Part shown: piece by piece, positions 1 through 64,000 of the stretch
How positions within the stretch are numbered: position 1 is the stretch's first letter
Layout: each line of letters begins with the position of its first letter
IMG/VR virus record: IMGVR_UViG_3300044611_002466
Span: 32,001-96,000 of that record
DNA from: a virus
Strand: one strand, 5' to 3'
DNA: 64,000 nucleotides
Notes under the pieces: generated by a model
Database searches by the model: none
What the model was told of the DNA's origin: nothing
Seen by the model: the letters and a program-made list of their open reading frames with translations, nothing else
Program-made: the position numbers and the translations under genes

Positions 1-1371
1 GCTGCTGACGCCACGGGAACGCTCACCCGGGCCACCGAGGTAGTCCCCCGCCCTCCTGTGACCGCAGCGGCCGCTGCTCACGCTGCACCTGCTGCGCAGG
101 CCGCTGTCCACGGTGCGCAGGCCGCTGCGGCACACCAAGCCCCGGCTGCCGGACGGGCAGCGGTGAACGGGGCGGGCGGCATCATGCGTCACCTCACGGG
201 ACGCAACGCGCTCATTGCCGCCGGGGCCACCGGCGTCGTAGCGGGTGGAGGGCTGCTCGCTCACCACCTTCTGAAGCGGCCAGCACCGGCGCCAGCTCAG
301 AAGAGCGCCGACGCGCCCATCCCGCTCTCGGCGGCGGCCGCTGGACTGCTGGGCGGCTACTATCCCGGCAAAGCATTGGCCGGGCACACCGCTGCGGGCA
401 TCGCCCCGCATGGGTACAAGACCCGTGCTGACGACATTGCCCGCAAAGCTGCGATCGTCGCGGGACCGGCTGCCGGCATCCTGGCACTCGTCGCCGCGCG
501 GAAGTACGGATTGACCAGGCGCCTGCAAGGCATGCACATGGACCACTTCCCCGCCGGACTCGTCGGAAACTCGGCGGAGGAGCGCGCCCTTCTGGGGTTC
601 GCAGCTCCGACGCTCGCCGGCGGCCTTGGTACTGTTGCAGGCGGTGTTGCCACCGGGGCAGGCATCGGGGGTGTTGCGCGCGTGAAAGACATGTTGACGC
701 GTCGTGCGGCAGAGAAGCAGGCGGAGCACACCCCAGCTCCGGACCCCGGCGTTGTGGCGTCGTCGCTGCAGCCCGTCCTGGCAGCGCTTCTTGCACTCCA
801 TCAGTTCTACTTCTTCGCCCACTGGACCAGCCAGGGTGAGGGGTTCTACGGAGACCACCAGCTGTTCACGCGGCTGTACGAAGGTGCGCAGGAGGACTTC
901 GACAGCGTCGCCGAGCGCCTCGTCGGACACGGTGGCAACCAGGCGCTGGACCCGGCGGCCATCTTCACCCAGGCCTCTGCGATGAGCGCGCAGTGGATCG
1001 GAGAGGGCGCCAGCATCCCCTCAGCCGCGCTCGTAGCGGAGCAGGCAGTGCAAGAGGCGTTGACGAACGCCTACGGCACGATGGACCAGAGCGGAGGCCT
1101 CTCGCTCGGCATCGACGACCTCCTCATGTCCCTGGCCAGCAGACACGAGGGCAACCAGTACCTGCTGAAGCAACGGGACCCCAGTGGTGGCGCCGTCGCG
1201 GCTCCGCCTCAGCAGCTCGAAGTTCCGGACGCGCCGGCTCCGCCCACGCAGGAGCCTGCTGCCGTAGCGGCCCCGCAAGAAGCACCGCCGGCAGCCCCCG
1301 CACCCGCCCAGCCCGGCGCACCAATCAAGACCGCCAGCCTCCGCTCCTTCTTCGCGAGGATCTCCGAATGA
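1..1371 (+). CDS. 5'-partial head-associated polyprotein with Gly/Ala-rich hydrophobic segments and a Dps/ferritin-like domain
   Basis: Frame open from base 1; HWTSQGEGFYGDHQLFTRLYE...DSVAERL matches the Dps-type ferroxidase pattern; KSA, KQA, KTAS motifs. Confidence 0.75.
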   Translation, partial: AADATGTLTRATEVVPRPPVTAAAAAHAAPAAQAAVHGAQAAAAHQAPAAGRAAVNGAGGIMRHLTGRNALIAAGATGVVAGGGLLAHHLLKRPAPAPAQKSADAPIPLSAAAAGLLGGYYPGKALAGHTAAGIAPHGYKTRADDIARKAAIVAGPAAGILALVAARKYGLTRRLQGMHMDHFPAGLVGNSAEERALLGFAAPTLAGGLGTVAGGVATGAGIGGVARVKDMLTRRAAEKQAEHTPAPDPGVVASSLQPVLAALLALHQFYFFAHWTSQGEGFYGDHQLFTRLYEGAQEDFDSVAERLVGHGGNQALDPAAIFTQASAMSAQWIGEGASIPSAALVAEQAVQEALTNAYGTMDQSGGLSLGIDDLLMSLASRHEGNQYLLKQRDPSGGAVAAPPQQLEVPDAPAPPTQEPAAVAAPQEAPPAAPAPAQPGAPIKTASLRSFFARISE

Positions 1372-2882
1372 GTCTTCCCACCAAGATCGCCGGCAAGATC
1401 CGCCAGAGCGACTTCGACGTCTTCGAGGGCATCTTCAAGGAAGCGGCGGTCGCCGACCTGCTGCCTCAATGCCCCACGGTCCTCGCCGCGCTCAGCAAGA
1501 TCGCGTCGAAGGGGGTTGGCTCGCGCATCACGGTCGCCAGCGCCACCAAGCTCGCCGACCGCGACCGCTTCGACGTGATCCAGATCCGCCCGACGGAGTT
1601 CGGCTACCTGGTGAAGTGGGCGGCAGCGCCCGACGGGGTGGAGCCCCAGGAGAAGGAGCTGTCGGTGCCCCAGGCGCAGAAAGCCCTCCCTCCGGAGGCG
1701 CTGCAGGCGGCGGACCAGCAGGGCGTCGCCACCTTGACCGGTGTGCAGGCCGAGCCAGACCCGCTCATGGAGTCTCCGACGCCCATTGAAGGCTTTGGGA
1801 TGTACAAAGTGACCGACACCGCCGGTAACCAGGTGGTCGGGTACGTCATCCCCTCGCTCTTCGACCCCACCACCGGGCAGCCCACGCCCATGAAGCTGTT
1901 CGTGAATGGCAGCGCGTTCGCACTGCAGCCAGACATGGCCGGCGTGCTCGTCGGCGTCAGCTACAGCCTGCCCGAGGGTCCATCCGAGCCCCGCGGCATG
2001 GGCGTCTTCTACAAAACCGACGGACGTGGCATCATCGCCACCATTCCGTTCAACGTGGCGAACGCGGTCAGCGTGGAGGGCGTGCGGTACTACTCCGCGA
2101 CGACGATGGAAGGACAGCCCGTTCAGATCACTCCGAGCGAGGGCCTTGTACGTCCCATCGCTGCGGGCCCCGCCGAGATCGCGATGCCGCCGGACTACGT
2201 CTGGCTCCCGCTGAACGGGCAGATCCAGCTGCAGGGCGCGGGCGCGGACCCGATGCAGCAGGCCAAGACGGCCTCCGCCTCGAGCGCCGCCGTGATCCGT
2301 GCGTGGACCGACGGCCACGGGAACCTCCAGGGGGTACGGCTCAACGGGCCGGTGTTTGACAAGATCGGCTCCGGAGTCCACGACGTCCCGAACGCGCTGT
2401 TCTACCTCGCGGCGTCGGGTATGCCTCAGAACTTGGCGCTCGCCGTCATGGACAAGGCAGCCTCGGAGGGGACGGCGCAGTGCATGTACGGGCTGCGCCC
2501 ACTGTCCGTGCGCTCGGCCATCGTGAAGGAGGCGTTCGTGGACGCCTACGCGAAGCTCGGCACGCGCGGCTACGCGATCCCGAAGGCCCCCTGCCTCCTC
2601 AAGGAGGCCATGGCCATCGAGATGCACAAGGAGGCCAAGACCTTGGTCGGGGTCGACTCCCTGGACACCCTCCTCGCGGTGGGCTTCATCAACCAGGAGA
2701 ACATCCAGGACTTCGTCGACATGCTCCCCGCGCTCGAGGAGACCGCAAGCAAGCTGGCGAGCCTCACCTTCGCCGTGCAGATCGGCCTGCAGTCCGTACC
2801 GGAGTCGGCTGTCGTCCGCGCGATGACGTCGCTGGACGGCGTCATCACCGGCCTTCAGGGACTCAAGACCTACAAGCTCTGA
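1368..2882 (+). CDS. K-x-A-rich putative head/core protein (start refined to MSLPTKIAG)
   Basis: ATG overlaps upstream TGA (ATGA); 11 of 24 Lys are in K-x-A by hand count. Confidence 0.7.
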   Translation: MSLPTKIAGKIRQSDFDVFEGIFKEAAVADLLPQCPTVLAALSKIASKGVGSRITVASATKLADRDRFDVIQIRPTEFGYLVKWAAAPDGVEPQEKELSVPQAQKALPPEALQAADQQGVATLTGVQAEPDPLMESPTPIEGFGMYKVTDTAGNQVVGYVIPSLFDPTTGQPTPMKLFVNGSAFALQPDMAGVLVGVSYSLPEGPSEPRGMGVFYKTDGRGIIATIPFNVANAVSVEGVRYYSATTMEGQPVQITPSEGLVRPIAAGPAEIAMPPDYVWLPLNGQIQLQGAGADPMQQAKTASASSAAVIRAWTDGHGNLQGVRLNGPVFDKIGSGVHDVPNALFYLAASGMPQNLALAVMDKAASEGTAQCMYGLRPLSVRSAIVKEAFVDAYAKLGTRGYAIPKAPCLLKEAMAIEMHKEAKTLVGVDSLDTLLAVGFINQENIQDFVDMLPALEETASKLASLTFAVQIGLQSVPESAVVRAMTSLDGVITGLQGLKTYKL

Positions 2883-2889
2883 GGGGCGG

Positions 2890-3777
2890 ATGGCGGCCAA
2901 CGTCTTCATACACCCCGCGCATTATTACGCTCGGTACTTGGTTCTTCTCATGGACAACCCGTACAAGGAGTTGAACCCCGCGCTCGAACTCTGCGGACTC
3001 GCGGAGATGGACAAGCTGCAGCTCGAGCTGGCGGTCTCCGACATGGCGAGCCCGCCGCCGGACTTCCGTCCATGGGACCGGCAGCACGCGCCCTCCGTCA
3101 AATGGCTCCGCCAGAAGAAGGTCTACTCGCTGCTTCACCAGGACTCCGCGGCGGAGGGCATGTCGGCCATCGTCGCGCATCGGCGTATACGCGAGGCGAT
3201 CGAGCGCATGCTCATCGGCAACGTGAGCCACGCGGAGATCTCCTTCCACCTGAAGAGCCTCGGGTACTCCGTGGAGGAGGCAGCAGTCGCCGACTTCCGG
3301 CACTTCTTCTGGAACACAGAGATCATGGGGGGCGCCGACTGGGCGCACTACTTCCGCGAGGACGACCGCGGCCGGACGCGGGACTTGCAGGGCCAGTACG
3401 CCGCCGCGCGCATCTCCGGCCCCCAGTTCGCGCTCTATCGGTCCGGCATCAAGGTGGAGGTCGACCGGCGCAAGGTCCTGGAGGAGGTGCACGACGAGCT
3501 CTACCACACCTTCCTGGAGGTACGTGCGCTGCCTACCTCCGAGAAGAAGGTGGAGATGCTGTCCACCATCTCGCGCAGCCTCGTGAAGGTGACCGAGCGC
3601 ATCGAGGCTGGCGACAGCGCGCTGTCTGACGTGCTCCGGAAGTTCGAGAAGTTCCGGATGGCCTCGAACGCGGAGCCGCTGCCTACTATGCGGCAGCTTG
3701 CCCCCACGGGAACCGTGAGTGATAGGGGGAGGCGTGTACTCACCACCACGGCCGACAAGGAGCCCCATGCACAATAG
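2890..3777 (+). CDS. Phage protein of unknown function (possible terminase small subunit or other DNA-binding protein)
   Basis: Clean 295-aa ORF with SD; helical, with a coiled-coil-like C-terminus; function is positional inference only. Confidence 0.55.
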   Translation: MAANVFIHPAHYYARYLVLLMDNPYKELNPALELCGLAEMDKLQLELAVSDMASPPPDFRPWDRQHAPSVKWLRQKKVYSLLHQDSAAEGMSAIVAHRRIREAIERMLIGNVSHAEISFHLKSLGYSVEEAAVADFRHFFWNTEIMGGADWAHYFREDDRGRTRDLQGQYAAARISGPQFALYRSGIKVEVDRRKVLEEVHDELYHTFLEVRALPTSEKKVEMLSTISRSLVKVTERIEAGDSALSDVLRKFEKFRMASNAEPLPTMRQLAPTGTVSDRGRRVLTTTADKEPHAQ

Positions 3778-4192
3778 CCTCGCCACTGCCCCCGCCTCCA
3801 AAAGGGACTTGGTCGCCGCGTTCGCCGCGGGCGTGGAGACCTTCAAGCGCACTTCGCTCTCCCTGGACGTGAGGGAGACGCTGGAGGGGGAGTTCTGCAC
3901 CACCACCGCGGTGTTCAAGCCCAACGGCGACATCATCTTCCAGCTGTTCCCCGTGGACTTGAAGCAGCTCGGGGGGGATGAGAAGGGCCGGGCGTTGCTC
4001 AGCGAGCTCGTCGAGGTCTACTTCTCCGTCACGGACCGCTTCTCCGCCGACTGGGTGCCCGAGCTCAAGAGCTGGGCCCTCAAGGCTGGCGGCTTGGCGA
4101 ACGCGTTGAGCTACGACAAGACGCATCATGTCGACGGCTTCGCCACCTACGTCAATCAGGCGCTGGCCGACCTCAAGGGGATGGCATCGTGA
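3767..4192 (+). CDS. Hypothetical protein
   Basis: AGGAG SD before ATG 3767; coupled to neighbours. Confidence 0.65.
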   Translation: MHNSLATAPASKRDLVAAFAAGVETFKRTSLSLDVRETLEGEFCTTTAVFKPNGDIIFQLFPVDLKQLGGDEKGRALLSELVEVYFSVTDRFSADWVPELKSWALKAGGLANALSYDKTHHVDGFATYVNQALADLKGMAS

Positions 4193-4593
4193 TCCGCTCG
4201 AACACCTTTCCCACCGCGTTCGCCCTGGCCTCCTGGATGCGTGACTCGGGCTACGGCCCGCAGGACATCACCATCACGGGCGGGCAGAACCAGTCCGGAC
4301 ACATCGACATCCTCTATGACGACGCGGACCCCACGGGCGTCGCGGCCGGCGCCGGCGCCGCGAATGTGGACCTTGCGGAGGGCGCCAGGCTGCAGCGCAT
4401 TCGCGTCTCCGCAACGGGCGGCAACACCACCCTGAACATCCTCGGGCTCGGCTCCTTCACCATCCTCAGCGGCGACACGTTCGAGATCGACTGGGAGGGG
4501 CGCTACGTCGGCACCGGAGTGGCCGCAGCAGAGAACCGCATCGCGATCGGCGCCAACAGCCTCTACTTCGTGAGCTGGCTGGATCGGAGTTAA
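4189..4593 (+). CDS. Hypothetical, possibly virion beta-rich protein
   Basis: GTGA overlap with upstream stop; Gly/Thr/Asn-rich. Confidence 0.6.
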   Translation: MIRSNTFPTAFALASWMRDSGYGPQDITITGGQNQSGHIDILYDDADPTGVAAGAGAANVDLAEGARLQRIRVSATGGNTTLNILGLGSFTILSGDTFEIDWEGRYVGTGVAAAENRIAIGANSLYFVSWLDRS

Positions 4594-4595
4594 AG

Positions 4596-4623
4596 GAACG
4601 GCCCCCTCAGGAGAGGGCCGTTC
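4596..4623. terminator. Hairpin at convergent gene junction
   Basis: GAACGGCCC...GGGCCGTTC stem where + and - genes meet. Confidence 0.55.
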
Positions 4624-5230
4624 TGCATGCCTGCTCTCGGTGGTGCGGGGACATCCCGTACTTCCGGAGCGCGGCGATGTGCACGCTCGTCTGCTTGCCG
4701 CCCCCCGCGTACCCCATGTTGGAGTCCCAGCGGTACACCGGGAACTCCTGGTGCAGCTTCAGCATGAGGTCGTCGCGGTAGGTCTTCGCGATGATCGAAG
4801 CCGCAGCCACGAGCCAGAACTTCGAGTCCGCCTGGGGGATCACACGCTGATTGACCCTCCAGCTCAGACCTTCCACCCGGACGCTGCCGTCGACCACGAG
4901 CACGTTCAGCGGGGCCTCCCCCTCCACCACGTGCAGCGCCAGGAGCTTCGACCACCTCAGCGCGCCGCTGTAGCCCCGTCTGTCGATGTCCTCGGCGGAG
5001 ACCTCCCCGATGCCCACGGAGGCGCCCTGCTCCACGAGCCAGGGCATCAGCCGCCCCATGATCTCGGCCCTCTGCGCTGGCGTGGTCTTCTTCGAGTCCC
5101 GTACCCCCGGGACCGGCCACCACGCCTGAAAGTCGTCGAAGTTCGCCGGCGCGTCTACCGCGACAGCCACCGAGACCAGCGGGCCCGCGAGAGCTCCGTA
5201 CCCAACTTCGTCCAGGCCCGCGTACCTCAG
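4607..5230 (-). CDS. rnhB: Ribonuclease HII (start inferred at CTG 5230)
   Basis: GLDEVGYGALAGP, DSKK, VVDG, ADSK..VAAASIIAKTYRD, GY and H..AL..YG.SPHHR motifs; the catalytic DE lies upstream of the first GTG. Confidence 0.9.
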   Translation of the reverse strand: MRYAGLDEVGYGALAGPLVSVAVAVDAPANFDDFQAWWPVPGVRDSKKTTPAQRAEIMGRLMPWLVEQGASVGIGEVSAEDIDRRGYSGALRWSKLLALHVVEGEAPLNVLVVDGSVRVEGLSWRVNQRVIPQADSKFWLVAAASIIAKTYRDDLMLKLHQEFPVYRWDSNMGYAGGGKQTSVHIAALRKYGMSPHHREQACRTALS

Positions 5231-5433
5231 AGCACACCACCGGCCGCGGCGAACCCCACGCGGGCCACATCGAGCAGGCGTTCGCGTACCAGGCCTGCCG
5301 TGTGAATGACCTCTTCTGACATCCCGGCAGGGTGCTTGAGGACATCAATGGCGGTGTCAAACAGCACCCTGTCCGCCGGATGTAGCCAGTCGCGTGCATC
5401 ACGGGAGAGCCCCTTTTGCAGCTCGGGCGACAT
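5227..5433 (-). CDS. Small hypothetical protein (MSPELQKG...)
   Basis: AGGAG SD, coupled to both neighbours. Confidence 0.6.
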   Translation of the reverse strand: MSPELQKGLSRDARDWLHPADRVLFDTAIDVLKHPAGMSEEVIHTAGLVRERLLDVARVGFAAAGGVL

Positions 5434-6275
5434 CACTCCTCCCAGCGAGGAAAGGCCTCGCGGAACTCGTTGATACGCTCGGCGTCCCACGCGGGGCACC
5501 TCTCGTCCAGCACCATCTTCATGAGATCGTAGGGACGCAGACTCGGTCCGGGGATCCACAGGTCCTTGCTCTCGTAGAAATGAGCCGCTCTTCGGACCGA
5601 ACACTCCCCGTAGGGGCAGTCTCGTCCGGCACTCCAGCGATCGAATGCTGTGGGATCTGGATGACACGCGGCGTCAAACCGCATGAGTTCCAGCACCGTT
5701 TCGTCGCGAAGGGCGCCCCATCGAGCGAGGAGCATCATGGTGGGAGAGGGCAGCCGGGCCAAATCCAGGTTGGCGTTCTGGAGCCAAGCGTACTGAAGGG
5801 CAGTCTCGCCCAGGCTCGCCTGCCGAAGATTGGCGCCACGGAAGTCAGCCCAATCGGCACTGGCGAAGTCGAGACATGCGTTCTCCAGGTTGGCCCTGGC
5901 GAACTTAGCATATCTGAGATGAGCACCTGACAGGTCAGCCCCCGAAAGATCTGACCCAGTTAGGTCGGCATGCGACAGGTCGGCACCGGTGAACTTGGCA
6001 TGGCGCAGATCCGCGTCGCGCAGATCTGCGTACCTGAGGTTGGCTTCTATGAAGTCCGCACACTGGAGCACGGCGCCACGGAGGCTGATCTGATGTAGAT
6101 CTGCAGACTGACATACGAGTCGATCGGGCTGGCCATCGGCGCCGAGGCGGGCTGCGATGCTCGGCTTGGCGCCGAAGCCGTGCACGTGAGCGCCGTAGGT
6201 GTCACGCGCCCACGCGCAGTGACCGGGGTACCAGGTCAGATGTGCAAGGTGTTGTGGGATGGAACCGTTGTCCAT
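5433..6275 (-). CDS. Pentapeptide repeat protein with a C-terminal Cys/His-containing domain
   Basis: Over 20 tandem A(D/N)LxX repeats (ANLRY ADLRD ADLRH AKFTG ADLSH...). Confidence 0.9.
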   Translation of the reverse strand: MDNGSIPQHLAHLTWYPGHCAWARDTYGAHVHGFGAKPSIAARLGADGQPDRLVCQSADLHQISLRGAVLQCADFIEANLRYADLRDADLRHAKFTGADLSHADLTGSDLSGADLSGAHLRYAKFARANLENACLDFASADWADFRGANLRQASLGETALQYAWLQNANLDLARLPSPTMMLLARWGALRDETVLELMRFDAACHPDPTAFDRWSAGRDCPYGECSVRRAAHFYESKDLWIPGPSLRPYDLMKMVLDERCPAWDAERINEFREAFPRWEE

Positions 6276-6308
6276 GTCAACCTCTGGTTCGAGGGAGTTT
6301 GATCTCTT

Positions 6309-6548
6309 TCAAGATGCTACACGCGGTAGGCTGGATCGAAGATCGGCCATAACTTCTTCATCTGAGCCTTGAAGTGCATCCGCAATCGCTGAATGTCGCG
6401 AAATACCGGACACCTCGTCCGCTGTAAGTCGAACACCAAGACCCCGCCGCGCTGCGCGCATTATCCGTCGGTATGCACGGCGAACAGTCATGACCTCCTG
6501 CTCGTACGGGGTCAGGCATTGCGCCTTCTGACGACCGGAGCGTGGCAT
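6309..6548 (-). CDS. Small hypothetical protein (MPRSGRQK...)
   Basis: ORF in - strand run; start refined. Confidence 0.5.
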   Translation of the reverse strand: MPRSGRQKAQCLTPYEQEVMTVRRAYRRIMRAARRGLGVRLTADEVSGISRHSAIADALQGSDEEVMADLRSSLPRVAS

Positions 6549-6556
6549 GGCTACGG

Positions 6557-6829
6557 CTACCTTCCCCGCCGGTGGCGCCGGTTGGCGGCGTCCATCTTGG
6601 CGCGGATCTGCTCGGGGGTCTCGCGCACCCGGAGTTTCAGAACGCCGACCGGATCGTCGCTGAGTAGGATCGAGGTGACGCCCTCGTCGGGGATGACGCC
6701 GACGATGATGGCGGGGTCCACGTAGGCGGGCCCGATGTCGCGCCATTCAGCAGGCGCGTCCATGATCTCTCGGTAGGCCCGTCCCGGGTGCGTCACAAAT
6801 TCGACGGCGGTGTATTTGATGAGGGCCAT
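6557..6829 (-). CDS. Small hypothetical protein (MALIKYTAV...)
   Basis: SD-preceded ATG; phage-like composition. Confidence 0.6.
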   Translation of the reverse strand: MALIKYTAVEFVTHPGRAYREIMDAPAEWRDIGPAYVDPAIIVGVIPDEGVTSILLSDDPVGVLKLRVRETPEQIRAKMDAANRRHRRGR

Positions 6830-6834
6830 GGTGA

Positions 6835-6981
6835 TCATCCTGTGGTGGTGGTGGCGCGCTCGGTGATGATGCGCTCGATGCTGTCGGGGGTCTCGGTGCG
6901 TACCAGACGGAGGCACTCGGAGTAGCTCCACCCGGTGCGCTGCTGGAGCGCGCGGGCTTCTCGTTGCGGCTTGGCTGCCAT
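6835..6981 (-). CDS. 48-aa helical protein (MAAKPQREARALQQRTGWSYSECLRLV...)
   Basis: GGAG SD; UBA/EF-Ts-N-like helical pattern (weak). Confidence 0.55.
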   Translation of the reverse strand: MAAKPQREARALQQRTGWSYSECLRLVRTETPDSIERIITERATTTTG

Positions 6982-7033
6982 GGTGTCTCCGAGGCCCCCG
7001 GCTACCAGAAGGCGGCCGGGAGCGGATGGATGG

Positions 7034-7171
7034 TCAGTTGAGCGTGCCGGCGCTGTCACCGGCGACGCCGGTCGCGCCGTCGAGAGGCCAGCCGCCGTTG
7101 CAGCCTTCGAGAGGGGCGATCTGGGACGGTGTGGATGCGGTTCCCGCCTTGAGACCGGTCTTGGCCTTCAT
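7034..7171 (-). CDS. 45-aa peptide MKAKTGLKAGTASTPSQIAPLEGCNGGWPLDGATGVAGDSAGTLN, below the ORF-track cutoff
   Basis: Translated by hand; strong AAAGGAG SD 7 nt upstream; fills an otherwise empty gap. Confidence 0.75.
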   Translation of the reverse strand: MKAKTGLKAGTASTPSQIAPLEGCNGGWPLDGATGVAGDSAGTLN

Positions 7172-7190
7172 GATGTGTGCTCCTTTGTTC

Positions 7191-7248
7191 CCCGGGATGG
7201 GGCAGTCCCTCACCGCGCGTCATCGGTGAGGGACTGGCCAGCCCCGGG
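7191..7248. other. Long intergenic hairpin
   Basis: Perfect 13-bp stem CAGTCCCTCACCG (7203-7215) / CGGTGAGGGACTG (7224-7236), extended by CCCGGG/CCCGGG. Confidence 0.75.
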
Positions 7249-7260
7249 CGCTGGCGGTGG

Positions 7261-7773
7261 TTAGGCGGTCTGAAGGCTCTTGAGACGCGCCGCCGCCGCC
7301 TGCTCGGTCGCCTTGGCGGCTTTGAGGGCCGCCTCTGCCACGCGGAGACGGGGCAACGTCGTCGTCGGGTTCGCGCGCCACGCGAAACCGGCGGAGTTGT
7401 CCTCCTGCTCCGCCTTGAGGCGGGCGGAGTAGGCGCCCATGTACGCCTCCGCCGCCTCGATGGCGGCCATCTCGGTGTCCCAATCTCGCAGCGGCGCGCG
7501 GCCGCTGGAGAGGATGACCCCGTCTGGGGTACGGAGCTGCGCCTTTGGCCAGAAGCGAGACAGCCCGCCGAAGAAGTCGGCCGCGGCCAGCTCCTCCTCG
7601 GTGATCTCGATCACCGACGTACCGTCCGGCGGACCGGCCGCCATGTAGGTCGTGTCGCCGTCGTTGCAGGTGATGAACGACACGTCTGCGGAGTAGCGCC
7701 ACACAGAGAGGTTCTGAGGGCCGAAAACCGGCAAATAGCCCTGTCCTGGAACGTAGATCATGGGGGACTCCAT
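7261..7773 (-). CDS. Hypothetical protein with C-terminal coiled coil
   Basis: 170-aa ORF in - strand run. Confidence 0.65.
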   Translation of the reverse strand: MESPMIYVPGQGYLPVFGPQNLSVWRYSADVSFITCNDGDTTYMAAGPPDGTSVIEITEEELAAADFFGGLSRFWPKAQLRTPDGVILSSGRAPLRDWDTEMAAIEAAEAYMGAYSARLKAEQEDNSAGFAWRANPTTTLPRLRVAEAALKAAKATEQAAAARLKSLQTA

Positions 7774-7868
7774 TCCCGGGTACGCCGGGCCGAATCTGTG
7801 AAGACACCAGTTGAATCCCCTGTCCCGGGGCTCGGCCGCGTCAGTGGGGACGTGGAACCCATGCGGCG

Positions 7869-8273
7869 TCAGGCCGCGGCGCAGTACCAGGGGGCGGGAA
7901 GCGGGAGGCGCACTTCCACGACATCCCAGCTTTCTCCGCCCGCGAGGGCTTGGAGGCGGGCGCGGTGGATGGGCAGGCGGGTGGCCGCGTCCTCCTGGTT
8001 CTTCGGGTTGACGTCGTTATCTGCCGTCCATGAGTCGAGACGGATCGATGCGGCCACCCGCTGCGCCTCCTGCGGCGCTCCATGGAAGATCACCTCCGGG
8101 GCCTTCGGATGGGGCCGCGTGAACGACCAGCCGTAGCTCTGCAGGAGCACCGCGTCGGCCAACGTGTCGGCCTGCTCTGAGGTGACCGCGTTGATGACCT
8201 CCTGGTTGGTGGGATGGCCGGTGACGCCAAGAACTGCACGAGAGCCGCCGGTCGAGGAGAAGAGAGACGACAT
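7869..8273 (-). CDS. Hypothetical protein
   Basis: GGAG SD, 134 aa. Confidence 0.6.
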   Translation of the reverse strand: MSSLFSSTGGSRAVLGVTGHPTNQEVINAVTSEQADTLADAVLLQSYGWSFTRPHPKAPEVIFHGAPQEAQRVAASIRLDSWTADNDVNPKNQEDAATRLPIHRARLQALAGGESWDVVEVRLPLPAPWYCAAA

Positions 8274-8318
8274 GATGTACTCCGTGTCCGCGTAGGACAG
8301 CGTGGTGTGTGGTTGCTT

Positions 8319-8672
8319 TTATTGTCTTCGAGGAAGCTGGTGCATCCGGGGGCTTGGACTTCTCAGCGAGTAGGGGTCTACCGCTGACTCCGGTCCAAGC
8401 CCCCGGATGAGTAGAAGGGCCGTCCAGCGAAACCGCGGATGTGCGATTCCGCTGGAGGCCACTGTGGCGTTGTTGACATCCGCCCACCCGACAAGGAGCT
8501 GTCGGATGAACCCGGACGTCACCGCCGTCCACGGAGCCGTGGCCGTGAGGACCAGGACCCATTGAAGCGGGTCCTCCCGAGGAACGAGCTCACTGCTCCG
8601 TAGGTCGCCGTCCAGCGCCCGGTTCGCCGACGCGGCGAACAGCGGTACCCAGGACAGCGACGGAGGACTCAC
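8319..8672 (-). CDS. Hypothetical protein
   Basis: Coupled to upstream gene by a 4-nt overlap. Confidence 0.5.
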   Translation of the reverse strand: MSPPSLSWVPLFAASANRALDGDLRSSELVPREDPLQWVLVLTATAPWTAVTSGFIRQLLVGWADVNNATVASSGIAHPRFRWTALLLIRGLGPESAVDPYSLRSPSPRMHQLPRRQ

Positions 8673-9439
8673 GTGCCGAGCTCGGCACGGAGCTCCACCA
8701 TGGGACGGGAGGGATCCACGAGCCCGGCGCCGCTCAGCGCGAGGCCCAGCTCGGTGTCCTCGTGGACCTCGAGGAGGGAGTAGTGGGGCGCTGGAGCATC
8801 CAACACCTCCAGTACTACCCGAGCCCCGATGCTGTGCCGACGGATCCGCTCATGCAGGAGCGGAACTGCCTCGCTGAGAGGGGCGTCGTCCGCGGCGAGC
8901 ACGCCCTCCTCGCAGCCCGGCGCCATCCACCGGACCGGGACCACGATGGAGGTCCGGCGCCCGCTCTCGGTCTCCTCGAACACCCGGGCCGCGAGGTACG
9001 GCGCCAGATGGAGTCGACCCCGCTCCGCATCCCACTCGAGGCCGATACCGCCCCCTACGAGACGACCCTCGACGACCACGCGCCCGGCCGTCTCGAAGAC
9101 ATCCCTGGGGGGCACCCAGAGGTGGTACTGGCGCAGGGGAGCGGGCGCCCCCGCCACACCAAACACGTGCCGACCCTGGACGCGCAGAGTTCCACCATCA
9201 ACGGGAAAGTCCCGCATCGTCGCGTTGATGACGTCCCGGGCGGACACCAGAGTGTCGTCTGACGACACGTAGGGGGCCTGGGCAGCCCACATGCGAGGCA
9301 CACCTCGCTCATCCAGCCCGCCGAGGACGGCCACAGCCGTCCAGTGCGCGGGGATCTTGACGTCTTCCCCGGCCGTCACGCTGGTGGGAGGGAGGTATCT
9401 CCCCTCGACCCCCACCACAAATGCCTTCCTCATCATCAT
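8669..9439 (-). CDS. Hypothetical protein
   Basis: GAGGTG SD; 256 aa; divergent from terminase. Confidence 0.6.
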   Translation of the reverse strand: MMMRKAFVVGVEGRYLPPTSVTAGEDVKIPAHWTAVAVLGGLDERGVPRMWAAQAPYVSSDDTLVSARDVINATMRDFPVDGGTLRVQGRHVFGVAGAPAPLRQYHLWVPPRDVFETAGRVVVEGRLVGGGIGLEWDAERGRLHLAPYLAARVFEETESGRRTSIVVPVRWMAPGCEEGVLAADDAPLSEAVPLLHERIRRHSIGARVVLEVLDAPAPHYSLLEVHEDTELGLALSGAGLVDPSRPMVELRAELGT

Positions 9440-9463
9440 TTTCACCTCGGATGCTGGCGAGAG

Positions 9464-11284
9464 ATGCCAGTACCTTCTTATGACGAGAAGATGAGTCCAT
9501 TTAACGCGTCGGACCCCCTAAGCAGCGCATCCGTGATCAGGCAGCCGTCGGAGGACCGCCTGCTCGAGGAGTACCCCAGCCCCTGGGACTTCGAGCCTCC
9601 GACGCCAGACGCCTCACCGTGGGAGTACGCGAACGCGCTGCAGGACGCCGAAGATCTGATCGAGGTCTCCCCGTCCCAGTTCGTCGAGACCTCGATCTTG
9701 ATGCCAGATGCGGTGTCGAAGACCCTCGTGCCCTTCGATTTCAAGGAGCGCCCGTACCTGCGCCACATCTATGACACGCCGAGCAAGCGCATCCTGTTGA
9801 TGTGCGCTCGGCAGGTCGAGAAGAGTACGACTCTGGGGAACCGGATCCTCGCAGTCTCCTGCATCATCCCGCACTTCCGCACGCTCTACGTGTCTCCGTC
9901 GGCACAGCAGACTCAGGAGTTCAGCAAGACGCGTATCCGCGAGCTGCTCGAGACCTCTTCCGACCTCCGAAGGTGGTTTCCGTCGCACATGACGGACAAC
10001 GTGTTTGAGAAGCGCGCGATCAACCGAAGCACCGTGACGCTGCGGTACGCCTTCTTGAACGCGGACCGCTGTCGCGGACTGCGCGCGGACCTGGTGGCGT
10101 TGGACGAGATCCAGCACATCCACCTCGAGAACATCCCCGTCATCGAAGAGGCCGCATCCCACTCCCCGTACCGGAACTTCATCTACTCGGGCACCCCGCT
10201 CACGCTCGACAACCCGATGGAGCACTACTGGTCGAACTTCTCCACGCAGAACGAGTGGGTGGTGCCGTGCGAGCGCCACGGGGTGCCGAGGGATCCCGGC
10301 TCCTGGCACTGGAACATCCTCGCAGAGGACAACATCGGAAAGTTGGGCCTTATCTGCGACAAGTGTGGCGGGAGAATCAACGCGGCGCACCCGAAGGCGC
10401 AGTGGGTGCCCATGGGCTCCCCCGACCCTACGTTGAGCATCTTCGAGGGGTACCGCATCCCCCAGTTGATGGTTCCGTGGATCGAGTGGAAGGACCTCTT
10501 CACGAAGTACATAAACTACCCGCGCGCGATGTTCTTCAACGAGTGCCTCGGGCTCTCGTTCGACAGTGGGCAGCGGCCGCTGTCGGCGGCCGACATCCAG
10601 GTGAACTGCGATGAGAGGCAGCGCCTCGGTCCCGAGGCCGTGAAGCTATGGCGCGAGAAGCTGGCCGGCGTCCCCCTCTACGGAGGCATCGACTGGGGGC
10701 AGGACAGCTCGAAGTCCTACACCGTGATGAAGGTCGGGGGCTACCTCGAGGGGAAGTTCCGCGTCATCTTCGCGCACCGCTTCGTGGGCGCCGAGTCGGA
10801 CATCCGCGCGCAGATGGACAAGATCTGCCGCATCATCGACACTTTCCAGCTCGCGCGAGTCGGTGTCGACTACGGGGGCGGGCTCCACCCGAACGACGAG
10901 CTCCTGCGGAAGTACGGATCGCAGCGCATCGTGCGCTTCCAGTACTCGACGCCCAGCGTCTACATGAAGTGGGACGCACAGCTGGGGCGCTACGTCATCC
11001 ACCGCTCGGAGGTGATGTCGGCGATCTTCAACGCCATCAAGCGCGGGAACGTCTTCCGCTTCCCATCCTGGAAGGACTTCGCTCAGCCGTTCGCGGCGGA
11101 CATGCTCTCGATCTTCTCGGAGTACAACGAGTTCATGCACATGACGCAGTACAAGAAGACCCCAAACAACACCGACGACTCGTTCCACGCGCTGTTGTTC
11201 ATGACGTGCGCCTCGATGCTGGACGTTCCCCGTCCGGACATCTTCGTCCCGAGTGCGATGATCGACCAGCGCTTGGCGGGCTAA
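9464..11284 (+). CDS. terL: Terminase large subunit (GpA-like, with Cys-containing insert); start 9464 or 9491
   Basis: Walker A CARQVEKST, Walker B LVALDEIQH, SGTP coupling motif, GGIDWG nuclease Asp, C-terminal DDSFHA. Confidence 0.92.
   Translation: MPVPSYDEKMSPFNASDPLSSASVIRQPSEDRLLEEYPSPWDFEPPTPDASPWEYANALQDAEDLIEVSPSQFVETSILMPDAVSKTLVPFDFKERPYLRHIYDTPSKRILLMCARQVEKSTTLGNRILAVSCIIPHFRTLYVSPSAQQTQEFSKTRIRELLETSSDLRRWFPSHMTDNVFEKRAINRSTVTLRYAFLNADRCRGLRADLVALDEIQHIHLENIPVIEEAASHSPYRNFIYSGTPLTLDNPMEHYWSNFSTQNEWVVPCERHGVPRDPGSWHWNILAEDNIGKLGLICDKCGGRINAAHPKAQWVPMGSPDPTLSIFEGYRIPQLMVPWIEWKDLFTKYINYPRAMFFNECLGLSFDSGQRPLSAADIQVNCDERQRLGPEAVKLWREKLAGVPLYGGIDWGQDSSKSYTVMKVGGYLEGKFRVIFAHRFVGAESDIRAQMDKICRIIDTFQLARVGVDYGGGLHPNDELLRKYGSQRIVRFQYSTPSVYMKWDAQLGRYVIHRSEVMSAIFNAIKRGNVFRFPSWKDFAQPFAADMLSIFSEYNEFMHMTQYKKTPNNTDDSFHALLFMTCASMLDVPRPDIFVPSAMIDQRLAG
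9475..9482 (-). promoter_or_regulatory. CATAAGAA motif copy 1
   Basis: 36 nt upstream of the 9439 start; identical copies at 11837 and 12370. Confidence 0.45.
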
Positions 11285-11291
11285 AAGGGAA

Positions 11292-11319
11292 GCGGAGGGG
11301 GCTTGTGGCCCTCCCCCGC
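11292..11319. terminator. Imperfect GC hairpin between convergent genes
   Basis: GCGGAGGGGGC..GCCCTCCCCCGC just after the terL stop. Confidence 0.4.
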
Positions 11320-11344
11320 ACTCCCCCTCAGTCCGCCGACGGTC

Positions 11345-11788
11345 TCAGCCGGTCGCCTTCGCGTCCGACTCGACCTCCGCCTCGGCCTCCGCCACGACGG
11401 GCTTGTTCGCGGCGGCCACGAGGGACTCCGCGAACAGGCGAGCCTGTCGCTCGGTCTTGCCGTGGACCCCGGCGTGCATCTTCAGGAGCCCGGGATCCGC
11501 CAGCATGGCCGCCCCGAACTGCCCAAGCTGCCGGGAGTTCTCCTCATACAGGACCTTCGCGTCCTTGCCGAGGAACCGGAATCCGGCCTCCGTGACGAGC
11601 ACCACACACACGGCGGCACCGATGGCCACCTTCATGGACGCCGTGACCGGGACGCCCTTGATGTAGGTGGCGACGGCGGGGATGCCCCAGCCGACGATGG
11701 CGGCGGTCGCGGCGCCGGTGACTGCGGGGGCGCCGACGATCCCGAAAGCCTTCCGGCGGAACACATTCAGTCGGGTGATGAACTGCAT
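11345..11788 (-). CDS. Predicted membrane protein (two hydrophobic segments)
   Basis: AGAGG SD before ATG 11788; GIVGAPAVTGAATAAIVGWGIP and VAIGAAVCVVLV. Confidence 0.65.
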   Translation of the reverse strand: MQFITRLNVFRRKAFGIVGAPAVTGAATAAIVGWGIPAVATYIKGVPVTASMKVAIGAAVCVVLVTEAGFRFLGKDAKVLYEENSRQLGQFGAAMLADPGLLKMHAGVHGKTERQARLFAESLVAAANKPVVAEAEAEVESDAKATG

Positions 11789-11836
11789 GAGCGTACCTCT
11801 TCTGGGTGTAGTTGACATGCGTGGGTGCTGTCACTG

Positions 11837-11844
11837 TTCTTATG
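11837..11844 (-). promoter_or_regulatory. CATAAGAA motif copy 2
   Basis: Intergenic; context AAAAG-TGGT-CATAAGAAC. Confidence 0.5.
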
Positions 11845-11861
11845 ACCACTTTTCAGTGGTT

Positions 11862-12341
11862 TTAGCACCACAGCTGGAGCAGGGGGGTCGCCCCGGCCTT
11901 CTGCGAAGAGTGCACGCGCACCTGCGCCGCCTCCGCCTGGTTCGCCCTGTGGTGCAGGTCCGTGACCTGTGCCGCCAGGACCCGAAGCAGCGCGCCTTCC
12001 TCGGCCCGCACCCGCCCCAGCTCATCCACCTCCTCCGTGAGGGCCTGGAGCTTGGCATCCCGGGCAACGAGCGCCTGTTCCAGCTCGTCCGCCTTCACCA
12101 GCACGTGCTGGCGTGCCTTGTACTCGGACGCGCTGTTCTCGAGCGCGGAGATCCGGCTGTCATGGCGAAGCAGCGCGGCGGCGCTTTCATGGCCAGCAGC
12201 CGGTACATCGGCCACGGGCGGTGTCACCGGAACGGGCGGCTTCGCGGGGGGCGGTGTCGGGGCAGTGCGTGTGACCACCGGACCACGTGCCACGCGATCC
12301 ACAGCGTCCGCTGCTGTGGTATCTCTGTTTGTCGTCGACAT
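11862..12341 (-). CDS. Pro-rich linker plus coiled-coil protein
   Basis: CAGGAG SD; heptad-like C-terminus. Confidence 0.65.
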   Translation of the reverse strand: MSTTNRDTTAADAVDRVARGPVVTRTAPTPPPAKPPVPVTPPVADVPAAGHESAAALLRHDSRISALENSASEYKARQHVLVKADELEQALVARDAKLQALTEEVDELGRVRAEEGALLRVLAAQVTDLHHRANQAEAAQVRVHSSQKAGATPLLQLWC

Positions 12342-12369
12342 GAACACTCCTGGAATGCGACTTCCAGGG

Positions 12370-12377
12370 TTCTTATG
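12370..12377 (-). promoter_or_regulatory. CATAAGAA motif copy 3
   Basis: Intergenic; context AAAAG-CAGA-CATAAGAAC. Confidence 0.5.
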
Positions 12378-12384
12378 TCTGCTT

Positions 12385-13107
12385 TTAGCGCTCCTTCTTT
12401 CGACGGACGCGCGAGAGGAGCGACTCCCGGATGGACGCCGGCGAGTCCAGCAACGACGCGCGCTTGAGCTCTCGGTCTGGATCTGCGTTGTACAGATCGT
12501 CGTAGCAGAGGGCCGCGACCCGAAGACGTCTTCGCCCTTCCGTGAGACGCCGGTGCATCATCTGGAGGTCCAGGTCGGTCTTGTACGAGGGATGCTCGTG
12601 CGTGTAGACGATGAGCGCAATGCAGAGGCGCAAGAACACGCTCCACGGGCGCGCACCGGGTACAGCCGCGGCGACCACCGCGAGGTCCTCCTCGTTGAGC
12701 TGGACGAAGAGCTCCGCCCACTGGGCGAGGGCGTCCACGGTCCAGCCCGTCTTCAGCAGGTCGGCGGTCGCCGCCTCGTGGATGGAGCGCGCAGTCGGAA
12801 CGTCGAGACGCAGCGGAACCTCGTGCATGTCCAGCACGCGCAACACCACGTCCATCTCTGAGCGCAGCCGGCGAAGGGCCGCCTTCAACTCCAGAACCTC
12901 CCCGCGACGCTCGAGGGGGGTCCGTACCGTCTGACGAAGGCGGTCCTTGCGGAGCTCCTCGACCTCGAGTGGTTGCAGCCACTTGCGGCGGCTGTTCGGC
13001 GACTTGGTGGTCGACAGCAGTCCCTGTGCGATGTAGCTCCGCACGGAGCGATGGGTAACTCCGAGGTGTCGTGCGGCTTCTTCGACCGACATCGCTGCTT
13101 CTGCCAT
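12385..13107 (-). CDS. MerR/excisionase-type HTH DNA-binding protein
   Basis: MSVEEAARHLGVTHRSVRSYIAQGLL N-terminal winged HTH. Confidence 0.8.
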   Translation of the reverse strand: MAEAAMSVEEAARHLGVTHRSVRSYIAQGLLSTTKSPNSRRKWLQPLEVEELRKDRLRQTVRTPLERRGEVLELKAALRRLRSEMDVVLRVLDMHEVPLRLDVPTARSIHEAATADLLKTGWTVDALAQWAELFVQLNEEDLAVVAAAVPGARPWSVFLRLCIALIVYTHEHPSYKTDLDLQMMHRRLTEGRRRLRVAALCYDDLYNADPDRELKRASLLDSPASIRESLLSRVRRKKER

Positions 13108-13138
13108 GAACCCCCCGTGCGCGTTGCCGGAAAAGGGA

Positions 13139-13144
13139 TATACT
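13139..13144 (+). promoter_or_regulatory. sigma70-like -10 box (TATACT) upstream of the head operon
   Basis: AT-rich intergenic spot about 40 nt before ATG 13184; no clear -35. Confidence 0.45.
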
Positions 13145-13183
13145 CGGTCGGTACGCGTAACACGGCGCTGGGGTAACCACGAG

Positions 13184-14101
13184 ATGGCCCACTTCTACGA
13201 AGTGACAGAGCACTCCCTGCGGGACTTGTCCTCGCGGGCCGTTGCGCTTTGCCGCGGCTCGCATCCTGAAGGGCCGTGCTCTCCGACGGACGCCGTCATC
13301 AAGGTGGCATCCTCGTTCAGCGACGCACAGCTCACGAATGAGCACATCAAGCGCATTTGTGAGATGACGTACCACGGCATCTTCGAGCAGCGCTTCCAGG
13401 ACAGCACTGGCGGAGACCGGATGATCGCCTTCGACCCCCCTGATGCAGAGAAGGCGGCCAGCGCGCTGCGCGTGCGTCGCCTCGACTCCTTCGCGAAGGC
13501 GGCGTCGGCCTCCCCCGGGAGGGTGGAGACGGGGATGAACAAGAACGCGGATGCACCCCGCCGGCTCGGCCCCCCGGCCCTCACCAACGCGTTCAGCGCT
13601 GCCATGGGCACCTTCAAGGCAGACGAGACCGCGATGCGGAAGGAGGCGCTCTCCACACTTCGACACCTCCACGGGCAGTTGAAGGAGGCGACCGCGTCGC
13701 TTCAGGTCGAGGTCTCCACCGCCGACAGCTCCGAGAAGGTGGCCTTCCTGGACTTGCTCGATGGTGCCGTGCACGCCACCCGACAAGGGGCCACCGCGAC
13801 CGAGGTGACCTCGGTCTGTCTCGAGCTCGCCAAGCGGGCTGGGGTCGACGACGAGCTCGTGCTCTCAGGCCTCGCTACCGACCTGCTGCGCGGACTCGAC
13901 CAGCGTGGTGTCCTCCAGCGCGGGGAGAAGGTGGCCAGCCTGAGCGGCTTGTCCGCGAACACGCGCCACCCGCTGTGTGCGAAGGTGGAGAAGGTGGCCA
14001 GCCTCCGGGGCTACAAGCTCCACGGGGAGATCGCGCTACAGGACCTGCGCCAGCAGATGCACCGAGTGGACCAGGAGATGAAGGATGGCCGCTACCGGTA
14101 G
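13184..14101 (+). CDS. K-x-A-rich putative head/core protein
   Basis: 10 of 15 Lys in K-x-A (KVAS x3, KAAS x2, KNAD, KEA x2, KVAF, KRAG). Confidence 0.75.
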   Translation: MAHFYEVTEHSLRDLSSRAVALCRGSHPEGPCSPTDAVIKVASSFSDAQLTNEHIKRICEMTYHGIFEQRFQDSTGGDRMIAFDPPDAEKAASALRVRRLDSFAKAASASPGRVETGMNKNADAPRRLGPPALTNAFSAAMGTFKADETAMRKEALSTLRHLHGQLKEATASLQVEVSTADSSEKVAFLDLLDGAVHATRQGATATEVTSVCLELAKRAGVDDELVLSGLATDLLRGLDQRGVLQRGEKVASLSGLSANTRHPLCAKVEKVASLRGYKLHGEIALQDLRQQMHRVDQEMKDGRYR

Positions 14102-14369
14102 TGCCCCGCAGGGCCCCCTCACGGAGTGGGCAAAGTCCGCTGGTCTCATCTCCGACGGAGCCACCGCGGCCGGCCGCGGCTTGAGCGCGTTGGGCAAAGG
14201 CGTCTGGCGGGCCGCGGGCGTAGCAGCCCCTAACCCCATCGCACGTGCAGGACTCATCGGTGCGAGCGGCCTCGCCCTCAAGACGCAGGTCCCGCAGCTT
14301 GCCGGGCGTGCGACCCAGGACTACCACTACGCCCACGGTACCACTCCAGCTACGAGTCGAGGATTCTGA
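14085..14369 (+). CDS. Small Gly/Ala-rich head-region protein
   Basis: WAKSAG motif, amphipathic segments. Confidence 0.6.
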   Translation: MAATGSAPQGPLTEWAKSAGLISDGATAAGRGLSALGKGVWRAAGVAAPNPIARAGLIGASGLALKTQVPQLAGRATQDYHYAHGTTPATSRGF

Positions 14370-15358
14370 TGGATGCTGCGCTCATCATTGCTTTGGACGG
14401 GGCTTTCGACGAGGGCCGAGGTGGTGCGGCTGAGGTTGCCCGTACCATGAAGTTGGCTGGCATGTTGGGGCTGCAGAAGGAGGCGCTCAATCTCCCGCCC
14501 AGCGTGATGAACGCCCTCGGCAAGCTCGCGCCTTCCGACACGACGCGCAGCGCCGTCATCAACGGGCTCGCGACCAGCGGCGCGATCGGGGCAGCGGGGC
14601 TGGGCACCCGCGCCCTCTTCTCCGGAGCGCGCGCCTTGGGGGAGCGCTTCTCCAAGAAGAAGGACCTCGAGAAGATCCTGGAGACCTTCCCCCGTCTGAA
14701 GGAGTACCCGCGGGCAGAGGTGGAGCTGGCGTACAACTCCATCAGGCACATGAACCCGCACATCGCGGCCGACCCCCTCGCCGGCGGCTCCCTCCTCGGG
14801 CAGGTGTTGCGTCAACGCGACTCGTTGGACCCGAAGACGATGCGAATGGAGGTCGACCTCGCGGGGAACCTGTTGCGCCTCCGTCCCGAGGACCAGCACA
14901 TCGGAGAGGAGATCGTGCGCGACGCCGTGAGCACCGGCATGGCCATGGGGTTCCAAGAGGCCGCCAAAACGCGCGATCGTCAGATGGCGGAGGCATTTCA
15001 GCGCGCCGAGAACAAGCAGAACCGCGACGCTGCGACGGACGCGCAGACGCGTCAGCTGCGCGCCCAGGGCGGCCAGGCGCAGGCCAGCCTGAACCTCAAG
15101 AAGCAGGAGATGGCCAACCGCGCCAAGGAGATGGCCGCCGCGCGTGCAGCGGCCGAGCGGGACTCGAAGACCGAACACGGACGTCGCGTCTCCCTTGCTG
15201 AGCAGATGCAGAAGTTTCAGCGCGACGAGAACATCGACAGCCACGAGAGGCAGGATCGACGCGAGGGCATCAAGGCGACGTTGCGAGGCACCGTCCCCGG
15301 GCCGACCACTCCAACGCTCAATCAGATCCTCGCCAAATACCCCCACCTGCGCCCCTAA
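14369..15358 (+). CDS. Head-region protein with hydrophobic segment and coiled coil
   Basis: KLAG and KEAL motifs; NGLATSGAIGAAGLG segment. Confidence 0.7.
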   Translation: MDAALIIALDGAFDEGRGGAAEVARTMKLAGMLGLQKEALNLPPSVMNALGKLAPSDTTRSAVINGLATSGAIGAAGLGTRALFSGARALGERFSKKKDLEKILETFPRLKEYPRAEVELAYNSIRHMNPHIAADPLAGGSLLGQVLRQRDSLDPKTMRMEVDLAGNLLRLRPEDQHIGEEIVRDAVSTGMAMGFQEAAKTRDRQMAEAFQRAENKQNRDAATDAQTRQLRAQGGQAQASLNLKKQEMANRAKEMAAARAAAERDSKTEHGRRVSLAEQMQKFQRDENIDSHERQDRREGIKATLRGTVPGPTTPTLNQILAKYPHLRP

Positions 15359-17248
15359 ATGGACAAGTACTTCCAGCTCCACGGGAAGGTCGCCGATGGG
15401 CGCCCGCTGATTCACCTGGTGGAACCCGGCTCGAGGTATGGGGCGGGCGAGTCTGCTGGCCTGCAGAAGGTCGCCAACGGGGAGCATCTGCCTGAGGTGC
15501 TGGAGCTCATCGAGGCCATCCAGCCACAGCCGGATCGCATCTACCTCGTAAACAGCGCACTCGGCGCCGGCGAGTACGTGGGCTTCAACCTGCGCGGTGA
15601 CTGGTTCGGGGAGAAGGGCCTGCTCCACACCCCGCCAGGGTGGGATCGGATCCCGGTGTGGGATGTGGAGGCGCGGCGACGCGCGGCGAGTGCGACTGCG
15701 CAGGCCGGAGAGTGGGGCTCCCTGGCGTGGGGCTACCCCACGTTCATGAACGCACACCGGTTTCGCCACCATGTGAACAAGGACCCAGAGAGGGCGTACG
15801 GCTACGTTCTCGGGGCGTTCTGGGACGCACGCATGCACCGCGTGGTCCTGGTCTCCGAGCTGGTCCGCGACATGTGCATGCGCCTGGGCGCAGTGGATCT
15901 CTACGATCGCATCGCTGGCGGGGAGTTCCCCGATACCTCGATGGGCGCGAAGGTGCCGTACGATCGCTGCTCGATCTGCAACCACTACGCACGCTCGCCC
16001 GCAGAGTACTGCCTCCACGTACGTCAGGGCGCACCGCCCCCCTACGGAATGCGTTCGATCCTCCGCGACGGACGCATGTGCGGCGTCTACAACGACTACC
16101 CGCGGTTCTTCGATGACTCGTTCGTCTTCGTGGGGGCGGAGCGGTCGGCCAAGATGCTGGCCAACATCACCTCGCGACTGCGAGGCTCCTACCCCTACAC
16201 GAACCAGCTGTACCAACCGGGGGCGTTCGTCTCGACACGAGACGCCACCGCCGCTGCCGTCACGTCCCCCCTTGATGAGCGCAGCGAGGGGCTGGGCCTC
16301 GCCGTGGCCCGCGTCCTCAACTCCAGGGTACGGGGACCGACGGAAGGTCGAGTGGGTGAGGCCATCTCGCAGGCGCTGTCCGCCTTCCCGACGAAGGACG
16401 ACGCCGAAGCAAAGGCTCTTCGGCATGCCGAGGAGTCCCTGCGTCGACGAGCCGCAGTCACGGATGGCACAGTCTCGGAGGATGAATACAGGTTCTGGGA
16501 GGGCAATGCCTCCAAGGACCTGACCATCACGCACGGGGTAACTACCGCGCAGAGGGACCGGGCGATTGCCCTTCTGCGCTCCCGGATGGATCAGAGCGTC
16601 GAGAAGGTCGGAACGCTGGCAAAATGGGCCACTTTGACGAAGCGGCTGTCCGTACCGAGCGCGGCCCAAAGCGCCCTCCTTCGGGATCATGTGGGCCGGC
16701 TGTCGCCCGTGCTGCCGCAGCAGGTGTACGACGCGTGCAGCTCCTCGGTGCCTGGCATGTGGGGCGGACTGTCCGACCTGTCTGCGCTCGGCGTCGTCCT
16801 TCGTCCGGAGGAGTTCCAGCAGTGTGCGCTGCGTGGAATGGGCGAGGACGCGCTGCAGGAGCGCTGCACGCGGGAGGGACTTCGCTTTCAGAGCACCCCG
16901 CGGGACCCCTACCACGAGCCCCGCTGGATTCCATCCGACCCAAGACCGGGCAATCTACAGCTCCTGACGCGGGCCCTGGGCGCGATGGTTCGGGAGCGCT
17001 CGTTTGCCCCCGCCGTTGTGCAGATGCGCATCCAGGCACCCCCGCCCACTCGAGCCGACAATCCAGGAACCGCCCTGGATCACCCGATCTTGAATCAGGT
17101 GTCTCAGCTGTATAATGACTACCGGATGGGGCTGTTGACGCGGAGCATCCCCCAGGGGTATGTATCGGTGGACGTCCACAGCGCGGGTAAGACCGCTTCG
17201 ACAGCAGAGGCAGTCTCCACTCTCCTCTTCCATCTTGCGTACTGGTAG
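15359..17248 (+). CDS. Prohead (capsid maturation) serine protease, HK97/assemblin fold, with Cys/His insert and long C-terminal extension
   Basis: NLRGDWF, F..AH.F.HH.NKD (His), DTSMG (Ser), CSIC...C.H, FFDDSFV..GA motifs; upstream of MCP. Confidence 0.8.
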   Translation: MDKYFQLHGKVADGRPLIHLVEPGSRYGAGESAGLQKVANGEHLPEVLELIEAIQPQPDRIYLVNSALGAGEYVGFNLRGDWFGEKGLLHTPPGWDRIPVWDVEARRRAASATAQAGEWGSLAWGYPTFMNAHRFRHHVNKDPERAYGYVLGAFWDARMHRVVLVSELVRDMCMRLGAVDLYDRIAGGEFPDTSMGAKVPYDRCSICNHYARSPAEYCLHVRQGAPPPYGMRSILRDGRMCGVYNDYPRFFDDSFVFVGAERSAKMLANITSRLRGSYPYTNQLYQPGAFVSTRDATAAAVTSPLDERSEGLGLAVARVLNSRVRGPTEGRVGEAISQALSAFPTKDDAEAKALRHAEESLRRRAAVTDGTVSEDEYRFWEGNASKDLTITHGVTTAQRDRAIALLRSRMDQSVEKVGTLAKWATLTKRLSVPSAAQSALLRDHVGRLSPVLPQQVYDACSSSVPGMWGGLSDLSALGVVLRPEEFQQCALRGMGEDALQERCTREGLRFQSTPRDPYHEPRWIPSDPRPGNLQLLTRALGAMVRERSFAPAVVQMRIQAPPPTRADNPGTALDHPILNQVSQLYNDYRMGLLTRSIPQGYVSVDVHSAGKTASTAEAVSTLLFHLAYW

Positions 17249-17306
17249 GTAGCCACCATAGTGGCGATAGAAGCCCTCCTCTCTGCGAACACCTCGGAGC
17301 TCCCAG

Positions 17307-18377
17307 ATGAACCCCCTCAGCCAGGCCCTCGAGCAGCACAACATCACCCCCGAGGACCTGGAGAAGGCCGCAGGTGTGCGGATCTTCCAGAAGGTCGCGG
17401 CCGCCGAGGGCATCGACCTCGCCCAGCTCTCCGATGCGCAGATCGAGGAGCTCTTCGCCCACTTCGAGGCCAGCGTCCTTCCGGAGATCGTCGGCGGCGA
17501 GCCCAGCACCGAGGCCAAGGTGGCATCCCTGAGCCAGGAGGAAGTCTTCGACCTCTTCGACAAGCAGGCCGCCGCTGAGGGCCTCGATCTCTCCGACGCC
17601 TCCGAAGAGCAGCTCGTCGCCGCCCTCGGGTACTTCATGGAGAACGTCCTCCCGGCGATGGCCGAGAACGGCTTCGAGCCCGTCGGCGCGGAGAAGAGCG
17701 CGGAGGCCGAGGAGGCCCAGGCCAAGCTCGCCGAGGCCGACATCCTCGGCCGGCAGATGGCGCGCGGCTACATGGACGAGATCGGCAAGATCGCGGGAGC
17801 GGGGGACGCAGCCAAGGCCCTCCTCTCGCGCGGCGCGGCCGCTGTTCGCCAGGGCGGCCACCTGCTCAGCGGGAAGAAGCTCCAGGGTGCCGGTGCCGCT
17901 GCTCTCGGCGCCGGAACGGCCGCTCTCGGTGCCGGTGGTGCGGCCCTCGGCGCCAAGAAGCTGATGGGCAGCAAGAAGGAGGCCGGTGCCCCCGCCCCCG
18001 CCATCTCGCTCAGCGCCGAGGACGTCGAGATCCTGCAGCAGCTCTCGGAGTCCGGGGACCTCGCCGGCCTGCAGAAGGCGGCCGGCATCATCAAGAACGC
18101 GGCCGCGGCGCAGATCGGCTCCGCCAAGCCCGGCATCGGCGAACGCATCCGGGGCGCCGCGTCGCGGGGCGTCGCCCTTGCGCGGGCGCACCCTCGGGCC
18201 GCTGCCGGTATCGCGGTCGGCGGCGCCGCCGCCACCGGTGGCGCCGCCGCCCTCGCTCATCGCATGAAGTCGAAGTCCACGGAGAAGGACGCCAGCGCCG
18301 CCCTTGATGTCCTGGTCGAGGAGCGCGCCGCGGAGCTCGCCTCGGGCTGGCTCACCGACAACGGCTACGGCTCGTAG
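17307..18377 (+). CDS. Scaffold/core-like protein, K-x-A rich, with internal duplication and glycine zippers
   Basis: 11 of 20 Lys in K-x-A; two copies of F.K.AAAEG.DL...S..Q......F...VLP. Confidence 0.75.
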   Translation: MNPLSQALEQHNITPEDLEKAAGVRIFQKVAAAEGIDLAQLSDAQIEELFAHFEASVLPEIVGGEPSTEAKVASLSQEEVFDLFDKQAAAEGLDLSDASEEQLVAALGYFMENVLPAMAENGFEPVGAEKSAEAEEAQAKLAEADILGRQMARGYMDEIGKIAGAGDAAKALLSRGAAAVRQGGHLLSGKKLQGAGAAALGAGTAALGAGGAALGAKKLMGSKKEAGAPAPAISLSAEDVEILQQLSESGDLAGLQKAAGIIKNAAAAQIGSAKPGIGERIRGAASRGVALARAHPRAAAGIAVGGAAATGGAAALAHRMKSKSTEKDASAALDVLVEERAAELASGWLTDNGYGS

Positions 18378-18580
18378 TGATGCTGCCGCTGTCACAGCTG
18401 AGGGTGTTTGCGGGGGAGGTGGGCAAGCTCGCCGGACTCACCACGCACCCAGCCGTGGCAGCGGGCGCAACAAAGCGGTTGCTGGGTTCGACCCCCTCCG
18501 CGCCTACGTCAGGGCTCGCGCAGACGGCCAAGATCACATCTCCCGCGGCCCTCGTTGCTCCTCCCAACACCTTCGCCTGA
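18377..18580 (+). CDS. Small head-region protein
   Basis: Coupled ORF, GKLAG motif. Confidence 0.5.
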   Translation: MMLPLSQLRVFAGEVGKLAGLTTHPAVAAGATKRLLGSTPSAPTSGLAQTAKITSPAALVAPPNTFA

Positions 18581-18590
18581 GGCGTCCGTC

Positions 18591-19841
18591 ATGTCCGTAC
18601 AGCAAATCGTCAACGAGGCCCTGCAGCGCGCACGCTCCACGGCCGGAGGCGGTACCGGTACCGCTGCCACCAAGACCGCTTCGGCCGAGGACGCCCTGAT
18701 CAAGACGGCGCATCAGCTGGCGGACGCCAACGAATGGATCGCGCTCAGTGCGGCCGACGACGGCACCGCTGGCGGACGAGCCCGCCGAGGGCTCGTCGAG
18801 AACTTCTTCAAGAGTGCCGGAGGCGAGAAGGTCCCCGGCCCGGTGCAGAGCGAGTCTCCCACCGGCACCCAGGCGGTGCCTCCGCAGTCTGGCGCGAAGA
18901 AGATCCTGCCGCTCGGCAAGGCCAGCGGTGACTCCCCGGAGGAGTCGGGTGCGCCGACCGGCACCCAGGCCACTCTGGACCAGACCGGCACCAAGAAGGC
19001 CGGCATGACGCTGCTGGACGCGATCACCAAGAGCGCGGACACGTCGGCCATTCCCGGCCCCAAGCAGAGTGTGGCCGGCGAGAACGCCGCGGCCCCGCCG
19101 CCGAAGAACGAGAACACCAACATCGGTGCCCTTCGCTCTGCTGAGGGAATGGTCTCCATGACGCGGAGGGAGGCGAAGGCCCCCACGCGAGATCGCCTGA
19201 AGCAGCTCTTCGCCCACGCCGGAGACACCGGCCCCTCGAGCGCCGCGGCCCAGGCCGCCTTCCCCAACGCCTACGCCAAGGGAGGGATGAAGGAGGCAGC
19301 CGCCGACCCGCGTGACGCGATCGACGACAAGCTGCTCGGTGAGTCCAAAGCCTCCATGCGGGAAAGCGGCATCAAGGCCGTGAACACGGCCGGTCATGCC
19401 GGTCGTGGGGCGGTCCATGGTGCCTTGGGCGGGGCCGCTGGCGGAATCCTGGCTGGCAGTGGCGTCGGTCTTGGCGTTGGCGCCCTTGGCGGCGCCCTCT
19501 CCCAGGGCGCTCGTGCACGTGGCGGTCTGGGCAGTCGTCTTGCCGGCGCTGGCCTCGGGGCCCTTGTCGGCGGGGCCGCCGGCGGGGTCACTGGAGGCAT
19601 GATCGGTGCCGTGCCCGGGGGCCTTGCGGGCGGTATCTCTGGCGGCATCAGCGGGCATCGAGCCGGTCAGCGAGAGCAGCGCGCCATGGATGCCGCCGAA
19701 GCCGCTCACGAGAAGCTCGATGCACGCGAGAAGAAGGCCTCCGTCTCCGACTACGCCAAGCTCGCCTCCCTCGCGGAATCTGGTAGCCTCGGTGACGCGG
19801 CTCGAGAGCTGATCCGCTTCGCGGATGGCCTCGTCACCTGA
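18591..19841 (+). CDS. K-x-A-rich protein with long glycine zipper
   Basis: KTAS, KTAH, KSAG, KKAG, KSAD, KEAA, KKAS, KLAS; GxxxG tract at about 19400-19660. Confidence 0.75.
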   Translation: MSVQQIVNEALQRARSTAGGGTGTAATKTASAEDALIKTAHQLADANEWIALSAADDGTAGGRARRGLVENFFKSAGGEKVPGPVQSESPTGTQAVPPQSGAKKILPLGKASGDSPEESGAPTGTQATLDQTGTKKAGMTLLDAITKSADTSAIPGPKQSVAGENAAAPPPKNENTNIGALRSAEGMVSMTRREAKAPTRDRLKQLFAHAGDTGPSSAAAQAAFPNAYAKGGMKEAAADPRDAIDDKLLGESKASMRESGIKAVNTAGHAGRGAVHGALGGAAGGILAGSGVGLGVGALGGALSQGARARGGLGSRLAGAGLGALVGGAAGGVTGGMIGAVPGGLAGGISGGISGHRAGQREQRAMDAAEAAHEKLDAREKKASVSDYAKLASLAESGSLGDAARELIRFADGLVT

Positions 19842-20074
19842 TGCTGTCCCAACTCCTCCAGACCATCGAGAAGCGCGCGGGTACGGACCCCCAGGCTGCT
19901 GCGTTTCGCGCGCTCTCGGTACTCCCCAAGGCGGCGTCGGCCGATGATCTCTCCGTGGAGACGGACGAGGAGGGACGGGCACGCCGAGTGGGAGAGTTCT
20001 TGCGCCGACGCAACTCGAGCGGGCTGTTGAACGGTTCCGCCTCCCCCACACCCCCGAAGGACACCGCTCCATGA
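19841..20074 (+). CDS. Small head-region protein
   Basis: KRAG and KAAS motifs; coupled. Confidence 0.6.
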   Translation: MLSQLLQTIEKRAGTDPQAAAFRALSVLPKAASADDLSVETDEEGRARRVGEFLRRRNSSGLLNGSASPTPPKDTAP

Positions 20075-20445
20075 GTTCCGAAGTAGACGGCGTCACCGCC
20101 GTTGCCGCGCAGTCGGCAACCGTGCTGCGTCAGCTGGCGACCAAGTGCGCCTCCCAGGCTGTCGAGCTCACTGCCCTTCGCGAGAAGGTGGCGAATCAGG
20201 ACCGTGCGGAAGAGATCCGCGGTCTTGCGAGGGAGATGGAGGCACGCGGGCTGTCCCCCGAGCTTGCGATGGACGAGAAGATCGCGGCCATCTCGAAGTA
20301 CCCCGACCTCACCCTGGTGCGTGAGTCGATCAAGCTCGCCGGCGGTGGTCGTCTCGACATGGCGCGGGTGGAAGAGTCCTCAACCCCTTCCACCGCCGGC
20401 GCCGACAACGAGTTCGTCCAGTACTGCCTCGGGTACCAATCCTGA
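20071..20445 (+). CDS. Probable scaffold-type coiled-coil protein
   Basis: KCAS, KVAN, KLAG; helical; two genes before MCP. Confidence 0.6.
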   Translation: MSSEVDGVTAVAAQSATVLRQLATKCASQAVELTALREKVANQDRAEEIRGLAREMEARGLSPELAMDEKIAAISKYPDLTLVRESIKLAGGGRLDMARVEESSTPSTAGADNEFVQYCLGYQS

Positions 20446-20449
20446 ATCC

Positions 20450-20478
20450 TTCAAGCTCCCACGACCCTGCGTTACAGT
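20450..20478 (+). promoter_or_regulatory. sigma70-type promoter for decoration + MCP
   Basis: TTCAAG (20450-55), 17-nt spacer, TACAGT (20473-78). Confidence 0.6.
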
Positions 20479-20504
20479 AGGGACAGCCCCTTCGCGAGGA
20501 CACC

Positions 20505-21041
20505 ATGGCCGGAAAGTACATCACCATCATCAACCCCGGATACTCTGCGCTCTTCACGCGGGACCTGCCGTACTTGGCTGGCTCTGGCGAGAGCGCGAGC
20601 ATCAACCCCTTCAGCCCCTCGGACAGCCGTGCGCTGGTCGAAGGCGAGTGGCTCGAGCTCGTCGCGTCCGGCACCGCCAACAAGTACACCCGCGGCGGCA
20701 ACAACGTGGTGACCACCCCCGACACCCCCGACGGTGAGGGCACCGTCCCCGCCTTCCTCTACTTCATGGAGGAGGGACGCTACGACGCGCAGGTGTCGGG
20801 CCAGGCGCACTGTATCCGGGGCCCCGGGCTGTTCGAGTTCCGCACCAAGCTGTGCCGCTCCGCCGGCCTGTCCATCAACTCCAAGGTCTCCGTGTGGGAC
20901 TGGGACGGCGGTGGTTCGAGCCCCGGCGCCTACGGCTGCGTGCGGCGCGCGCTCGCGATCCACAGCGCCGGTTGGTCGGTGGGCCGCGTCTCGCGGATCT
21001 ACGGCACCAACGACATCTCCGTCATCTACGGCATGCAGTAG
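20505..21041 (+). CDS. Probable capsid decoration/cement protein
   Basis: Immediately upstream of MCP, 178 aa, beta-rich. Confidence 0.55.
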   Translation: MAGKYITIINPGYSALFTRDLPYLAGSGESASINPFSPSDSRALVEGEWLELVASGTANKYTRGGNNVVTTPDTPDGEGTVPAFLYFMEEGRYDAQVSGQAHCIRGPGLFEFRTKLCRSAGLSINSKVSVWDWDGGGSSPGAYGCVRRALAIHSAGWSVGRVSRIYGTNDISVIYGMQ

Positions 21042-21100
21042 GATTCGCTGCAACATGCGGTACCAGCACCCCTCCATCCTGATCCCCTGAGGACACCACC

Positions 21101-22267
21101 ATGAGCATGATCGAAGGCGCTGGCTCCGCCGGAGCCATGAATGCCGGCTTCATTGAGCGGCTCGAAAGCGACGGGGCGACCAAGTGCGCCGCGCAGAGCC
21201 TCAACTTCATCCGGGACCGCATCCGCGAAGGGTGCTTCACGGACATGATCATCCCGAACGAGCGTGTCGTGCGCGGCGATCTGCAGCGCTCCACCGAGCA
21301 CGACGGCCTCGTGCGGATCGTGGACATCGAGCCCGGCTCCCGGGCGATGGCGTGCACCTTCCGCGGGCAGCCCGAGACCACCTACGTCTCCGGCAAGCGC
21401 TTCGCGATCGGCTTCTCCACCGTCTCGAGTCTCAAGTTCGAGATCGTCGAACAGGAGCTCATGGCCTACGAGATGCCGGTGACGCGCATCATGGAGGAGA
21501 ACTCCCTCAAGGACATGGTGGAGGTCAAGGACCGCACCTTCCTGGGCCACACCGAGACCTCCGTGGAGGCCATGCAGGAGGAGGCCAACGGCTCCGTTGT
21601 CGGCTTCAACACCAGCAACGTGAACGCGGGAACCTGTCTCGAAGTCTCGAAGGTCAAGGGGTCCATGGCCCTCCAGATGGCCTCCGACAACTTCGTCGTC
21701 AAGGCGATCCAGCGCCCGGACATCGTCAAGATCAAGCGCCTCCTGAAGCGCGTGATCACCGACGGCTCCGGGAACATGGTCCGGCGTGGCCGCCTGCGCC
21801 CCGAGGTCATGCTCGCCTGCGAGTCGGACATCGACGAGTTCGACTCCTGGACGCACGAGGACCTGGGCTCCAAGCTGCAGTCCGAGACCATGGTGGACGG
21901 CTGGAGCTACGCCAAGGCGATCGGCCTGCGCATCGTGAAGACGATCAAGAACGACCTCCTCCGGGAAGGGAACATCTACGTCTTCACCAGCGCGCAGTAC
22001 TTCGGCCGGAACTATACGTTGAATGACGTGAAGTTCTACATCGACAAGGTCGCGAACCGCATCTCGTGGCAGGCGTGGATGGACATCGGCATGGGCATCG
22101 CGAACATCGCCTCGGTGGTGAAGCTCGAGCTCTACTCCGGGTCCGTCACCACCGGAGACACCGACAGCGGCTACGCCGCTGCCATCCCGGTGGAGATCGA
22201 AGACATGGGCGGGGTGAACAACAAGGTGGCCGAGGGCCTCACCTTCCCGCACATCTCCCTCTACTGA
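21101..22267 (+). CDS. Major capsid protein (HK97 fold)
   Basis: EQELMAYEMPVTRIMEENSLKDMVEVKDRTFL backbone-helix pattern; size, position, strong SD and downstream terminator. Confidence 0.85.
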   Translation: MSMIEGAGSAGAMNAGFIERLESDGATKCAAQSLNFIRDRIREGCFTDMIIPNERVVRGDLQRSTEHDGLVRIVDIEPGSRAMACTFRGQPETTYVSGKRFAIGFSTVSSLKFEIVEQELMAYEMPVTRIMEENSLKDMVEVKDRTFLGHTETSVEAMQEEANGSVVGFNTSNVNAGTCLEVSKVKGSMALQMASDNFVVKAIQRPDIVKIKRLLKRVITDGSGNMVRRGRLRPEVMLACESDIDEFDSWTHEDLGSKLQSETMVDGWSYAKAIGLRIVKTIKNDLLREGNIYVFTSAQYFGRNYTLNDVKFYIDKVANRISWQAWMDIGMGIANIASVVKLELYSGSVTTGDTDSGYAAAIPVEIEDMGGVNNKVAEGLTFPHISLY

Positions 22268-22281
22268 GGACGGTCGGGGTG

Positions 22282-22319
22282 GAAGGGCCTGGTGCGTTGC
22301 GCCAGGCCCTTCGTGTTTT
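22282..22319 (+). terminator. Rho-independent terminator after MCP
   Basis: GAAGGGCCTGG/CCAGGCCCTTC stem followed by GTGTTTT. Confidence 0.85.
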
Positions 22320-22366
22320 AGCGAGACGCCCGACATCTCCCACATGCCCGCACCGAACCGCCGGGC

Positions 22367-22372
22367 TACAAT
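22367..22372 (+). promoter_or_regulatory. sigma70-like -10 box (TACAAT) for the neck/tail operon
   Basis: Between the MCP terminator and the GGAG SD of 22393. Confidence 0.5.
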
Positions 22373-22392
22373 CGCGTGACTGGAGCCACCAC

Positions 22393-23154
22393 ATGCGCTT
22401 GCTTGCCATCAACACGTTCGCGGACCCGAGCACGGCGCACATCCGCCGGCGGTTCCCAGGAAAGGTCCTGGGACGGCCTGTGATCAACACGCTGCCGCTG
22501 GCTTCAGGAGGGCGCCGCGTCCTGCCCGTGGAGATGCTCACGGAGAGTGTCGTCGCGCAGCTCGAGTACTTGGTCTCCATCGGGAACATCAAGGTCGTCG
22601 AGCTGGGAGCGCGCACTCCCGTCAACTTCGCCGAACTTCGGCGACGGCTGCGTCTCCCGCCGGCGCCGAGCTCCGAATCGTCGACTCCCGCGTCCCCTGA
22701 CCCTGCAGTTCCCCCGGAGAGTCTCGAGGAGTCGACGATCTCTCCCAAGGTGTTGTCGGTCGAGGAGGAGTGCAGCTACTGCCATGAGCCCTTCCCCGTC
22801 CCCGTCGAGCTGCATCACGCTGCAGAGGAGTGTGTGCCGACGGAGCAGACCGAAGCGGCACCTCCCGTAGACCTCGACCTGGTGCTGGCCGTCATCGAGA
22901 CCGCCCCGCCGGTCCCTCCTCCGGCCGAGCCAGAGCCCGGACCGGGGGAGACGTTCGTGCTCCCCGGGGACATCGACGGGCTCATCCGCGGCGCCAAGAA
23001 CAAGGCCCTCGTGGCGATTCTCGCCATCTTCGGGAAGTCCGGCGCCGGCAAGAGCAAGCTCGCTCTTGTGTCGGAGGTGTCCGAGGTGCTCAGCGGGGAC
23101 CCGGATCCCCTTCTCGCCAACCGCGCTGTCGCGCTCCTGCGTTCGAGGGACTGA
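22393..23154 (+). CDS. Hypothetical protein (Pro/Glu-rich linker, CxxC-H, SAP/Rho-N-like tail)
   Basis: Start refined to MRLLAINT; CSYCH motif. Confidence 0.65.
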   Translation: MRLLAINTFADPSTAHIRRRFPGKVLGRPVINTLPLASGGRRVLPVEMLTESVVAQLEYLVSIGNIKVVELGARTPVNFAELRRRLRLPPAPSSESSTPASPDPAVPPESLEESTISPKVLSVEEECSYCHEPFPVPVELHHAAEECVPTEQTEAAPPVDLDLVLAVIETAPPVPPPAEPEPGPGETFVLPGDIDGLIRGAKNKALVAILAIFGKSGAGKSKLALVSEVSEVLSGDPDPLLANRAVALLRSRD

Positions 23155-23157
23155 GCC

Positions 23158-23637
23158 ATGCGGATCTCGATCCACAACATCTCTGACCGACCCAACACCC
23201 CCGGAGGGCCGGTGTCCATCAACCTGGGCGGGGTCAAGCTGCGCCCCGGTCAGTGTGTGCTGGTTGACGACTCTGTACTGAACCAGAAGCATCGCGACCT
23301 CCACGGCACCCGCTTGTGGTTCGGGGAGCTTCCGGATCGCTTTGTGCGTACGAGTCGCGCAGCGTTGCGACTTGCCCGAGAGGATGCGGCCCCGTCCAAC
23401 GCGCTCGACCTCGTCGGGGCTCGCGCGTACCTCGAGGGCTGCTCGCTTGAGGACCTGCTCACGATGGCCCAGGCGTGCTCCCCTCCTGTCGATCTTCGCC
23501 CAGGGCTCACGAAGGCGGCCGCCCTCTCCCGCCTCAGCCGTGCGCTCTTCCAGGCGGAGCGGGAGCTTGACCCGGAGACGTTCTTCTGGCTCGGTCGTTG
23601 GACCAGCACCCGCAGTGGCTTCATCCCGCGGGAGTAG
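23158..23637 (+). CDS. Hypothetical protein
   Basis: 159-aa ORF in the structural operon. Confidence 0.65.
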   Translation: MRISIHNISDRPNTPGGPVSINLGGVKLRPGQCVLVDDSVLNQKHRDLHGTRLWFGELPDRFVRTSRAALRLAREDAAPSNALDLVGARAYLEGCSLEDLLTMAQACSPPVDLRPGLTKAAALSRLSRALFQAERELDPETFFWLGRWTSTRSGFIPRE

Positions 23638-23641
23638 ACAC

Positions 23642-24130
23642 ATGACCCCCCTCCCCGAGGAATCGGCTCGAATGAACGAGATGATCGCCTATGTACGGTT
23701 GTACATGCGCGACTTCCCGGAGCTGAATCGCCTGACGCAGGGCCATGAGAGCTCCCCGCGCATGATCGCGTGGGCGATCATCGACGCCCTCGACGACTGG
23801 AACACGACCCCACCCTTCCTCGGAGACTGCACCCTCGCGAGCTTCCCATCCAAGCACCTGCTCTGTCGCGGTGCGGCCATCTCGCTGCTCGAAGGAGTGG
23901 CGATGCTCCAGATGCGGAACCAGCTCTCGTTCAGCGACGGGGGCATCACGGTGTCCGTAAACGACAAGGCGCCGCAGCTCATGCAGTGGTTGTCCATGAT
24001 GAAGGCGACCTACGAGGACAAGAAAGTCAAGGTGAAGTCCTCCCAGAACGTCGAGATGGCCATGGGTGGGAGCGGGCACCACTCCGAGTACTCCGCGATC
24101 AACGGCTCGTACCTGATGGGCATGAACTGA
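23642..24130 (+). CDS. Probable head-tail adaptor (neck) protein
   Basis: Helical, follows MCP; RNQLSFSDGGITV motif typical of adaptors. Confidence 0.65.
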   Translation: MTPLPEESARMNEMIAYVRLYMRDFPELNRLTQGHESSPRMIAWAIIDALDDWNTTPPFLGDCTLASFPSKHLLCRGAAISLLEGVAMLQMRNQLSFSDGGITVSVNDKAPQLMQWLSMMKATYEDKKVKVKSSQNVEMAMGGSGHHSEYSAINGSYLMGMN

Positions 24131-24131
24131 C

Positions 24132-24902
24132 ATGGAGACCCCCTGGACCACCCGAGTCTCGCTCGAGCACCGCATCGCTGCGGCCGACCTGTGGATGGAG
24201 TTCACGGGCCGCAAGAATGCGTCCGCCCCGGGGTCCATCAAGGAAGCAAACGGCGACATGGTCGCGGACCAGAAGGCGCCCAGCCGCGGCCTCGGGGCCC
24301 CGGCACGCGGAGCTCTCGCCGGAGGGGTAACGGGTGCGGGTCTCGCGGGGGTCGCGACGCACTACGCCAACAAGGGACTTGCGGCGGGAGCTCCACGCAT
24401 CTCGCGTGGCTTGGCTGCGCTCGGAGGCGGGACTGTTGGCGCGGGGGTTGGGGCTACGCTCGGGGCGGGCTACCTCATCCACAAGGCGATGAAGGCACAC
24501 ACTGACGCGTCGACGAAGACAGGATCCGCCGCCGAGTCGATGCTCGTGTACCTGCGCTCCCACCCGCGTGCCGCCGCCGCCGTTGGCGCCGCCCTGCTTG
24601 CCACGCCAGCAGCGGCAGGGGGGTACCTCCACGAGAAGGCCCGGCACACGGCCGGCGGAGGCGGGAAGAGCAAGTACGAGATCGACAACGCCCTGGAGCT
24701 GGAGAAGCACCGAGCTCACACGGAGCACGCGGGCACGGACTCCGCCGTGTCGAAGTTGAAGGAGAAGTACCTGCGCATGAAGGAGCGAGCAGGGGTGGAG
24801 GCACGGGAAGATCCTCGCCGCGCTGCTCTCTACGGGGCTCTGCCGTACGGACTGCTCGCGGGGACGACTGGCGCCACGCTCGTACCCCGGCTGCTTCGGT
24901 GA
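24132..24902 (+). CDS. K-x-A protein with four glycine-zipper/hydrophobic segments
   Basis: KNAS, KEAN; GALAGGVTGAGLAG, GLAALGGGTVGAGVGATLGAG and others. Confidence 0.7.
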   Translation: METPWTTRVSLEHRIAAADLWMEFTGRKNASAPGSIKEANGDMVADQKAPSRGLGAPARGALAGGVTGAGLAGVATHYANKGLAAGAPRISRGLAALGGGTVGAGVGATLGAGYLIHKAMKAHTDASTKTGSAAESMLVYLRSHPRAAAAVGAALLATPAAAGGYLHEKARHTAGGGGKSKYEIDNALELEKHRAHTEHAGTDSAVSKLKEKYLRMKERAGVEAREDPRRAALYGALPYGLLAGTTGATLVPRLLR

Positions 24903-25789
24903 GGTTCACCGGCCTACAGGTATCCGGCTTCAGCCGGCGCTATCACGACATCGACTGGGAGATCGCGCCCACCCACGATGACATGCAGGAGTGGGAGTTC
25001 TTCGTCGAGCGCTCCGAGTCCGAGGCGGGGCCCTGGCTCACCATCGCCGGCCCCATCATCGACCGCTACTACGTGCGGGACAACACGACTCCGCAGATCT
25101 CCATCAACCGCACGCTCTTCTACCGAGTGCGCGCAGAGAACCGCTCCCGCGGCCTCAACGCGGTCTCCCCCGTAGCGGATCGCGAGGGGTCTCCGGACCT
25201 CATCGCGGTTGAGATTGCGAGCCTGGAGCACCTCCTCTTCACGGAGTTTACCGGGACGCGCTCGTGGCTGTTCACCCGGCGTACGTTCGGGCAGCGATGT
25301 CCGCAGTGCTGGGACGATGTCCTCTCCAAGGTCACCGACGACTCGTGCCCCACGTGCTTCCGAACGGGCTTCTCTGGGGGGTACCACTACCCGATCGAGT
25401 TTTACGCCCAGTTTGACCGGAGCCCGTCGGTCGAGAACCTGACCACGTTCGACCACCACCAGCTGAACACGCAGACGTTTCGGTGCACGGCTTCTCCGAA
25501 GATCACGCCGTCATCGCTGATCATCGACCACAAGAACCAGCGGTTTCGGGTGATCGCGGTCTCATGTACGTCGCGCCTCGGTGTTGGTGTGCACCAGGAA
25601 GTGCAGGTAGCGCAGCTCCAGCCCGGCTCGATCGAGGACGCCATTGAGCTGAAGGTCGAACACCGTGGGCTGGCGCTGGCTGGGCCACGGAACTACACAA
25701 ACCCGCAGAACGTAGAGGCTGCAGGCTCCTCGGCCAACTCGCCGGAGCTGGACGCGCTACTGGCGGGCTACGGGTACAGCGATGCGTGA
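24899..25789 (+). CDS. Probable head-closure/neck protein with N-terminal Ig-like region and CxxC..CxxC insert
   Basis: GQRCPQCWD...CPTCFRTGFSGGY; position between adaptor and tail terminator. Confidence 0.65.
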   Translation: MRFTGLQVSGFSRRYHDIDWEIAPTHDDMQEWEFFVERSESEAGPWLTIAGPIIDRYYVRDNTTPQISINRTLFYRVRAENRSRGLNAVSPVADREGSPDLIAVEIASLEHLLFTEFTGTRSWLFTRRTFGQRCPQCWDDVLSKVTDDSCPTCFRTGFSGGYHYPIEFYAQFDRSPSVENLTTFDHHQLNTQTFRCTASPKITPSSLIIDHKNQRFRVIAVSCTSRLGVGVHQEVQVAQLQPGSIEDAIELKVEHRGLALAGPRNYTNPQNVEAAGSSANSPELDALLAGYGYSDA

Positions 25790-26210
25790 CAACGAGCTCC
25801 TCGATCGGATGCGCGACCAGCCTGGGTACAAGAAGTACCAGGAGGCCGCCGCGAAGACCCCGCGCTCGCAGTACCCGTGGGGGACGCTCCTCGCCAACGT
25901 GGGAGGGATCGCAGTCGCGCATACGGCCGGGTACGTCAGCGCCGGTGCGCTCGCCTCGCTCCTCGCGTCGTCCCGTGTGGGGGAGCGCTTCGCGCGGCTC
26001 CCCCACACGACGCAGCTCAACGCCATCGCACACGCGGTCTCGATCGCAGGCTCCGTCGGGGTGGTTGCATCCGGCTTGGCGCGCATCGCGGGGCAGCTAC
26101 GAGTCGCCGAGGAGATCTCCCGCATGGAGAAGGAGCGCGCGGCGGCGTCGAGTGAGAAGGTCGCCTCGGTCTACTTCGTGTACGAGCAGGCGCTCCGAGC
26201 GCTCCAGTGA
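25782..26210 (+). CDS. Two-hydrophobic-segment protein ending in a KVAS-flanked tail
   Basis: Hydrophobic helices; SEKVAS. Confidence 0.65.
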   Translation: MRDNELLDRMRDQPGYKKYQEAAAKTPRSQYPWGTLLANVGGIAVAHTAGYVSAGALASLLASSRVGERFARLPHTTQLNAIAHAVSIAGSVGVVASGLARIAGQLRVAEEISRMEKERAAASSEKVASVYFVYEQALRALQ

Positions 26211-27013
26211 GTACCGTAGCGACCAGGTCCAAGCGGGTTCCTCTGGATCTCGGGTCGAGTCCGTTGGTGTACGCACAACGGCTGTACGTGCAGTTCCTGC
26301 AGGGGCTGTGCAACTTCAACGAGAAGGGGTGCCTGCACTGGGAACCGGACGAGGATCTCACGGAGATCGTGATCCGGTCCGAAGCCCCCATCAACATGAA
26401 GAACGTCGGAAAGCGGCCCGTCATTGCCGTGATCATGGGGCCGACGCAGTACCAAGGCCTCGGCGTCGACCAGATGCAGAGCATGTCGCTGAACTCTGAG
26501 AAGCGCGTCTATACGGACCTTCTTAGCGGACACCTTGTGGTTTACTGCCTCGCCGAGAACGACGTGGTGGCCCAGTGGATCGCGCACATGGTCGTCCACG
26601 GGACGCGTACGAACCGACGACTGCTCGAGGGTGCCGGCGGCTTCCACCAAATATCCCGCCCCGCTCCTTCTCTTAACCCTCCAAGCCCGCCAGGGGCCTT
26701 GGTCGTTGGAGATCCCGCCGGGCTCGTCATGGTGCAGGTCAACGAGCCCTTCTCCTTGCAATGGACGTGGTCCACCGAGCCGTCCGCACCCAGCCACGAG
26801 CGGTCGCTGGACATGATTACGAGCGGCCCGCGCGCGAGCTCCTACCCGTACGCTTCCCACAAGACGCTGGAACGGGTAGAGTTGGCGATGTCGGCCGCCC
26901 CCGTCACGCTCCGTCGAATCTCGGGAGCGGTGAGCACTACCGAGACCATCCTCAACGGCATAGACGACCTCCAGGTCGTACACGCTTCCACCAGTACTGA
27001 CGAGGCTCGATAA
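26207..27013 (+). CDS. Probable tail terminator/completion protein
   Basis: Directly before the sheath; alpha/beta pattern. Confidence 0.55.
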   Translation: MSTVATRSKRVPLDLGSSPLVYAQRLYVQFLQGLCNFNEKGCLHWEPDEDLTEIVIRSEAPINMKNVGKRPVIAVIMGPTQYQGLGVDQMQSMSLNSEKRVYTDLLSGHLVVYCLAENDVVAQWIAHMVVHGTRTNRRLLEGAGGFHQISRPAPSLNPPSPPGALVVGDPAGLVMVQVNEPFSLQWTWSTEPSAPSHERSLDMITSGPRASSYPYASHKTLERVELAMSAAPVTLRRISGAVSTTETILNGIDDLQVVHASTSTDEAR

Positions 27014-27016
27014 CCC

Positions 27017-30000
27017 ATGGCATCCGAAAACCGCGTTGGTGTGGAAGTCACGCAGACCATCTCCGAGAAGGCCACCGTCCCCGTCCTGCCCTCGCTGGTT
27101 CCGGCGGTGGTCGGGGTGTGTCGCCAGATCGTGGAGACCACAGACAAGGACGGCGCCCTGAGCGCGGATGCCAAGTACCCGAGCGGTCGGTACAACCAGG
27201 CATCGTTGTACATCCCGCAGGCAGACTTCCCCAACCCGCGAGACAACATCGACGAGCTCAACATCGACGAGGGCACTGTCGGTGTCTCCCTCTACTTCGG
27301 TGGTCAGCTGCGCGAGCTCGACCGCGGAAGCAACGACGCCTACGGGTCGGCGCTGCTCAAGCTGGTGAACCTGAGCCGCGCTGCTGCCTTCCAGACGTCC
27401 GAGGAAGCCAGCTTCGCGTTCGACGCGACGGTGGGGAACCCCATCACGATCGCCTTCGACGTGGTGAACCCGGAGAACGTGTCCTCGGACATCACGATCA
27501 CCTTTGTGGGGACGCTGACGGTGTCCGAGGTGGTCGCCCGCTTCAACGAGGTCGTCGGAGCGACCGTCGCCACCGTCGTGGGTAGTGTCATGCAGGTGAC
27601 CTCCCCGACGTTCGGTGCGACCTCCAGCATCACGGTGCGCGCGGGCTCTTCGGCCTTGCCGATCCTCTTCGGGTCGTCCTTCAGTGCAGAGCTCGAGCAC
27701 CGCGTCGTCGGGGCCGGTTTCCACGGCCAGGACGACGCAGACGGCGACCTTGTCACTCCCTGGATCGAGTTCTCCCGCGGTGGCTACTTCACGAAGGACT
27801 CGAGCGGGGTGACCACGACCGTGTCCTCGTTCCCGGTGTCGCCGACGTCCAACGTGATGTGGGTGGGCCAGGTGGACCTCGACGGCACCTTCAACACCGC
27901 GAAGGCCGCCGCCGTCTCCTACACAGGCACGTCCGCTACCGTGCCCCTGCGTGCTGCGACCGCATCGATCCCCGGGGACCAGATGTGGGCCGGCGGTGCC
28001 CAGGTCGGCAGCGGCGAGATCATCAAGGTCGAGGCCAGTCGGTTCAAGATCGGCAAGCTCAACAACTCGCTGTCGACCTTCGATGAAGACGGCGCCCCGG
28101 TGAACCGCGTCTACGACACGGTCGAGGTGAACACCGAGAACCACGGGACGCCGTTCGCCCCCAAGTACGCCTATTTCCGGGCCCTCGGGCTTGCCTACGG
28201 GAGCATCACCCCGGAGGGCGAGGCCGCCACTCTCACAGGTGGGAACGCGGGCCTGGATGAGCGCCCTGCCATCGTCCAGAGCTCGACGGACATCACGTTC
28301 CCGCTGAGCCCCGCCAGCCTCACCCTCAACTTCCAGGTCACCGAGGATGGGATCGAGGGAGACGAGGTGACCTACACGTTCGCCGGCGGCCCCTACGCCA
28401 ACATCGCTGCGCTGGTGGCGCTGCTCGCCGCCGCCGACGAGTTCAGCCAGATCACCGTCGGCAACCAGGGGAATCGGCTCGTGCTCAGCACCACGAAGAG
28501 TGGTGCGGATCAGAGCATCTCGATCAAGACGACGGGTACCGCGAACACCGCGCTCAAGTTCTCCACCTCCGCTGCGACTGCCGATGTCGGCAAGGACGTC
28601 GAGTTCGCCACGCAGGCGGTGCTGGAGAGCGACGTCTTCGCGCTCCCGATGGCGGCGGAGACGTCGCTCGTGTTCGGGCTCACGGTCGAGGACTCGAAGG
28701 GCGTTCACACCGTGACGTCGGACGCGGTGACCCTCGCGTCTGTCACCAACTTCACGACGCTCATCGACGCGATCTGCGAGGCCTTCGGCTCGGCCAACGG
28801 CACCACGGACCCGACCATCTACGATGGCGGCATCGCCATCGCGACGCTGAGTTCCTCCGGCGGGACCGACACCACGGGCACGCTCACGATCACCACGATC
28901 GAGGGCGGCAGTGCCGTGTCTCTGGAGTTGCTGGCTGTCGATGAGACGGACGGGTGGCGCTTCCTTGGTTTCCACGACGACACCGGCGGTACCTCCGCGG
29001 TGCTCGACTCGGGCGGCGGCGTCACGGACTTCGTCGACCTCGCCGGCCTCTGGGTGATCGCCGGCACCAGCGGCTTCAGCCTGGAGATCATCGGCGGCGT
29101 GAACGCCTTCTCCGTGGCGGACATCACCATCCCGGCGGCGACCTACGATGCGACCCAGCTGGCGACCGCGATGCAGGTCGCCATTCGGACCGCCATCGGC
29201 GGCAGCGCGACTGTCACGGTCGCGTGGGTCGACGCTGGGTACTTCCTGGTCACCGCACCTGGTGCGTCGGACATCACCATCGCCCCGCGGGGAGCTGGGA
29301 CGGATCGCAGCGCGTCGATCTTCGGGAGCGCCCCGGTCGGCGCGGCCACCACCTGGACCGGCTCTGCGCCCACGCAGACCCGACTCACGATCGAGCTGAC
29401 CGTCGCCTACAACGGCACCGAGGACGTCATCACCGGCCTCGCCACCTACGCGATGGCCGCCGCGGCAGACGCAGAGGCGCTTGCAGAGCTGCTCAACGCG
29501 TCGACCGACTTCTCCGGGCACACCGTCGCGGGAGAGCGGCTGGTGGAGTGGTTCTCCGCCGACAACGACGTGGTGTCCGTCCGCTCTATCAAGGGCGGTG
29601 CCCTCGCCTCCATCGAGTACGCGGCTGCGCAGCCCGGTCTTGTGGCCATCGGCTTCGACGCCGGCGGTCTGAGCGACAACGGCGCAGCGCTGGGCGGCAA
29701 CTCCGACAGCATCGGAGAGGACGGCCTGAAGAGCACCGCGCTGCTCTTCAGCCTCGACGACAATCCGTACGAGTACGAGATCACCTTCGACAGCAACTCC
29801 CTCATGGACGCCATCGGTCTCATCAACGAGGCCGTCGACGGCTCTGACGACGTGGCCACCGAGGGTGAGGGCGTGCTCGTGTTGACGAGCTTGCTCGCTG
29901 GCGCGGCGAGCAAGGTCTCCATCAACTCCGAGGATGGCAGCGCGGCGGCTGTTCTCGGCCTCTCGGGCACCGACGAGGGCGCCGGCCGGCCGAACCCCGA

Positions 30001-31504
30001 CTTCTACCTGGACGGGGACGGCGCGATCCACGTCGGCCCGAACATCCTGCGCAACAAGAGCTCCGGCATCCCGTTCTCGCTCGCGTCGGCGCTCGCAGAC
30101 ATCTACGTGTCGTACACCGCGCTGCGTAGCGATGTGACCGCCTCCGCGGTGGCCCCGTCGCTGCTGGCCTTCAGCGACGTCGCCACTCTGGAAGCCAGCA
30201 TCGGTCCCATCAGCACCAACAACCCCCTGGCGTTGGGCACCTTCCTCGCCATGGTCAACTGCCCGACCTACCAAGTCAGCGCGCTCGGTGTCGACGAGGC
30301 GAGTGCGGCGGCCCCGTTCGGTACCCTGGATGGCTGGAGCCGCGCGATCGGGTTCCTGGAGAGCAAGGAGATCTACGCGCTGGCTCCGCTCACCGATGAC
30401 GAGTACGTCCAGGGGCTCCTGGCCACTCACGTGCTCGCGATGAGCGCCCCGACTGAGCGCGGTGAGCGCATCCTGCTCATCTGGCAGCCCATCCCCTCGC
30501 GGGCGGACACCATCACGGTGTCCAGCGGGGAGGACGGCGCGACGAACGGGACGAGCAACTCCTTCACCCTCGGGTCGAACCCGAACTCCGACCTCCTCGC
30601 CAACGACATCGACCCGACCGATGCGATCGAGGTGAGCGAGAACCTCTACCTCGAGCTGGTGGTCGCCAGTTCCGGTGCCACGGAGCTGCGGCGCTACTCG
30701 GTGTCGGAGGTCAATGGCGTGGTCCTCACGCTGCGCACGACCTTCGCCACCGACGAGAACGTGGATGGGTTCTTCACGACGGCGACGCTCAGCGAGGATC
30801 TCTCCGCGGTCGACTACTCGCTGAAGATCCGCGGGGCCGAGCTGCTCATCGCCGGGACCGCCATCCCCGACCTCTCGGCGCGAGCCGCCGCGGCCGCCTC
30901 GGCGGCAACCCCGTACGCCAGCAGGCGTGTCTACCTGCTGGCCTGCGAGGCGGTCGACACCAGCATCGACGGCGTGACGCAGAAGGTCGAGGGCTTCTAC
31001 GCCGCCGCGGCGGTGGCGGGCATGGTTGCCCAGCAGGCCCCGCAGCAGCCCTTCACCCACTTCCCGATTGGCGGAATCGGGAAGGTGTACGGCACCGATG
31101 ACACGTACAGCGAGCGACAGCTCGACGTCGTCGCGGACGGTGGCAGGTACGTGCTGGTGAACATGGGAGGCGCGGTGGTCTCCCGCAAGCAGCTCTCGAC
31201 CTCCACCACCAGCATCCAGAGCATGGAGATGTCGATCACCCGTGCGATCGACTACCTCGCCAAGGCCCTTCGCCTGACCCTCCGGGTCTTCATCGGGCGT
31301 TCCAACATCTCGTCCGGCTTCCTGGACCAGGTCACGATGGCGATCGAGGGGGCCCTCGACTACCACGAGAACCAGAAGGTGGTCAACAAGGCGGAGCTCA
31401 AGGAGCTCCTTCAGGATGAGAACCGCCCCGACACCGTGATCATCGAGGTGGAGGTCGAAGTGGCCTACCCCTGCAACAAGATCAAGGTCACCATCGTCTC
31501 CTGA
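27017..31504 (+). CDS. Tail sheath protein with large repeated-domain insertion (1495 aa)
   Basis: N-terminal RVGVEVTQ..VPAVVG and C-terminal EVEVAYPCNKIKVTI sheath motifs; followed by tube. Confidence 0.85.
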   Translation: MASENRVGVEVTQTISEKATVPVLPSLVPAVVGVCRQIVETTDKDGALSADAKYPSGRYNQASLYIPQADFPNPRDNIDELNIDEGTVGVSLYFGGQLRELDRGSNDAYGSALLKLVNLSRAAAFQTSEEASFAFDATVGNPITIAFDVVNPENVSSDITITFVGTLTVSEVVARFNEVVGATVATVVGSVMQVTSPTFGATSSITVRAGSSALPILFGSSFSAELEHRVVGAGFHGQDDADGDLVTPWIEFSRGGYFTKDSSGVTTTVSSFPVSPTSNVMWVGQVDLDGTFNTAKAAAVSYTGTSATVPLRAATASIPGDQMWAGGAQVGSGEIIKVEASRFKIGKLNNSLSTFDEDGAPVNRVYDTVEVNTENHGTPFAPKYAYFRALGLAYGSITPEGEAATLTGGNAGLDERPAIVQSSTDITFPLSPASLTLNFQVTEDGIEGDEVTYTFAGGPYANIAALVALLAAADEFSQITVGNQGNRLVLSTTKSGADQSISIKTTGTANTALKFSTSAATADVGKDVEFATQAVLESDVFALPMAAETSLVFGLTVEDSKGVHTVTSDAVTLASVTNFTTLIDAICEAFGSANGTTDPTIYDGGIAIATLSSSGGTDTTGTLTITTIEGGSAVSLELLAVDETDGWRFLGFHDDTGGTSAVLDSGGGVTDFVDLAGLWVIAGTSGFSLEIIGGVNAFSVADITIPAATYDATQLATAMQVAIRTAIGGSATVTVAWVDAGYFLVTAPGASDITIAPRGAGTDRSASIFGSAPVGAATTWTGSAPTQTRLTIELTVAYNGTEDVITGLATYAMAAAADAEALAELLNASTDFSGHTVAGERLVEWFSADNDVVSVRSIKGGALASIEYAAAQPGLVAIGFDAGGLSDNGAALGGNSDSIGEDGLKSTALLFSLDDNPYEYEITFDSNSLMDAIGLINEAVDGSDDVATEGEGVLVLTSLLAGAASKVSINSEDGSAAAVLGLSGTDEGAGRPNPDFYLDGDGAIHVGPNILRNKSSGIPFSLASALADIYVSYTALRSDVTASAVAPSLLAFSDVATLEASIGPISTNNPLALGTFLAMVNCPTYQVSALGVDEASAAAPFGTLDGWSRAIGFLESKEIYALAPLTDDEYVQGLLATHVLAMSAPTERGERILLIWQPIPSRADTITVSSGEDGATNGTSNSFTLGSNPNSDLLANDIDPTDAIEVSENLYLELVVASSGATELRRYSVSEVNGVVLTLRTTFATDENVDGFFTTATLSEDLSAVDYSLKIRGAELLIAGTAIPDLSARAAAAASAATPYASRRVYLLACEAVDTSIDGVTQKVEGFYAAAAVAGMVAQQAPQQPFTHFPIGGIGKVYGTDDTYSERQLDVVADGGRYVLVNMGGAVVSRKQLSTSTTSIQSMEMSITRAIDYLAKALRLTLRVFIGRSNISSGFLDQVTMAIEGALDYHENQKVVNKAELKELLQDENRPDTVIIEVEVEVAYPCNKIKVTIVS

Positions 31505-31528
31505 CCCCCGACCCTCTGCGGAGCCCAC

Positions 31529-32902
31529 ATGTCGACCGTCGCGAAGTGCCTTTCCAACGCCCCCTCCTACACCCGGCGCTACGTGGACACGTTCGCCACG
31601 CCGAAGCACCGCACGTTCGACGCGCGTGATGCGATCCTCGGCGACGCCCTCCAGATCTCCGAGGAGCGGCCGGACAGCTACTACCCGATGATCACCGACC
31701 TCGCTGAGGAGATCGTCCTCCTGGCCTCGGCCTCTCCCCTCACCGGCCTCGTGATCTCCGGCGCGAACTTCGTCGGCGATGCAGTGCGAGCCTCCGGCAT
31801 CAGCGATGAAGACGGGACCGTCACCACCAAGGAGCTGACCTGGACCCGAGTGGTCCCCGGCGACGAGGACATCACGGTCACCATCGCCTCCTCGGGCGTG
31901 GCGAACAACACCGTGACCTGCTCGTGGAACCCCTCCACCCTGGTCCTCACCGTCACCCGCGGCACCACGGCCACCGCCGATGACGTGTTCACCGCGGTCA
32001 ACTCCGACACGACCGGAAAGTGCATCGTCGACGTGACGAAGACCGGCCTCACCGCCGGCGGCGTACCGACGGCCGGGTCCATCACCCTCACCGGAGGCTC
32101 CGGCAAGCTGCTGACGCTCTCGATCGGCAGCACCGCTCTCGACGGTGGGACCGAAGGCTGCGGCATCACCGCCGTGACCGACAGTGCGATCACCTTCGAC
32201 TTCGACGCCTCGACCGAGACCAGCGGAGCGATGGTCCTCCTGCAGCTCCGCTGCGACGGGGTCTTGGTCACCCCGATCCCGCTCATCGTCGACTTCCCGA
32301 CCGTGACGGTCGCAGACCTGGCCATCACCGCCGCCAAGTTCGCAGTCGGGGCCCTCTCCGCCGACGCCACTGGTCGCGCCGCGATGGCGACCGACTACTT
32401 CAACGCCGCCACCCTCCTCCTCAAGTTCGCGGACGGCTGCTTCGCCGCGGACACCGCCACGCGCGCCCTCTTCGGCGACGGGATCTGGACCTCGGAGAAG
32501 CTCGCCGAGACGACGATCCAGTACGCCGAGATCAGCATCAACTCGGCGGCCATCAAGCAGCTCTTCACCGCCCCCTACACCCTCGTCGCAGGGGTGGCCG
32601 GGAAGGTCGTCGAGTTCCTGAGCGCCACGGTGATGCTCGACTACGGCACGGTCCAGTACGCCACCCAGGGCACCTTGGTGGTCGTCGAGGAGACCTCGAA
32701 CACCGTCATGTCGTTGGACCTCGCGAACACCCTGCTCTACGCTTCCGCGGATCGCGTGAGCACCCTCAAGCCCCTCGCCACCGACGTCGTGCTGACCTCG
32801 GGCAAGGGCCTCAAGCTCGCCTGCAAGACCGCCGACCCGACGGCCGGTGACGGCGTTCTGCGCGTGAAGGTCGCCTACCGCGTCCACACCACCGGGTTCT
32901 AA
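31529..32902 (+). CDS. Virion structural protein (tail/capsid appendage-like)
   Basis: Thr/Gly-rich beta domains; ITAAKFA repeat-type segment; C-terminal ISINSAAIKQL..P.TLVA domain. Confidence 0.6.
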   Translation: MSTVAKCLSNAPSYTRRYVDTFATPKHRTFDARDAILGDALQISEERPDSYYPMITDLAEEIVLLASASPLTGLVISGANFVGDAVRASGISDEDGTVTTKELTWTRVVPGDEDITVTIASSGVANNTVTCSWNPSTLVLTVTRGTTATADDVFTAVNSDTTGKCIVDVTKTGLTAGGVPTAGSITLTGGSGKLLTLSIGSTALDGGTEGCGITAVTDSAITFDFDASTETSGAMVLLQLRCDGVLVTPIPLIVDFPTVTVADLAITAAKFAVGALSADATGRAAMATDYFNAATLLLKFADGCFAADTATRALFGDGIWTSEKLAETTIQYAEISINSAAIKQLFTAPYTLVAGVAGKVVEFLSATVMLDYGTVQYATQGTLVVVEETSNTVMSLDLANTLLYASADRVSTLKPLATDVVLTSGKGLKLACKTADPTAGDGVLRVKVAYRVHTTGF

Positions 32903-32908
32903 GATAAC

Positions 32909-32939
32909 GAAGGGGGCGGGCAGTGTGCCCGCCCCCTTC
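32909..32939. other. Perfect 14-bp hairpin before the tail tube gene
   Basis: GAAGGGGGCGGGCA-GTG-TGCCCGCCCCCTTC, no U-tract. Confidence 0.75.
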
Positions 32940-32976
32940 ACATCGAACATCGCTCCCCAAGCAGGAAGGCAGCATC

Positions 32977-33678
32977 ATGGCGACCGTCTCAAACTGGAGC
33001 CCCTACGACCAGTTCGTCCAGGGGGGTATGGTCGATGGGCGTTACATGAACGCGGCTTACACGCTCATCGCCGCGGGCCCTCCCCGCTTGGCGAACGTGG
33101 GAGGGCCCGCGTTCCTGGCGGCGGCGTTCGCCGCGGGGAGCTCCGCCGCCGATCAGATCGCCTACCCGATCGGGGTGGTGCAGAGCTTCTCTCTTGGCCA
33201 CTCGATGCAGCTCAACAGGTTCTTCGAGCTGGGCTCTGAGCGGAGCTACGTCGTCCCCGGCCGCGTGATGGGCCAGCTCTCGCTGTCGCGCATCATGTAC
33301 CACGGACCCTCGCTGCTGCGCGTCCTCTACGCGTACTACCAGGACCTCGTCCCGAAGACGGTCATTCCGGCCCTGTTCGCGAACGTGGGCGCCGGCACCG
33401 TGGCCAACCCCCACGACGTCGTCATCCCTCCTGGATACGAGAACGTCTACTTGAACCTGGCCTCGGACTTGTTCAAGCAGCCCATGGGACTGCTGACCAT
33501 GTTCAAGGACTCGAACGAGGACACGATGGCCGCGTACTACTTCGAGAGCTCCTACGTCTCGAACCACTCTCTTGCGACCGACGCGATGGGCACGGTCATG
33601 CAGGAGCAGGTGGGCGTCCAGTTCGAGCGCATGATCCCCATCGCTACCAAGGTCGTCGGCCTCATCAGCGGCCTGTAG
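32977..33678 (+). CDS. Tail tube protein
   Basis: IGVVQSFSL..S.QLNRFFELGS...Y.VPG tube motif; downstream of sheath. Confidence 0.8.
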   Translation: MATVSNWSPYDQFVQGGMVDGRYMNAAYTLIAAGPPRLANVGGPAFLAAAFAAGSSAADQIAYPIGVVQSFSLGHSMQLNRFFELGSERSYVVPGRVMGQLSLSRIMYHGPSLLRVLYAYYQDLVPKTVIPALFANVGAGTVANPHDVVIPPGYENVYLNLASDLFKQPMGLLTMFKDSNEDTMAAYYFESSYVSNHSLATDAMGTVMQEQVGVQFERMIPIATKVVGLISGL

Positions 33679-33688
33679 GGGGCCCTGA

Positions 33689-36106
33689 ATGTTGTCCGCC
33701 TCGAGCTCTGCGGGGCATCGCGTCCCCCTACCTCCGCGTGCTGTTGCCGGGGGGCGCATCTTCGCCGAGCTCGGGACCAAGCTCGCGGACCTGATGCCCG
33801 CTCCGACGCAGCCGAGCTCGGCCCTTCGCCCTGGCGTGGAGTTCCGTCCCCACCAGGAGGACGCCATCCAGAAGGCCATGCGGCAGAACGGCAACCTGCT
33901 GCTGAGCCACCCAGTCGGCTCCGGCAAGACGGTCACGGCCATCGGCGCGTTCGAGCGGCTGCGGCAGGCAGGGAGGGCCACGCGGGCCCTCATCGTGACC
34001 CCGGCCTCCCTGCGGAAGAACTTCACCGACGAGGGAGTGCACAAGTTCACGACGGACCACTGCACCGTGTTCGGCAACGCCCAGGAGGTGGCCGCGGGTC
34101 AGGGCCGAGCTCTCGACAACCCGGACCCCGACTCCCGCTACCACGTGGTCAGCTACGACCTCTTCCGCGCGGCCCCCGAGGCGTACATCAAGGCCTCTGG
34201 GGCGGACACCGTCATCTACGACGAGCTCCACAAGATCAAGAACATCGGTGCCACGGGCAAGGCGCTGAAGGACGCCAGGAAGTTCCACCGGAACTTCATC
34301 GGCCTCACGGGCTCCATCGTCAGCAACACCCCTGCCGACCTGGTACCGCTCATCGACGCCATGACGGACGGGAAGCATCACCTGGGCACCAAGGAGAACT
34401 TCGAGCGGAGGTTCATGACCGACGACGGGAAGCTGCAGAACACGCCCATCGTGCGGATGTTGTTGAACCCCTACATCCACCACGTCGACGCCGCGGCGAG
34501 CTCCGGCAACATGCCGGTGAAGGAGACGGAGACCATCAAGGTCGACATGTCCCCCGAGCAGCGCGAGCTCTACCAGTACGTCGTGGGGAGGATGGATCCG
34601 GTCACCGCGCTGAAGTTCCGCTTTGGCACGTCGAAGCTGAAGACCAACGACGTCAACAACATCTTCAACAAGATGACCCAGGCGAGGCAGGTCTCCAACG
34701 CCATCCACACGGTCAACAAGTCGGTGACGCTCTCTGAGAGTGCAGAGCGCTCTCCGAAGATTCGGAAGATCCTGGACGACGTGGAGGACCACCTCAGGGA
34801 CACGCCAGACGGCCAGGTCATCATCTACTCGAACATGATCCACGGCGGCCTCGACGTCATCGGGCAGGGCCTGCGCGACCGCGGCATCGACCACGGGATC
34901 TTCATGGGCAAGGGCCAGCCCGGGTCCACCGAGAAGAGCCGGACGCAGGCGGTCTCGGACTACCAAGCTGGCAAGAAGAAGGTCATCCTCCTCTCCTCCG
35001 CCGGTGGCGAGGGGCTGAACCTCGGCAACACGACCTTCGTGGCCAACGTCGATGGACACTTCAACCCTGAGAAGATCCACCAAGCAGAGGCCCGCGGTGT
35101 GCGCGCCGGCGGGCAGGCCCACCGCGCCCAGGCCGATCGCAAGGTCATCGTCAGGCGCTACGTCACGAGGGTCCCGCTCTCGACGTCGACGGTCCTCAAG
35201 GACACGATGAACCTCGTCGCGCCCAGCCAGATCATCACGCGGGCCCTGGAAGGGCAGCCGGTGTTCTACAACCCCCTGAAGAGGGAGCGGTCTCCGGACG
35301 AGTGGGCTTACGAGGTCGCAGGGCTAAAGGACGAGCGGAACAAGGCTCTCCGCGGCAACCTCGACAAGTCGGCTGAGCAGGTGCCGGACAGCGTCGAGGA
35401 CATGTTGGACCTCCTCGAGGCAGGCGTTGTCGCGCGAGCGGAGGACCGAGCACTGCCGCTGGTGAAGGAGGCCGTTGCGAAGGTGGACCACAAGGAACGG
35501 CGGATGGCCGCCGACCGCATTCCGATGCAACCGCACCGGCTCGTCAAGTCCGACCGCGTCGTGATGAACGCGTACATGAAGGAGTTCTCCCCCCACCTCG
35601 AAGAGGCCACGGACCCGGCCACGGTCGCGCTCCCCGCGGACAAGCAGCTGCGCGAGCAGGAGTACATCGCTGCGCTCCGGGCCTACTACCGGGAGGCAGC
35701 CAAGGGAGGCGGTACCGGACTGTCGAAGGCCACGACAGACGAGGAGCGGAAGAAGGAGGTGTGGCGCAATGCCGCGCTCGCCGGAGGCATCGGAACCGTC
35801 TGGGGCGGTACGCAGGGCACAGTTCAGGCGGTGGCCGGCGGCCTGCCCCTCACACACTCGCTGATGTTTGGCGCGGGGACGGCCGCCCTCCTCGGCGGTA
35901 CCTTCGGTGGCATGACCCTCTGGGATGGGATGCGCAATCCCGCCTACAGCACTCCCGCCACGCGTGCCAGGAAGACCGGCAAGCTGACCGACGCTCAGAT
36001 GGTACAGCTCCTCCGCGGCCTGGAGGTGCAGCAGAAGGAGGAGAAGACCCACCGATTCGCCGTAGGATCCACTCCTCGGGCTACCACTACTACCCTCCCT
36101 TCTTGA
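33689..36106 (+). CDS. SNF2-family helicase/ATPase with K-x-A sites and hydrophobic C-terminal tail
   Basis: FRPHQ, GSGKT, DELH, LTGS, SSAGGEGLNL, QAEARGVR motifs. Confidence 0.9.
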   Translation: MLSASSSAGHRVPLPPRAVAGGRIFAELGTKLADLMPAPTQPSSALRPGVEFRPHQEDAIQKAMRQNGNLLLSHPVGSGKTVTAIGAFERLRQAGRATRALIVTPASLRKNFTDEGVHKFTTDHCTVFGNAQEVAAGQGRALDNPDPDSRYHVVSYDLFRAAPEAYIKASGADTVIYDELHKIKNIGATGKALKDARKFHRNFIGLTGSIVSNTPADLVPLIDAMTDGKHHLGTKENFERRFMTDDGKLQNTPIVRMLLNPYIHHVDAAASSGNMPVKETETIKVDMSPEQRELYQYVVGRMDPVTALKFRFGTSKLKTNDVNNIFNKMTQARQVSNAIHTVNKSVTLSESAERSPKIRKILDDVEDHLRDTPDGQVIIYSNMIHGGLDVIGQGLRDRGIDHGIFMGKGQPGSTEKSRTQAVSDYQAGKKKVILLSSAGGEGLNLGNTTFVANVDGHFNPEKIHQAEARGVRAGGQAHRAQADRKVIVRRYVTRVPLSTSTVLKDTMNLVAPSQIITRALEGQPVFYNPLKRERSPDEWAYEVAGLKDERNKALRGNLDKSAEQVPDSVEDMLDLLEAGVVARAEDRALPLVKEAVAKVDHKERRMAADRIPMQPHRLVKSDRVVMNAYMKEFSPHLEEATDPATVALPADKQLREQEYIAALRAYYREAAKGGGTGLSKATTDEERKKEVWRNAALAGGIGTVWGGTQGTVQAVAGGLPLTHSLMFGAGTAALLGGTFGGMTLWDGMRNPAYSTPATRARKTGKLTDAQMVQLLRGLEVQQKEEKTHRFAVGSTPRATTTTLPS

Positions 36107-36146
36107 GGGACATCGCCGACGGGCGCGTCGAGTTACAGGGAGGCCC

Positions 36147-38207
36147 ATGTCTGAACTACCCCCCTCCGTAGAGCGAGCCATCGGTACCACCGTGCACTGG
36201 GCCGCCTTCGCGGACGAGCTCGGGAAGCAGGCTGCCGTGGTGGAGGTCGCACACAACTTCCACCCCGTCGTCGTGCAGCCTCCGCGGGCGAAGCGTGCGA
36301 AGTTCCCCTTCACTGGCTTTATCGACTTCCAGGGCATCAAGATCGACGTCGAGAACAAGAAGGGCGAGTACCGCCGCGGGAAGGACAAGGACGGGCACGA
36401 GTGGAAGTGCCTGATGCACTCGCACTACGGCGAGATCCGGGACACGGAGGGCACCGACGGCGACAAGCTCGACGTCTACGTTGGCCCCAACCACGACTCG
36501 AGCTTGGTCGTGGTCGTTCGACAGCTCAAGCCAGACACAGGAGCCTTCGACGAAGACAAGGTGATGCTCGGGTACGACTCAGTGGAAGAGGCCATCGGAG
36601 CCTATAAGAAGCAGTATGACAAGCCTGGCTTCTACAAGGACGGTGGCCACAAGGTGATGCCGATCGGTGAGTTCTGGCGGTGGGTGCACGACCGCGAGAA
36701 CTACGGCAAGAAGGTGGCTGGATTCCTACATGACCTGACCGGCAGAAGTCTGGACGAGGCGCGCAAGGCGCACGTGCGTAGGGTGGAAGAACACAATGCC
36801 CACCTGCAGGGCGCGATCCGCGACTACGACGAGATGCGTGACTTGGTGGAGCAGTCAGCCCGATGGAAGTCGACGAGGCTTGGGAGGCACCGCAAGCGCC
36901 TTGCCGACGCCGCCAAGTCCGTCGAGCGTATTGCGGCCCTGGCTCCTCCGCATTTCGACCCCTCTCCGATCGCCAGGAGGATCCGAAACACGCGTCTCGG
37001 CACCGCGGCTGTTCTCGGTGGGGGCGCGTTGCTCACGGGGCTTGCCGCGCACCGTCACAGACAACCCGAGGCGAAGAAGGCGGCGGCCCCCCTGGACGCG
37101 GGGGTGCGAGAGTTCGCCCTGCACCCTCGTCTCCAGAAGGCGCTGGGTGGTGTAGCCGCCGCCGGAGGCCTGTACGCGGGGTACAAGTACCGCCAGCGGG
37201 AGCGCCTGAAGGAGCTGGAGTCCGGCACGCCCAGTATGGGCAGACACGCGCTGGAAGGAGGAGCAGCGGGCGTCCTCGCAGGCGCGAGTCTCGGCGGAGC
37301 AGCGGTACACAAGGCCAAGCCCGTGCTCGCGCGGATGCGGGACCTTACTGCACCAGTCGCGGCAGCTATGACAGAGAGCGCCAAGACGATGCGGAACTCG
37401 GGGATGTCCCCGGAGAAGATCAAGCAGACCGTTCTCCAGAACCCCGTGTCCGTCAAGGGACTGCACGTGGCGCGAGCAGGGCATGCGGCGCACCTGCTCC
37501 ACGGGAAGCTCAGTGTCGGGAGGGGTGCCCTGGCAGGCGCAGCCATCGCTGGTATTGCTGGCGCCGGGCTCGCGGCACGCGGCGCACGCGGAGACGAGGC
37601 GAAGGCTGACCTCCGCGGAGAGCAGCGACGGCTCAAGCGCGGCCCGTACGCCCAGCCTAAGGAGGCCGGTGCGAGCCCCCTCTCTGCGGCGGGGACTGCT
37701 ACTCCCAGCGGCCTCGTAGCACGGAACAAGATGCAGAAGACGGCGCCCCCGCACTACACCCCACCGCCTGCTGCCGTACAGGTCGCGCCCTCGCCGTGGA
37801 CAAAGGGAGCGGACGCTGAGCTGCCCGGCGTCGGTGACGAGGGAGAGCGGCCGCACATCCCTGGGATGAAGCAGCCTCGCCTGGCCACTCCACGCCTGAA
37901 CCCCGACCAAGGGAAGCACATCCCCACGAACCCCTTCCGCGGCAGCTGGAAGAAGCTGGGAGGCGGTCCCTTACACGAGGTCGCCGAGGTGGCGCACCAC
38001 TTGACCGCTGCGATCCCTGAGAAGGTGAAGCACGGCATCCTGGGCGCTGGCATCTTGGGCGCGGGGGCCCTGGGGCTAAAAGCAACCGCCGACCAGGTGG
38101 TCAATCCCCGCCCTGAGGGGGTTGGCTTAGGCGCTGGAGCGCGAGCCGGCCAGAAGGCTCTGACTCTTGGGCTCTCGCGGGCTGGATCGGGGCCCGTGCA
38201 GTATTAG
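36147..38207 (+). CDS. Polyprotein: inorganic-pyrophosphatase-like (InPase-type) domain plus multiple glycine-zipper modules
   Basis: IDVEN.KG..R.G.D..G..W...M..HYG.I..TEG.DGD.LDVYVGP...FDEDKVMLG; K-x-A sites between modules. Confidence 0.8.
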   Translation: MSELPPSVERAIGTTVHWAAFADELGKQAAVVEVAHNFHPVVVQPPRAKRAKFPFTGFIDFQGIKIDVENKKGEYRRGKDKDGHEWKCLMHSHYGEIRDTEGTDGDKLDVYVGPNHDSSLVVVVRQLKPDTGAFDEDKVMLGYDSVEEAIGAYKKQYDKPGFYKDGGHKVMPIGEFWRWVHDRENYGKKVAGFLHDLTGRSLDEARKAHVRRVEEHNAHLQGAIRDYDEMRDLVEQSARWKSTRLGRHRKRLADAAKSVERIAALAPPHFDPSPIARRIRNTRLGTAAVLGGGALLTGLAAHRHRQPEAKKAAAPLDAGVREFALHPRLQKALGGVAAAGGLYAGYKYRQRERLKELESGTPSMGRHALEGGAAGVLAGASLGGAAVHKAKPVLARMRDLTAPVAAAMTESAKTMRNSGMSPEKIKQTVLQNPVSVKGLHVARAGHAAHLLHGKLSVGRGALAGAAIAGIAGAGLAARGARGDEAKADLRGEQRRLKRGPYAQPKEAGASPLSAAGTATPSGLVARNKMQKTAPPHYTPPPAAVQVAPSPWTKGADAELPGVGDEGERPHIPGMKQPRLATPRLNPDQGKHIPTNPFRGSWKKLGGGPLHEVAEVAHHLTAAIPEKVKHGILGAGILGAGALGLKATADQVVNPRPEGVGLGAGARAGQKALTLGLSRAGSGPVQY

Positions 38208-38364
38208 AGAGCACGGCCCCGGTCTCTGGGTCGTAGGTGCCCTCGTCCACGATGGCGAGCTCCACCAAGAGCTCGAGCACCTCCTCCGGCCGAACGCGAC
38301 GGCCCGCCTCCCGTGAGAGAGTGCGGGCCGTGCGCTCGAGGTAGCGGAGGTGGTGGGGCTGCAT
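38101..38364 (-). CDS. Small hypothetical protein, convergently overlapping the InPase polyprotein
   Basis: Last gene of the - strand run; GGTGG SD-like sequence. Confidence 0.5.
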   Translation of the reverse strand: MQPHHLRYLERTARTLSREAGRRVRPEEVLELLVELAIVDEGTYDPETGAVLSNTARAPIQPARAQESEPSGRLALQRLSQPPQGGD

Positions 38365-38384
38365 CCCCCACCACTACCACCCCC

Positions 38385-38669
38385 TCAGTGGTTCCGCTTG
38401 CGGCCCCGACGGTAGGACGCGTAGCGGAGCTTCCGGACCCAGACACGCACCGACGCGTAGACCAGCCACGCCACCGCGCGGAAGTACGACGAGCAGTCGA
38501 TGACCGCCTCCGTCTCCCGCAGCTGCTTCTCGAGCAGCGCCCGTTCCGTCTGCGCGTACGACAAGGCGGACCACGCCCAGTTCTTCGCCCCCTGCAGTCC
38601 GTACTGCGGATCTGCGACCATCTCATCGAAGGTCTCGTGGAACTCCTTCCTGTCTACATCGAAGCTCAC
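38385..38669 (-). CDS. Hypothetical protein
   Basis: GTGA-coupled start. Confidence 0.6.
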   Translation of the reverse strand: MSFDVDRKEFHETFDEMVADPQYGLQGAKNWAWSALSYAQTERALLEKQLRETEAVIDCSSYFRAVAWLVYASVRVWVRKLRYASYRRGRKRNH

Positions 38670-38968
38670 GACGCACTCTCCTCCGGTGGAAGGTGTTCGA
38701 GTGCCGGGCGCGTCGCCTGCCACTCCAAGGTGCCGCCGCTATCGCCGACCGCCACCGCCTGGAGGAAGTCCATCCGCAGCCCCACCAGGCGCGCTCTGCC
38801 GTACCCCCCAGGTCCCGTGTAGTGAGCGACCACGGAATCGAAGAGTTCGCGATCTTCGTAGTACTTCACCCAGTGCAGGTCCCCGTGGACCGAGAACCCG
38901 ATCTTGAAGAGCGTGACCGGACGCCCACCGAGGTTGTTGAACTTGTCGAGATGTGTCGACTGCTTCAT
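38666..38968 (-). CDS. Hypothetical protein
   Basis: GGAGAGG SD, coupled. Confidence 0.6.
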   Translation of the reverse strand: MKQSTHLDKFNNLGGRPVTLFKIGFSVHGDLHWVKYYEDRELFDSVVAHYTGPGGYGRARLVGLRMDFLQAVAVGDSGGTLEWQATRPALEHLPPEESAS

Positions 38969-39993
38969 TTCCTCTCCTCGTCGAATGCGGTGCACTCGCA
39001 TTCGGTGCGATGACCGCGGCAGGGGCCAAGGCGTTTGTCGGGGTCGTTCTTGCGGTAGTGAAAGTCGATGGAGTGTCCGCAGGCGGCGCAGTGCGGGATG
39101 CGCTGCACCTCCTGCTGGTACTCCTGCATGAACGGGCTTTTCGGCTTCTTCTCCAGAGGGAGAATGCTCCCCGCGTAGCTGGACTCGTTCACCCTCTCCC
39201 TGATGTAGCCAGCCACCAGGTGACCAGAGTACGCCGCCCCCAGCGCCCTCTTCAGGCGCTTCTTCCGGAGCCGCTTCGGTCCCGGCCCGAGCTTCAGCGC
39301 GAGGATGCGCGGGAAGTTCCTGAGCCAGAACTCCCGGAACTCCATCCCATCGACGTACTCGGTGTCGAGGTTCACGGGCCGCGTGAGCCTCGCATGAGCC
39401 GCCACGAGGAGCTCTTCTCGCCGCTCCTCCACAGCCCTCATCCACGCACCGGTCGTGGAGTAACTGACACTCGGAGTACCCTCGAGGAACTCCTTCGGAA
39501 CCCCCAGAGCGATGATGATGCTCTCCCGGATGTCGATCTTCTCCTTGTCGAGCTCGAGCCTCGCTATCGCTTCCGGGTTCGACACGAACAACCCGGCTTC
39601 GACGTCCACGACCTCATGAACCACGGGCGGCGGGGAGTACTCCCGCTGCAGGTGCTTCGCGAAACCGTCGAGCGACTCCCACAGTCCTTCCGGAGACGTG
39701 AGAGGGTCCCCGGCGCTCTGCGCGAAGATCTCCGACAGCGGGGGGTACTTGATCAGCGCGCCACGTGCCGCCCCGCTGACCATCGGCAAGGACATGATGC
39801 CGCTCATGTTCATCATGCCGACGCCGAGCTTCGTCGAGACGCCCTCAGCGATCTTCGGGATGTTGTCGGTCCCGCATGAGGGGCAGACGTGCGCGTCCAC
39901 GGCGTAGTGGGCCACCAAACAGCCCTCCTTTCCGTCCGGACAGGGGACCATCCGCGAGGAGTACTCGGCGCCGCAGGCGCAGACGATCCTCAC
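38965..39993 (-). CDS. Zn-finger-like protein with a portal-like internal segment
   Basis: N-terminal CAC..C..C..CPSC; C-terminal CAACGH..DFH..C..C.C; IIIALGVPKEFLEG...YS. Confidence 0.65.
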   Translation of the reverse strand: MRIVCACGAEYSSRMVPCPDGKEGCLVAHYAVDAHVCPSCGTDNIPKIAEGVSTKLGVGMMNMSGIMSLPMVSGAARGALIKYPPLSEIFAQSAGDPLTSPEGLWESLDGFAKHLQREYSPPPVVHEVVDVEAGLFVSNPEAIARLELDKEKIDIRESIIIALGVPKEFLEGTPSVSYSTTGAWMRAVEERREELLVAAHARLTRPVNLDTEYVDGMEFREFWLRNFPRILALKLGPGPKRLRKKRLKRALGAAYSGHLVAGYIRERVNESSYAGSILPLEKKPKSPFMQEYQQEVQRIPHCAACGHSIDFHYRKNDPDKRLGPCRGHRTECECTAFDEERK

Positions 39994-40367
39994 GAGGACA
40001 CCTTCCACTTCTGCGACGCGCAGTACTCCTTGAACGCCTCGACGGCTTCGTTGGGCACCGTCACCGAGAGGGAGGTGACCGTGCGCGCCTTCAGCCACTT
40101 CCGGACCACCGCGACAAAGTCGCTGTTGAAGCCGGCCGGTACCGGGCCCTTGCCCTGCCAGTCGAGAGTGCCGAACTCCAGGTCGTACTTCGCCGTCGGA
40201 TCTACGATGGCACCCGGACTGCCGTACTCATCGGACAGGTGAAGGGTCGCGACGGTACTGCCCTCGGGGACCTCTCCCTCCGTGAACGTGCAGCTGTCGT
40301 AGCAGACGTCGGTACCCGGCGGCCACTCCTGAAAGAACGCGATGATGTCAGCGCCTTTGATCTTCAC
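39990..40367 (-). CDS. Hypothetical protein
   Basis: GTGA-coupled start. Confidence 0.6.
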   Translation of the reverse strand: MKIKGADIIAFFQEWPPGTDVCYDSCTFTEGEVPEGSTVATLHLSDEYGSPGAIVDPTAKYDLEFGTLDWQGKGPVPAGFNSDFVAVVRKWLKARTVTSLSVTVPNEAVEAFKEYCASQKWKVSS

Positions 40368-40825
40368 GTACCACCTCCAGCCTGGGTTGAGTGCTCTCTC
40401 GCACGCTCCCGCCTCGCCTTGATCTCGGCGATGAAGTAGGGGAGCGAGAGCGTCATTGCGGCTTCGTCGAGGAGCTGCAGCTGCTCCAGGGACATCCACG
40501 CGAAGTCACTGTGGATCTTAGAATCCATCTCGGGCGGACCGAACCGCGGCGGCTGTACCTCGTAGAGGTGCACCACGAAGCGGATGCCGCGTTGGTCCTC
40601 AAGGACGGGGGTGGTCGTGATGTAGTGCCCGATGTCGACGTTCACCTTCAGCTCTTCCCACAGCTCCCGCCGCAGGGCTGCGGAGTGTCGCTCCCCCGCC
40701 TCCACCTTCCCGCCAGGCATCTCCCACGCGCCGGCGGGGGAGTGCACCCGCTTGGCCACGAAGAGCTCGCCCGAGGCGTTCTGCACGCACCCCGCCACCA
40801 CCTGAATGAGCGGCTTCGTACTCAT
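40364..40825 (-). CDS. NUDIX (MutT-like) hydrolase
   Basis: WEMPGGKVEAGERHSAALRRELWEEL Nudix box. Confidence 0.9.
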   Translation of the reverse strand: MSTKPLIQVVAGCVQNASGELFVAKRVHSPAGAWEMPGGKVEAGERHSAALRRELWEELKVNVDIGHYITTTPVLEDQRGIRFVVHLYEVQPPRFGPPEMDSKIHSDFAWMSLEQLQLLDEAAMTLSLPYFIAEIKARRERAREHSTQAGGGT

Positions 40826-41742
40826 CGCAGCCCCAGCTTGCTGAAGAAGTCGTCTTGCTCACGATTCGTGAGCCCCCCGACATCTTCCAGCAGGAGGAGC
40901 ACGTGATCCCCTTCCGTGGTACCGGAGATCCCGCGCGACTCCGCCTCCAGCTGTTCGTCGCGGGCGTAGCCCTTGACCATCCTGCGCAGCGCCTCGACCT
41001 CCTTACGGGAGAAGGTCTTCGCCTCGAGGCGGTAGTCGACGAAGGCCTCGGCCGCGAGCGGACACCAGTCCTGCACGATCCTCCAGATCGCCTCGGCGTA
41101 CTGGCGGATCTCCCACTGTGCGTGGGGGTCGAGGCGCTGCTCCAGCATGTGGAGCAGGTTGTGCAGGTCCCACGTGGTCACCCAGTGGGTGTAGGTCGAG
41201 AGGGGCAGGCCGATGCGCGCCGTCTCCCGCGCCATGCCAGCGCCGATGAACTGGCGGTAGCTGGCGAAGCTCTCATTCGCCTCGCCGATCATCTGGCCCC
41301 GTAGCTGCTCCGCCTCTCCCAGAGGGAAGCGCTTCGCGGAGCGCCCCTGCTTGTTGCTCGAGGTCTGGTAGCAGACTTGGTCCACCGGCGGCGTGTAGAA
41401 CTCCTCCGGGAGCACAGAGTACCGCCCCGAGAGCTCGTTCAGCTTCTGCGTCCGGTAGCGCACCAGCTGACGAGCCACGAAGATGGGCAGCTTGATGTCG
41501 AGAGTGATCGCCACCTGCTCGAAGGGGCTGGTGTGCCTCTCCCGCATCAGATGACGCAGCAGCTTGCGGGTGTCCGAGATGGGGCGCGCGTCCTCGTAGG
41601 AGATGCGGGCCGCCTCCTCGATGCGCACATCCCCTCCCATGCAGTCGACGACGAAGACGTGTCCGATCTCGTCGAGGACCTTGATCTTGTTGTCCTTGCC
41701 GTACTTGGCGCGAAGCTCCGCGCGAATGGTGTCGAGGCTCAT
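40822..41742 (-). CDS. thyX: Flavin-dependent thymidylate synthase
   Basis: AARISY, HTSPFEQ, PIFVARQL.R.R...NE.SGRY, W...WDLHNLLH.L..R...HAQWEIR.YA. Confidence 0.93.
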   Translation of the reverse strand: MSLDTIRAELRAKYGKDNKIKVLDEIGHVFVVDCMGGDVRIEEAARISYEDARPISDTRKLLRHLMRERHTSPFEQVAITLDIKLPIFVARQLVRYRTQKLNELSGRYSVLPEEFYTPPVDQVCYQTSSNKQGRSAKRFPLGEAEQLRGQMIGEANESFASYRQFIGAGMARETARIGLPLSTYTHWVTTWDLHNLLHMLEQRLDPHAQWEIRQYAEAIWRIVQDWCPLAAEAFVDYRLEAKTFSRKEVEALRRMVKGYARDEQLEAESRGISGTTEGDHVLLLLEDVGGLTNREQDDFFSKLGLR

Positions 41743-42050
41743 CGATCTGCCGTGGTGAGGGTGGTGACTACCGGACCATTCTTGAGGAGGTCCTCCAGAC
41801 GGGCTCGCTGTAGCTCGAGGCGCTTGAGCTTGGCGGCGATCATCTGCGCAACCCGCGAGCGCGCCCCCTCCTCGTTCTGGTGCCAGTTCGTTCCCTCACC
41901 GTGTGCATACACCGCCGGACAAGCTACGCCGCCGGGATGCCAGTACACCATGTCATGGGACAGATAGACCCGATCGACCTTCTGGATGCCCTGAGTGAGG
42001 GCGTATGTCGTGACCCACACCGGTCCGATTGTACTTGCCCTGCTACTCAT
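41739..42050 (-). CDS. Phage hypothetical protein
   Basis: VWVTTYALTQGI...WH...A...coiled coil; coupled. Confidence 0.65.
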   Translation of the reverse strand: MSSRASTIGPVWVTTYALTQGIQKVDRVYLSHDMVYWHPGGVACPAVYAHGEGTNWHQNEEGARSRVAQMIAAKLKRLELQRARLEDLLKNGPVVTTLTTADR

Positions 42051-42322
42051 GTTGACGCCCCTCTCGGCACGGAACGCCGAAGTCTGGAGATTTGATCGGC
42101 ATGGTACTCCCGCTCCTTGTTTCCGTTCCAACGCACGACCCAGACCGTGTATGGCCGCGGAGTGGTAGTGGTCGTCGACATGCGCTCCTCGACGCGGACC
42201 ACGTCCACGGGCCATGCTACCAGATGACTCAGCATCGTGTTGCCCCGCTTCTCCCGGCGGACGTCCCAGAGGCGATCACCTGCCTTCACGTTCGCTGCGT
42301 TGATTCCCACCAGCACCTCCAT
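42047..42322 (-). CDS. Small SH3-like hypothetical protein
   Basis: VKAGDRLWDV pattern; start uncertain. Confidence 0.55.
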   Translation of the reverse strand: MEVLVGINAANVKAGDRLWDVRREKRGNTMLSHLVAWPVDVVRVEERMSTTTTTPRPYTVWVVRWNGNKEREYHADQISRLRRSVPRGAST

Positions 42323-42425
42323 ACAGGCATCTGCCCTGCGCTTTCTGTGGTCCAGGTACCGAAAGAGGCTCTGCACGGGGAGGGAGACCACCCCGCGCAG
42401 AGCGCTCAGAAGAAGGCCGCCAGGG

Positions 42426-42788
42426 CTACCCCTCGGCGGCGACACCGCTTCCCCGGAGGAACGCCCGCTGCTGCTCCTCGAGCTCGTCGGCGCCGGCCTC
42501 CACCGACTTCTGGATGGCCCCGACCGCCTGGTGGAGGGTGAGCCCGGAGTACTTCATCAGCAGGCGGATGAGCACCTTCTGCATGCTGTCGGCGAGAAGC
42601 GCCGCCATGCGCCCGTCCGAGATCCCCTTCTCGTAGTACCCGGCGACGGATGCGACGGCCGGGATGTCCACCAGCTCCTTGTCCGCGTCGAACACGATCG
42701 TCTCGAACAGGAACGAGTCGACCCCGTACCTGCCCAGAAGGTCCACGAGCTCCTGCTGAAAGTCCTTGAGGTTCTTGGTCTGAATCAC
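42426..42788 (-). CDS. Hypothetical protein
   Basis: 120-aa coupled ORF. Confidence 0.65.
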   Translation of the reverse strand: MIQTKNLKDFQQELVDLLGRYGVDSFLFETIVFDADKELVDIPAVASVAGYYEKGISDGRMAALLADSMQKVLIRLLMKYSGLTLHQAVGAIQKSVEAGADELEEQQRAFLRGSGVAAEG

Positions 42789-43093
42789 GTGGTCTCCTTG
42801 GCGACGACAATGCGCCGCGGTTCGTCGGAGCCCTCGACCACCGCGAGTCGATAGCCGGGGCAGAAGTGCATGAAGATGCCGTTGATGATGCCGAACGCGC
42901 TCACGATGAGGACGTCTTCGTCGCCGGCGCGCATGACGGGGGACGGCCCACCGGCGACCTCGTCGGTGTTGAAAAGCCGCTGCAGGACGTCCAGACAGGA
43001 GGGGTCCGACTGCATGTACGAGTAGGTCTCGATGGTGCCGAAGAGGGCGGCATCCACTTCATCCGGGACACTGGGGAGAATGTCGAGCTTCAC
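42785..43093 (-). CDS. Hypothetical protein
   Basis: GTGA-coupled start refined. Confidence 0.6.
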   Translation of the reverse strand: MKLDILPSVPDEVDAALFGTIETYSYMQSDPSCLDVLQRLFNTDEVAGGPSPVMRAGDEDVLIVSAFGIINGIFMHFCPGYRLAVVEGSDEPRRIVVAKETT

Positions 43094-43473
43094 GAGATTG
43101 CCTCCTGGGTTGACCACGGCAGCGAGGCCGTGGGGACGATCGTCAGCCACCTGGAGCCGAGGATCTGGTCGTGTTTGACGATGACGAGGGCCGAGCCGTC
43201 GACCCGCTCGACGACCTCGAAGTACTTCCGGTCTCGCTCGATGACGAGCATCTCCTTTGCGATCCACGACACGAGCTCTGGCTTCGGGGAGACATGAAAC
43301 GAGCGATGCCCGTTCACCCCCGACACCACCAGGTAGTGTCCGATGTCCGGGTGATTCGCGACAGCGTCGCTGCGGTGTCCATCGTGTTCACTGTCCCACT
43401 TGCGGAGGTAGTGGTCCTGGGTGAAGAAGAGGTCCTCGAAGGTCTTTCCTTCCATGAACAGTTGAGCGATCAT
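43090..43473 (-). CDS. Hypothetical protein
   Basis: 127-aa coupled ORF. Confidence 0.6.
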   Translation of the reverse strand: MIAQLFMEGKTFEDLFFTQDHYLRKWDSEHDGHRSDAVANHPDIGHYLVVSGVNGHRSFHVSPKPELVSWIAKEMLVIERDRKYFEVVERVDGSALVIVKHDQILGSRWLTIVPTASLPWSTQEAIS

Positions 43474-43688
43474 GCCTTCCTCGCACGCAGCACGCGCGGT
43501 CGATAGGGGTGTTCATTCGGAGGCAGGGGGACACGCATTTTCCATGAGGCATTCATGTGCAGGCCCAGACCCTGCGGCCTGGGCTCCGGATTCGGCTTGG
43601 TGAACGCCGTCTCGAGAAGCGCAAGCATCCAGGTATGCGCTGTCTCCTCACTGTCGACATCAACCTCGACCTCGATAATGCACTTCAT
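43470..43688 (-). CDS. Small hypothetical protein
   Basis: ATGA-coupled to the VWA gene. Confidence 0.55.
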   Translation of the reverse strand: MKCIIEVEVDVDSEETAHTWMLALLETAFTKPNPEPRPQGLGLHMNASWKMRVPLPPNEHPYRPRVLRARKA

Positions 43689-45625
43689 GACCGAGCGAGT
43701 CCCTTCTGCACGTGCGCCGACGCGAGGATCCGCACGGACATCGGCAGCTCGGTGGCGAGCTCGTCGAAGGAGCTGATCATCCCGAAGCCCCCTTGACCGA
43801 ATGCGATGTTGTACTGGGTCTTGGCGTCCTCCACCGAGGTGCCCGGGTGCCTGATGGCCAGGACGGAGAGCGGAATCTTGTCTGCCCTCACCTCCGAGAG
43901 CACGGCGTGCAGGTCCGTGAGGGGGTTGCCCGTGCTCCCCCGCGCGCGAAGACTGGTCGGCCAGCCGTCGGTCACGAGCATGATCGCACGCTTGGTGGGG
44001 GCCCTCCTGCCCCACCGGTGTGCCACATCGAGCGCCTGTACCGTGTGTGTCGAGCCGTAGCGGATGCCAGTAGTCGTAGGACCGCCGACCTTGTCGAAGA
44101 TGTAGAGGGCGTCGGAGAACCCCCACATGTACGCCTTCGACCGGATGGCCTCCACTGCGTAGATAGAGTCCGCCAACGCTCGCTCCACCAGCGCGAGAGC
44201 TTGGCCCATGGTCATCGAACCGCTCACGTCGAACAGGAACAGCAGCTCGAACCGCGGCACCCGCACCGTCCTGTCGTAGAACGGGCGGTCGAGCTCGCCG
44301 GCCCCCAGCGCGCCCAGGAACTGGTCTCCGTTGAAGTCCCCTTCATCGCCCAGCTTCCGTCGCTTCTTCATCCGCAGCTGCTCCAAGATCCTGCGGTTCT
44401 CGTGCCCGGTCGCCGTAGGAGCCGGCAGCGGTCGGATGGGGGAGACGTTTCGGATCTGAATCCCCGACTCCTGTGCCCACCCCAGGCACACAGCCGCGTT
44501 CGACTCGTCCGGCGTGTCCTGTCGGCGCATCATGGCCCTGCGCGCCTCCTCCAGACGGTCCTGGAGGCTGTCGGCCCCCTGCGCCATGATGAGTCCGAAC
44601 GGTGTGACGCCGGACTCGTCCGTCTCGCGGTCGTCGGCCGACAGGAGCTTGTCCACCCCGATCATCTGCGCGTAGCGCTTCCGCTCCAGCTTGTCGGAGG
44701 GCTTCCCCTCCTTGGCCAGCGGCACATTGCTGCCGATCCGCCCACTCCCGTCGTCCTGCAGGGAGTGCGGCCCTGTCCGCGGAACCATGGACAGCAGCAT
44801 ACGGAGGAGGTGCTCTGCTTGCTTCTTTCGCGCCTCCCGCTGCTGTGCTGGGGCACCGCCGGCGCCGCCCCCTCCACCGCCTTGTGCGGGTGGCGGAGGG
44901 GGGTTGTTGGCCAGGAGCGTGTCCATGATCTCGTCGACGAGGCGCGCTGTGATGGCCAGGCAGGCCACGTTGTCGACCCCCTCCACCAAGTTCAGGGCCC
45001 TGCGCATGGGGCGCCTGCAGTCCTGGAAGTCCTGAGGGGCCTCAGGGGTCTCCACTCCGGCAGAGTAGGCGCCGAGGAACATCACGAGGTTCGACTTCTT
45101 GACCGCCAGCGGCATGACGTGCTCGCTGATGTCGTGCCAGCGCTGCTGGAGCAGCTCTCCCCCGCCCTTGTAGATCTGGCTCCACGCCCAGCAGCACCGC
45201 CAGTCCTCGATGATGTTCCACAGGTGGTGAAGCACCTTCGTGAGGTGCTTCTCGTACGGCAGCGCCGCGTCGGTACCAAGAGGGGCTCCGAGCGCATTCA
45301 GCAGCTTGCTTGCCAACTTCTCGACGAAGCGGCCAGCCAGGACCACATCGGTCTCGAACAGCCAGTGCGAGAGCTCGTGCTCCGTGACCAGGTACCCCTC
45401 AGGATCCTGAAGGGGCGCCCAGATCGTGCTCGAGCAGTCGGTCTTCCCTCCCTCCGGTGAGCTGTCGACGAGCTTGATCTCGCCCACGTCGAGCATTGCA
45501 GCGTACGCCCGGACCAAGTTCTCCGAGCGCAAGAGGATGTATGCCGGGTCCCCGGTCATCGGCCCGAGGTTGAGAGGCGGACGTACACGCGCCGACGTGG
45601 CGCCAGAGCCCTGTGTGGTTGTCAT
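43685..45625 (-). CDS. Metallopeptidase-like (HExxH) + VWA domain protein (CobT/NorD-like architecture)
   Basis: TEHELSHWLF, WNIIEDWR; MIDAS FLFDVSGSM, GST.T, MLVTDGWP. Confidence 0.88.
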   Translation of the reverse strand: MTTTQGSGATSARVRPPLNLGPMTGDPAYILLRSENLVRAYAAMLDVGEIKLVDSSPEGGKTDCSSTIWAPLQDPEGYLVTEHELSHWLFETDVVLAGRFVEKLASKLLNALGAPLGTDAALPYEKHLTKVLHHLWNIIEDWRCCWAWSQIYKGGGELLQQRWHDISEHVMPLAVKKSNLVMFLGAYSAGVETPEAPQDFQDCRRPMRRALNLVEGVDNVACLAITARLVDEIMDTLLANNPPPPPAQGGGGGGAGGAPAQQREARKKQAEHLLRMLLSMVPRTGPHSLQDDGSGRIGSNVPLAKEGKPSDKLERKRYAQMIGVDKLLSADDRETDESGVTPFGLIMAQGADSLQDRLEEARRAMMRRQDTPDESNAAVCLGWAQESGIQIRNVSPIRPLPAPTATGHENRRILEQLRMKKRRKLGDEGDFNGDQFLGALGAGELDRPFYDRTVRVPRFELLFLFDVSGSMTMGQALALVERALADSIYAVEAIRSKAYMWGFSDALYIFDKVGGPTTTGIRYGSTHTVQALDVAHRWGRRAPTKRAIMLVTDGWPTSLRARGSTGNPLTDLHAVLSEVRADKIPLSVLAIRHPGTSVEDAKTQYNIAFGQGGFGMISSFDELATELPMSVRILASAHVQKGLARS

Positions 45626-45873
45626 TTCGCGGCCGCGTCGGGGCGGAGGTCGGCAGCCTTCTTCACGGGCCACGCGTCCATCAGGACGGCGTGCACGCGC
45701 GCAAGCCGAGACGCCTCCGGGTCTCCGCCATTGCTGTCGTTGAGGTCCGCCCAGGCGCGCACCGCGGGGGCGCCGGAGACGTCCTGCGCCCTGATGATGA
45801 ACACCGGCTCGTCCGCCGGGATGAGGTTGAGGGGATCTTGGAAGCGGTCGTAGTCAGCCCGTGCGTGTCGCAT
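45622..45873 (-). CDS. Small phage protein (DEPVFIIRAQD type)
   Basis: Recognisable DEPVF..RAQD...A..W motif. Confidence 0.65.
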   Translation of the reverse strand: MRHARADYDRFQDPLNLIPADEPVFIIRAQDVSGAPAVRAWADLNDSNGGDPEASRLARVHAVLMDAWPVKKAADLRPDAAAK

Positions 45874-46705
45874 CGAAAGCTCCCTGCAGGTAGTGGAAGT
45901 GGTTGAGGAAGAGCTGCTCGCTCTCCGCAGGCAGCAGTGGGTGGGTGATTCTCAGGTGTTCGAGCGGCGTGCGCAGTCCCGACCACTTGCGGGAGGGCGA
46001 GCCATCCGACTTGAAGTACGGCATCAAGTCCATTCGCTCGGTGGCGAGCATCTCGTCGTCCGCGTCGTGCACCACATCCTCGAGCGCGGACGTCATCACC
46101 ACACCGAAGCGCTGGTAGATGTGGTACTGCAGCGACTCCTCTGCTTTGCGGTAGGGCTCCATCAGGGCGTGACGCTTCATGGGCCGCGGCACGTCCACGA
46201 GGTACGCTTCCGACCCGTCATGCAGCAGACCTGCCAGCCCTGCGAGCGTCTGCCCCTCGCGAGCCCCCCAGAGCTCCATGGCCCGTCGTGAGACGTGAAC
46301 CGAGTGCTCGGCCACGGAGTAGAACTCCTGCACGTGGCCCGCGAAGCGGCACATGTTCGAGAGAGCGTGCGCGATGTCGACCAACAGGATCTCGTCCGGG
46401 CGAGGATCCAGCGGGTAGAACGCCACTCCAGAGAAGGTGCACTGCCAGTCCCCTATGCGAGGCAGGACTCCGTCCAGCTCCTTGTCCCTGGACTCCCAGA
46501 GGTGCTCTGCGGCGTCCTTGAGCAGGTCGTACCGCCCAACGAGCTCGCCGTCGCGCGTGGCTTCCCAACGACCCTCCCGGTCGTAGTTGTCACGCGCCTC
46601 AACCATCCCGAGCTGGCGCCGTTGCTTGCGTTCTCCCTTGGTCCACACCGAGTAGACCCCTCCCGTACCCAGCGACATGTAGGGGAGTCCGTTCTTCTTA
46701 CTCAT
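45854..46705 (-). CDS. HD-domain phosphohydrolase (YfbR-like 5'-deoxynucleotidase) with N-terminal extra domain
   Basis: DIAHALSN.CRFAGH...YSVAEHS, LLHDGSEAYL.D.PRP.K, AD..ML.TE..DL. Confidence 0.88.
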   Translation of the reverse strand: MSKKNGLPYMSLGTGGVYSVWTKGERKQRRQLGMVEARDNYDREGRWEATRDGELVGRYDLLKDAAEHLWESRDKELDGVLPRIGDWQCTFSGVAFYPLDPRPDEILLVDIAHALSNMCRFAGHVQEFYSVAEHSVHVSRRAMELWGAREGQTLAGLAGLLHDGSEAYLVDVPRPMKRHALMEPYRKAEESLQYHIYQRFGVVMTSALEDVVHDADDEMLATERMDLMPYFKSDGSPSRKWSGLRTPLEHLRITHPLLPAESEQLFLNHFHYLQGAFDATRTG

Positions 46706-47292
46706 CGAACCTTCCTTTTCCACGGCGCGTAGCCGAAGACGATGGGGGCTGCGTCCCCGAGTTGCTGCGGGTAGCGGATGTCTCGCTTCACCTGCCGGGG
46801 CCGAATGACGGCGACCATGGACCCTCCCATCGGGCGAGTGCGTTCGCCGTCCGGGTCAATGAAGGAGATCCGCGGAGTGAAGCGTAGCTCTGCGCCCTGC
46901 TCCCAGAGGAACTCCGCCCACCCTGTGTCTGGTGTCGCCGGCAGCAGGAGGACCACCACTTCCATGCCCTGCGCTTCGGTGTGGGCACATCCGACCCATC
47001 GGTCGAGCCCCCCGCCGTCCGGTGAGTAGGGCGGGTTCAGGAACCCGCGCCGACCGGGCCACACCCGGGTGAAGGCATCTCGCCTGCTGGGATCTGGGTG
47101 GTCGAGTCCCATCCAGTTGGCACACTTCGCCGTCTCCGTAGTGGCGGCGCAGTCCAGATCGAAGTCGAACTCCTGGTCGAGCTCGTCGAAGACCCGATAG
47201 GGCGTTCCCCAGAAGTTCTTGAGGTCGATGCCGAGACGGAGGACCTTCTCTCGCCTCTTCCCTTCCGCTACTGCCGAGTGGTCCACGTGCAC
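46702..47292 (-). CDS. Phage DNA N6-adenine methyltransferase
   Basis: W.TP...F..LD.EF.FDLD.AA, NPPYS, V.LLPA..DT.W, RI.F. Confidence 0.9.
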   Translation of the reverse strand: MHVDHSAVAEGKRREKVLRLGIDLKNFWGTPYRVFDELDQEFDFDLDCAATTETAKCANWMGLDHPDPSRRDAFTRVWPGRRGFLNPPYSPDGGGLDRWVGCAHTEAQGMEVVVLLLPATPDTGWAEFLWEQGAELRFTPRISFIDPDGERTRPMGGSMVAVIRPRQVKRDIRYPQQLGDAAPIVFGYAPWKRKVR

Positions 47293-47350
47293 CTCCGATG
47301 GCTCATGGTAGCTCCGCCGTAACCGACGAAGTATGCGCGCTGTTGCGGCC

Positions 47351-48403
47351 TCACCAGAGGCTCACGGCCGTGATGTCGATGTTGAAGACGCTCTTCACAC
47401 GCGCGCGCAGGTCGGCCACAAACTGGGCATCGAACTTCCCCTCGAGCATCTTGAGGGCCAGGGCGGTCGACTTGAATGCGACGTAGTCCTCAAGCACCTG
47501 CTCGAGGTCGCGCGTCGACAACGCGTACCCAAACTTCCCGCCGCGGCTCTCCTTCGCCAGGGCCTGAAGGCTCCCGATGAACCGCACCTCGTCCGCCGTA
47601 GCCTTGCCGCCGGGCATCCTCTTGGTCAGGATGGCCTGCTCGACGGCGTCCTCCATGAAGGACATCTCTACGAACTTGAAGCGGGACCGGAAGTCCTCGT
47701 TCAGGTCGTAGGTGCCCCCGTACCCGGGGTTCATCGTGCCGACGATCCAGAGCCTCGGCCTGACCGTGAGGATCTGTCCCTTGGTCACCGAACAGCCCAC
47801 CAGGCTCGCGGGGTCGAGGAGGGCGGTGACCATCTTCTGCTCGAACACCTCCTCGGTGGTGGCGTTGGCGATCACCAAGTTCGTCGTGAACTCGTCGAGC
47901 TCGTCCCTCTCTACGATTACCCCCGCGAAGGGAGCCGCCACGGCCTCCGCCAAGCGGTACACGGCGCCGACATGCGGCAGGTCGACCTCACGCCGGTAGT
48001 CGGCGATGGAGTTGACCGCCTTCTGCGCTTCCTCGTTCAGCGCGTTGATCTCCTCGAGCACCAACACGCACCTGCCGGTCTGGTTGGCCACGTCGATGGC
48101 CGTCGCCAGGACTCCCAGGGTGAAGTAGCTCTCGTCGAAGCTCTTGAGGGTGAAGGCGCCGAGCAGGTGGCGGTCGCCGGTGTCGGCGGTGCAGCTCTTG
48201 CGCAGGAAGGGCACCTTGCGCACGGCCGCCCACTGCTCGATGTTCAGGGTCTTGCCGGCGCCCTTGGGGCCCTTCAGGATGAGGGGCGAGCCCCACGCCA
48301 GCTTGTCGAGCACCTCGATGACCTTCGTCTGGTGAAAGCCCGGGAAGTGCCGGGCAACAAGCTGGTCGGTGGCAATGCGGCGGATCTCGGTATTCTCGTA
48401 CAC
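47351..48403 (-). CDS. MoxR/CbbQ-type AAA+ ATPase
   Basis: GPKGAGKT, LEEINAL, GTMNPGYGGT..L...F.SRF, STR.L; start refined to GTG after GAGG. Confidence 0.88.
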   Translation of the reverse strand: MYENTEIRRIATDQLVARHFPGFHQTKVIEVLDKLAWGSPLILKGPKGAGKTLNIEQWAAVRKVPFLRKSCTADTGDRHLLGAFTLKSFDESYFTLGVLATAIDVANQTGRCVLVLEEINALNEEAQKAVNSIADYRREVDLPHVGAVYRLAEAVAAPFAGVIVERDELDEFTTNLVIANATTEEVFEQKMVTALLDPASLVGCSVTKGQILTVRPRLWIVGTMNPGYGGTYDLNEDFRSRFKFVEMSFMEDAVEQAILTKRMPGGKATADEVRFIGSLQALAKESRGGKFGYALSTRDLEQVLEDYVAFKSTALALKMLEGKFDAQFVADLRARVKSVFNIDITAVSLW

Positions 48404-48430
48404 GTTGACCTCTAAAAGGGTATTTGGCAC

Positions 48431-48466
48431 AGAGAAAAGCCGCCCTGGGTCGGACCAGGGCGGCTT
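48431..48466 (-). terminator. Rho-independent terminator
   Basis: AAGCCGCCCTGG/CCAGGGCGGCTT stem with TTTTCTCT tail on the - strand. Confidence 0.8.
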
Positions 48467-48492
48467 CGTTTGTGGGGTCTGCGGTGAGTGCG

Positions 48493-48648
48493 CTACGCCT
48501 CAGCGACCTGAGCGGCGATGACGGACACCACACGCGCGATGGGGGTGTACTGCGGGACCCCCCGCGAGTTGAACGTCACCTGAAACAGGACGGTGACCCC
48601 CGTAGGGCCGACCCCGCGCACCACGGTGTTGGCCGTCCAGGTGAGCAT
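48493..48648 (-). CDS. 51-aa protein MLTWTANTVVRGVGPTG..., below the ORF-track cutoff
   Basis: Translated by hand; fills the gap between the ParB stop and the terminator. Confidence 0.55.
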   Translation of the reverse strand: MLTWTANTVVRGVGPTGVTVLFQVTFNSRGVPQYTPIARVVSVIAAQVAEA

Positions 48649-48651
48649 CTA

Positions 48652-49551
48652 CTACTCCGCGTCCCTGGTGGACCGCCGGCGGCGCACCACCCGCTCGACA
48701 GGCGTCGAGCCCGCTTCCTCCTCCGGCTCGTACTGGATGGCCGCCTTGACCTCATCCTCGGCGCAGAGGCCGAGGACGCCCCGAAGCCCCATGGCGACCC
48801 CGTGCGCGTTCCGCTTCTTCGGGTTGGTGCTGGCCTCTTCGGCCAGGGCCAGCAGAGACATCAGCGTCTTCTTGCTGGGCTTGGCGGTCTTGTCGGGCTT
48901 GCCTTCCACCTTGGCGTCTTCCAGCTTGATCAGCTTCTCGCCCGCCGTGCGGGCCTGCTTGATGCGCTTGTCCTGGTCCTCCTTGGACAGGTTCTTCGCG
49001 AGCTCGTAAGCCGCGGAGATGGAGATGATGCCCTCGCGAAGAGCCTTCAGGAGCTCCTCAGACCCCTTGCGGCAGATCGTCAGCCGCAGGGAGACCCACT
49101 GGGCGCCTCGGTGAAGCCGCTTCGCCAGGCCCTCCGGGTCATGTCCCTCTTCCTCCACCATCCGATGAACCCACAGGAGCTCGTCGACGGGGTCGACGTC
49201 CTGCCGGTCGATGTTCTCCACGCCGTTGAGGAGCTTCGCATCCTCGAGGCTCCCCACGAACTTGTTGCACCGGACCTCCCCGTCGTTCCAGTCCACGTCC
49301 CGGTTCTCGAGGATCGACTGAATGGCCCGGAGTCGCCGAGAGCCGCACACGAGCTCGATGATCTCATCCCCGGTCTCCGGATCCGCGGTCTCCATGACCA
49401 CGAGGGGGTTCAGCAACCCCCCTTCGTAGATGCTGTCGGCGAGGTCGGCGATCTCCCCGGCGTCGAACTGGGTGCGGATGTTCTTGATGCTACGCCCGAC
49501 CTTGATCTCCCCGACGGGGATCATGATGGGGGCGGGTTCAATGACGTACAT
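48652..49551 (-). CDS. ParB/Srx-like domain protein with HTH
   Basis: IADLADSI...GLLNPLVV, ELVCGSRRLRA, ENIDRQD.DP.DE, HTH LAKRLHRGAQWVS.RL. Confidence 0.88.
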   Translation of the reverse strand: MYVIEPAPIMIPVGEIKVGRSIKNIRTQFDAGEIADLADSIYEGGLLNPLVVMETADPETGDEIIELVCGSRRLRAIQSILENRDVDWNDGEVRCNKFVGSLEDAKLLNGVENIDRQDVDPVDELLWVHRMVEEEGHDPEGLAKRLHRGAQWVSLRLTICRKGSEELLKALREGIISISAAYELAKNLSKEDQDKRIKQARTAGEKLIKLEDAKVEGKPDKTAKPSKKTLMSLLALAEEASTNPKKRNAHGVAMGLRGVLGLCAEDEVKAAIQYEPEEEAGSTPVERVVRRRRSTRDAE

Positions 49552-49621
49552 GAGTGCAGTTCCTCACAAGAAGGGGGCGAATCGGGACCAAGTACCCTAT
49601 GTCACGGGTGTGCCCGGCTTT

Positions 49622-49963
49622 TCAGGACTTGATCCACACCGACGGAATCAGAAGGTTGTAAGTGAATACGTTTCCATCGTCCCTGGTGTCGAACTCAATC
49701 CGCCAACCAAGGGAGCTCGGGCACAAGCGCACGTCCTCCACCCCGTGGACGCTTCGCTTCACCGCAGCTACGAGCTGCTCGAACGTCTCGGAGGGGGCTG
49801 CCTCGAAGATGTCCTGCACCGGCGACGACTCCTTGCAGGAGCGACAGATCCCCGCACACAGGTTCAGCAGGTAGCGCATGTCGGGTGCGTAGGAAGGGAA
49901 CTTCACCTCGGCACGCGCTCTGTCCGCAAACTTCCCTCGGGCGTCAATGACATTCATACTCAT
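49622..49963 (-). CDS. Hypothetical protein
   Basis: ATGA-coupled; CxxxCxxC. Confidence 0.55.
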   Translation of the reverse strand: MSMNVIDARGKFADRARAEVKFPSYAPDMRYLLNLCAGICRSCKESSPVQDIFEAAPSETFEQLVAAVKRSVHGVEDVRLCPSSLGWRIEFDTRDDGNVFTYNLLIPSVWIKS

Positions 49964-50229
49964 CCGGCTTTCTCGCTCCTTCGGGCTTGGCGGGCTTCCA
50001 GGAAGCGAAGGATCTCGTCCTCGCTCCACGCGCTCAGGAGGGCCTCTGCCATCCTGTCGTCAGACACGTCGTCCAAGACGACTGGGTTCAGGGTCGTGAC
50101 CTCCCGCACCCCCCGTGCGAGTAGGATGAACGCCCCTGTTCTCTGTAGGCTGAGCTGGGCAAGCTCCCCCAGCCGCATCTTGAACTCGGCGGGGGAGTCT
50201 TGGCTGAAGTCGAGGTCGGGCATCGCCAC
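49960..50229 (-). CDS. Hypothetical protein
   Basis: 89-aa ORF. Confidence 0.55.
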   Translation of the reverse strand: MAMPDLDFSQDSPAEFKMRLGELAQLSLQRTGAFILLARGVREVTTLNPVVLDDVSDDRMAEALLSAWSEDEILRFLEARQARRSEKAG

Positions 50230-50271
50230 ACCTACACCCTTGTACTCACATCGTCAAGGGCACGGCGCGGC

Positions 50272-50550
50272 TCAGCCCTTGATGCGGCCCTTCAATATCT
50301 GGATTGCCGGGTTCCATGCCCGTGAATCACAGGCGTAGAGGGTGCGCAGGATCAGCGTGGCGAGCTCTTCCGCCCGCACCTGCAGCAGGTCAGGTCGGCC
50401 GGTACCGAGGCTCACGAGCACGGCACCCGTGTCGGTCGCGGAGAACCCGACGGACACGAACACGACCTCCGGCACCGCGAAGAGCACACGCTCGAGTTCT
50501 TCACGGAGTGCGCGGAGCTCGGGAGTCAGAACGAGCAAGTCCATGAACAC
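50272..50550 (-). CDS. Hypothetical protein
   Basis: GGAGG SD. Confidence 0.6.
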   Translation of the reverse strand: MFMDLLVLTPELRALREELERVLFAVPEVVFVSVGFSATDTGAVLVSLGTGRPDLLQVRAEELATLILRTLYACDSRAWNPAIQILKGRIKG

Positions 50551-50562
50551 CTCCCAGGTCGG

Positions 50563-52059
50563 CTACTTGAGCTCGATCTCGAAAAGGTCCATCCGGACCT
50601 TGTTGTCCGCGTGCGCAGCCGCCCACTGGGCGGTCACGCGAACCACGGCGGTCTGGGTGGTGTTGACGCTCGGTGACGCGTCCGACCGCGCCACCAACGC
50701 CACCCCGTTCATGCCCGAGCCACCGCTCCACAGCTGCCGAAGGACGCGGGTAGCGTCGGTGCCGGTGGAGAGGATGTGCCCGTCGTAGAACAGGACCCAG
50801 CTCTCCCCGTCGGCGACCGTGAGCGAGAGCGTGGCCAGCGTGACCGCGGTGGCCCCGTTGAGGTAGAGCTGGAGTCGCAGGGTCAGCCCCGCGCTTCCTC
50901 CGTTGGTGTCGACGATGGTGCCGCCCGCCCGGATGCACAGCCCGCGCCCGCTCACGAGAGTGTTCGCGGGCAGGGCCGCGGGGGCGAGGCTGAACACCGT
51001 CTCCACGGTGGTGTTCTCCACCAGGGCGGAGACGTCGAGGTTGACGTAGAGGGTGCCGCCCACTGTCAGGATCGAGCCCGAGGCCACTCCCATCTCCGTG
51101 GTGAGGAGCCCATCAACCCGCAGGTCCTGGGACACCACCACGTCGCCCACCCCGAGAGTGATGACCTCAGCCCCGTTTCGAGTGTCGACGTTGAGGTAGA
51201 CGTTGCTGCCCTGCTTCACCTGCCAAGCCGTGGCCAGGTGGTCGGCGATAGAGAAGTCCGCAGACAGGGCCGTGACCGAGTAGGCTTCGCCGGCGACGTT
51301 GTAGGAGTAGCTCCCGGCGGTCTGGGAGTAGCCTCCGCTGTTCGTGAGGAGGCCTTCGACGGTGAGCGGGCCCTCCTGGAGCATCAGACCGCTGCCCAGG
51401 AAGGTGTACTGCGGGTTCGTGGTCGTGTTGCCGAACCGCATCTCCTCAGACGTGCCGGTCGTGTTGAGGTTGAAGTACTCGTTCGCTCCCTGGGCGATGA
51501 TGTAGGCGTTCTCCACGCCCTCCTTGACCGCGTAGGAGTAGCTCGCGCCCGTGAAGAGGTGGTTGGCAAGCGCAGACCCGTAGTTCAGGTCGCGCTCTCC
51601 AGAGGTGCCGATGTTCACGTCTTGGTCGACGTCGTCTGTGCCGATGTTGACCGGCCCGGCGCTCGAGTTCAGCGAGAGCGCGCTGACGCTGTCGAGGTCC
51701 ATCCCCGCGGTGCTGGTCATGGCCAAGCCGCCGAGGCCTGCGCGCATCCAGAGGCGAGCCGTGGTGACCGTCGTGGGGTCCGCGCCGACGACGACCTCTT
51801 CAGACCCGTTCGTGGTCTTGAAGATCATGTAGCGGTCGATGCCCTGCACGAGCGCCCACGCCTCGGAGGTGTTGTCGAGGAGCGCCTTGTTGGCCTCGGG
51901 CACCGTCGAGAGCATGAAGGCTCGTTCGGTGCCGGCGGAGTCGCGCACGTACGGGTAGCCGTCGTTCTTCCAGTACAACCGGTCGACCCCGGAAGCGGGG
52001 TTGGCGGGGGCCGCGCCGCGGCGGAAGTCGATGTTGTCGGTGGTGATCAAGCCAGGCAT
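50563..52059 (-). CDS. Virion-type beta-rich protein (fibre/appendage-like) with three internal repeats
   Basis: Thr/Ser/Gly/Asn-rich; A(W/Y)xxxQGxxxYxxxxTxxGxE x3. Confidence 0.65.
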   Translation of the reverse strand: MPGLITTDNIDFRRGAAPANPASGVDRLYWKNDGYPYVRDSAGTERAFMLSTVPEANKALLDNTSEAWALVQGIDRYMIFKTTNGSEEVVVGADPTTVTTARLWMRAGLGGLAMTSTAGMDLDSVSALSLNSSAGPVNIGTDDVDQDVNIGTSGERDLNYGSALANHLFTGASYSYAVKEGVENAYIIAQGANEYFNLNTTGTSEEMRFGNTTTNPQYTFLGSGLMLQEGPLTVEGLLTNSGGYSQTAGSYSYNVAGEAYSVTALSADFSIADHLATAWQVKQGSNVYLNVDTRNGAEVITLGVGDVVVSQDLRVDGLLTTEMGVASGSILTVGGTLYVNLDVSALVENTTVETVFSLAPAALPANTLVSGRGLCIRAGGTIVDTNGGSAGLTLRLQLYLNGATAVTLATLSLTVADGESWVLFYDGHILSTGTDATRVLRQLWSGGSGMNGVALVARSDASPSVNTTQTAVVRVTAQWAAAHADNKVRMDLFEIELK

Positions 52060-52092
52060 GAAGGTCTCCGGGAGGTACAGGGGGCGCGTGAC

Positions 52093-52644
52093 TTACGGGA
52101 GGAGGTACAGGTCGCCCTGGACATCGAGGCGCCCGTTGACGGTGAACGAGCGGACAACGATGTGCTGCGTGTCGGCGGCGATGACGTCGTCGACCTCGGC
52201 GGGGACGATGTTCGGCCAGCCGTAGGCCGGGCCGGGCACCCGCCCAGAGTGGAGGATCACGGTGCCGAGCACATCGAGGGAGCCCTGGACGTCGAGCTCG
52301 CTGATGAGGAGCTCGGTCTCGGCGGGGATCGAGACCTCCTCGCCCTCTGGGATCACCTGCTCCTGCGACCAGCGCAGGCGGTACAGGTCGGAAGTCGACC
52401 CGCCGGCACCGTACCCGTGGCGCACCCACCTCCCGGGCCCCCCAGTCGGCGGCACGATGTCCGGGAGGCTCTCCGCGAGCACCGAGGCGTAGTCGTAGAA
52501 GTAGAGGCTCCGCTCGTCCTCGACGTAGACGCCCTGTGCGTTGCTGGCGTCTCCGGTGGGGACCAGCCTGAGCTCGTCGATGTCCTGGACGGGCTGTGCC
52601 AGGGTCTCGTTCGGTCCGCGATGGGTGAGGATGCGCTGTCCCAT
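52093..52644 (-). CDS. Virion-type hypothetical protein
   Basis: Start refined to MGQRILTH; duplicated ELDVQGSLDV / FTVNGRLDVQGDL ends. Confidence 0.6.
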   Translation of the reverse strand: MGQRILTHRGPNETLAQPVQDIDELRLVPTGDASNAQGVYVEDERSLYFYDYASVLAESLPDIVPPTGGPGRWVRHGYGAGGSTSDLYRLRWSQEQVIPEGEEVSIPAETELLISELDVQGSLDVLGTVILHSGRVPGPAYGWPNIVPAEVDDVIAADTQHIVVRSFTVNGRLDVQGDLYLLP

Positions 52645-53021
52645 CAGACCGGCCGCACGAGCGCGAGCCACGCGTCGAGGGTGGGGGAGGTGCCGCTGGG
52701 CGTGCCTTCGACCACGAGGGCCACTCGAGGGGCCCCCTGGGACTCTACGAGGACGCAGTCGTCGCCGTTCACCACGATCTGGTTCCCCCTGTGCCACCTT
52801 CCGGACACCTCGGAGAACCAGTAGAGTCGAACCCGAAAGACGGGGTTCGTGCCGCCCAGGGCGAAGAGCACGTGGATGTACTCGTTCTGCTGAAGCAGAT
52901 GCCCGTGGCTGCTCGTGGTGGGGACTGCCGTTGCAGCGGACACGCCGGCCAGGACACGGCGCTCAGCGGCCGTGGTCCCGGAGACCGCAGTGACGTTCTT
53001 GACTCGGCGGGTTGACGGCAT
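52644..53021 (-). CDS. Virion-type hypothetical protein (jelly-roll-like)
   Basis: Beta-rich, coupled to the downstream gene. Confidence 0.6.
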   Translation of the reverse strand: MPSTRRVKNVTAVSGTTAAERRVLAGVSAATAVPTTSSHGHLLQQNEYIHVLFALGGTNPVFRVRLYWFSEVSGRWHRGNQIVVNGDDCVLVESQGAPRVALVVEGTPSGTSPTLDAWLALVRPV

Positions 53022-53143
53022 GGTGTTCCTGCTCGGGGTGGTCCGGTTCCCCTGATACTACCTCGCCGTGGAGCTCTGCGCCCCAGGGCTAAGAGGACGC
53101 ACCCTGGATGACTCCAGGTACGCCCACCACCGTCGCCGGTCCG

Positions 53144-53356
53144 CTACTCCTTGGCGGGCCCCAAGGACGCAACGTAGCTCGCGTGCGCCTTCCACGGACC
53201 GCCGTGGCGCACGTCTATGGCCACCCCCCGGTACCAGTCCCTTCGCTCGGGAGGGCAGGAGCGATGCAGCGCCAGCCCTTCCAGCCACGCCGCGATGGCG
53301 GCCGCGACGGCCTGCTCACTGTCATTCAAGATCGCCGCTTGTTCCTTGTCTCCCAC
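53144..53356 (-). CDS. Small hypothetical protein
   Basis: GAGGTG SD before GTG 53356. Confidence 0.55.
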   Translation of the reverse strand: MGDKEQAAILNDSEQAVAAAIAAWLEGLALHRSCPPERRDWYRGVAIDVRHGGPWKAHASYVASLGPAKE

Positions 53357-53566
53357 GAGTTCACCTCTGGCACTGGGTTGTGAGGACTGCACTGCCGTAC
53401 TTATGCCGTATTCAGGAAGCATCATGCGTTCAGAGCTTCATCATGAAGCCACCTCTTGCATAGTGCGTGCGGCCCTGGGGCGGTACTGAGCCGTTCTCGC
53501 GGCTAAGAGCCAGCGCGCACTTGGAGCCAAAACACGGCGCGAGCCCCAGCAGGATTTCCCCTCCCG

Positions 53567-53575
53567 TGGTATGCT
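53567..53575 (+). promoter_or_regulatory. Extended -10 promoter TG-G-TATGCT, probably leaderless transcript
   Basis: Hexamer ends 7 nt before ATG 53583; no SD. Confidence 0.55.
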
Positions 53576-53582
53576 GGTGCCC

Positions 53583-53825
53583 ATGAAAACCAAACACGTC
53601 AAGATTGGCCGTCTTCAAGTCCGCATCCCCCTGGCGCAGCTCCTGGCTGCCATTCCTGGAGGTGTACGCGCTGCGATCAAGAAGGGGGCGGACGATCGCG
53701 ACCCCTCCAGCCCGGGAGGGAAGAAGATCACGGCTGCGGAGATTGCCGAGGATGTCGCGGCATTCTTCAAGGCATGGGGAGAGGCAGCGCTGCCGGCCAT
53801 CCTACAAGCCAACGGGCTCCCGTAG
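53583..53825 (+). CDS. 80-aa protein, the only + strand gene of the right arm
   Basis: D.D..SPGGKKIT..EI motif; amphipathic helices. Confidence 0.7.
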   Translation: MKTKHVKIGRLQVRIPLAQLLAAIPGGVRAAIKKGADDRDPSSPGGKKITAAEIAEDVAAFFKAWGEAALPAILQANGLP

Positions 53826-53833
53826 CTCCGGCC

Positions 53834-53866
53834 TAAGAAAAGAGGCCGCACACCTGTGCGGCCTCT
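53834..53866. terminator. Terminator between convergent genes
   Basis: AGAGGCCGCAC-ACCT-GTGCGGCCTCT; A-tract gives a U-tail on the - strand. Confidence 0.8.
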
Positions 53867-53872
53867 ACCTCC

Positions 53873-54750
53873 TCAGGTCCAGGCGTTCGCCTCGATGATA
53901 GCCTTGGCCACATCGGGACAAACGCTGTTTCCAATACGGGCGATCTGCTCCGTCTTGGTCCCGGTCAGGATGTAGGAGTCGGGGAAGCCCTGGGCACGCG
54001 CCAGCTCCCTTGGCTGCAGCATCCGCATCCCGATGTCGACCACGGCGTACTCCTCGCCGCCGAGCATGACGGTGACCAAGCCGAACCGCGCCTTGCTCAC
54101 GACTGTGGCCAGCGGCTCGTCAAGCCCCTGCCACTGGCCGCCGTTCGAGTAGTACTTCACCAGGAAGGCAGCCACCAAACCGAGGTGCTGCCCTCCCCCC
54201 GTGACCGTAGGCATCGGGTCCCGAAGGTCGCTGCCCGTCGAGGTCCCGTAGAACTTCGTGAGGTGCGCGACCGTCACCGCGTGGTGGTCCTTCCCGGTGA
54301 CCGTGGACATGGGCTCACGGATGTCGATCCCCACGACCCCGCCGTAGTGCTTGGCCAGGAAGGCGGTCACCAGCGCGTGTTTCCCTCCGCCCCCCACCAC
54401 CGTGCCCAGCGGCGCCTCGATGTTGAGCGCACGCGGGCGCTGCCCCTGCCGCTCGCCGTACCCCACCTGGACGAGGGTGGCCGCGGCCACGACGTGCCTC
54501 GCCTTCGAGGTCACCGTGGTCAGCGGATCGCGCACGCCTCGCGTCGTTGTCGTCGGGCTGGAGGACTGGTGGTCGATGGATGCAACGACGGGAGCGACGA
54601 CCACCCGCCTTTTCCTCCGCCGCAGTGCCATGCTCGCGCTCGGGCGACACACCCGGGTCACCTGCTGGTAGCTCCCATCAGGCAGGAGCTCCAGGAGGAA
54701 GGGGTCCTCCGCCTCGAAGAAGTACCGCTTCAAGCCCTCCGCGATGCGGC
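53873..54750 (-). pseudogene. C-terminal half of a DNA cytosine-C5 methyltransferase (catalytic N-half absent)
   Basis: RRIAEGLKRY.., repeated (D/E)PLxTVT, RMLQPRELARAQGFP..Y, IGNSVCP (motifs IX-X); no FxGxG, PC or ENV motifs. Confidence 0.75.
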
Positions 54751-54933
54751 GCTCTCGGCCTCCGTCACGGGCTCGACGATGCCCGTCTCCTCCTCTTCCC
54801 CCAGGTTGATGTAGATCGTGGTCTCGGCGAACGTGGCGTTCGGGTACTTGTCGAGGATGCGAAGGAGGTTGCCCAGGGGGACACCCCGCTGATCAGTCTT
54901 CACATGGATACGATGGTGTTTGAGCGGTGGCAT
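54730..54933 (-). CDS. Small hypothetical protein
   Basis: 67 aa; overlaps the MTase remnant junction. Confidence 0.55.
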   Translation of the reverse strand: MPPLKHHRIHVKTDQRGVPLGNLLRILDKYPNATFAETTIYINLGEEEETGIVEPVTEAESAASRRA

Positions 54934-55340
54934 TATTCCTCTTCCCCACTGATGTCTGCGAACTCGTTGGGACGGCCCTTCAGGTCTTCGTAAGTGGAGA
55001 CCAGCTCGAGCAGTTGAATGGTTTCTTCGGCGGAGAGCTCGTGCGCCTCACGCCCGGCGAGGAGGTCGGCGATCTCCTGCCTCTTGAGCTCAGTCATGAG
55101 CGGCCAGTTCACCAACATCTTGGTGATGGGCGTTGTGACACTCTCCTGGCCCCGCGGGACGACGTACTTGGTGACGTCGATCTCCTCTACAAGCACGTCG
55201 GGGCCATAGTCGACCTCGGGAGTCGAGATCGCCGTCACCGTCCCGATGACCTTCCCTCCGCAGGTGATGGTGAGTCCCATGAAAGACGCACCGGTTCCCC
55301 AGTCGATGCCCACGTGAAGGGCTTGGTCCCTGCTGCCCAT
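54933..55340 (-). CDS. Hypothetical protein
   Basis: Start refined to MGSRDQ. Confidence 0.55.
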   Translation of the reverse strand: MGSRDQALHVGIDWGTGASFMGLTITCGGKVIGTVTAISTPEVDYGPDVLVEEIDVTKYVVPRGQESVTTPITKMLVNWPLMTELKRQEIADLLAGREAHELSAEETIQLLELVSTYEDLKGRPNEFADISGEEE

Positions 55341-55344
55341 ATCA

Positions 55345-56004
55345 CTACCCACGGGTTCTACGGGCCTTATTCCACACAGCGAGTTCCTCCTCGTCATCCG
55401 GGTCGTCGACGTCCTCATCGGAAGTGCGTCCGACGAACTCCACGGCCTCCACGAGCTCGTCGAGTCCATCGCCCTCGTTCGTGCGGACCTCGACTTGGCA
55501 GGACTCCCCCGCACCGAGGTCGAGCATCTCCTCCCAGTCGAAGACTTCCGGTCCTTGGCCCTCCTTGAGCTTCAGCTTCAGCGTGACCGCCCAGGAGCGC
55601 AGCTTCGATTCAGGCTTGGCCTCGTGGAAGGGCTTGATCTCTGCACTGCATTCCCCGCAGTACTCGTTCTCACCCTCCATGTGGTGCGACCAGCCGACGA
55701 CCAGCCCCTTCTTGAAGTCCTTCGTCGCGCACAGATGGCAGAGCCCGTCCCCGCCGTCCGCCGGGACCACGTAGAGGTACGGGTAGCCCCCGTGACCGTG
55801 CTGCATCAGGTGGTCGACGTGGAACTCCAGCCCGAGCTCCGCCGCGTAGTCGGTCCAGGCGACGGCGCGCAGAGCATCGAGGGTCTCGTCGTCACGACAC
55901 GCGTAGCCTCGAGACCCCGTGAGGTACTCCACGAGCTCTTCGCGCTCCATCTCGTCGAAGTCGCGGTAGAGCTCCGCGACCTTGTCCTTCTTCACGTCCA
56001 TCAT
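55345..56004 (-). CDS. Phage protein with GGYPYLY..DG..LC..C and CGEC Zn-binding motifs
   Basis: Motif pattern; ATGA-coupled. Confidence 0.65.
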   Translation of the reverse strand: MMDVKKDKVAELYRDFDEMEREELVEYLTGSRGYACRDDETLDALRAVAWTDYAAELGLEFHVDHLMQHGHGGYPYLYVVPADGGDGLCHLCATKDFKKGLVVGWSHHMEGENEYCGECSAEIKPFHEAKPESKLRSWAVTLKLKLKEGQGPEVFDWEEMLDLGAGESCQVEVRTNEGDGLDELVEAVEFVGRTSDEDVDDPDDEEELAVWNKARRTRG

Positions 56005-56666
56005 GGGGTCTCCGGAAGGCCGAGCAGCTTCTGCCTGCTGGCTTGCAGTAGTAGGACTCCCACGTCCGCGTGGGAGAGGAGTGTGCGCAGGTTGTGGTTC
56101 AGCTCGCGGATCCTCGACTGGAAGTCCCGCAACGCCGCCCACATCTCTTCGGTGTAGGGAAGCTGTACCCGCACGCCCGGCTCGGGCTGGTACGACCCGT
56201 CGTCCACGACACGACGCTGCTCATTGAAGTACGGGCCGGCCTCGACCTCATCGCGCGGCCACTCTCGAATGAACCCCTTACCGTCTCGCACGGCGAACTC
56301 CATCCTCTGGAAGTCCAGGCGGATGTTGTCGCCAGCGGTCTCTGGGTCGGTTGGATCCCATCTCGTCGTCTGCGTGGAGTAGCTGCGCATGGTGTGCTGC
56401 TCGCGTCGCTCCGGAGGCGCGAGCTCGGCTCGGATGATCGGCACCCAGACGAGGTTGAAGACGCGATCGGCGACGGGGCGGATGGCCCTGACAAGGTCGT
56501 CCCTCGTCTTCGCGCGTACCAGCTCGCCCACCTCCGTCTCGGGGATGCGGGCGTAGAACTCTCCCTCCGTCGCGATGTAGATGCCGACGATGTTGCGCGT
56601 GTCGGGGTGCTTCCACTCGTCGAGACGCCACCGCTTCACGAGTTTGTAGCTTGGAATGCTGCTCAT
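56001..56666 (-). CDS. Hypothetical protein
   Basis: 221-aa ORF. Confidence 0.7.
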   Translation of the reverse strand: MSSIPSYKLVKRWRLDEWKHPDTRNIVGIYIATEGEFYARIPETEVGELVRAKTRDDLVRAIRPVADRVFNLVWVPIIRAELAPPERREQHTMRSYSTQTTRWDPTDPETAGDNIRLDFQRMEFAVRDGKGFIREWPRDEVEAGPYFNEQRRVVDDGSYQPEPGVRVQLPYTEEMWAALRDFQSRIRELNHNLRTLLSHADVGVLLLQASRQKLLGLPETP

Positions 56667-56673
56667 GCCTGAC

Positions 56674-56907
56674 TCACCGGTACTTGTTCGGGTTCTTCAG
56701 AAGGCGCTTCACCGCGCGGGCGACCCGGCGTTTCGCCGTACGGACGTCATCCGCCTGTCCGGCGATCTGTGCCGTACCTCCACCCTGAAAGTCGAGACAC
56801 ACACGCCATTTGTAGGCCCCGAGGGTGTCGGAGAAGTTGATGTGGGAGTAGAACCGTCCCTGGTCGTGATCCTCCCTCCCCACCCACGTGTCTGCAGTCC
56901 ACCTCAT
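56674..56907 (-). CDS. Small hypothetical protein
   Basis: Coupled. Confidence 0.6.
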   Translation of the reverse strand: MRWTADTWVGREDHDQGRFYSHINFSDTLGAYKWRVCLDFQGGGTAQIAGQADDVRTAKRRVARAVKRLLKNPNKYR

Positions 56908-57413
56908 GGTTTCGGTCCTTCCTCGAGAATCGCAGGCTTCGTCCAGGTCAGGAACTCGGCGAGCTCATAGATCACCATGTTGTGTCCGTCGACGGTGAAG
57001 CCGCTACCGCAGCCGGTGTACATGAGGCCTGCAGCCATCAGGGTGCCGACCAGGTGGAGGGAGAGTCCCGCCTCGTTGGGCTCGAGGAGGGGCACGTCCG
57101 CCGGCATCCGGAGGCGTGCTATGCAGATCTTCCACGCGTCCCGTCTGGACATGAAGGAGGACTCGACCAAGTGGACGCTGGCGCTCTGGCCTACGCCGAC
57201 GACCACCTCCTTGTCGTCACGGCAGAGCACCAGGATCTGGTGGTCGAGCAGGGCCCGCTTCTTGGGTGGCTCTTGAAGACTCACGCTCGTTCCTACGCTT
57301 CGGTGTTCGCCCTGGCCGCGATCTTCTGGAAGATCGCAAGCTCGGGGGAAGGTGCGGTCCTTGAGCTCCAGAATGTCCTTGAGCGAGTTCTCTTCCCTGC
57401 GGGTCACGGGCAT
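56904..57413 (-). CDS. Hypothetical protein
   Basis: 169-aa ORF. Confidence 0.6.
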   Translation of the reverse strand: MPVTRREENSLKDILELKDRTFPRACDLPEDRGQGEHRSVGTSVSLQEPPKKRALLDHQILVLCRDDKEVVVGVGQSASVHLVESSFMSRRDAWKICIARLRMPADVPLLEPNEAGLSLHLVGTLMAAGLMYTGCGSGFTVDGHNMVIYELAEFLTWTKPAILEEGPKP

Positions 57414-57640
57414 CCCGAGTCCTCCGATTCGAGGGGAGTGGTGAGCTCTTCCTGCCGAACGACCACCGAGCGCTTCGTCCTATAGACGAGGAACTTGGCA
57501 TCCGGCAGGGTCCCACCTCGTGTGTAGGTGTGTATGTGAGCCCTGTGCCGGCCCACCTCGGCAGGGCAGAATGAGAGGCTGGCGAGCATGCGCTCGTACT
57601 GCGCAGGATCGCCCTCCAAGATGACACGCTGTCGCTTCAT
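57404..57640 (-). CDS. Small hypothetical protein
   Basis: Start refined to MKRQRVIL. Confidence 0.55.
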   Translation of the reverse strand: MKRQRVILEGDPAQYERMLASLSFCPAEVGRHRAHIHTYTRGGTLPDAKFLVYRTKRSVVVRQEELTTPLESEDSGCP

Positions 57641-57662
57641 GCTGTCTCCCGCAGACAATGCC

Positions 57663-58172
57663 CTACCCCGCATCTGCGTCGTCGAAGTAGCGGTTGATGC
57701 GGTCACGGAGGTGGGATGGGAATGCCTCTCCTGCCCCCTCGCTGAACCACTTCCACTTCTTGAGGCGGTTCGCCTTCGGGTTGGTGTATTTGATCGCGGC
57801 CAACGCGAACGTCAGGAAGGGGTGCTCGATTTCCGCGCGCCCATACGCCCGCCATATCGCCTGTTCGACGAGCGCATACGGAAGACACCTACGCAGGTAC
57901 TCCGCGCCCTTCGCGGGGTAGCCGAGGCGTGCGCACTGCCGAGCGCGCCGCCGCACGTCCGCTGCGTAGATCAACGCGTTGAGGCGACGCCAGCGGACTT
58001 CCGACTGTCGGTCCGTGGGCCAGTTAGGTCCCATGGCCGTACACGCAGCCACCAGAGCAGTCATCAGCTCAGTTCCGACACCGACCTGCGGCAACCCGCC
58101 CAGGCGCGCAATGTCGGTACCGGTGAGCTCGTCCGCCAGCGCCTCCTCGACCACACGACTGCTTGTGGTCAT
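57663..58172 (-). CDS. Hypothetical protein
   Basis: ATGA-coupled start MTTSSR. Confidence 0.6.
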   Translation of the reverse strand: MTTSSRVVEEALADELTGTDIARLGGLPQVGVGTELMTALVAACTAMGPNWPTDRQSEVRWRRLNALIYAADVRRRARQCARLGYPAKGAEYLRRCLPYALVEQAIWRAYGRAEIEHPFLTFALAAIKYTNPKANRLKKWKWFSEGAGEAFPSHLRDRINRYFDDADAG

Positions 58173-58396
58173 TTGCCCTCCTGTGCCCGGCGAATCGGAT
58201 CGAGTGAGACGCCCCCGAGCTGCAGATGTAGGAACAAGAGCATCTCCTCTGTGATGTTCTTGATGTTGGAGGGAGCGAAGCCCCCCTTGCTCAGCCACCC
58301 CAGCAGGTCCCACACCGCATCCTCGAGGTCGTCCACCTCCATGGGCTTGGCGCGGTAGATCCTGCAAATCCGGTCGACGCAGGCGTTAGGATCCAT
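58169..58396 (-). CDS. Small protein (MDPNAC...L.GWL.KGGFAP)
   Basis: Recognisable small phage motif. Confidence 0.65.
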   Translation of the reverse strand: MDPNACVDRICRIYRAKPMEVDDLEDAVWDLLGWLSKGGFAPSNIKNITEEMLLFLHLQLGGVSLDPIRRAQEGK

Positions 58397-58589
58397 GAGG
58401 TACTTCCAGACCGAGCGCAGTGTACGCCTCGGCGAGTGTCATCTTCGGGGCGAAGGGTTTGCGCTTGGGGAGGTAGTGCGTGTACGCTTCGATCCGCGCA
58501 TCCAGCACGTCTTTTGCGCGGGACTCCTCCGTGATCTCGGGACCGAGGAAGTGGCCGCCAGAGAACACGAGACCGGACGGCCGGATCAC
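58386..58589 (-). CDS. Small hypothetical protein
   Basis: Coupled. Confidence 0.55.
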   Translation of the reverse strand: MIRPSGLVFSGGHFLGPEITEESRAKDVLDARIEAYTHYLPKRKPFAPKMTLAEAYTALGLEVPHGS

Positions 58590-58849
58590 GGGATCTCCAG
58601 CTTCCCATCGTCGGGGAGCTCGCTCGAGTTGACCTTGTGCACCAGCACGTAGGCGTGGTTGATGGAGCTGTCGGTGTCGGGCAGTCGCTCCGGGGGCTCC
58701 TGGTAGGTGCAGCCCTCACCGTAGCGCAAGAGCTGGATGTGCCCGACTCGCGAGGAGTTGAAGTTCTGGTTCTGGTAGACACCCCAGGTCCCGCCGCGTT
58801 CGCGAAGAGTCTTGACGGTCCCGGGGTCGAGTTCGAGAGTGCGACTCAT
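58586..58849 (-). CDS. Small phage protein (W..YQN...S...GH...L.YG)
   Basis: ATGA-coupled. Confidence 0.6.
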   Translation of the reverse strand: MSRTLELDPGTVKTLRERGGTWGVYQNQNFNSSRVGHIQLLRYGEGCTYQEPPERLPDTDSSINHAYVLVHKVNSSELPDDGKLEIP

Positions 58850-59055
58850 CGGCAGTTCTCCGGAATGATGACGTTTTCGTACTTCTTGACGGTGTTCACG
58901 AGTTCCTTGGCCACCGCCACGTGAAGCCACTTCAGGTGTTTCACGTTGGCGAGGATCTGCCCGCGATTGGCGCAGAGGTCGTAGACGAGCTCGTCATCTC
59001 GGTCGATGCGGCGCTGGGCGGCCACCAGCACATCGTCCCACGTAGGCGACCTCAT
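58846..59055 (-). CDS. Small hypothetical protein
   Basis: ATGA-coupled. Confidence 0.55.
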   Translation of the reverse strand: MRSPTWDDVLVAAQRRIDRDDELVYDLCANRGQILANVKHLKWLHVAVAKELVNTVKKYENVIIPENCR

Positions 59056-59420
59056 GACCAGATCAGGGGCTGACCGCCCAGGTCGCTGATGTTGTCCTGG
59101 ATGGCTTGGACGCGAGCGGCGTCGGCCCTCGCCCCCGTGTATGGGCTCGCGTGGCGGGCAGTCACGGCCTTCGCCACGTACTCGAACTTGGCTGGCAGGA
59201 CGTGGGTCGCGCAGAAGTTCCGAGGATCCTCCACCCCGTCCCACTCGACCCAGGTGTCCTTGTTGATGTCGAGCAGCCACGCGCTGCCGTGCTGGGCCTT
59301 CATCGCCCTGATGACAGCGCGGTTGGCATCGTTCAGGTCATCGTCTGCCTCTGGGCTCCCCTGCCGCAGCCAGCTCAGCAAGATGCTGGTGTGCTTGCGA
59401 GCGGCCTCATCCACGGTCAT
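59052..59420 (-). CDS. Hypothetical protein
   Basis: 122-aa coupled ORF. Confidence 0.65.
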   Translation of the reverse strand: MTVDEAARKHTSILLSWLRQGSPEADDDLNDANRAVIRAMKAQHGSAWLLDINKDTWVEWDGVEDPRNFCATHVLPAKFEYVAKAVTARHASPYTGARADAARVQAIQDNISDLGGQPLIWS

Positions 59421-59802
59421 CGGAGCCTCCGGCCTTCGGTGTCGACTTCGGCTTCCGCTTCCCCGTGGTCTTCTTGATCAGGGTGTACCCGAGCTGGCCC
59501 GCCGCTCGTCGGATCAAGTCCACCTGGTCCTCGTGCGAGTGATGTCCTCGATTTCCCCACTGCTCCTGGAAGACCACGGAGGGGTAGTTCCCTCCGATCG
59601 CCAGGAGCGTGATCACGTTCGCGTTCTGGTTGCTGGCGGCCCAGAACCCGTTCGCGTAGCTTCCGAAGCCGTACTCGACTGGGGCGCCCGCTTCAGCTCG
59701 GCTGATCGCCGTCTTGGTCGCGGTCCACCACTTCGCCGGATCGCTGTCGATCTCGGAGAATGCGTCGTTACAGATCACCAGTCCGGTGTTGAATCCCATC
59801 AC
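59407..59802 (-). CDS. Hypothetical protein (MGFNTGLVICNDA...)
   Basis: AGGTG SD; TACACT -10-like box at 59823-59828. Confidence 0.7.
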   Translation of the reverse strand: MMGFNTGLVICNDAFSEIDSDPAKWWTATKTAISRAEAGAPVEYGFGSYANGFWAASNQNANVITLLAIGGNYPSVVFQEQWGNRGHHSHEDQVDLIRRAAGQLGYTLIKKTTGKRKPKSTPKAGGSDDRG

Positions 59803-59842
59803 CTATCTCCGGAGTTGTTGGAAGTGTATCTACAAGCAGACA

Positions 59843-59870
59843 GGCCCCAGCAGTACGAGCTGCTGGGGCC
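59843..59870 (-). terminator. Intergenic hairpin, probable terminator
   Basis: GGCCCCAGCAG-TACGAG-CTGCTGGGGCC perfect 11-bp stem. Confidence 0.7.
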
Positions 59871-59876
59871 CGGGAA

Positions 59877-60089
59877 TCAGCGGACGACGACGCCCAAGGC
59901 AGCGAACTTCTCGCGTTCCTGTCGAGCCTCTTCGCGCAACCTCTCCGCCTCCGCGAGCTTCTTCGCCGCCTGGAGCTCGCACTTGGCGGCGCGCGCTTCC
60001 TGCTCACCGCCGGGCTGGAGGTAGAACCCTGCGTCCATCCGACCGGTCTTGCGAATGGCGGAGGCGGGTACGATCCCGCAGCGAGCCAT
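59877..60089 (-). CDS. 70-aa protein with R.DA.FY motif and coiled coil
   Basis: IVPASAIRKTGRMDAGFYLQP. Confidence 0.6.
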   Translation of the reverse strand: MARCGIVPASAIRKTGRMDAGFYLQPGGEQEARAAKCELQAAKKLAEAERLREEARQEREKFAALGVVVR

Positions 60090-60524
60090 TTACTCCCCCA
60101 ACTTGATGGCGACGTTGTACTCGCTCGTGTAGTCGTGCTTGGCACGCCACTCCACCTGGACCTCACTCAGGTCCGATCGGTGGAAGCGCACCTCCCACAT
60201 CTCTGTTGCAGCGGCCTGGATGCCTCCCACGAGCGACGCGTCCACCTCGGCGGGTCCGCCGTTGACGTCGATCATGGCGAAGTCGGCCGCCTGGCGGGCC
60301 TCGTCACAGTGCTGCTGGAAGTGGCGCAGCTCGACGGCATCTCCCCGATAGATGACCCAGCTGAAGGTGTCCGGGAGGCTGGGGAGCGGGAGCTCACACA
60401 GCTGCCGCGCGGTCTCCCTCAGGCCTCTCAGGAACTTGATGTCGTTCTCCGAGATCATGAGGATGTGGCTGATGGCGGTGTCCCCGCCGGACGAGTAGTA
60501 GATGTGCCTCTTCTCGGGACTCAT
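60090..60524 (-). CDS. Hypothetical protein
   Basis: ATGA-coupled start MSPEKR. Confidence 0.6.
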   Translation of the reverse strand: MSPEKRHIYYSSGGDTAISHILMISENDIKFLRGLRETARQLCELPLPSLPDTFSWVIYRGDAVELRHFQQHCDEARQAADFAMIDVNGGPAEVDASLVGGIQAAATEMWEVRFHRSDLSEVQVEWRAKHDYTSEYNVAIKLGE

Positions 60525-60883
60525 CCGAAGAGCTCCGTACGCTGTGTGCTGAGCGTGGCAGAGATCACCGAGCGGCGCTCGTTGAAGCGCTGAGCCACCT
60601 CCTTCGCGACGGGCCGCAGCCCGGTCGCCTTCCACACCCACACGCAGCTCTCGATGGTCTGCTCGAGCCACCCGTTCTCGCGCACGGCCGGCAGCGCGCC
60701 CCACCTGCTGAGCGCGGCGTGCCACACCGCGACGTCCTCGTGCTCCACCAGCTCGCCCTTCTCGTCCAGGACGAAGTAGACAAGCGGGCCGGCGGGAGCC
60801 GGAGGCGCCTCAGCCTTCGCCTCCTGCCACACCCCCACACGAAACTCGACCTCTTCCCGATACGGAATGTTCACGACGTCCAT
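60521..60883 (-). CDS. Hypothetical protein
   Basis: Start refined to MDVVNIP. Confidence 0.55.
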   Translation of the reverse strand: MDVVNIPYREEVEFRVGVWQEAKAEAPPAPAGPLVYFVLDEKGELVEHEDVAVWHAALSRWGALPAVRENGWLEQTIESCVWVWKATGLRPVAKEVAQRFNERRSVISATLSTQRTELFG

Positions 60884-60926
60884 ACAAGCACCCCACGATT
60901 GAGAGTTGATAGCGTAGCGTGCATCG

Positions 60927-61181
60927 CTACTTCCAGCGGTCGATGATGACCTCTGCACGCGAGCCGTCCGGCTTCTTCCCGCTCTCGACGTAGCAGGTGC
61001 CGCTGTTGCCGTAGATACGGCAGTAGACCCGCCGCCATCTCCTTGAGCCCGGGAGCTGCACCATGAGGGTCATCGGGATGCGAGACCCGTACCCGCTCAG
61101 ATTAAACGAAACACCCATCTTCTGCCACCAGAGGAGCTTTTCCTTCCAGCGACAGGGCTTGCCATTCGCAGTAACCTCCAT
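60927..61181 (-). CDS. Small phage protein (SGYG.RIP...RWRRVYC..Y.NSGT.YV)
   Basis: Recognisable motif. Confidence 0.7.
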   Translation of the reverse strand: MEVTANGKPCRWKEKLLWWQKMGVSFNLSGYGSRIPMTLMVQLPGSRRWRRVYCRIYGNSGTCYVESGKKPDGSRAEVIIDRWK

Positions 61182-61591
61182 GACTCACTCCCGCGCATAG
61201 TCCTTACATCATTAACGCGCCGGACATGCAGCAGATGAAGCACTCCTGGGCAGCGCGCAGTTGTCGCATACTCGGTGTTCCTGTAGATCAGCCGGAACCG
61301 TATGTCCGGCTCAGCCGCGCGGTACCGTCGGTAGTTGTCCTGAAGCCATCCTCTGTATCCACCGCGCTGACACTGCACGATGAGGAGATCCTCCCATCCA
61401 TGTACGCGTCCGTAGTAGCCCTGGAGGACTCGGTACTTCGCCGAGGGTGGCCAGCCAGATCGATCTTGGGTGCCTGTACGAAGGAACCAGCGCGCACGAC
61501 AGAATACCGTGCGTGCGCGCTTAGTTGCACCGCAGAGGGGCAGCTCCTCCAAGAGCTGCCCCTCGCAATCGCGGAGGTTGGTAGTCGTCAT
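61097..61591 (-). CDS. Hypothetical protein (Y.VLQG.YG...GWEDL motif)
   Basis: ATGA-coupled start; 3' end overlaps the next gene by 85 nt. Confidence 0.55.
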   Translation of the reverse strand: MTTTNLRDCEGQLLEELPLCGATKRARTVFCRARWFLRTGTQDRSGWPPSAKYRVLQGYYGRVHGWEDLLIVQCQRGGYRGWLQDNYRRYRAAEPDIRFRLIYRNTEYATTARCPGVLHLLHVRRVNDVRTMRGSESWRLLRMASPVAGRKSSSGGRRWVFRLI

Positions 61592-61806
61592 CGTCCGAGT
61601 TCGCCGGTGTAGCAGTACACGCCCACGAGGGTCCACACGTGGTGCGGGCCGAACTCCTCGACCGCCTGCTCGATCGCAGCTTTCTTGGAGCTGGCGAAGA
61701 TCCGGCGCGTGCTCACGACGGGGTTGAACGCCGGAATAGGATCTGTGCGTGACATCGTCACGTCGTACTCCCGGTCGGTACTCCGTCCCCAGACCCTCAT
61801 GCCCAT
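61588..61806 (-). CDS. Small hypothetical protein
   Basis: Coupled. Confidence 0.6.
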   Translation of the reverse strand: MGMRVWGRSTDREYDVTMSRTDPIPAFNPVVSTRRIFASSKKAAIEQAVEEFGPHHVWTLVGVYCYTGELGR

Positions 61807-62114
61807 GTCGAGTCCTGCGGGTCGTTCACGTTGGGGACGTTCTCCTGTCCGAAGTAGGCGCGGCAGTCCGCTCGAAGAGCCCGACGAAGTCTACGCGTCT
61901 TCAGCAGGCGCTGGAGGATGCCCGCGTAGTCAGGCCAGTTCTCGGGCCGGGGCTCCTCGTTGAGAGCCATCTCGTCGAACGAAGAGCGCCAGACCGCGAA
62001 CGCGGCCACTTCCTGCCAGTCCTTCTCCTTCATCCAGGAGAGCTCCGGGAAGCATGCGGTGAGGGCGCCGATCTCTTCCGTGGTCAGCGGTTCCGTCGAC
62101 ATCACCACTCCCAC
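61797..62114 (-). CDS. Hypothetical protein
   Basis: 105-aa ORF. Confidence 0.6.
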   Translation of the reverse strand: MGVVMSTEPLTTEEIGALTACFPELSWMKEKDWQEVAAFAVWRSSFDEMALNEEPRPENWPDYAGILQRLLKTRRLRRALRADCRAYFGQENVPNVNDPQDSTWA

Positions 62115-63127
62115 TTCGGCAGGTCGTCGCAGGCCTCCGCGTCTCGGTCGAAGTCGATGAGCAAGGCCTTCTCCTCCCTCGCCACCTTCAGGATCGGCCG
62201 GAGCCAGTCCGGCTCACCGGCGAGCTGCTCGTCGGACGGGGTGCCGTCCACGCCCGGCACGAAGACCACCCATCCGCACTCATGCGACACGGCGCGCACG
62301 TCCCCCCAGGGCGGGCTGGCCGAGGGCATGTGAGCGGTGGAGAGGTCCAGCGTCTTCTTGGTCGAGTTGCGCAGAAGAGCCATCTTCGTCCACCCCGCCT
62401 CCATGAGGTACCGGACTTGGCTGGTCGATCCCTCGTTGTTGATGTCAGACGCCTCGACGCTCTTCGCGTCGTGCACAACCTCGTCGAGGTCGTTGAGCTC
62501 GTCGACGGCCGTAGCGAACTGCTCGAACTCCGCCGCCTTCTTGGCACGAGCATGGGCGACGCCTCGAGCGGCCTCGGTACCGGCCTCCTTCGCAGCTTCC
62601 ATGCCGTAGAAGCCCCAGCAGCTCTCGGACATGTCTCCATCGACGACGTAGCCGTACACATCACCGCTGAGGTACTGGTTCCACTCGGCGACATGCGCCT
62701 CGGCGAGCTTCCTCCAGTCGACTTCCGCCTCCGGAATGCCGGAGTACTCGGCCCATTCCTTGCGGGGGATGAGGATCCACCCACAGCGGCTCACGTCCCA
62801 TTGCTGATCGGGGAAGGTAGAGGCCCTCTCGGAGCCCATGAGCGCGAGCACCACACCCCCGTGGATGTAGCTCGCCAGCGGCCAGATGGACCACGTCTTC
62901 TCCCCCTCCGGCTCGGCTGCGCGCTCACGGAGCCACTCTCTGATGTCAGCGCGCGAACGCTTGTCCTTCATCTCCTCAGGACAGACCTCGAGCTCGCGGT
63001 GGAAGTGCATCAGGTAGATCGGTGCGTCGGCGCTGTCTTCCGGATTCGAGGCGTGCTCGTCGATGAAGATCTGCACCAGGATCTCTTCCATCGTGAACGT
63101 CTCCACGGGCTTTGTCTCTCGTCCCAT
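62102..63127 (-). CDS. Two-domain phage/plasmid-type protein (WD...CG...YL.GDVYGY..SCWGFYG + LDLSTAH...FD.DA...LP.WEW)
   Basis: Two motif sets recalled from mobile elements; function unknown. Confidence 0.7.
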   Translation of the reverse strand: MGRETKPVETFTMEEILVQIFIDEHASNPEDSADAPIYLMHFHRELEVCPEEMKDKRSRADIREWLRERAAEPEGEKTWSIWPLASYIHGGVVLALMGSERASTFPDQQWDVSRCGWILIPRKEWAEYSGIPEAEVDWRKLAEAHVAEWNQYLSGDVYGYVVDGDMSESCWGFYGMEAAKEAGTEAARGVAHARAKKAAEFEQFATAVDELNDLDEVVHDAKSVEASDINNEGSTSQVRYLMEAGWTKMALLRNSTKKTLDLSTAHMPSASPPWGDVRAVSHECGWVVFVPGVDGTPSDEQLAGEPDWLRPILKVAREEKALLIDFDRDAEACDDLPKWEW

Positions 63128-63152
63128 CGGTCCTTCCATTCGGTGAGGGAGC

Positions 63153-64000
63153 TCACCCATCTGTGTTGTTGCGGTACTCTGCGCTGGAGCCGGCCTCCTC
63201 GATGTAGGCGAGTCGCATGCGCACGTCCGAGCCCATGAGGTCCTGGAGCGTTGTCGCCGCCAGGAGCTCTTCGCCTTCCGGGATCGTCACGCGGAGCAGG
63301 CGTCGCGTCGATGGGTCCATGGTCGTGGCGTACAGCATCGCCGCCGGCATCTCGCCCAGTCCCTTGAAGTACGAGACCTGCGCCGTTCCCCGCATCCCAC
63401 GTGGCAGCGACGCGAGGTAGACGTCCCGCTCCTCGTCGTTGATCGCCCAGAAAGATGCGGAGCCCGCGTTGATCCTGTAGAGCGGAGGACACGCCAAGAA
63501 CAACTTCCCTGCGCGGATGAGCTGAGGCATCGCGCGGAAGAAGAACGTGAGCAGCAGCGTGGAGATGTGGTGCCCGTCCACATCGGCGTCGACCATCAGG
63601 AGGACCTTGCCGTAGCGCAGCTTGCTGAGGTCGAAGTCGTTCCCGATTCCGCACCCCAGCGCCTGGATGAGGTTCGAGATCTCCTGATTCGACTCCATCT
63701 TCTGGAGAGGTACCTCCATCACGTTCAGGACCTTCCCGCGCAGAGGAAGGACGGCCTGCACGTCTCGGTTGCGTCCCTGCTTGGCCGAGCCACCGGCGGA
63801 GTCCCCCTCCACGACGAAGAGCTCGGTCTCCGCCACGCTCGACGAGCTGCAGTCGGCCAGCTTGCCGGGGAGCGTGATGGCCCGCACCGGGCTCTTGCGC
63901 CGAACGTCGTAGACCGCGTCCCGTGCGGCCGTACGTGCCCTCGCAGCCTCCACCACGCGCGCTGCGAGACGTTCCGACTGCTTGTGGTTGGTCTGGAGCC
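63153..64000 (-). CDS. Type IIA topoisomerase B subunit (GyrB/ParE-like), TOPRIM part; 5' end outside the window
   Basis: ELFVVEGDSAGGSAKQGR, PLRGKVLNV, LMVDADVDGHHI, YFKGLGEM, TTMDP..RRL. Confidence 0.95.
   Translation of the reverse strand, partial: LQTNHKQSERLAARVVEAARARTAARDAVYDVRRKSPVRAITLPGKLADCSSSSVAETELFVVEGDSAGGSAKQGRNRDVQAVLPLRGKVLNVMEVPLQKMESNQEISNLIQALGCGIGNDFDLSKLRYGKVLLMVDADVDGHHISTLLLTFFFRAMPQLIRAGKLFLACPPLYRINAGSASFWAINDEERDVYLASLPRGMRGTAQVSYFKGLGEMPAAMLYATTMDPSTRRLLRVTIPEGEELLAATTLQDLMGSDVRMRLAYIEEAGSSAEYRNNTDG

Follow-up and report, generated by a model that had tools for sequence, protein, structure and literature searches.

The capsids of tailed phages and herpesviruses mature by proteolysis, a step that defines their assembly. 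In herpesviruses the protease, assemblin, cuts (V/L)-x-A|S, and its precursor (e.g. HSV-1 UL26) has both a release site and a maturation site. In T4, the internal proteins IPI-III and Alt carry capsid targeting sequences that are removed by the protease gp21. The proteases of T4, phiKZ, 201phi2-1 and SPN3US all cut after Glu, at I/L-x-E in the case of T4 gp21 and at (S/A/G)-x-E in the case of phiKZ gp175, 201phi2-1 and SPN3US gp245 (PMC5694885).

Here we analyze a 188-kb phage whose head proteins are rich in a motif ending in Ala, K-x-A. Positions refer to the window, a 64,000-nt stretch of this genome, unless marked as genome coordinates, and all features listed with window coordinates are on the plus strand. 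A sequence-only reading of this DNA had proposed that K-x-A marks proteolytic processing sites and had noted that no characterised phage is known to have this specificity. The literature agrees with that remark: in a limited search we found no description, for any phage, of the Ala-ending rather than Glu-ending specificity predicted here.

Results

In the nine head ORFs, K-x-A ranks first among all 400 residue pairs at four spacings, with 56 occurrences against 20.8 expected (z 8.7), and the runner-up pair reaches a z of only 3.5. The same scan reveals no enrichment of any other Lys-x-small pair, of Arg-x-Ala or, unlike K-x-A, of any x-x-E pair. Applied as a positive control to T4 gp67, gp68, gp21 and gp22, the identical scan recovers IxE (z 4.2) and LxE (z 4.0), the known gp21 motif. 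Within the phage genome, K-x-A is at chance in the tail block (z -0.1), the minus-strand block of replication genes (z 1.2) and the other late block (z -0.8).

We compared the counts in individual ORFs with shuffles of each protein's own composition. Lysines in K-x-A make up 11/24 in the protein encoded at 1368-2882 (3.0 expected, p ~2e-4), 10/15 at 13184-14101 (2.0 expected, p ~2e-4) and 11/20 at 17307-18377 (4.6 expected, p ~0.002). Smaller excesses are found at 20071-20445 (4 against 0.8 expected), 18408-19841 (8 against 4.1), 19841-20074 (2 against 0.4) and in the protease gene, 15359-17248 (4 against 1.5). An ORF outside the window, at genome coordinates 8007-9038, is also rich in the motif (11 of its 14 Lys). 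The tail sheath (27017-31504; 1495 aa; PHROG tail sheath, E 2e-11), which is homologous to Arash gp236 and to the C-terminus of the D181 sheath, serves as an internal negative control: with 2 of 30 Lys in K-x-A and 3.9 expected it displays no excess. The four hand counts of the sequence-only reading, for the three strongest ORFs and the sheath, are exact on recount, and the head-ORF excess that it expected over a composition-shuffled null holds. Its description of a virion-wide motif in about 15 ORFs goes further than the enrichment does: about seven head ORFs are enriched, about twelve others carry single N-terminal sites, and the tail block is at chance. The spread over the whole of 1-38207 is not seen, as strong enrichment is confined to about seven head-module ORFs plus the ORF at genome 8007-9038.

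The DNA pattern underlying the sites, AAR-NNN-GC, occurs 53 times in the coding frame and 2 and 2 times in the other frames, and the usage of Ala codons at the sites is ordinary. K-x-A is therefore a protein-level signal. The residue following Ala at the 53 head sites is most often Ser (17), Gly (10) or Ala (8), with 3.9, 5.2 and 7.4 expected, respectively; after K-x-A in non-head genes the residues follow the background. The middle position accepts a wide range of residues (V, E, A, L, T, W and C all occur), and the fuller consensus around the sites reads [L/I/M]-[E/T]-K-x-A-[S/G/A].

All loci compared share one order of head genes (terminase ... A, protease, D, E, F, capsid protein). Protein A (13184-14101; 305 aa; p 2e-6 in a further estimate of its enrichment) has no family match and is probably a scaffold or internal core protein. 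Its syntenic counterparts in eight relatives contain 8-14 K-x-A each. At 20-47% identity only 19 columns of the alignment are invariant, and these include K40/A42 and K120/A122; the remaining sites move about within variable linkers. Protein D (17307-18377; 356 aa) retains several of its sites in six relatives. Some of them lie in a longer repeat unit, F-x-K-x-A-A-A-E-G-I/L-D-L, which could have a structural role. It also contains two Gly/Ala-rich uncharged segments resembling glycine zippers (aa 194-216 and 298-317), and protein E (18408-19841; 477 aa) has two Gly-rich uncharged segments (aa 338-365 and 378-402). In the small head-module protein at 19841-20074 (77 aa) the motif is present at aa 11 and 30. 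In protein F (20071-20445; 124 aa) 4 of 5 Lys are in K-x-A; all four sites are positionally kept in most of six relatives, which carry 4-6 sites each. The 504-aa protein at 1368-2882 has no family or Atlas match, and K-x-A first occurs in it at aa 6-8 (MSLPTKIA|G); a longer ORF starting at 993 extends over this gene, and its Arg/Pro/Gly-rich start looks non-coding. The K-x-A-enriched proteins are Ala-rich (13-23% Ala). In four alignments, Lys inside K-x-A is no more conserved than other Lys (0.68 vs 0.64, p 0.35), and K-x-A taken as a whole is the most conserved pair (0.65 vs a mean of 0.32).

The major capsid protein (21101-22267; 388 aa) was identified from its gene position and from tblastn matches to Arash gp226, annotated as the major capsid protein (E 2e-19), and to the D181 homologue. 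Its AF2 model is poor (pLDDT 39.7) and does not confirm an HK97 fold, and the identification rests on the Arash homology and gene position. The gene has a GC3 of 0.94, the highest in the window. As the sequence-only reading had indicated, K-x-A is present in this protein: K28-C-A30 (21182-21190), followed by Ala. The site is aligned in 9/9 sequences including Arash and D181, and 119 of 120 capsid homologues have K-x-A within the first 45 aa, near residue 23-29, as KTAA in 111 of them. For comparison, the motif is found in 16% of other 45-aa windows. The N-terminus of the mature capsid protein is predicted to lie near residue 31.

The gene at 15359-17248 encodes a 629-aa protein with a catalytic domain at approximately aa 44-290 and a long C-terminal extension, which was recognised as a prohead protease by its fold and by a weak PHROG match (head maturation protease phrog_18299, E 5e-5). 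Neither this protein nor any of 36 homologues matches a Pfam family, T4 gp21-type and HK97 gp4-type models included, and the protease has no sequence match in PDB. The family is large, with 2443 clusters (50% identity) at E <= 1e-3, and is carried by phages of 100-500 kb from many environments. The AF2 model of aa 1-300 (pLDDT 84.9) is closest to T4 gp21 (5jbl_B; Z 9.4 over 131 aa, rmsd 2.8; top of 965 chains). The next matches are about 36 herpesvirus protease entries (ranks 2-37, Z 5.3-8.0), covering model residues 57-285, after which Z drops to 4.4; the herpesvirus values are middling by the scale of the tool. According to the model, the product has the fold of T4 gp21 and herpes assemblin.

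Two residues of the domain, His138 (codon at 15770-15772; motif RHH) and Ser194 (15938-15940; motif DTSMG), are invariant in an alignment of 36 sequences reaching down to 33% identity, and Ser194 is on a predicted beta strand of the model (192-198). They are 56 residues apart, compared with 55 for His85 and Ser140, which we take to be the catalytic residues of T4 gp21 (a spacing in sequence). His138 and Ser194 are thus candidates for the catalytic pair. The domain also holds a cluster resembling a zinc site, Cys204-x-x-Cys207 ... Cys218-x-His220 (15968-16018); its three Cys are invariant in the same alignment, and His220 is kept in 9/9 aligned proteases. This is the single head protease recognised in the head module.

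The protease itself contains K-x-A at aa 10, 37, 422 and 611, again as the sequence-only reading had reported. K37-V-A39 (15467-15475), the predicted self-processing site just upstream of the catalytic domain, falls in the sole disordered stretch of the model (aa 25-41, pLDDT < 50). It is aligned with K-x-A in 7/9 relatives including Arash and D181; the two others, L009 and L010, have one 3-6 residues upstream. In the wider family, 45 of the 46 members having the domain anchor carry K-x-A 10-50 aa upstream of it. In 203/216 proteases (94%) K-x-A also directly follows the catalytic domain, a site that this phage and L005 lack. Near the other end of the protein, K611-T-A613 is followed by Ser (17189-17197), 16 residues from the C-terminus (tail ...LLFHLAYW), and is kept in 6/7 close relatives. 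The last 60 aa hold K-x-A in 172/242 family proteases, with a median of 22 residues after Ala, compared with 45% of other 60-aa windows.

Single sites close to the N-terminus are overrepresented among virion-block genes: by the gene starts called in this analysis, 12 of these genes have K-x-A[SGAT] within the first 35 aa against 3.5 expected (p 1e-4), and other genes have 4 against 6 expected. The 329-aa protein encoded directly upstream of the protease (14369-15358) has K-L-A|G at aa 28 and is otherwise not K-x-A-enriched. A virion-block protein (24132-24902) that has K-N-A|S at aa 28 and, at aa 93-116, an uncharged segment rich in Gly may be a leader-bearing substrate. A candidate packaged enzyme is encoded at 36147-38207: this 686-aa protein has K-Q-A|A at aa 27, an InPase domain at aa 57-180 (Pfam PF18823, E 2e-38), matches to the PHROG families of minor head and virion proteins, and a pair of uncharged segments rich in Gly and Ala. 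Proteins with K-x-A thus include both glycine-zipper-like segments and an InPase enzyme domain, and one may speculate that such parts are released as membrane-active peptides or free enzymes.

The relatives tested were Salmonella phage Arash, Vibrio phage D181 and two sets of metagenomic contigs, six whose proteases are close to this one and two whose proteases are 37-42% identical. In the head module of each, K-x-A leads the ranking of pairs, across GC contents of 46-67%. The z values are 6.2 in Arash, 6.8 in D181, 5.1 in L012 and 6.7 in L013, and in the head modules of L003-L010 the motif is enriched about twofold. Most of the relatives' K-x-A-rich head proteins are without detectable sequence similarity to those of this phage. 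The conservation in homologues that the sequence-only reading had called for is thus found: the syntenic head genes are enriched in all relatives tested, and the key sites are positionally kept.

Discussion

Taken together, the sequence comparisons make it probable that the phage's own capsid-maturation protease (15359-17248) recognises K-x-A and a small residue after it as its substrate motif. We infer that cleavage occurs, at which bond and by which protease, from what is observed directly: the enrichment, its conservation, the positions of the sites and the fold of the protease. The K-x-A|(S/A/G) code proposed by the sequence-only reading, together with its reader, is thereby supported by the comparative evidence and by the gp21/assemblin fold, with the cut itself an extrapolation from them. 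By analogy the cut most likely follows the Ala, because T4 (I/L-x-E|), phiKZ ((S/A/G)-x-E|) and herpesviruses ((V/L)-x-A|S) share a P3-x-P1 register.

Under this model, the protease would act inside the assembled prohead. It would free its catalytic domain by a cut before the domain, and in 94% of relatives by another just after it, and would shed its own C-terminal tail of about 16 residues. About 30 residues would be cut from the N-terminus of the capsid protein. The core or scaffold proteins 13184-14101, 17307-18377 and 20071-20445 would be chopped small, their pieces leaving or rearranging, and 18408-19841 and 1368-2882 would probably be chopped likewise. Short N-terminal leaders would be trimmed from a further dozen virion-block proteins. 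A wider proposal is that K-x-A is a general 'load, then cut' code, in which K-x-A leaders and linkers bring diverse cargo into the prohead, and that the herpes-like Ala|Ser specificity and the protease-extension architecture are an ancestral state shared with herpesvirus assemblins. The genome offers candidate cargo for it (the InPase-domain enzyme, a sigma-like factor, a multi-domain protein split by KTA[A/S] and basic glycine-zipper segments), but we consider this proposal rather doubtful.

Enrichment and conservation demonstrate a functional short motif and not a scissile bond. K-x-A might accordingly be bound rather than cut, as a docking or capsid-targeting motif, e.g. a repeated anchor of core proteins to the shell interior, the protease or the scaffold. 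Several copies per protein would suit binding by avidity, and some sites of protein D are part of a longer repeat. However, the sites flank the catalytic domain of the protease and lie about 25 residues from the N-terminus of the capsid protein, which are classic places for maturation cuts; the small residues preferred after Ala fit a protease subsite, and the analogous enrichment in T4 is that of a cleavage motif. We therefore regard docking without cleavage as improbable. About equally improbable is a cleavage signal that is cut after Lys (K|x-A) or is read by some other enzyme, such as a protease of the host or a second one of the phage. The sequence does not fix the bond, serine proteases are commonly Lys-specific, and the tolerance of the middle residue is compatible with such a cut. 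All characterised enzymes of the fold nevertheless use the P3-x-P1 register (PMC5694885). A different enzyme is opposed by the diversity of hosts in the clade (Salmonella, Vibrio, and contigs of GC 46-67%), among which the motif goes along with the protease gene of the phage, and by the presence of one recognised head protease in the module.

The enriched proteins, with their high Ala content, give poor structure predictions and are probably helical or disordered over most of their length, so that K-x-A could in principle be a by-product of the composition or structure of helical scaffold proteins rich in Lys and Ala, without any specific reader. Yet the excess persists against shuffles that keep the composition of each protein, a spacing of i, i+2 does not match the period of a helix, and other Lys-x-small and Arg-x-Ala pairs do not share the enrichment. 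The signal is frame-specific, and the capsid protein and the protease, which are globular, have isolated single sites that do not vary. These controls bring the by-product explanation close to refutation.

A very large protease family outside Pfam appears to use an Ala-ending Lys-x-Ala code, as herpesviruses use an Ala-ending one. Should this hold, mature ends, scaffold fragments and candidate ejected cargo become predictable from sequence in thousands of uncultured large phages. The annotation of large phages would improve, because the protease, like the majority of its substrates, is at present labelled 'hypothetical'. It would also add a data point on the evolution of substrate specificity between phage and herpesvirus capsid proteases.

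T4 gp21 is the best structural match of the protease, and the spacing of the candidate His and Ser is similar to that in gp21. In both phages the protease gene is in the head module with core or scaffold genes around it, and the motif has three residues with the first and third fixed. Many sites in core proteins, a single N-terminal site in the capsid protein and self-processing, as predicted here, complete the likeness. On the other hand, this protease is not by sequence a member of the curated gp21-type family models, and its motif ends in Ala, whereas the characterised gp21-type members cut after Glu. It has 629 aa, with a C-terminal extension of about 340 residues, compared with 212 aa for T4 gp21, and its family differs in the invariant CxxC...CxH cluster inside the domain. 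In 12 virion-block genes, including that of the InPase-domain protein, K-x-A[SGAT] would close a short putative leader at the N-terminus; such leaders may parallel the capsid targeting sequences of T4, although no shared leader sequence is demonstrated in this genome.

Herpes assemblin (e.g. HSV-1 UL26) resembles the phage protease in fold (Z 5.3-8.0) and in the inferred P1 Ala and P1' Ser. The protease family is also reminiscent of the herpes precursor in its plan: an N-terminal protease, a site after the domain, a long extension and, some 20 residues from the C-terminal end, another site. The differences are P3, which is Val/Leu in herpesviruses and Lys here, the lack of sequence similarity, and the setting in a bacterial virus with a contractile tail; this phage in particular has the C-terminal site only, with none right after the domain.

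Closer at hand are phages that are in culture. The protease domain is homologous in Arash and the Vibrio phages D69, D148 and D181 (30-35% identity) and in Bacillus phage G gp19 (29%). Arash and D181 also have homologous capsid proteins, but their K-x-A-rich core proteins share no detectable sequence with those of this phage. In phage G, K-x-A is enriched in gp19 and gp21, and the capsid protein, unlike that of this phage, is without it. Published cleavage data were not found for Arash, the Vibrio D phages or phage G; the virion proteome paper on Arash gives 85-100% coverage of the K-x-A-rich proteins, as protein-level figures that are neutral on cleavage. Arash, the Vibrio D phages and phage G thus provide three cultured relatives in which the prediction is open to immediate testing.

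Results

Head proteins of this phage are rich in Lys-any-Ala (K-x-A) triplets. The sequence-only reading had claimed, from four hand counts, that in several head-region ORFs an unusual share of the lysines opens such a triplet, and our recount returned all four figures exactly: 11 of 24 lysines in 1368-2882 (3.0 expected), 10 of 15 in protein A at 13184-14101 (2.0 expected), 11 of 20 in protein D at 17307-18377 (4.6 expected), and 2 of 30 in the tail sheath at 27017-31504 (3.9 expected). To remove the bias of choosing the motif, a scan of all ordered residue pairs at spacings of 0-3 was run on nine head ORFs, with shuffled versions of each protein as the null. K-x-A occurs 56 times against 20.8 expected (z 8.7), while all other pairs remain at z 4.3 or below, so the enrichment over a composition-shuffled null is borne out. 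The same scan applied to T4 gp67, gp68, gp21 and gp22 places IxE (z 4.2) and LxE (z 4.0) at the top. I/LxE is the experimentally established motif of gp21 (PMC5694885), and its recovery indicates that the pair statistic reports the specificity of a prohead protease in a case whose answer is established. The K-x-A signal is stronger than the I/LxE signal of T4.

Outside the head ORFs, the scan gives K-x-A a z of -0.1 in the tail block, 1.2 in the minus-strand block and -0.8 in the other late block; the top pairs in these three control blocks reach z 3.4-5.3. With the tail block at chance level, the span of 1-38207 originally assigned to the motif was too wide. Depletion of K-x-A was looked for in non-substrate proteins and none was seen. 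Across the genome, only about seven head-module ORFs show a strong excess, together with a single ORF upstream of the portal (genome 8007-9038). The earlier figure of about 15 motif-bearing ORFs can be upheld only with single N-terminal sites included, and is too high for strong enrichment. No other ORF in the genome is as saturated with K-x-A as this upstream one (343 aa), which lies ~23 kb before the window start and has 11 of its 14 lysines in the motif. It is directly upstream of the probable portal gene (genome 10428-12521), the product of which shows 31% identity to that of D181 gene 0261.

A motif acting at the nucleotide level was considered as a cause of the K-x-A signal. The DNA pattern for K-x-A is found 53 times in the coding frame versus 2 and 2 times in the other frames, which rules this cause out; Ala codon usage is ordinary. 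Flanking residues at the head sites are biased as well: S/G/A follows Ala in 35 of 53 cases, and ahead of Lys there is a preference for L/I/M at position -2 and for E/T at position -1. Residues flanking K-x-A in non-head genes are at background level.

The source record is a single contig of 188,230 bp with a GC content of 66%, and the window comprises its bases 32001-96000. Gene calls relied on GC bias at third codon positions. The plus strand encodes the large terminase (9344-11284), the head module (13106-22267), the tail sheath (27017-31504), an SNF2-type (SNF2/DEAD-type) helicase (33689-36106) and an InPase-domain protein (36147-38207). A megablast search of the head region against phage nucleotide records gave zero matches. 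Relatives at the protein level are Salmonella phage Arash (181 kb) and Vibrio phages D69, D148 and D181 (187 kb), with Bacillus phage G more distant; common to this genome and its relatives are the protease domain, the capsid protein, the sheath, a tube-region protein, the helicase and a virion-block RNA polymerase. The helicase gene sits within the structural gene block, and its homologue in Arash, gp217, is listed among virion proteins (PMC10585845). The sheath, at 1495 aa, is about twice as long as its homologues in Arash (706 aa) and D181 (701 aa), and aligns with them over its C-terminal third only.

Distant relatives show the same in their syntenic head genes, where no pair is more enriched than K-x-A; this extends the original observation to homologues. 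K-x-A is found 46 times against 21.2 expected in Arash (z 6.2), 51 against 22.6 in D181 (z 6.8), and, in two metagenomic contigs, 47 against 24.3 in L012 (protease 42% identical, z 5.1) and 47 against 20.7 in L013 (protease 37% identical, z 6.7). Six closer contigs, ranging in GC from 46 to 67%, show an approximately twofold enrichment. The enriched set is constant by position: a ~300-aa protein encoded two to three genes ahead of the protease, the protease together with the protein that follows it, and a ~125-aa protein encoded two genes before the capsid gene. BLAST detected no similarity between the core proteins of this phage and their counterparts in Arash and D181, so the motif is retained while the surrounding sequence is not. 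Relatives with proteases down to 30% identity all still use K-x-A, and no protease-linked switch of motif was found. In four alignments taken together, no pair is better conserved than K-x-A (0.65 versus a mean of 0.32); lysines inside K-x-A are not more conserved in these alignments than other lysines.

The protease (15359-17248) has a weak match to head maturation proteases in PHROG and no Pfam family, and a profile search of PDB sequences with its alignment returned a chance match only. Its homologues in metagenomes form 2443 clusters at 50% identity. Residues 1-300 were modelled with confidence (pLDDT 84.9), and the model finds its best structural match in T4 gp21 (5jbl, Z 9.4, 131 residues, rmsd 2.8), followed by ~36 herpesvirus protease entries (Z 5.3-8.0); unrelated folds come next, from 4.4 downwards. 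His138 and Ser194 are invariant in 36 sequences down to 33% identity, and are spaced like His85 and Ser140 of T4 gp21, which we take to be the catalytic residues of that enzyme. An invariant CxxC...CxH cluster inside the catalytic domain (15968-16018, protease aa 204-220) has the appearance of a zinc site; to our knowledge neither T4 gp21 nor the herpes assemblins have one.

K37-V-A39 lies directly before the catalytic domain, within the one stretch that the model leaves disordered, and Arash and D181 conserve the site. Family-wide, K-x-A is present just before the catalytic domain in 45 of 46 members and just after it in 203 of 216 (94%), mostly as K-[LIAV]-A-S. The site just after the domain (16200-16300, protease aa 285-320) is missing from this phage and from contig L005, the closest of the relatives compared; the first site past the domain is here the invariant K422-W-A424. 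K611-T-A613, followed by Ser, lies ~20 residues before the C-terminus (...LLFHLAYW). Predicted as a complex, the protease domain and residues 22-75 of protein A scored 0.02, which is evidence neither way.

In the capsid protein (21101-22267), residues 28-30 are K-x-A in 9 of 9 aligned sequences, Arash and D181 included. A cut after this Ala would give a predicted mature end at Ala31 (AQSLNFIR...) in this phage and at Gly29, behind L-V-K-E-A, in Arash. Among further capsid homologues, 119 of 120 have K-x-A within the first 45 residues, versus 16% of other 45-residue windows. The capsid protein and the protease had both been named as motif carriers, and the conserved sites at capsid residues 28-30 and protease residues 37-39 uphold this. 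Two more capsid K-x-A sites, at aa 315-317 (22043-22051) and aa 375-377 (22223-22231), are conserved among close homologues, one of them ~12 residues from the C-terminus. An AF2 model of the capsid protein from a 22-sequence alignment reached a pLDDT of 39.7 and was set aside.

Alignment of protein A (20-47% identity) contains only 19 invariant columns, K40/A42 and K120/A122 among them, and the remaining sites drift by a few residues inside gap-rich linkers. In protein F (20071-20445) the four K-x-A sites are the best conserved elements of the alignment. Searches of Pfam and PHROGs with the K-x-A-rich proteins gave no matches, the ESM Atlas returned nothing usable for either 13184-14101 or 1368-2882, and ORF 993-2882 failed to align with its 634-aa syntenic counterpart in contig L007. 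The front of this longest ORF (993-1367) is Arg/Pro/Gly-rich and resembles a read-through product of non-coding DNA with high GC content; the start of 1368-2882 is likely the ATG at 1368, placing K-x-A at residues 6-8. Gly/Ala-rich uncharged segments are found in 17307-18377, 18408-19841 (protein E), 24132-24902, 36147-38207 and two ORFs outside the window, and occur only in K-x-A proteins. Two ORFs past the end of the window also have the motif: one of 443 aa (genome 134818-136149) carries KTAA at aa 63, KTAA at aa 167 and KTAS at aa 294, and one of 291 aa (genome 152493-153368) carries K-R-A|T at aa 10, the bar marking the putative cut.

Within the first 35 residues, K-x-A[SGAT] is present in 12 plus-strand virion-block genes versus 3.5 expected (p 1e-4), and in 4 of the remaining genes versus 6 expected. 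The InPase-domain protein of the virion block (36147-38207, 686 aa; Pfam InPase at aa 57-180, E 2e-38) has K-Q-A|A at aa 27, preceding the domain, and two Gly/Ala-rich uncharged segments. An InPase domain (E 1e-24) is also present in one protease homologue of the 36-sequence alignment; this homologue shows that fusion of the InPase module to the protease extension can occur in a relative.

Inteins (Pfam Intein_splicing, Hint_2, LAGLIDADG_3) are found in many relatives (P0002, P0007, P0028, P0053 and others), and in some of these they lie in the protease gene, giving products of ~1010-1046 aa versus ~630. The terminase gene of L005 also has an intein (L005:2796-5882), as do the large terminase-position ORFs of L012 (L012:1-3169) and L013 (L013:2244-4751). 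The protease and terminase of this phage are without inteins.

Discussion

We propose that a protease of the gp21/assemblin fold would recognise [L/I/M]-[E/T]-K-x-A-[S/G/A] inside the prohead. It would liberate its own catalytic domain and then come off its C-terminal tail; ~30 residues would next be taken off the capsid protein, the K-x-A-rich core proteins would be fragmented, and short leaders would be clipped from other virion proteins, candidates for which are the products of the 12 virion-block genes with an N-terminal K-x-A[SGAT]. Granting cleavage, the P3-x-P1 register of the T4, phiKZ and herpesvirus enzymes tips the balance slightly towards a cut after Ala. The K-x-A excess in head ORFs described by the sequence-only reading is confirmed, and its interpretation as the mark of proteolytic maturation is partly supported. 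Coverage in the Arash proteome is 85-100% even for non-structural enzymes, and hence uninformative on processing (PMC10585845); the multi-omics study of phage G used strictly tryptic searches and does not report cleavage sites (PMC12484599).

Capsid maturation by a prohead protease is known; the K-x-A specificity proposed here appears to be undescribed in the literature we found. Our limited literature search found no K-x-A or Ala-ending prohead protease, in agreement with the initial remark that no characterised phage was known to have this specificity. The protease family concerned is very large and unannotated, and the K-x-A reading is directly testable in cultivable relatives.

In its mode of maturation this phage would resemble those that use T4 gp21 and phiKZ gp175. 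Unlike these enzymes, the protease here is no member of their family at the sequence level, and its proposed motif ends in Ala, whereas theirs end in Glu. The preference for Ala then Ser at the putative cut recalls the herpesvirus assemblin-scaffold precursor, for which the fold scores are in the middling range. The arrangement is reminiscent of that precursor too: a protease with an extension, with sites after the domain (across the family) and near the C-terminus, the positions at which the herpesvirus precursor has its own.

Follow-up and report, generated by a model that had tools for sequence, protein, structure and literature searches.

About two dozen glycine-zipper helices are spread over proteins encoded in the head and neck region of an uncultured tailed phage (188-kb genome, 65% GC), and we tentatively interpret their carriers as proteins that are packaged and probably cleaved by a protease, with zipper helices that may enter the host membrane once the proteins are ejected. 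The window analyzed here comprises 64,000 nucleotides (positions 32,001 to 96,000 of IMG/VR record IMGVR_UViG_3300044611_002466), and every gene located below lies on its + strand. An earlier sequence-only reading had named nine open reading frames of this region as carriers of such helices. Eight of them (1-1371, 14369, 17307, 18591, 24132, 25782, the C-terminus of 33689, and 36147, each designated by its start) do contain uncharged, Gly/Ala-rich segments of 17-52 residues, a segment being defined as an uncharged run of at least 17 residues with small-xxx-small spacing. The exception is a Gly/Ala-rich basic protein of 94 residues (14085..14369), a weak case in which hydrophobic stretches reach only 11 residues and whose orthologs occur in only three loci.

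First, it is necessary to ask whether these segments are anything more than low-complexity, Gly/Ala-rich linkers that are tolerated, with no specific role, in the fast-evolving proteins of a GC-rich genome. The base composition of the phage, the poor conservation of the segment sequences themselves, for which few homologs are detectable, and the confinement of zipper tails among the wider InPase homologs to G/A/R/P-rich proteins all favor this explanation, which we nevertheless consider improbable. The head block holds 19 strict-definition segments versus 2.97 expected from per-protein shuffles, a six-fold excess confined to this block; outside it, the genome has 8 versus 6.66 expected. Glycine autocorrelation reaches 1.34 at lag 4 and 1.46 at lag 8, versus 0.64-0.75 at lags 2, 3, and 6, the periodicity of a helical zipper, and the residues directly flanking the segments comprise 35 Lys/Arg versus 3 Asp/Glu. 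A belt of His, Tyr, or Trp marks the ends of 9 of the 22 window segments and of 86 of the 244 segments of relatives, versus an interior frequency of 7%; amphipathicity does not exceed that of shuffles. Periodicity, basic flanks, and end-belt argue for selection, and AlphaFold2 returns helices, not coil. Moreover, the position and architecture of the zippers are conserved in 38 related viral contigs of 47-68% GC, recovered as loci with 36-88% identity to the major capsid protein (21101..22267) that served as bait, and the helicase tail hairpin described below persists in one further contig at 41% GC. Zipper density is unrelated to GC content among these relatives (r = 0.16), although the 38 loci are mutually related and conservation statistics are thereby inflated.

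Second, the carriers share a genomic setting and a candidate processing signal. The virion module is of the contractile-tail type: its sheath matches phrog_279, a tube and a protease are present, and its capsid protein is a relative of the major capsid protein of the cultured Salmonella phage Arash (tblastn, 24% identity, E = 2e-19). The putative prohead protease (15359..17248; 629 aa; phrog_18299 head maturation protease, E = 5e-5) is an ortholog of Arash gp222 (BLASTP E = 3e-30) and is present in 38 loci. A Lys-x-Ala motif is common to the zipper proteins, the capsid, and the scaffold-like proteins, and its sequence pattern probably marks prohead-protease sites. Matches to K-x-A[S/A/G] reach a density of 4.7 per 1000 aa in the head block versus 1.3 elsewhere, and zipper proteins are favored over other proteins as carriers of K-x-A by an odds ratio of 12.6. 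The idea that the zippers are embedded between such sites holds for 17307 and 18591, whose modules have sites on either side; 24132 and 25782 have them on one side only, and it fails for the SNF2 protein (33689..36106), in which no strict K-x-A[S/A/G] occurs.

The layouts of the individual proteins vary considerably around this theme. The gene at 1..1371, whose start lies 908 nt before the window, encodes a Dps-like protein of 759 aa (C-terminal 456 codons in the window; Pfam Ferritin PF00210, 31.8 bits; NCBIfam Dps-type matches under cut-off), comprising an N-domain, an Ala/Pro linker, three zipper helices (nt 205-273, 448-498, and 586-678), the Dps/ferritin-like domain, and K-T-A-S 14 residues before the end. 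The 329-aa product of 14369..15358 has an N-terminal helix, a K-L-A-G site, one zipper helix (nt 14549-14608), and a conserved domain; it has orthologs in 19 loci, and Arash gp221 is one of its orthologs (BLASTP E = 1e-5, with gene order ahead of the protease gene also shared). The scaffold-like protein at 17307..18377 (356 aa, nine K-x-A sites) has an acidic, repeat-bearing N-half, and its basic C-half contains a pair of zipper helices (nt 17880-17954 and 18198-18260); the peptide quoted from it previously is found at residues 192-216 plus KK. Across its orthologs (31 loci) the N-half is conserved and a short C-terminal zipper ending in Tyr/His recurs, down to 47% GC. The 416-aa protein at 18591..19841 consists of a conserved N-domain (~240 aa), K-E-A-A, a double zipper tract, K-K-A-S, and a conserved C-terminal motif. 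Its glycine tract, previously put at about 85 aa and positions 19400-19660, spans 84 aa at nt 19407-19658 (34 Gly, 16 Ala, 3 Arg), consists of two helices (35 and 40 aa) separated by an Arg-rich break, uses Gly codons as the capsid and sheath genes do, and matches the Gly-zipper_Omp profile at a sub-threshold 14.9 bits. In relatives of this protein (29 loci), the zipper module is missing, expanded, or carried on a separate downstream gene.

Farther downstream, a basic protein (+12; 256 aa; 24132..24902) follows a short N-domain and a K-N-A-S site with four zipper helices (nt 24309-24371, 24408-24482, 24570-24632, and 24822-24887), and its positional orthologs, lying between the same two conserved neck genes, have from zero to seven such helices, the seven being in contig L019 (47% GC). 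The 142-aa product of 25782..26210 reads as a basic N-terminus, a zipper helix (nt 25866-25973), a basic loop, a second zipper helix (nt 25998-26081), a charged helix, K-V-A-S, and a 13-residue tail, a layout that aligns over 15 positional orthologs. AlphaFold2 models it as all-helical (pLDDT 79; helices 33-63 and 75-121), its segments forming long helices at pLDDT 69-93. Several carriers are enzymes of delivery type: in addition to the Dps-like protein, there are an SNF2 helicase (805 aa; Pfam SNF2-rel_dom and Helicase_C) and an InPase-domain protein (36147..38207; 686 aa; Pfam InPase PF18823, 131.8 bits, residues 57-180). The helicase, which shares an orthologous core with gp217, a helicase of the Arash virion (E = 3e-51), has a C-terminal two-helix zipper hairpin (nt 35768-35923; helix-turn-helix in AlphaFold2, at low confidence); a conserved basic and Leu-Arg-Gly motif comes after it, and the zipper tail is kept in contigs L040, L042, L043, and L044 (41% GC). 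The InPase-domain protein (+31 overall) has a basic tail in which four or five zipper helices lie (nt 36996-38078); close orthologs retain this zipper tail, but of 120 wider InPase homologs only 20 have one. The domain type itself is predicted to be virion-packaged and injected (PMC5512222).

Third, how membrane-like are the segments? The description of them as membrane-type sequence is borne out only marginally by Kyte-Doolittle and Hessa scores; they are not classical transmembrane helices. The best 19-residue windows score 1.0-1.7 on the Kyte-Doolittle scale, with one at 2.2, and the summed Hessa dG is positive in all segments (+1.7 to +6.4 kcal/mol). The segments thus score far below the phage's own classical transmembrane helices, which are rich in Leu, Ile, Val, and Phe and all belong to small accessory proteins elsewhere, so that co-translational insertion is unlikely. 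This bears directly on the proposal that the helices tether proheads or an initiation complex to the cytoplasmic membrane of the producing cell during assembly. T4 head assembly starts on the membrane, and this general precedent, together with weakly hydrophobic helices, is all that speaks for such anchoring; no zipper protein begins with a hydrophobic anchor or signal-like start, the modules sit on many cargo proteins and not on a portal or initiator protein, and with the shortfall in hydrophobicity this leaves the proposal little probability, slightly less than we grant to neutral linkers. A lipid layer inside the capsid, spanned by the helices, has nothing in its favor apart from the hydrophobic segments, and it is very unlikely: sheath, tube, protease, and Arash-related capsid denote a contractile-tailed phage, we know of no internal membranes in such phages, no lipid-handling gene was found in this one, and Arash was described as an ordinary myovirus from electron microscopy. 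Among the three options offered by the sequence-only reading, an ejected conduit or pore is plausible and has the most support, though solely by analogy.

Fourth, comparison with known systems lends shape to this ejection reading. The same detector finds two C-terminal Gly-rich segments in P22 gp7, one in P22 gp16, two in T7 gp14, and three in T7 gp16 (two of these three inside published transmembrane regions), with Kyte-Doolittle scores of 0.9-1.4 and Hessa values of +2.8 to +7.5, in the same range as those of the window phage. P22 gp7, gp20, and gp16 and T7 gp14, gp15, and gp16 form a trans-envelope DNA channel (PMC8954989, PMC10883804). Like the window proteins, they are encoded next to head-completion genes and have weakly hydrophobic helices; they are nonetheless soluble and packed in the head, as we propose for the window proteins. 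The resemblance is one of kind, as no sequence homology of the zipper proteins to any known ejection protein family was detected, and the window phage differs in its contractile tail, its far more numerous segments (~25 on 8-9 proteins), flanks that are nearly all basic, several enzyme carriers, and the linkage of modules to a putative protease motif. Bacterial glycine-zipper domains (Gly-zipper_Omp PF13488, YMGG PF13441, Rick_17kDa_Anti PF05433) share the GxxxG-type repeats and helical hairpins broken by basic residues; however, scores fall under curated cut-offs, the genetic context is unrelated, and the Atlas look-alikes are weak. In T4, internal proteins (IPI-III, Alt) are loaded into the prohead via a capsid-targeting sequence and trimmed by the gp21 protease at a short motif, a logic like that proposed for the window cargo. 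The T4 targeting peptide is a short N-terminal tag, and to our knowledge T4 cargo has no hydrophobic zipper modules. Cargo loading and prohead-protease trimming in T4 are also cited in PMC5512222. In phiKZ, a large myophage that packages its own RNA polymerase, many head proteins undergo cleavage at a short motif by the prohead protease and accompany the DNA into the host, where this cargo associates with host-derived lipid (the EPI vesicle) early in infection (bioRxiv 10.1101/2024.03.24.586471); the window phage differs in its cleavage motif and in having no PF12699 match.

These comparisons also frame an assembly role without any membrane, in which helices in the prohead would pack by their glycine faces and so assemble or connect a scaffold, core, or inner-body-like mass, or else signal the loading of cargo enzymes, the basic flanks later touching DNA. 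We regard this as the main rival, somewhat less probable than the ejection reading. In its favor, the modules sit on the scaffold-position proteins 17307 and 18591 just upstream of the capsid gene and on nearly every putative cargo protein, enzymes included, co-occur with K-x-A sites, and are of marginal hydrophobicity. Against it, the same scan finds no segments in the P22 coat, scaffold (gp8), and portal, and neither zippers nor hydrophobic runs in the phiKZ inner-body and injected head proteins gp90-gp99, which agrees with the earlier remark that this is more membrane-type sequence than a head normally needs. A variation of 0-7 copies per ortholog, with some lacking the module, would be odd for an obligatory loading signal, and the basic flanks and His/Tyr end-belt are, as a sequence feature, a membrane-interface signature. 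The ejection reading has its own counterpoint in that no requirement for a podovirus-style ejectosome is known among contractile-tailed phages. Arash gp217 is without the zipper tail. Zippers are missing from 100 of the 120 InPase homologs and from the phiKZ injected head proteins; thus, the modules are not needed for cargo delivery generally.

Finally, packaging of the zipper proteins inside the head is supported indirectly by the virion proteome of Arash, a distant member of the same lineage with K-x-A-rich head proteins and basic, zipper-rich proteins in the same neighborhood. Mass spectrometry of its virions includes the zipper-rich gp213, gp221, and gp224, whose zipper features the Arash paper does not mention, together with gp217 and gp222, orthologs of the SNF2 helicase and of the protease, respectively. 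The 116 listed proteins likely include contaminants and the coverage values seem unreliable, which makes detection weak proof of packaging; furthermore, Arash has fewer zipper segments, its gp217 has no zipper tail, and no single window protein can be shown to be an ortholog of gp213 or gp224. Cleavage, ejection, and membrane insertion we infer. In the ejection mechanism that we tentatively prefer, the zipper proteins would be packed in the phage head, their modules forming alpha-helices 17-40 residues long that bear a single glycine face and are too weakly hydrophobic for insertion during translation and would therefore leave the proteins soluble and packageable. After exit via the tail, the glycine faces would bring the helices together, and the helices would enter the cytoplasmic membrane of the host, with the Arg/Lys flanks and His/Tyr ends at the lipid interface and the inside-negative membrane potential possibly helping. 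Once inserted, they may line or extend an entry channel for DNA and proteins, or tether co-injected enzymes at the site of entry.

The source of the window is a large contractile-tailed phage, represented by a single contig of 188,230 bp at 65% GC, of which the window covers bases 32001–96000. Its capsid protein shares 24% identity with the Arash major capsid protein, Arash being a distantly related cultured Salmonella phage, and its sheath and protease-like genes match phrog_279 and phrog_18299, respectively. The head module runs from ORF 14369 (ORFs are named by their first nucleotide in the window) through the protease-like ORF 15359, the scaffold-like ORF 17307 and ORF 18591 to the capsid gene 21101, an order kept in 38 loci and in Arash. 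In lying next to the genes for the putative protease and the capsid, the head-module proteins resemble protease-processed internal head proteins of the T4 IP and phiKZ inner-body type. Because a tape measure serving as a conduit was to be weighed, we looked for one: the genes 3′ of the tube gene gave no tape-measure PHROG match, and large structural-looking genes at genome 143–157 kb and elsewhere gave no PHROG match of any kind. Downstream of the tube gene lie the SNF2 helicase (ORF 33689) and InPase (ORF 36147) proteins; window positions 32977–38400 hold the tube gene, then these cargo genes, then a switch of coding strand, with no tape-measure or chaperone gene there. The zipper proteins of the window were themselves set aside as candidate tail tape-measure proteins, having no profile match to a tape-measure family.

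Zipper segments, by which we mean uncharged, Gly/Ala-rich helical stretches with small-xxx-small spacing, are concentrated in the head block. Defined strictly, as an uncharged run of at least 17 residues, at least half of them Gly, Ala, Ser or Thr, with two or more small-xxx-small-xxx-small matches and a Hessa sum of no more than 7 in the best 19-residue window, they number 19 in the plus-strand head block versus 2.97 expected from per-protein shuffles; in the remaining 48,000 residues of the proteome there are 8 versus 6.66 expected. The sequences quoted in the earlier sequence-only reading reappear on translation of the ORFs it named, among which ORF 14085 is the one weak case as a zipper carrier, and the Gly tract it put at about 85 aa and 19400–19660 exists, measuring 84 aa at nt 19407–19658 in ORF 18591. 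This tract is 40% Gly, an Arg-rich break interrupts it, and in its choice of Gly codons it matches the capsid and sheath genes. Within the segments, Gly positions correlate at lags of 4 and 8 and anti-correlate at lags of 2, 3, and 6, which is the mark of a glycine-faced helix and not of silk-, collagen- or coil-type low complexity, and helical amphipathicity shows no excess over shuffles. The bounding residues are Lys/Arg in 35 cases and Asp/Glu in 3, set against 447 K/R and 384 D/E in the whole proteins. His, Tyr or Trp occurs among the last four residues of 9 of 22 segments in the window and 86 of 244 in relatives, the figure for interior positions being 7%.

That composition by itself accounts for the segments appears quite improbable. 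Across 38 viral contigs recruited by their capsid protein (36–88% identity, 47–68% GC), zipper density in the head modules does not track GC (r = 0.16), and the segments are not a GC artefact. Among 120 InPase homologs, 20 carry segments (45 versus 2.6 expected), and all 20 belong to the proteins richer in G/A/R/P; the idea of zippers as a general InPase feature was dropped, since 100 of the 120 lack a segment and the low-G/A members are mostly without any hydrophobic runs.

The zipper modules are modular, shuffled, selected sequence. The conservation p-values are overstated, the relatives not being independent samples. In the slot of ORF 25782, flanked by the same two conserved neck genes, almost all relatives encode a protein of 97–160 aa comprising a basic N-terminus, a zipper helix, a basic loop with an M-S-P-x-x-R-K core, a second zipper helix and a charged helix, often ending in a K-[TV]-A-S site and a short tail. 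For ORF 24132 positional orthology was used, because a sequence search matched only 3 relatives; in many relatives this slot holds a conserved N-domain, usually a K-x-A site, and then 0–7 zipper helices. Seven are found in L019, a contig at 47% GC (L019:13097–14281), where they lie in tandem-duplicated units with K-K-E-A-[AS] joints, an arrangement suggesting that the units may be released as separate peptides. In about 30 loci, members of the 17307 and 18591 families retain the N-terminal domains, and their C-terminal zipper modules have been lost, have grown into 50-residue tracts (at 54% GC too), or have become a separate downstream gene. The Gly-tract module, fused to 18591 in the window, stands as its own gene just downstream in L011:8248–8922, L007:8209–8751 and L005:6916–7668, and a near-C-terminal stretch of the L011 gene resembles the end of ORF 18591. 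The two-helix tail of the SNF2 protein and the motif after it are kept in four further contigs, one of them at 41% GC. The SNF2 ortholog at L042:3899–7816 (IMGVR_UViG_3300013121_000019) is 1305 aa long and has, in the helicase N-terminal region, an intein-like insert of about 500 aa that starts with Cys and ends with His-Asn followed by Thr.

The putative prohead-protease motif K-x-A[S/A/G] is 3.7-fold denser in the head block (4.7 per 1000 aa) than elsewhere (1.3), and it also occurs near the capsid N-terminus both in the window phage and in Arash (Arash residue 27). Genome-wide it is carried by 14 of 18 zipper proteins versus 37 of 170 others, a comparison confounded by protein length. The proposal that the zippers lie between such sites fits 17307 and 18591, which have them on both sides, and fits 24132 and 25782 on one side only. 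Arash head proteins bear the motif repeatedly, with 7 sites in gp220, 6 in gp223 and 5 in gp225 (L001 14494–19451, 19965–20888), and Arash gp222 and ORF 15359 have in common an F-R-H-H-V-N-K-D-P motif. The protein in the scaffold position contains an internal repeat within its acidic N-half (window 17307–17800), two copies of A-A-A-E-G-[IL]-D-L ... V-L-P with a K-x-A site before each. About 38 kb past the window end and outside the head block, genome 134139–136149 encodes two more K-x-A proteins with a zipper-type segment; in the 443-aa polyprotein there, the module that follows the third K-x-A joint consists of this segment.

The best windows of the head-block segments score 1.0–1.7 on the Kyte–Doolittle scale (one 2.2), with summed Hessa ΔG of +1.7 to +6.4, so that of the membrane-type helices once proposed there remain marginally hydrophobic segments and not classical membrane helices. 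The classical helices of this phage, rich in Leu/Ile/Val/Phe with Hessa values of at most 1.5, are all confined to small accessory proteins elsewhere in the genome, and the head-block segments are thus a separate class. Anchoring of these proteins in the producing cell's membrane during assembly seems very unlikely, and an internal lipid layer extremely so.

The same detector, applied to P22, T7, and phiKZ sequences from public records, finds two adjacent Gly-rich zipper segments at the C-terminus of P22 gp7 and one in gp16, and two in T7 gp14 and three in gp16, two of the latter within published TM regions, all in the same marginal score range as those of the window proteins (for the roles of these ejection proteins, see PMC8954989, PMC10883804). 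It finds none in the P22 coat, scaffold, and portal, and none in phiKZ gp90–gp99, inner-body or injected proteins that are protease-processed, injected, and associated with a lipid vesicle (bioRxiv 10.1101/2024.03.24.586471); a sequence-feature analogy to the latter was therefore abandoned. The window proteins do have the weakly hydrophobic, Gly/Ala-rich helices of podovirus ejection proteins, and the controls make this feature like theirs in kind, and not one general to heads or to RNA-polymerase-packaging myophages. Homology is another matter: the nine ORFs have no Pfam or PHROG match to the podovirus ejection families (T7 gp14/15/16, P22 gp7/20/16), and the window proteins no Pfam match to the phiKZ internal head protein domain PF12699. 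No family library places the zipper modules. The glycine-zipper families PF13488, PF13441, and PF05433 did not reach the curated threshold in Pfam searches at relaxed E-values (the best, Gly-zipper_Omp, scored 14.9 bits where 25 is required, with E = 0.026, and did so solely in the 18591 tract), NCBIfam returned no glycine-zipper match, and look-alikes of 24132 in the ESM Atlas (scores about 0.8, TM below 0.5) are leads only. A full-text literature search found no relevant account of glycine zippers in phage virions.

The published mass-spectrometric virion proteome of Arash lists gp213, gp217, gp220–gp225, and the capsid protein, with gp217 among the most abundant, which is supportive and not conclusive, because the 116 entries include enzymes that could be contaminants. 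Among these proteins, gp217 is the ortholog of the window SNF2 core (E = 3e-51), gp222 that of ORF 15359 (E = 3e-30), and gp221 that of ORF 14369 (E = 1e-5), with the same architecture and gene order, and gp224 (net charge +21) and gp213 (+11) are both basic and rich in zippers; such features go unmentioned in the Arash paper. The window proteins include polyvalent-type effector domains (Iyer et al., 2017), namely a phage-type InPase in 36147 (PF18823, 131.8 bits) and an SNF2 helicase in 33689 (SNF2-rel_dom, 64.1 bits; also matching phrog_62 and the DarB-like phrog_10089). This InPase domain type is described as restricted to phage polyvalent proteins, with packaging and injection predicted, in a paper that makes no mention of hydrophobic modules (PMC5512222). 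Its homologs (window 36147–36700, proteins P0005–P0124) form a shuffled fusion family, with Ferritin, SNF2, MuF, topoisomerase I, poly(A) polymerase/LigT, AAA_33, and DnaJ domains among the partners. Pfam and PHROG detected no MuF/portal-type head-incorporation domain on the window proteins; PF04233 is present on some distant InPase homologs.

Taken as a whole, the analysis is most coherently, if tentatively, read as packaged proteins whose zipper helices act on the host membrane after ejection. The proteins would be packaged into the prohead, probably with trimming at K-x-A; their helices would have the hydrophobicity needed for entering a bilayer as oligomers and too little of it to be captured by the membrane-insertion machinery during synthesis. 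After ejection, basic flanks and aromatic ends could position them in the cytoplasmic membrane, where they may form or extend an entry channel or tether injected enzymes. The same helices might, as a possible but doubtful reading, work within the capsid by driving packing or the loading of cargo, a role that computation does not separate from action on the membrane. AlphaFold2 models the 25782 protein, from 15 positional orthologs, as all-helical (mean pLDDT 79), its two zipper segments lying within long helices 33–63 and 75–121; Foldseek found no PDB match for this model at E ≤ 0.001, an unsurprising outcome for a helical hairpin. For the SNF2 tail the model is a helix-turn-helix about an invariant proline, at low confidence, and with a mean pLDDT of 58 it is not taken as packing evidence.

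It is also conceivable, although unlikely, that zipper hairpins are a lineage-specific means of planting co-injected enzymes, namely the SNF2 DNA translocase, the pyrophosphatase, and the Dps-like DNA-binding protein, in the host's cytoplasmic membrane at the point of entry. A membrane-sited SNF2 motor could then help draw in the 188-kb genome, and the zipper peptides, present in mass, could reshape host lipid into an early compartment that protects both the genome and the packaged RNA polymerase, much as the EPI vesicle does in phiKZ-like phages but made from quite different proteins. Whatever probability these several readings leave over belongs to explanations that we have not thought of.

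The principle of weakly hydrophobic helices on ejected proteins is already known. Undescribed are the number of the zippers, the basic residues that frame them, the association with a putative protease motif, the occurrence in a contractile-tailed lineage, and the fusion with SNF2, InPase, and Dps-like enzymes; zipper modules joined to delivery-type enzymes are an architecture absent from the polyvalent-protein literature. How DNA crosses the cytoplasmic membrane in contractile-tailed phages is poorly understood, and this lineage must pass a very large packaged RNA polymerase as well. Podoviruses answer with a set of ejected proteins bearing weakly hydrophobic helices, and the zipper proteins form a conserved set of candidate counterparts in a clade of ~180-kb phages that is widespread and has hardly been studied. 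With Arash, on Salmonella, as the one member of this clade in culture, the question can be tested on material that already exists. Should they prove to act within the capsid, the modules would represent a new type of element for loading cargo or building a core.
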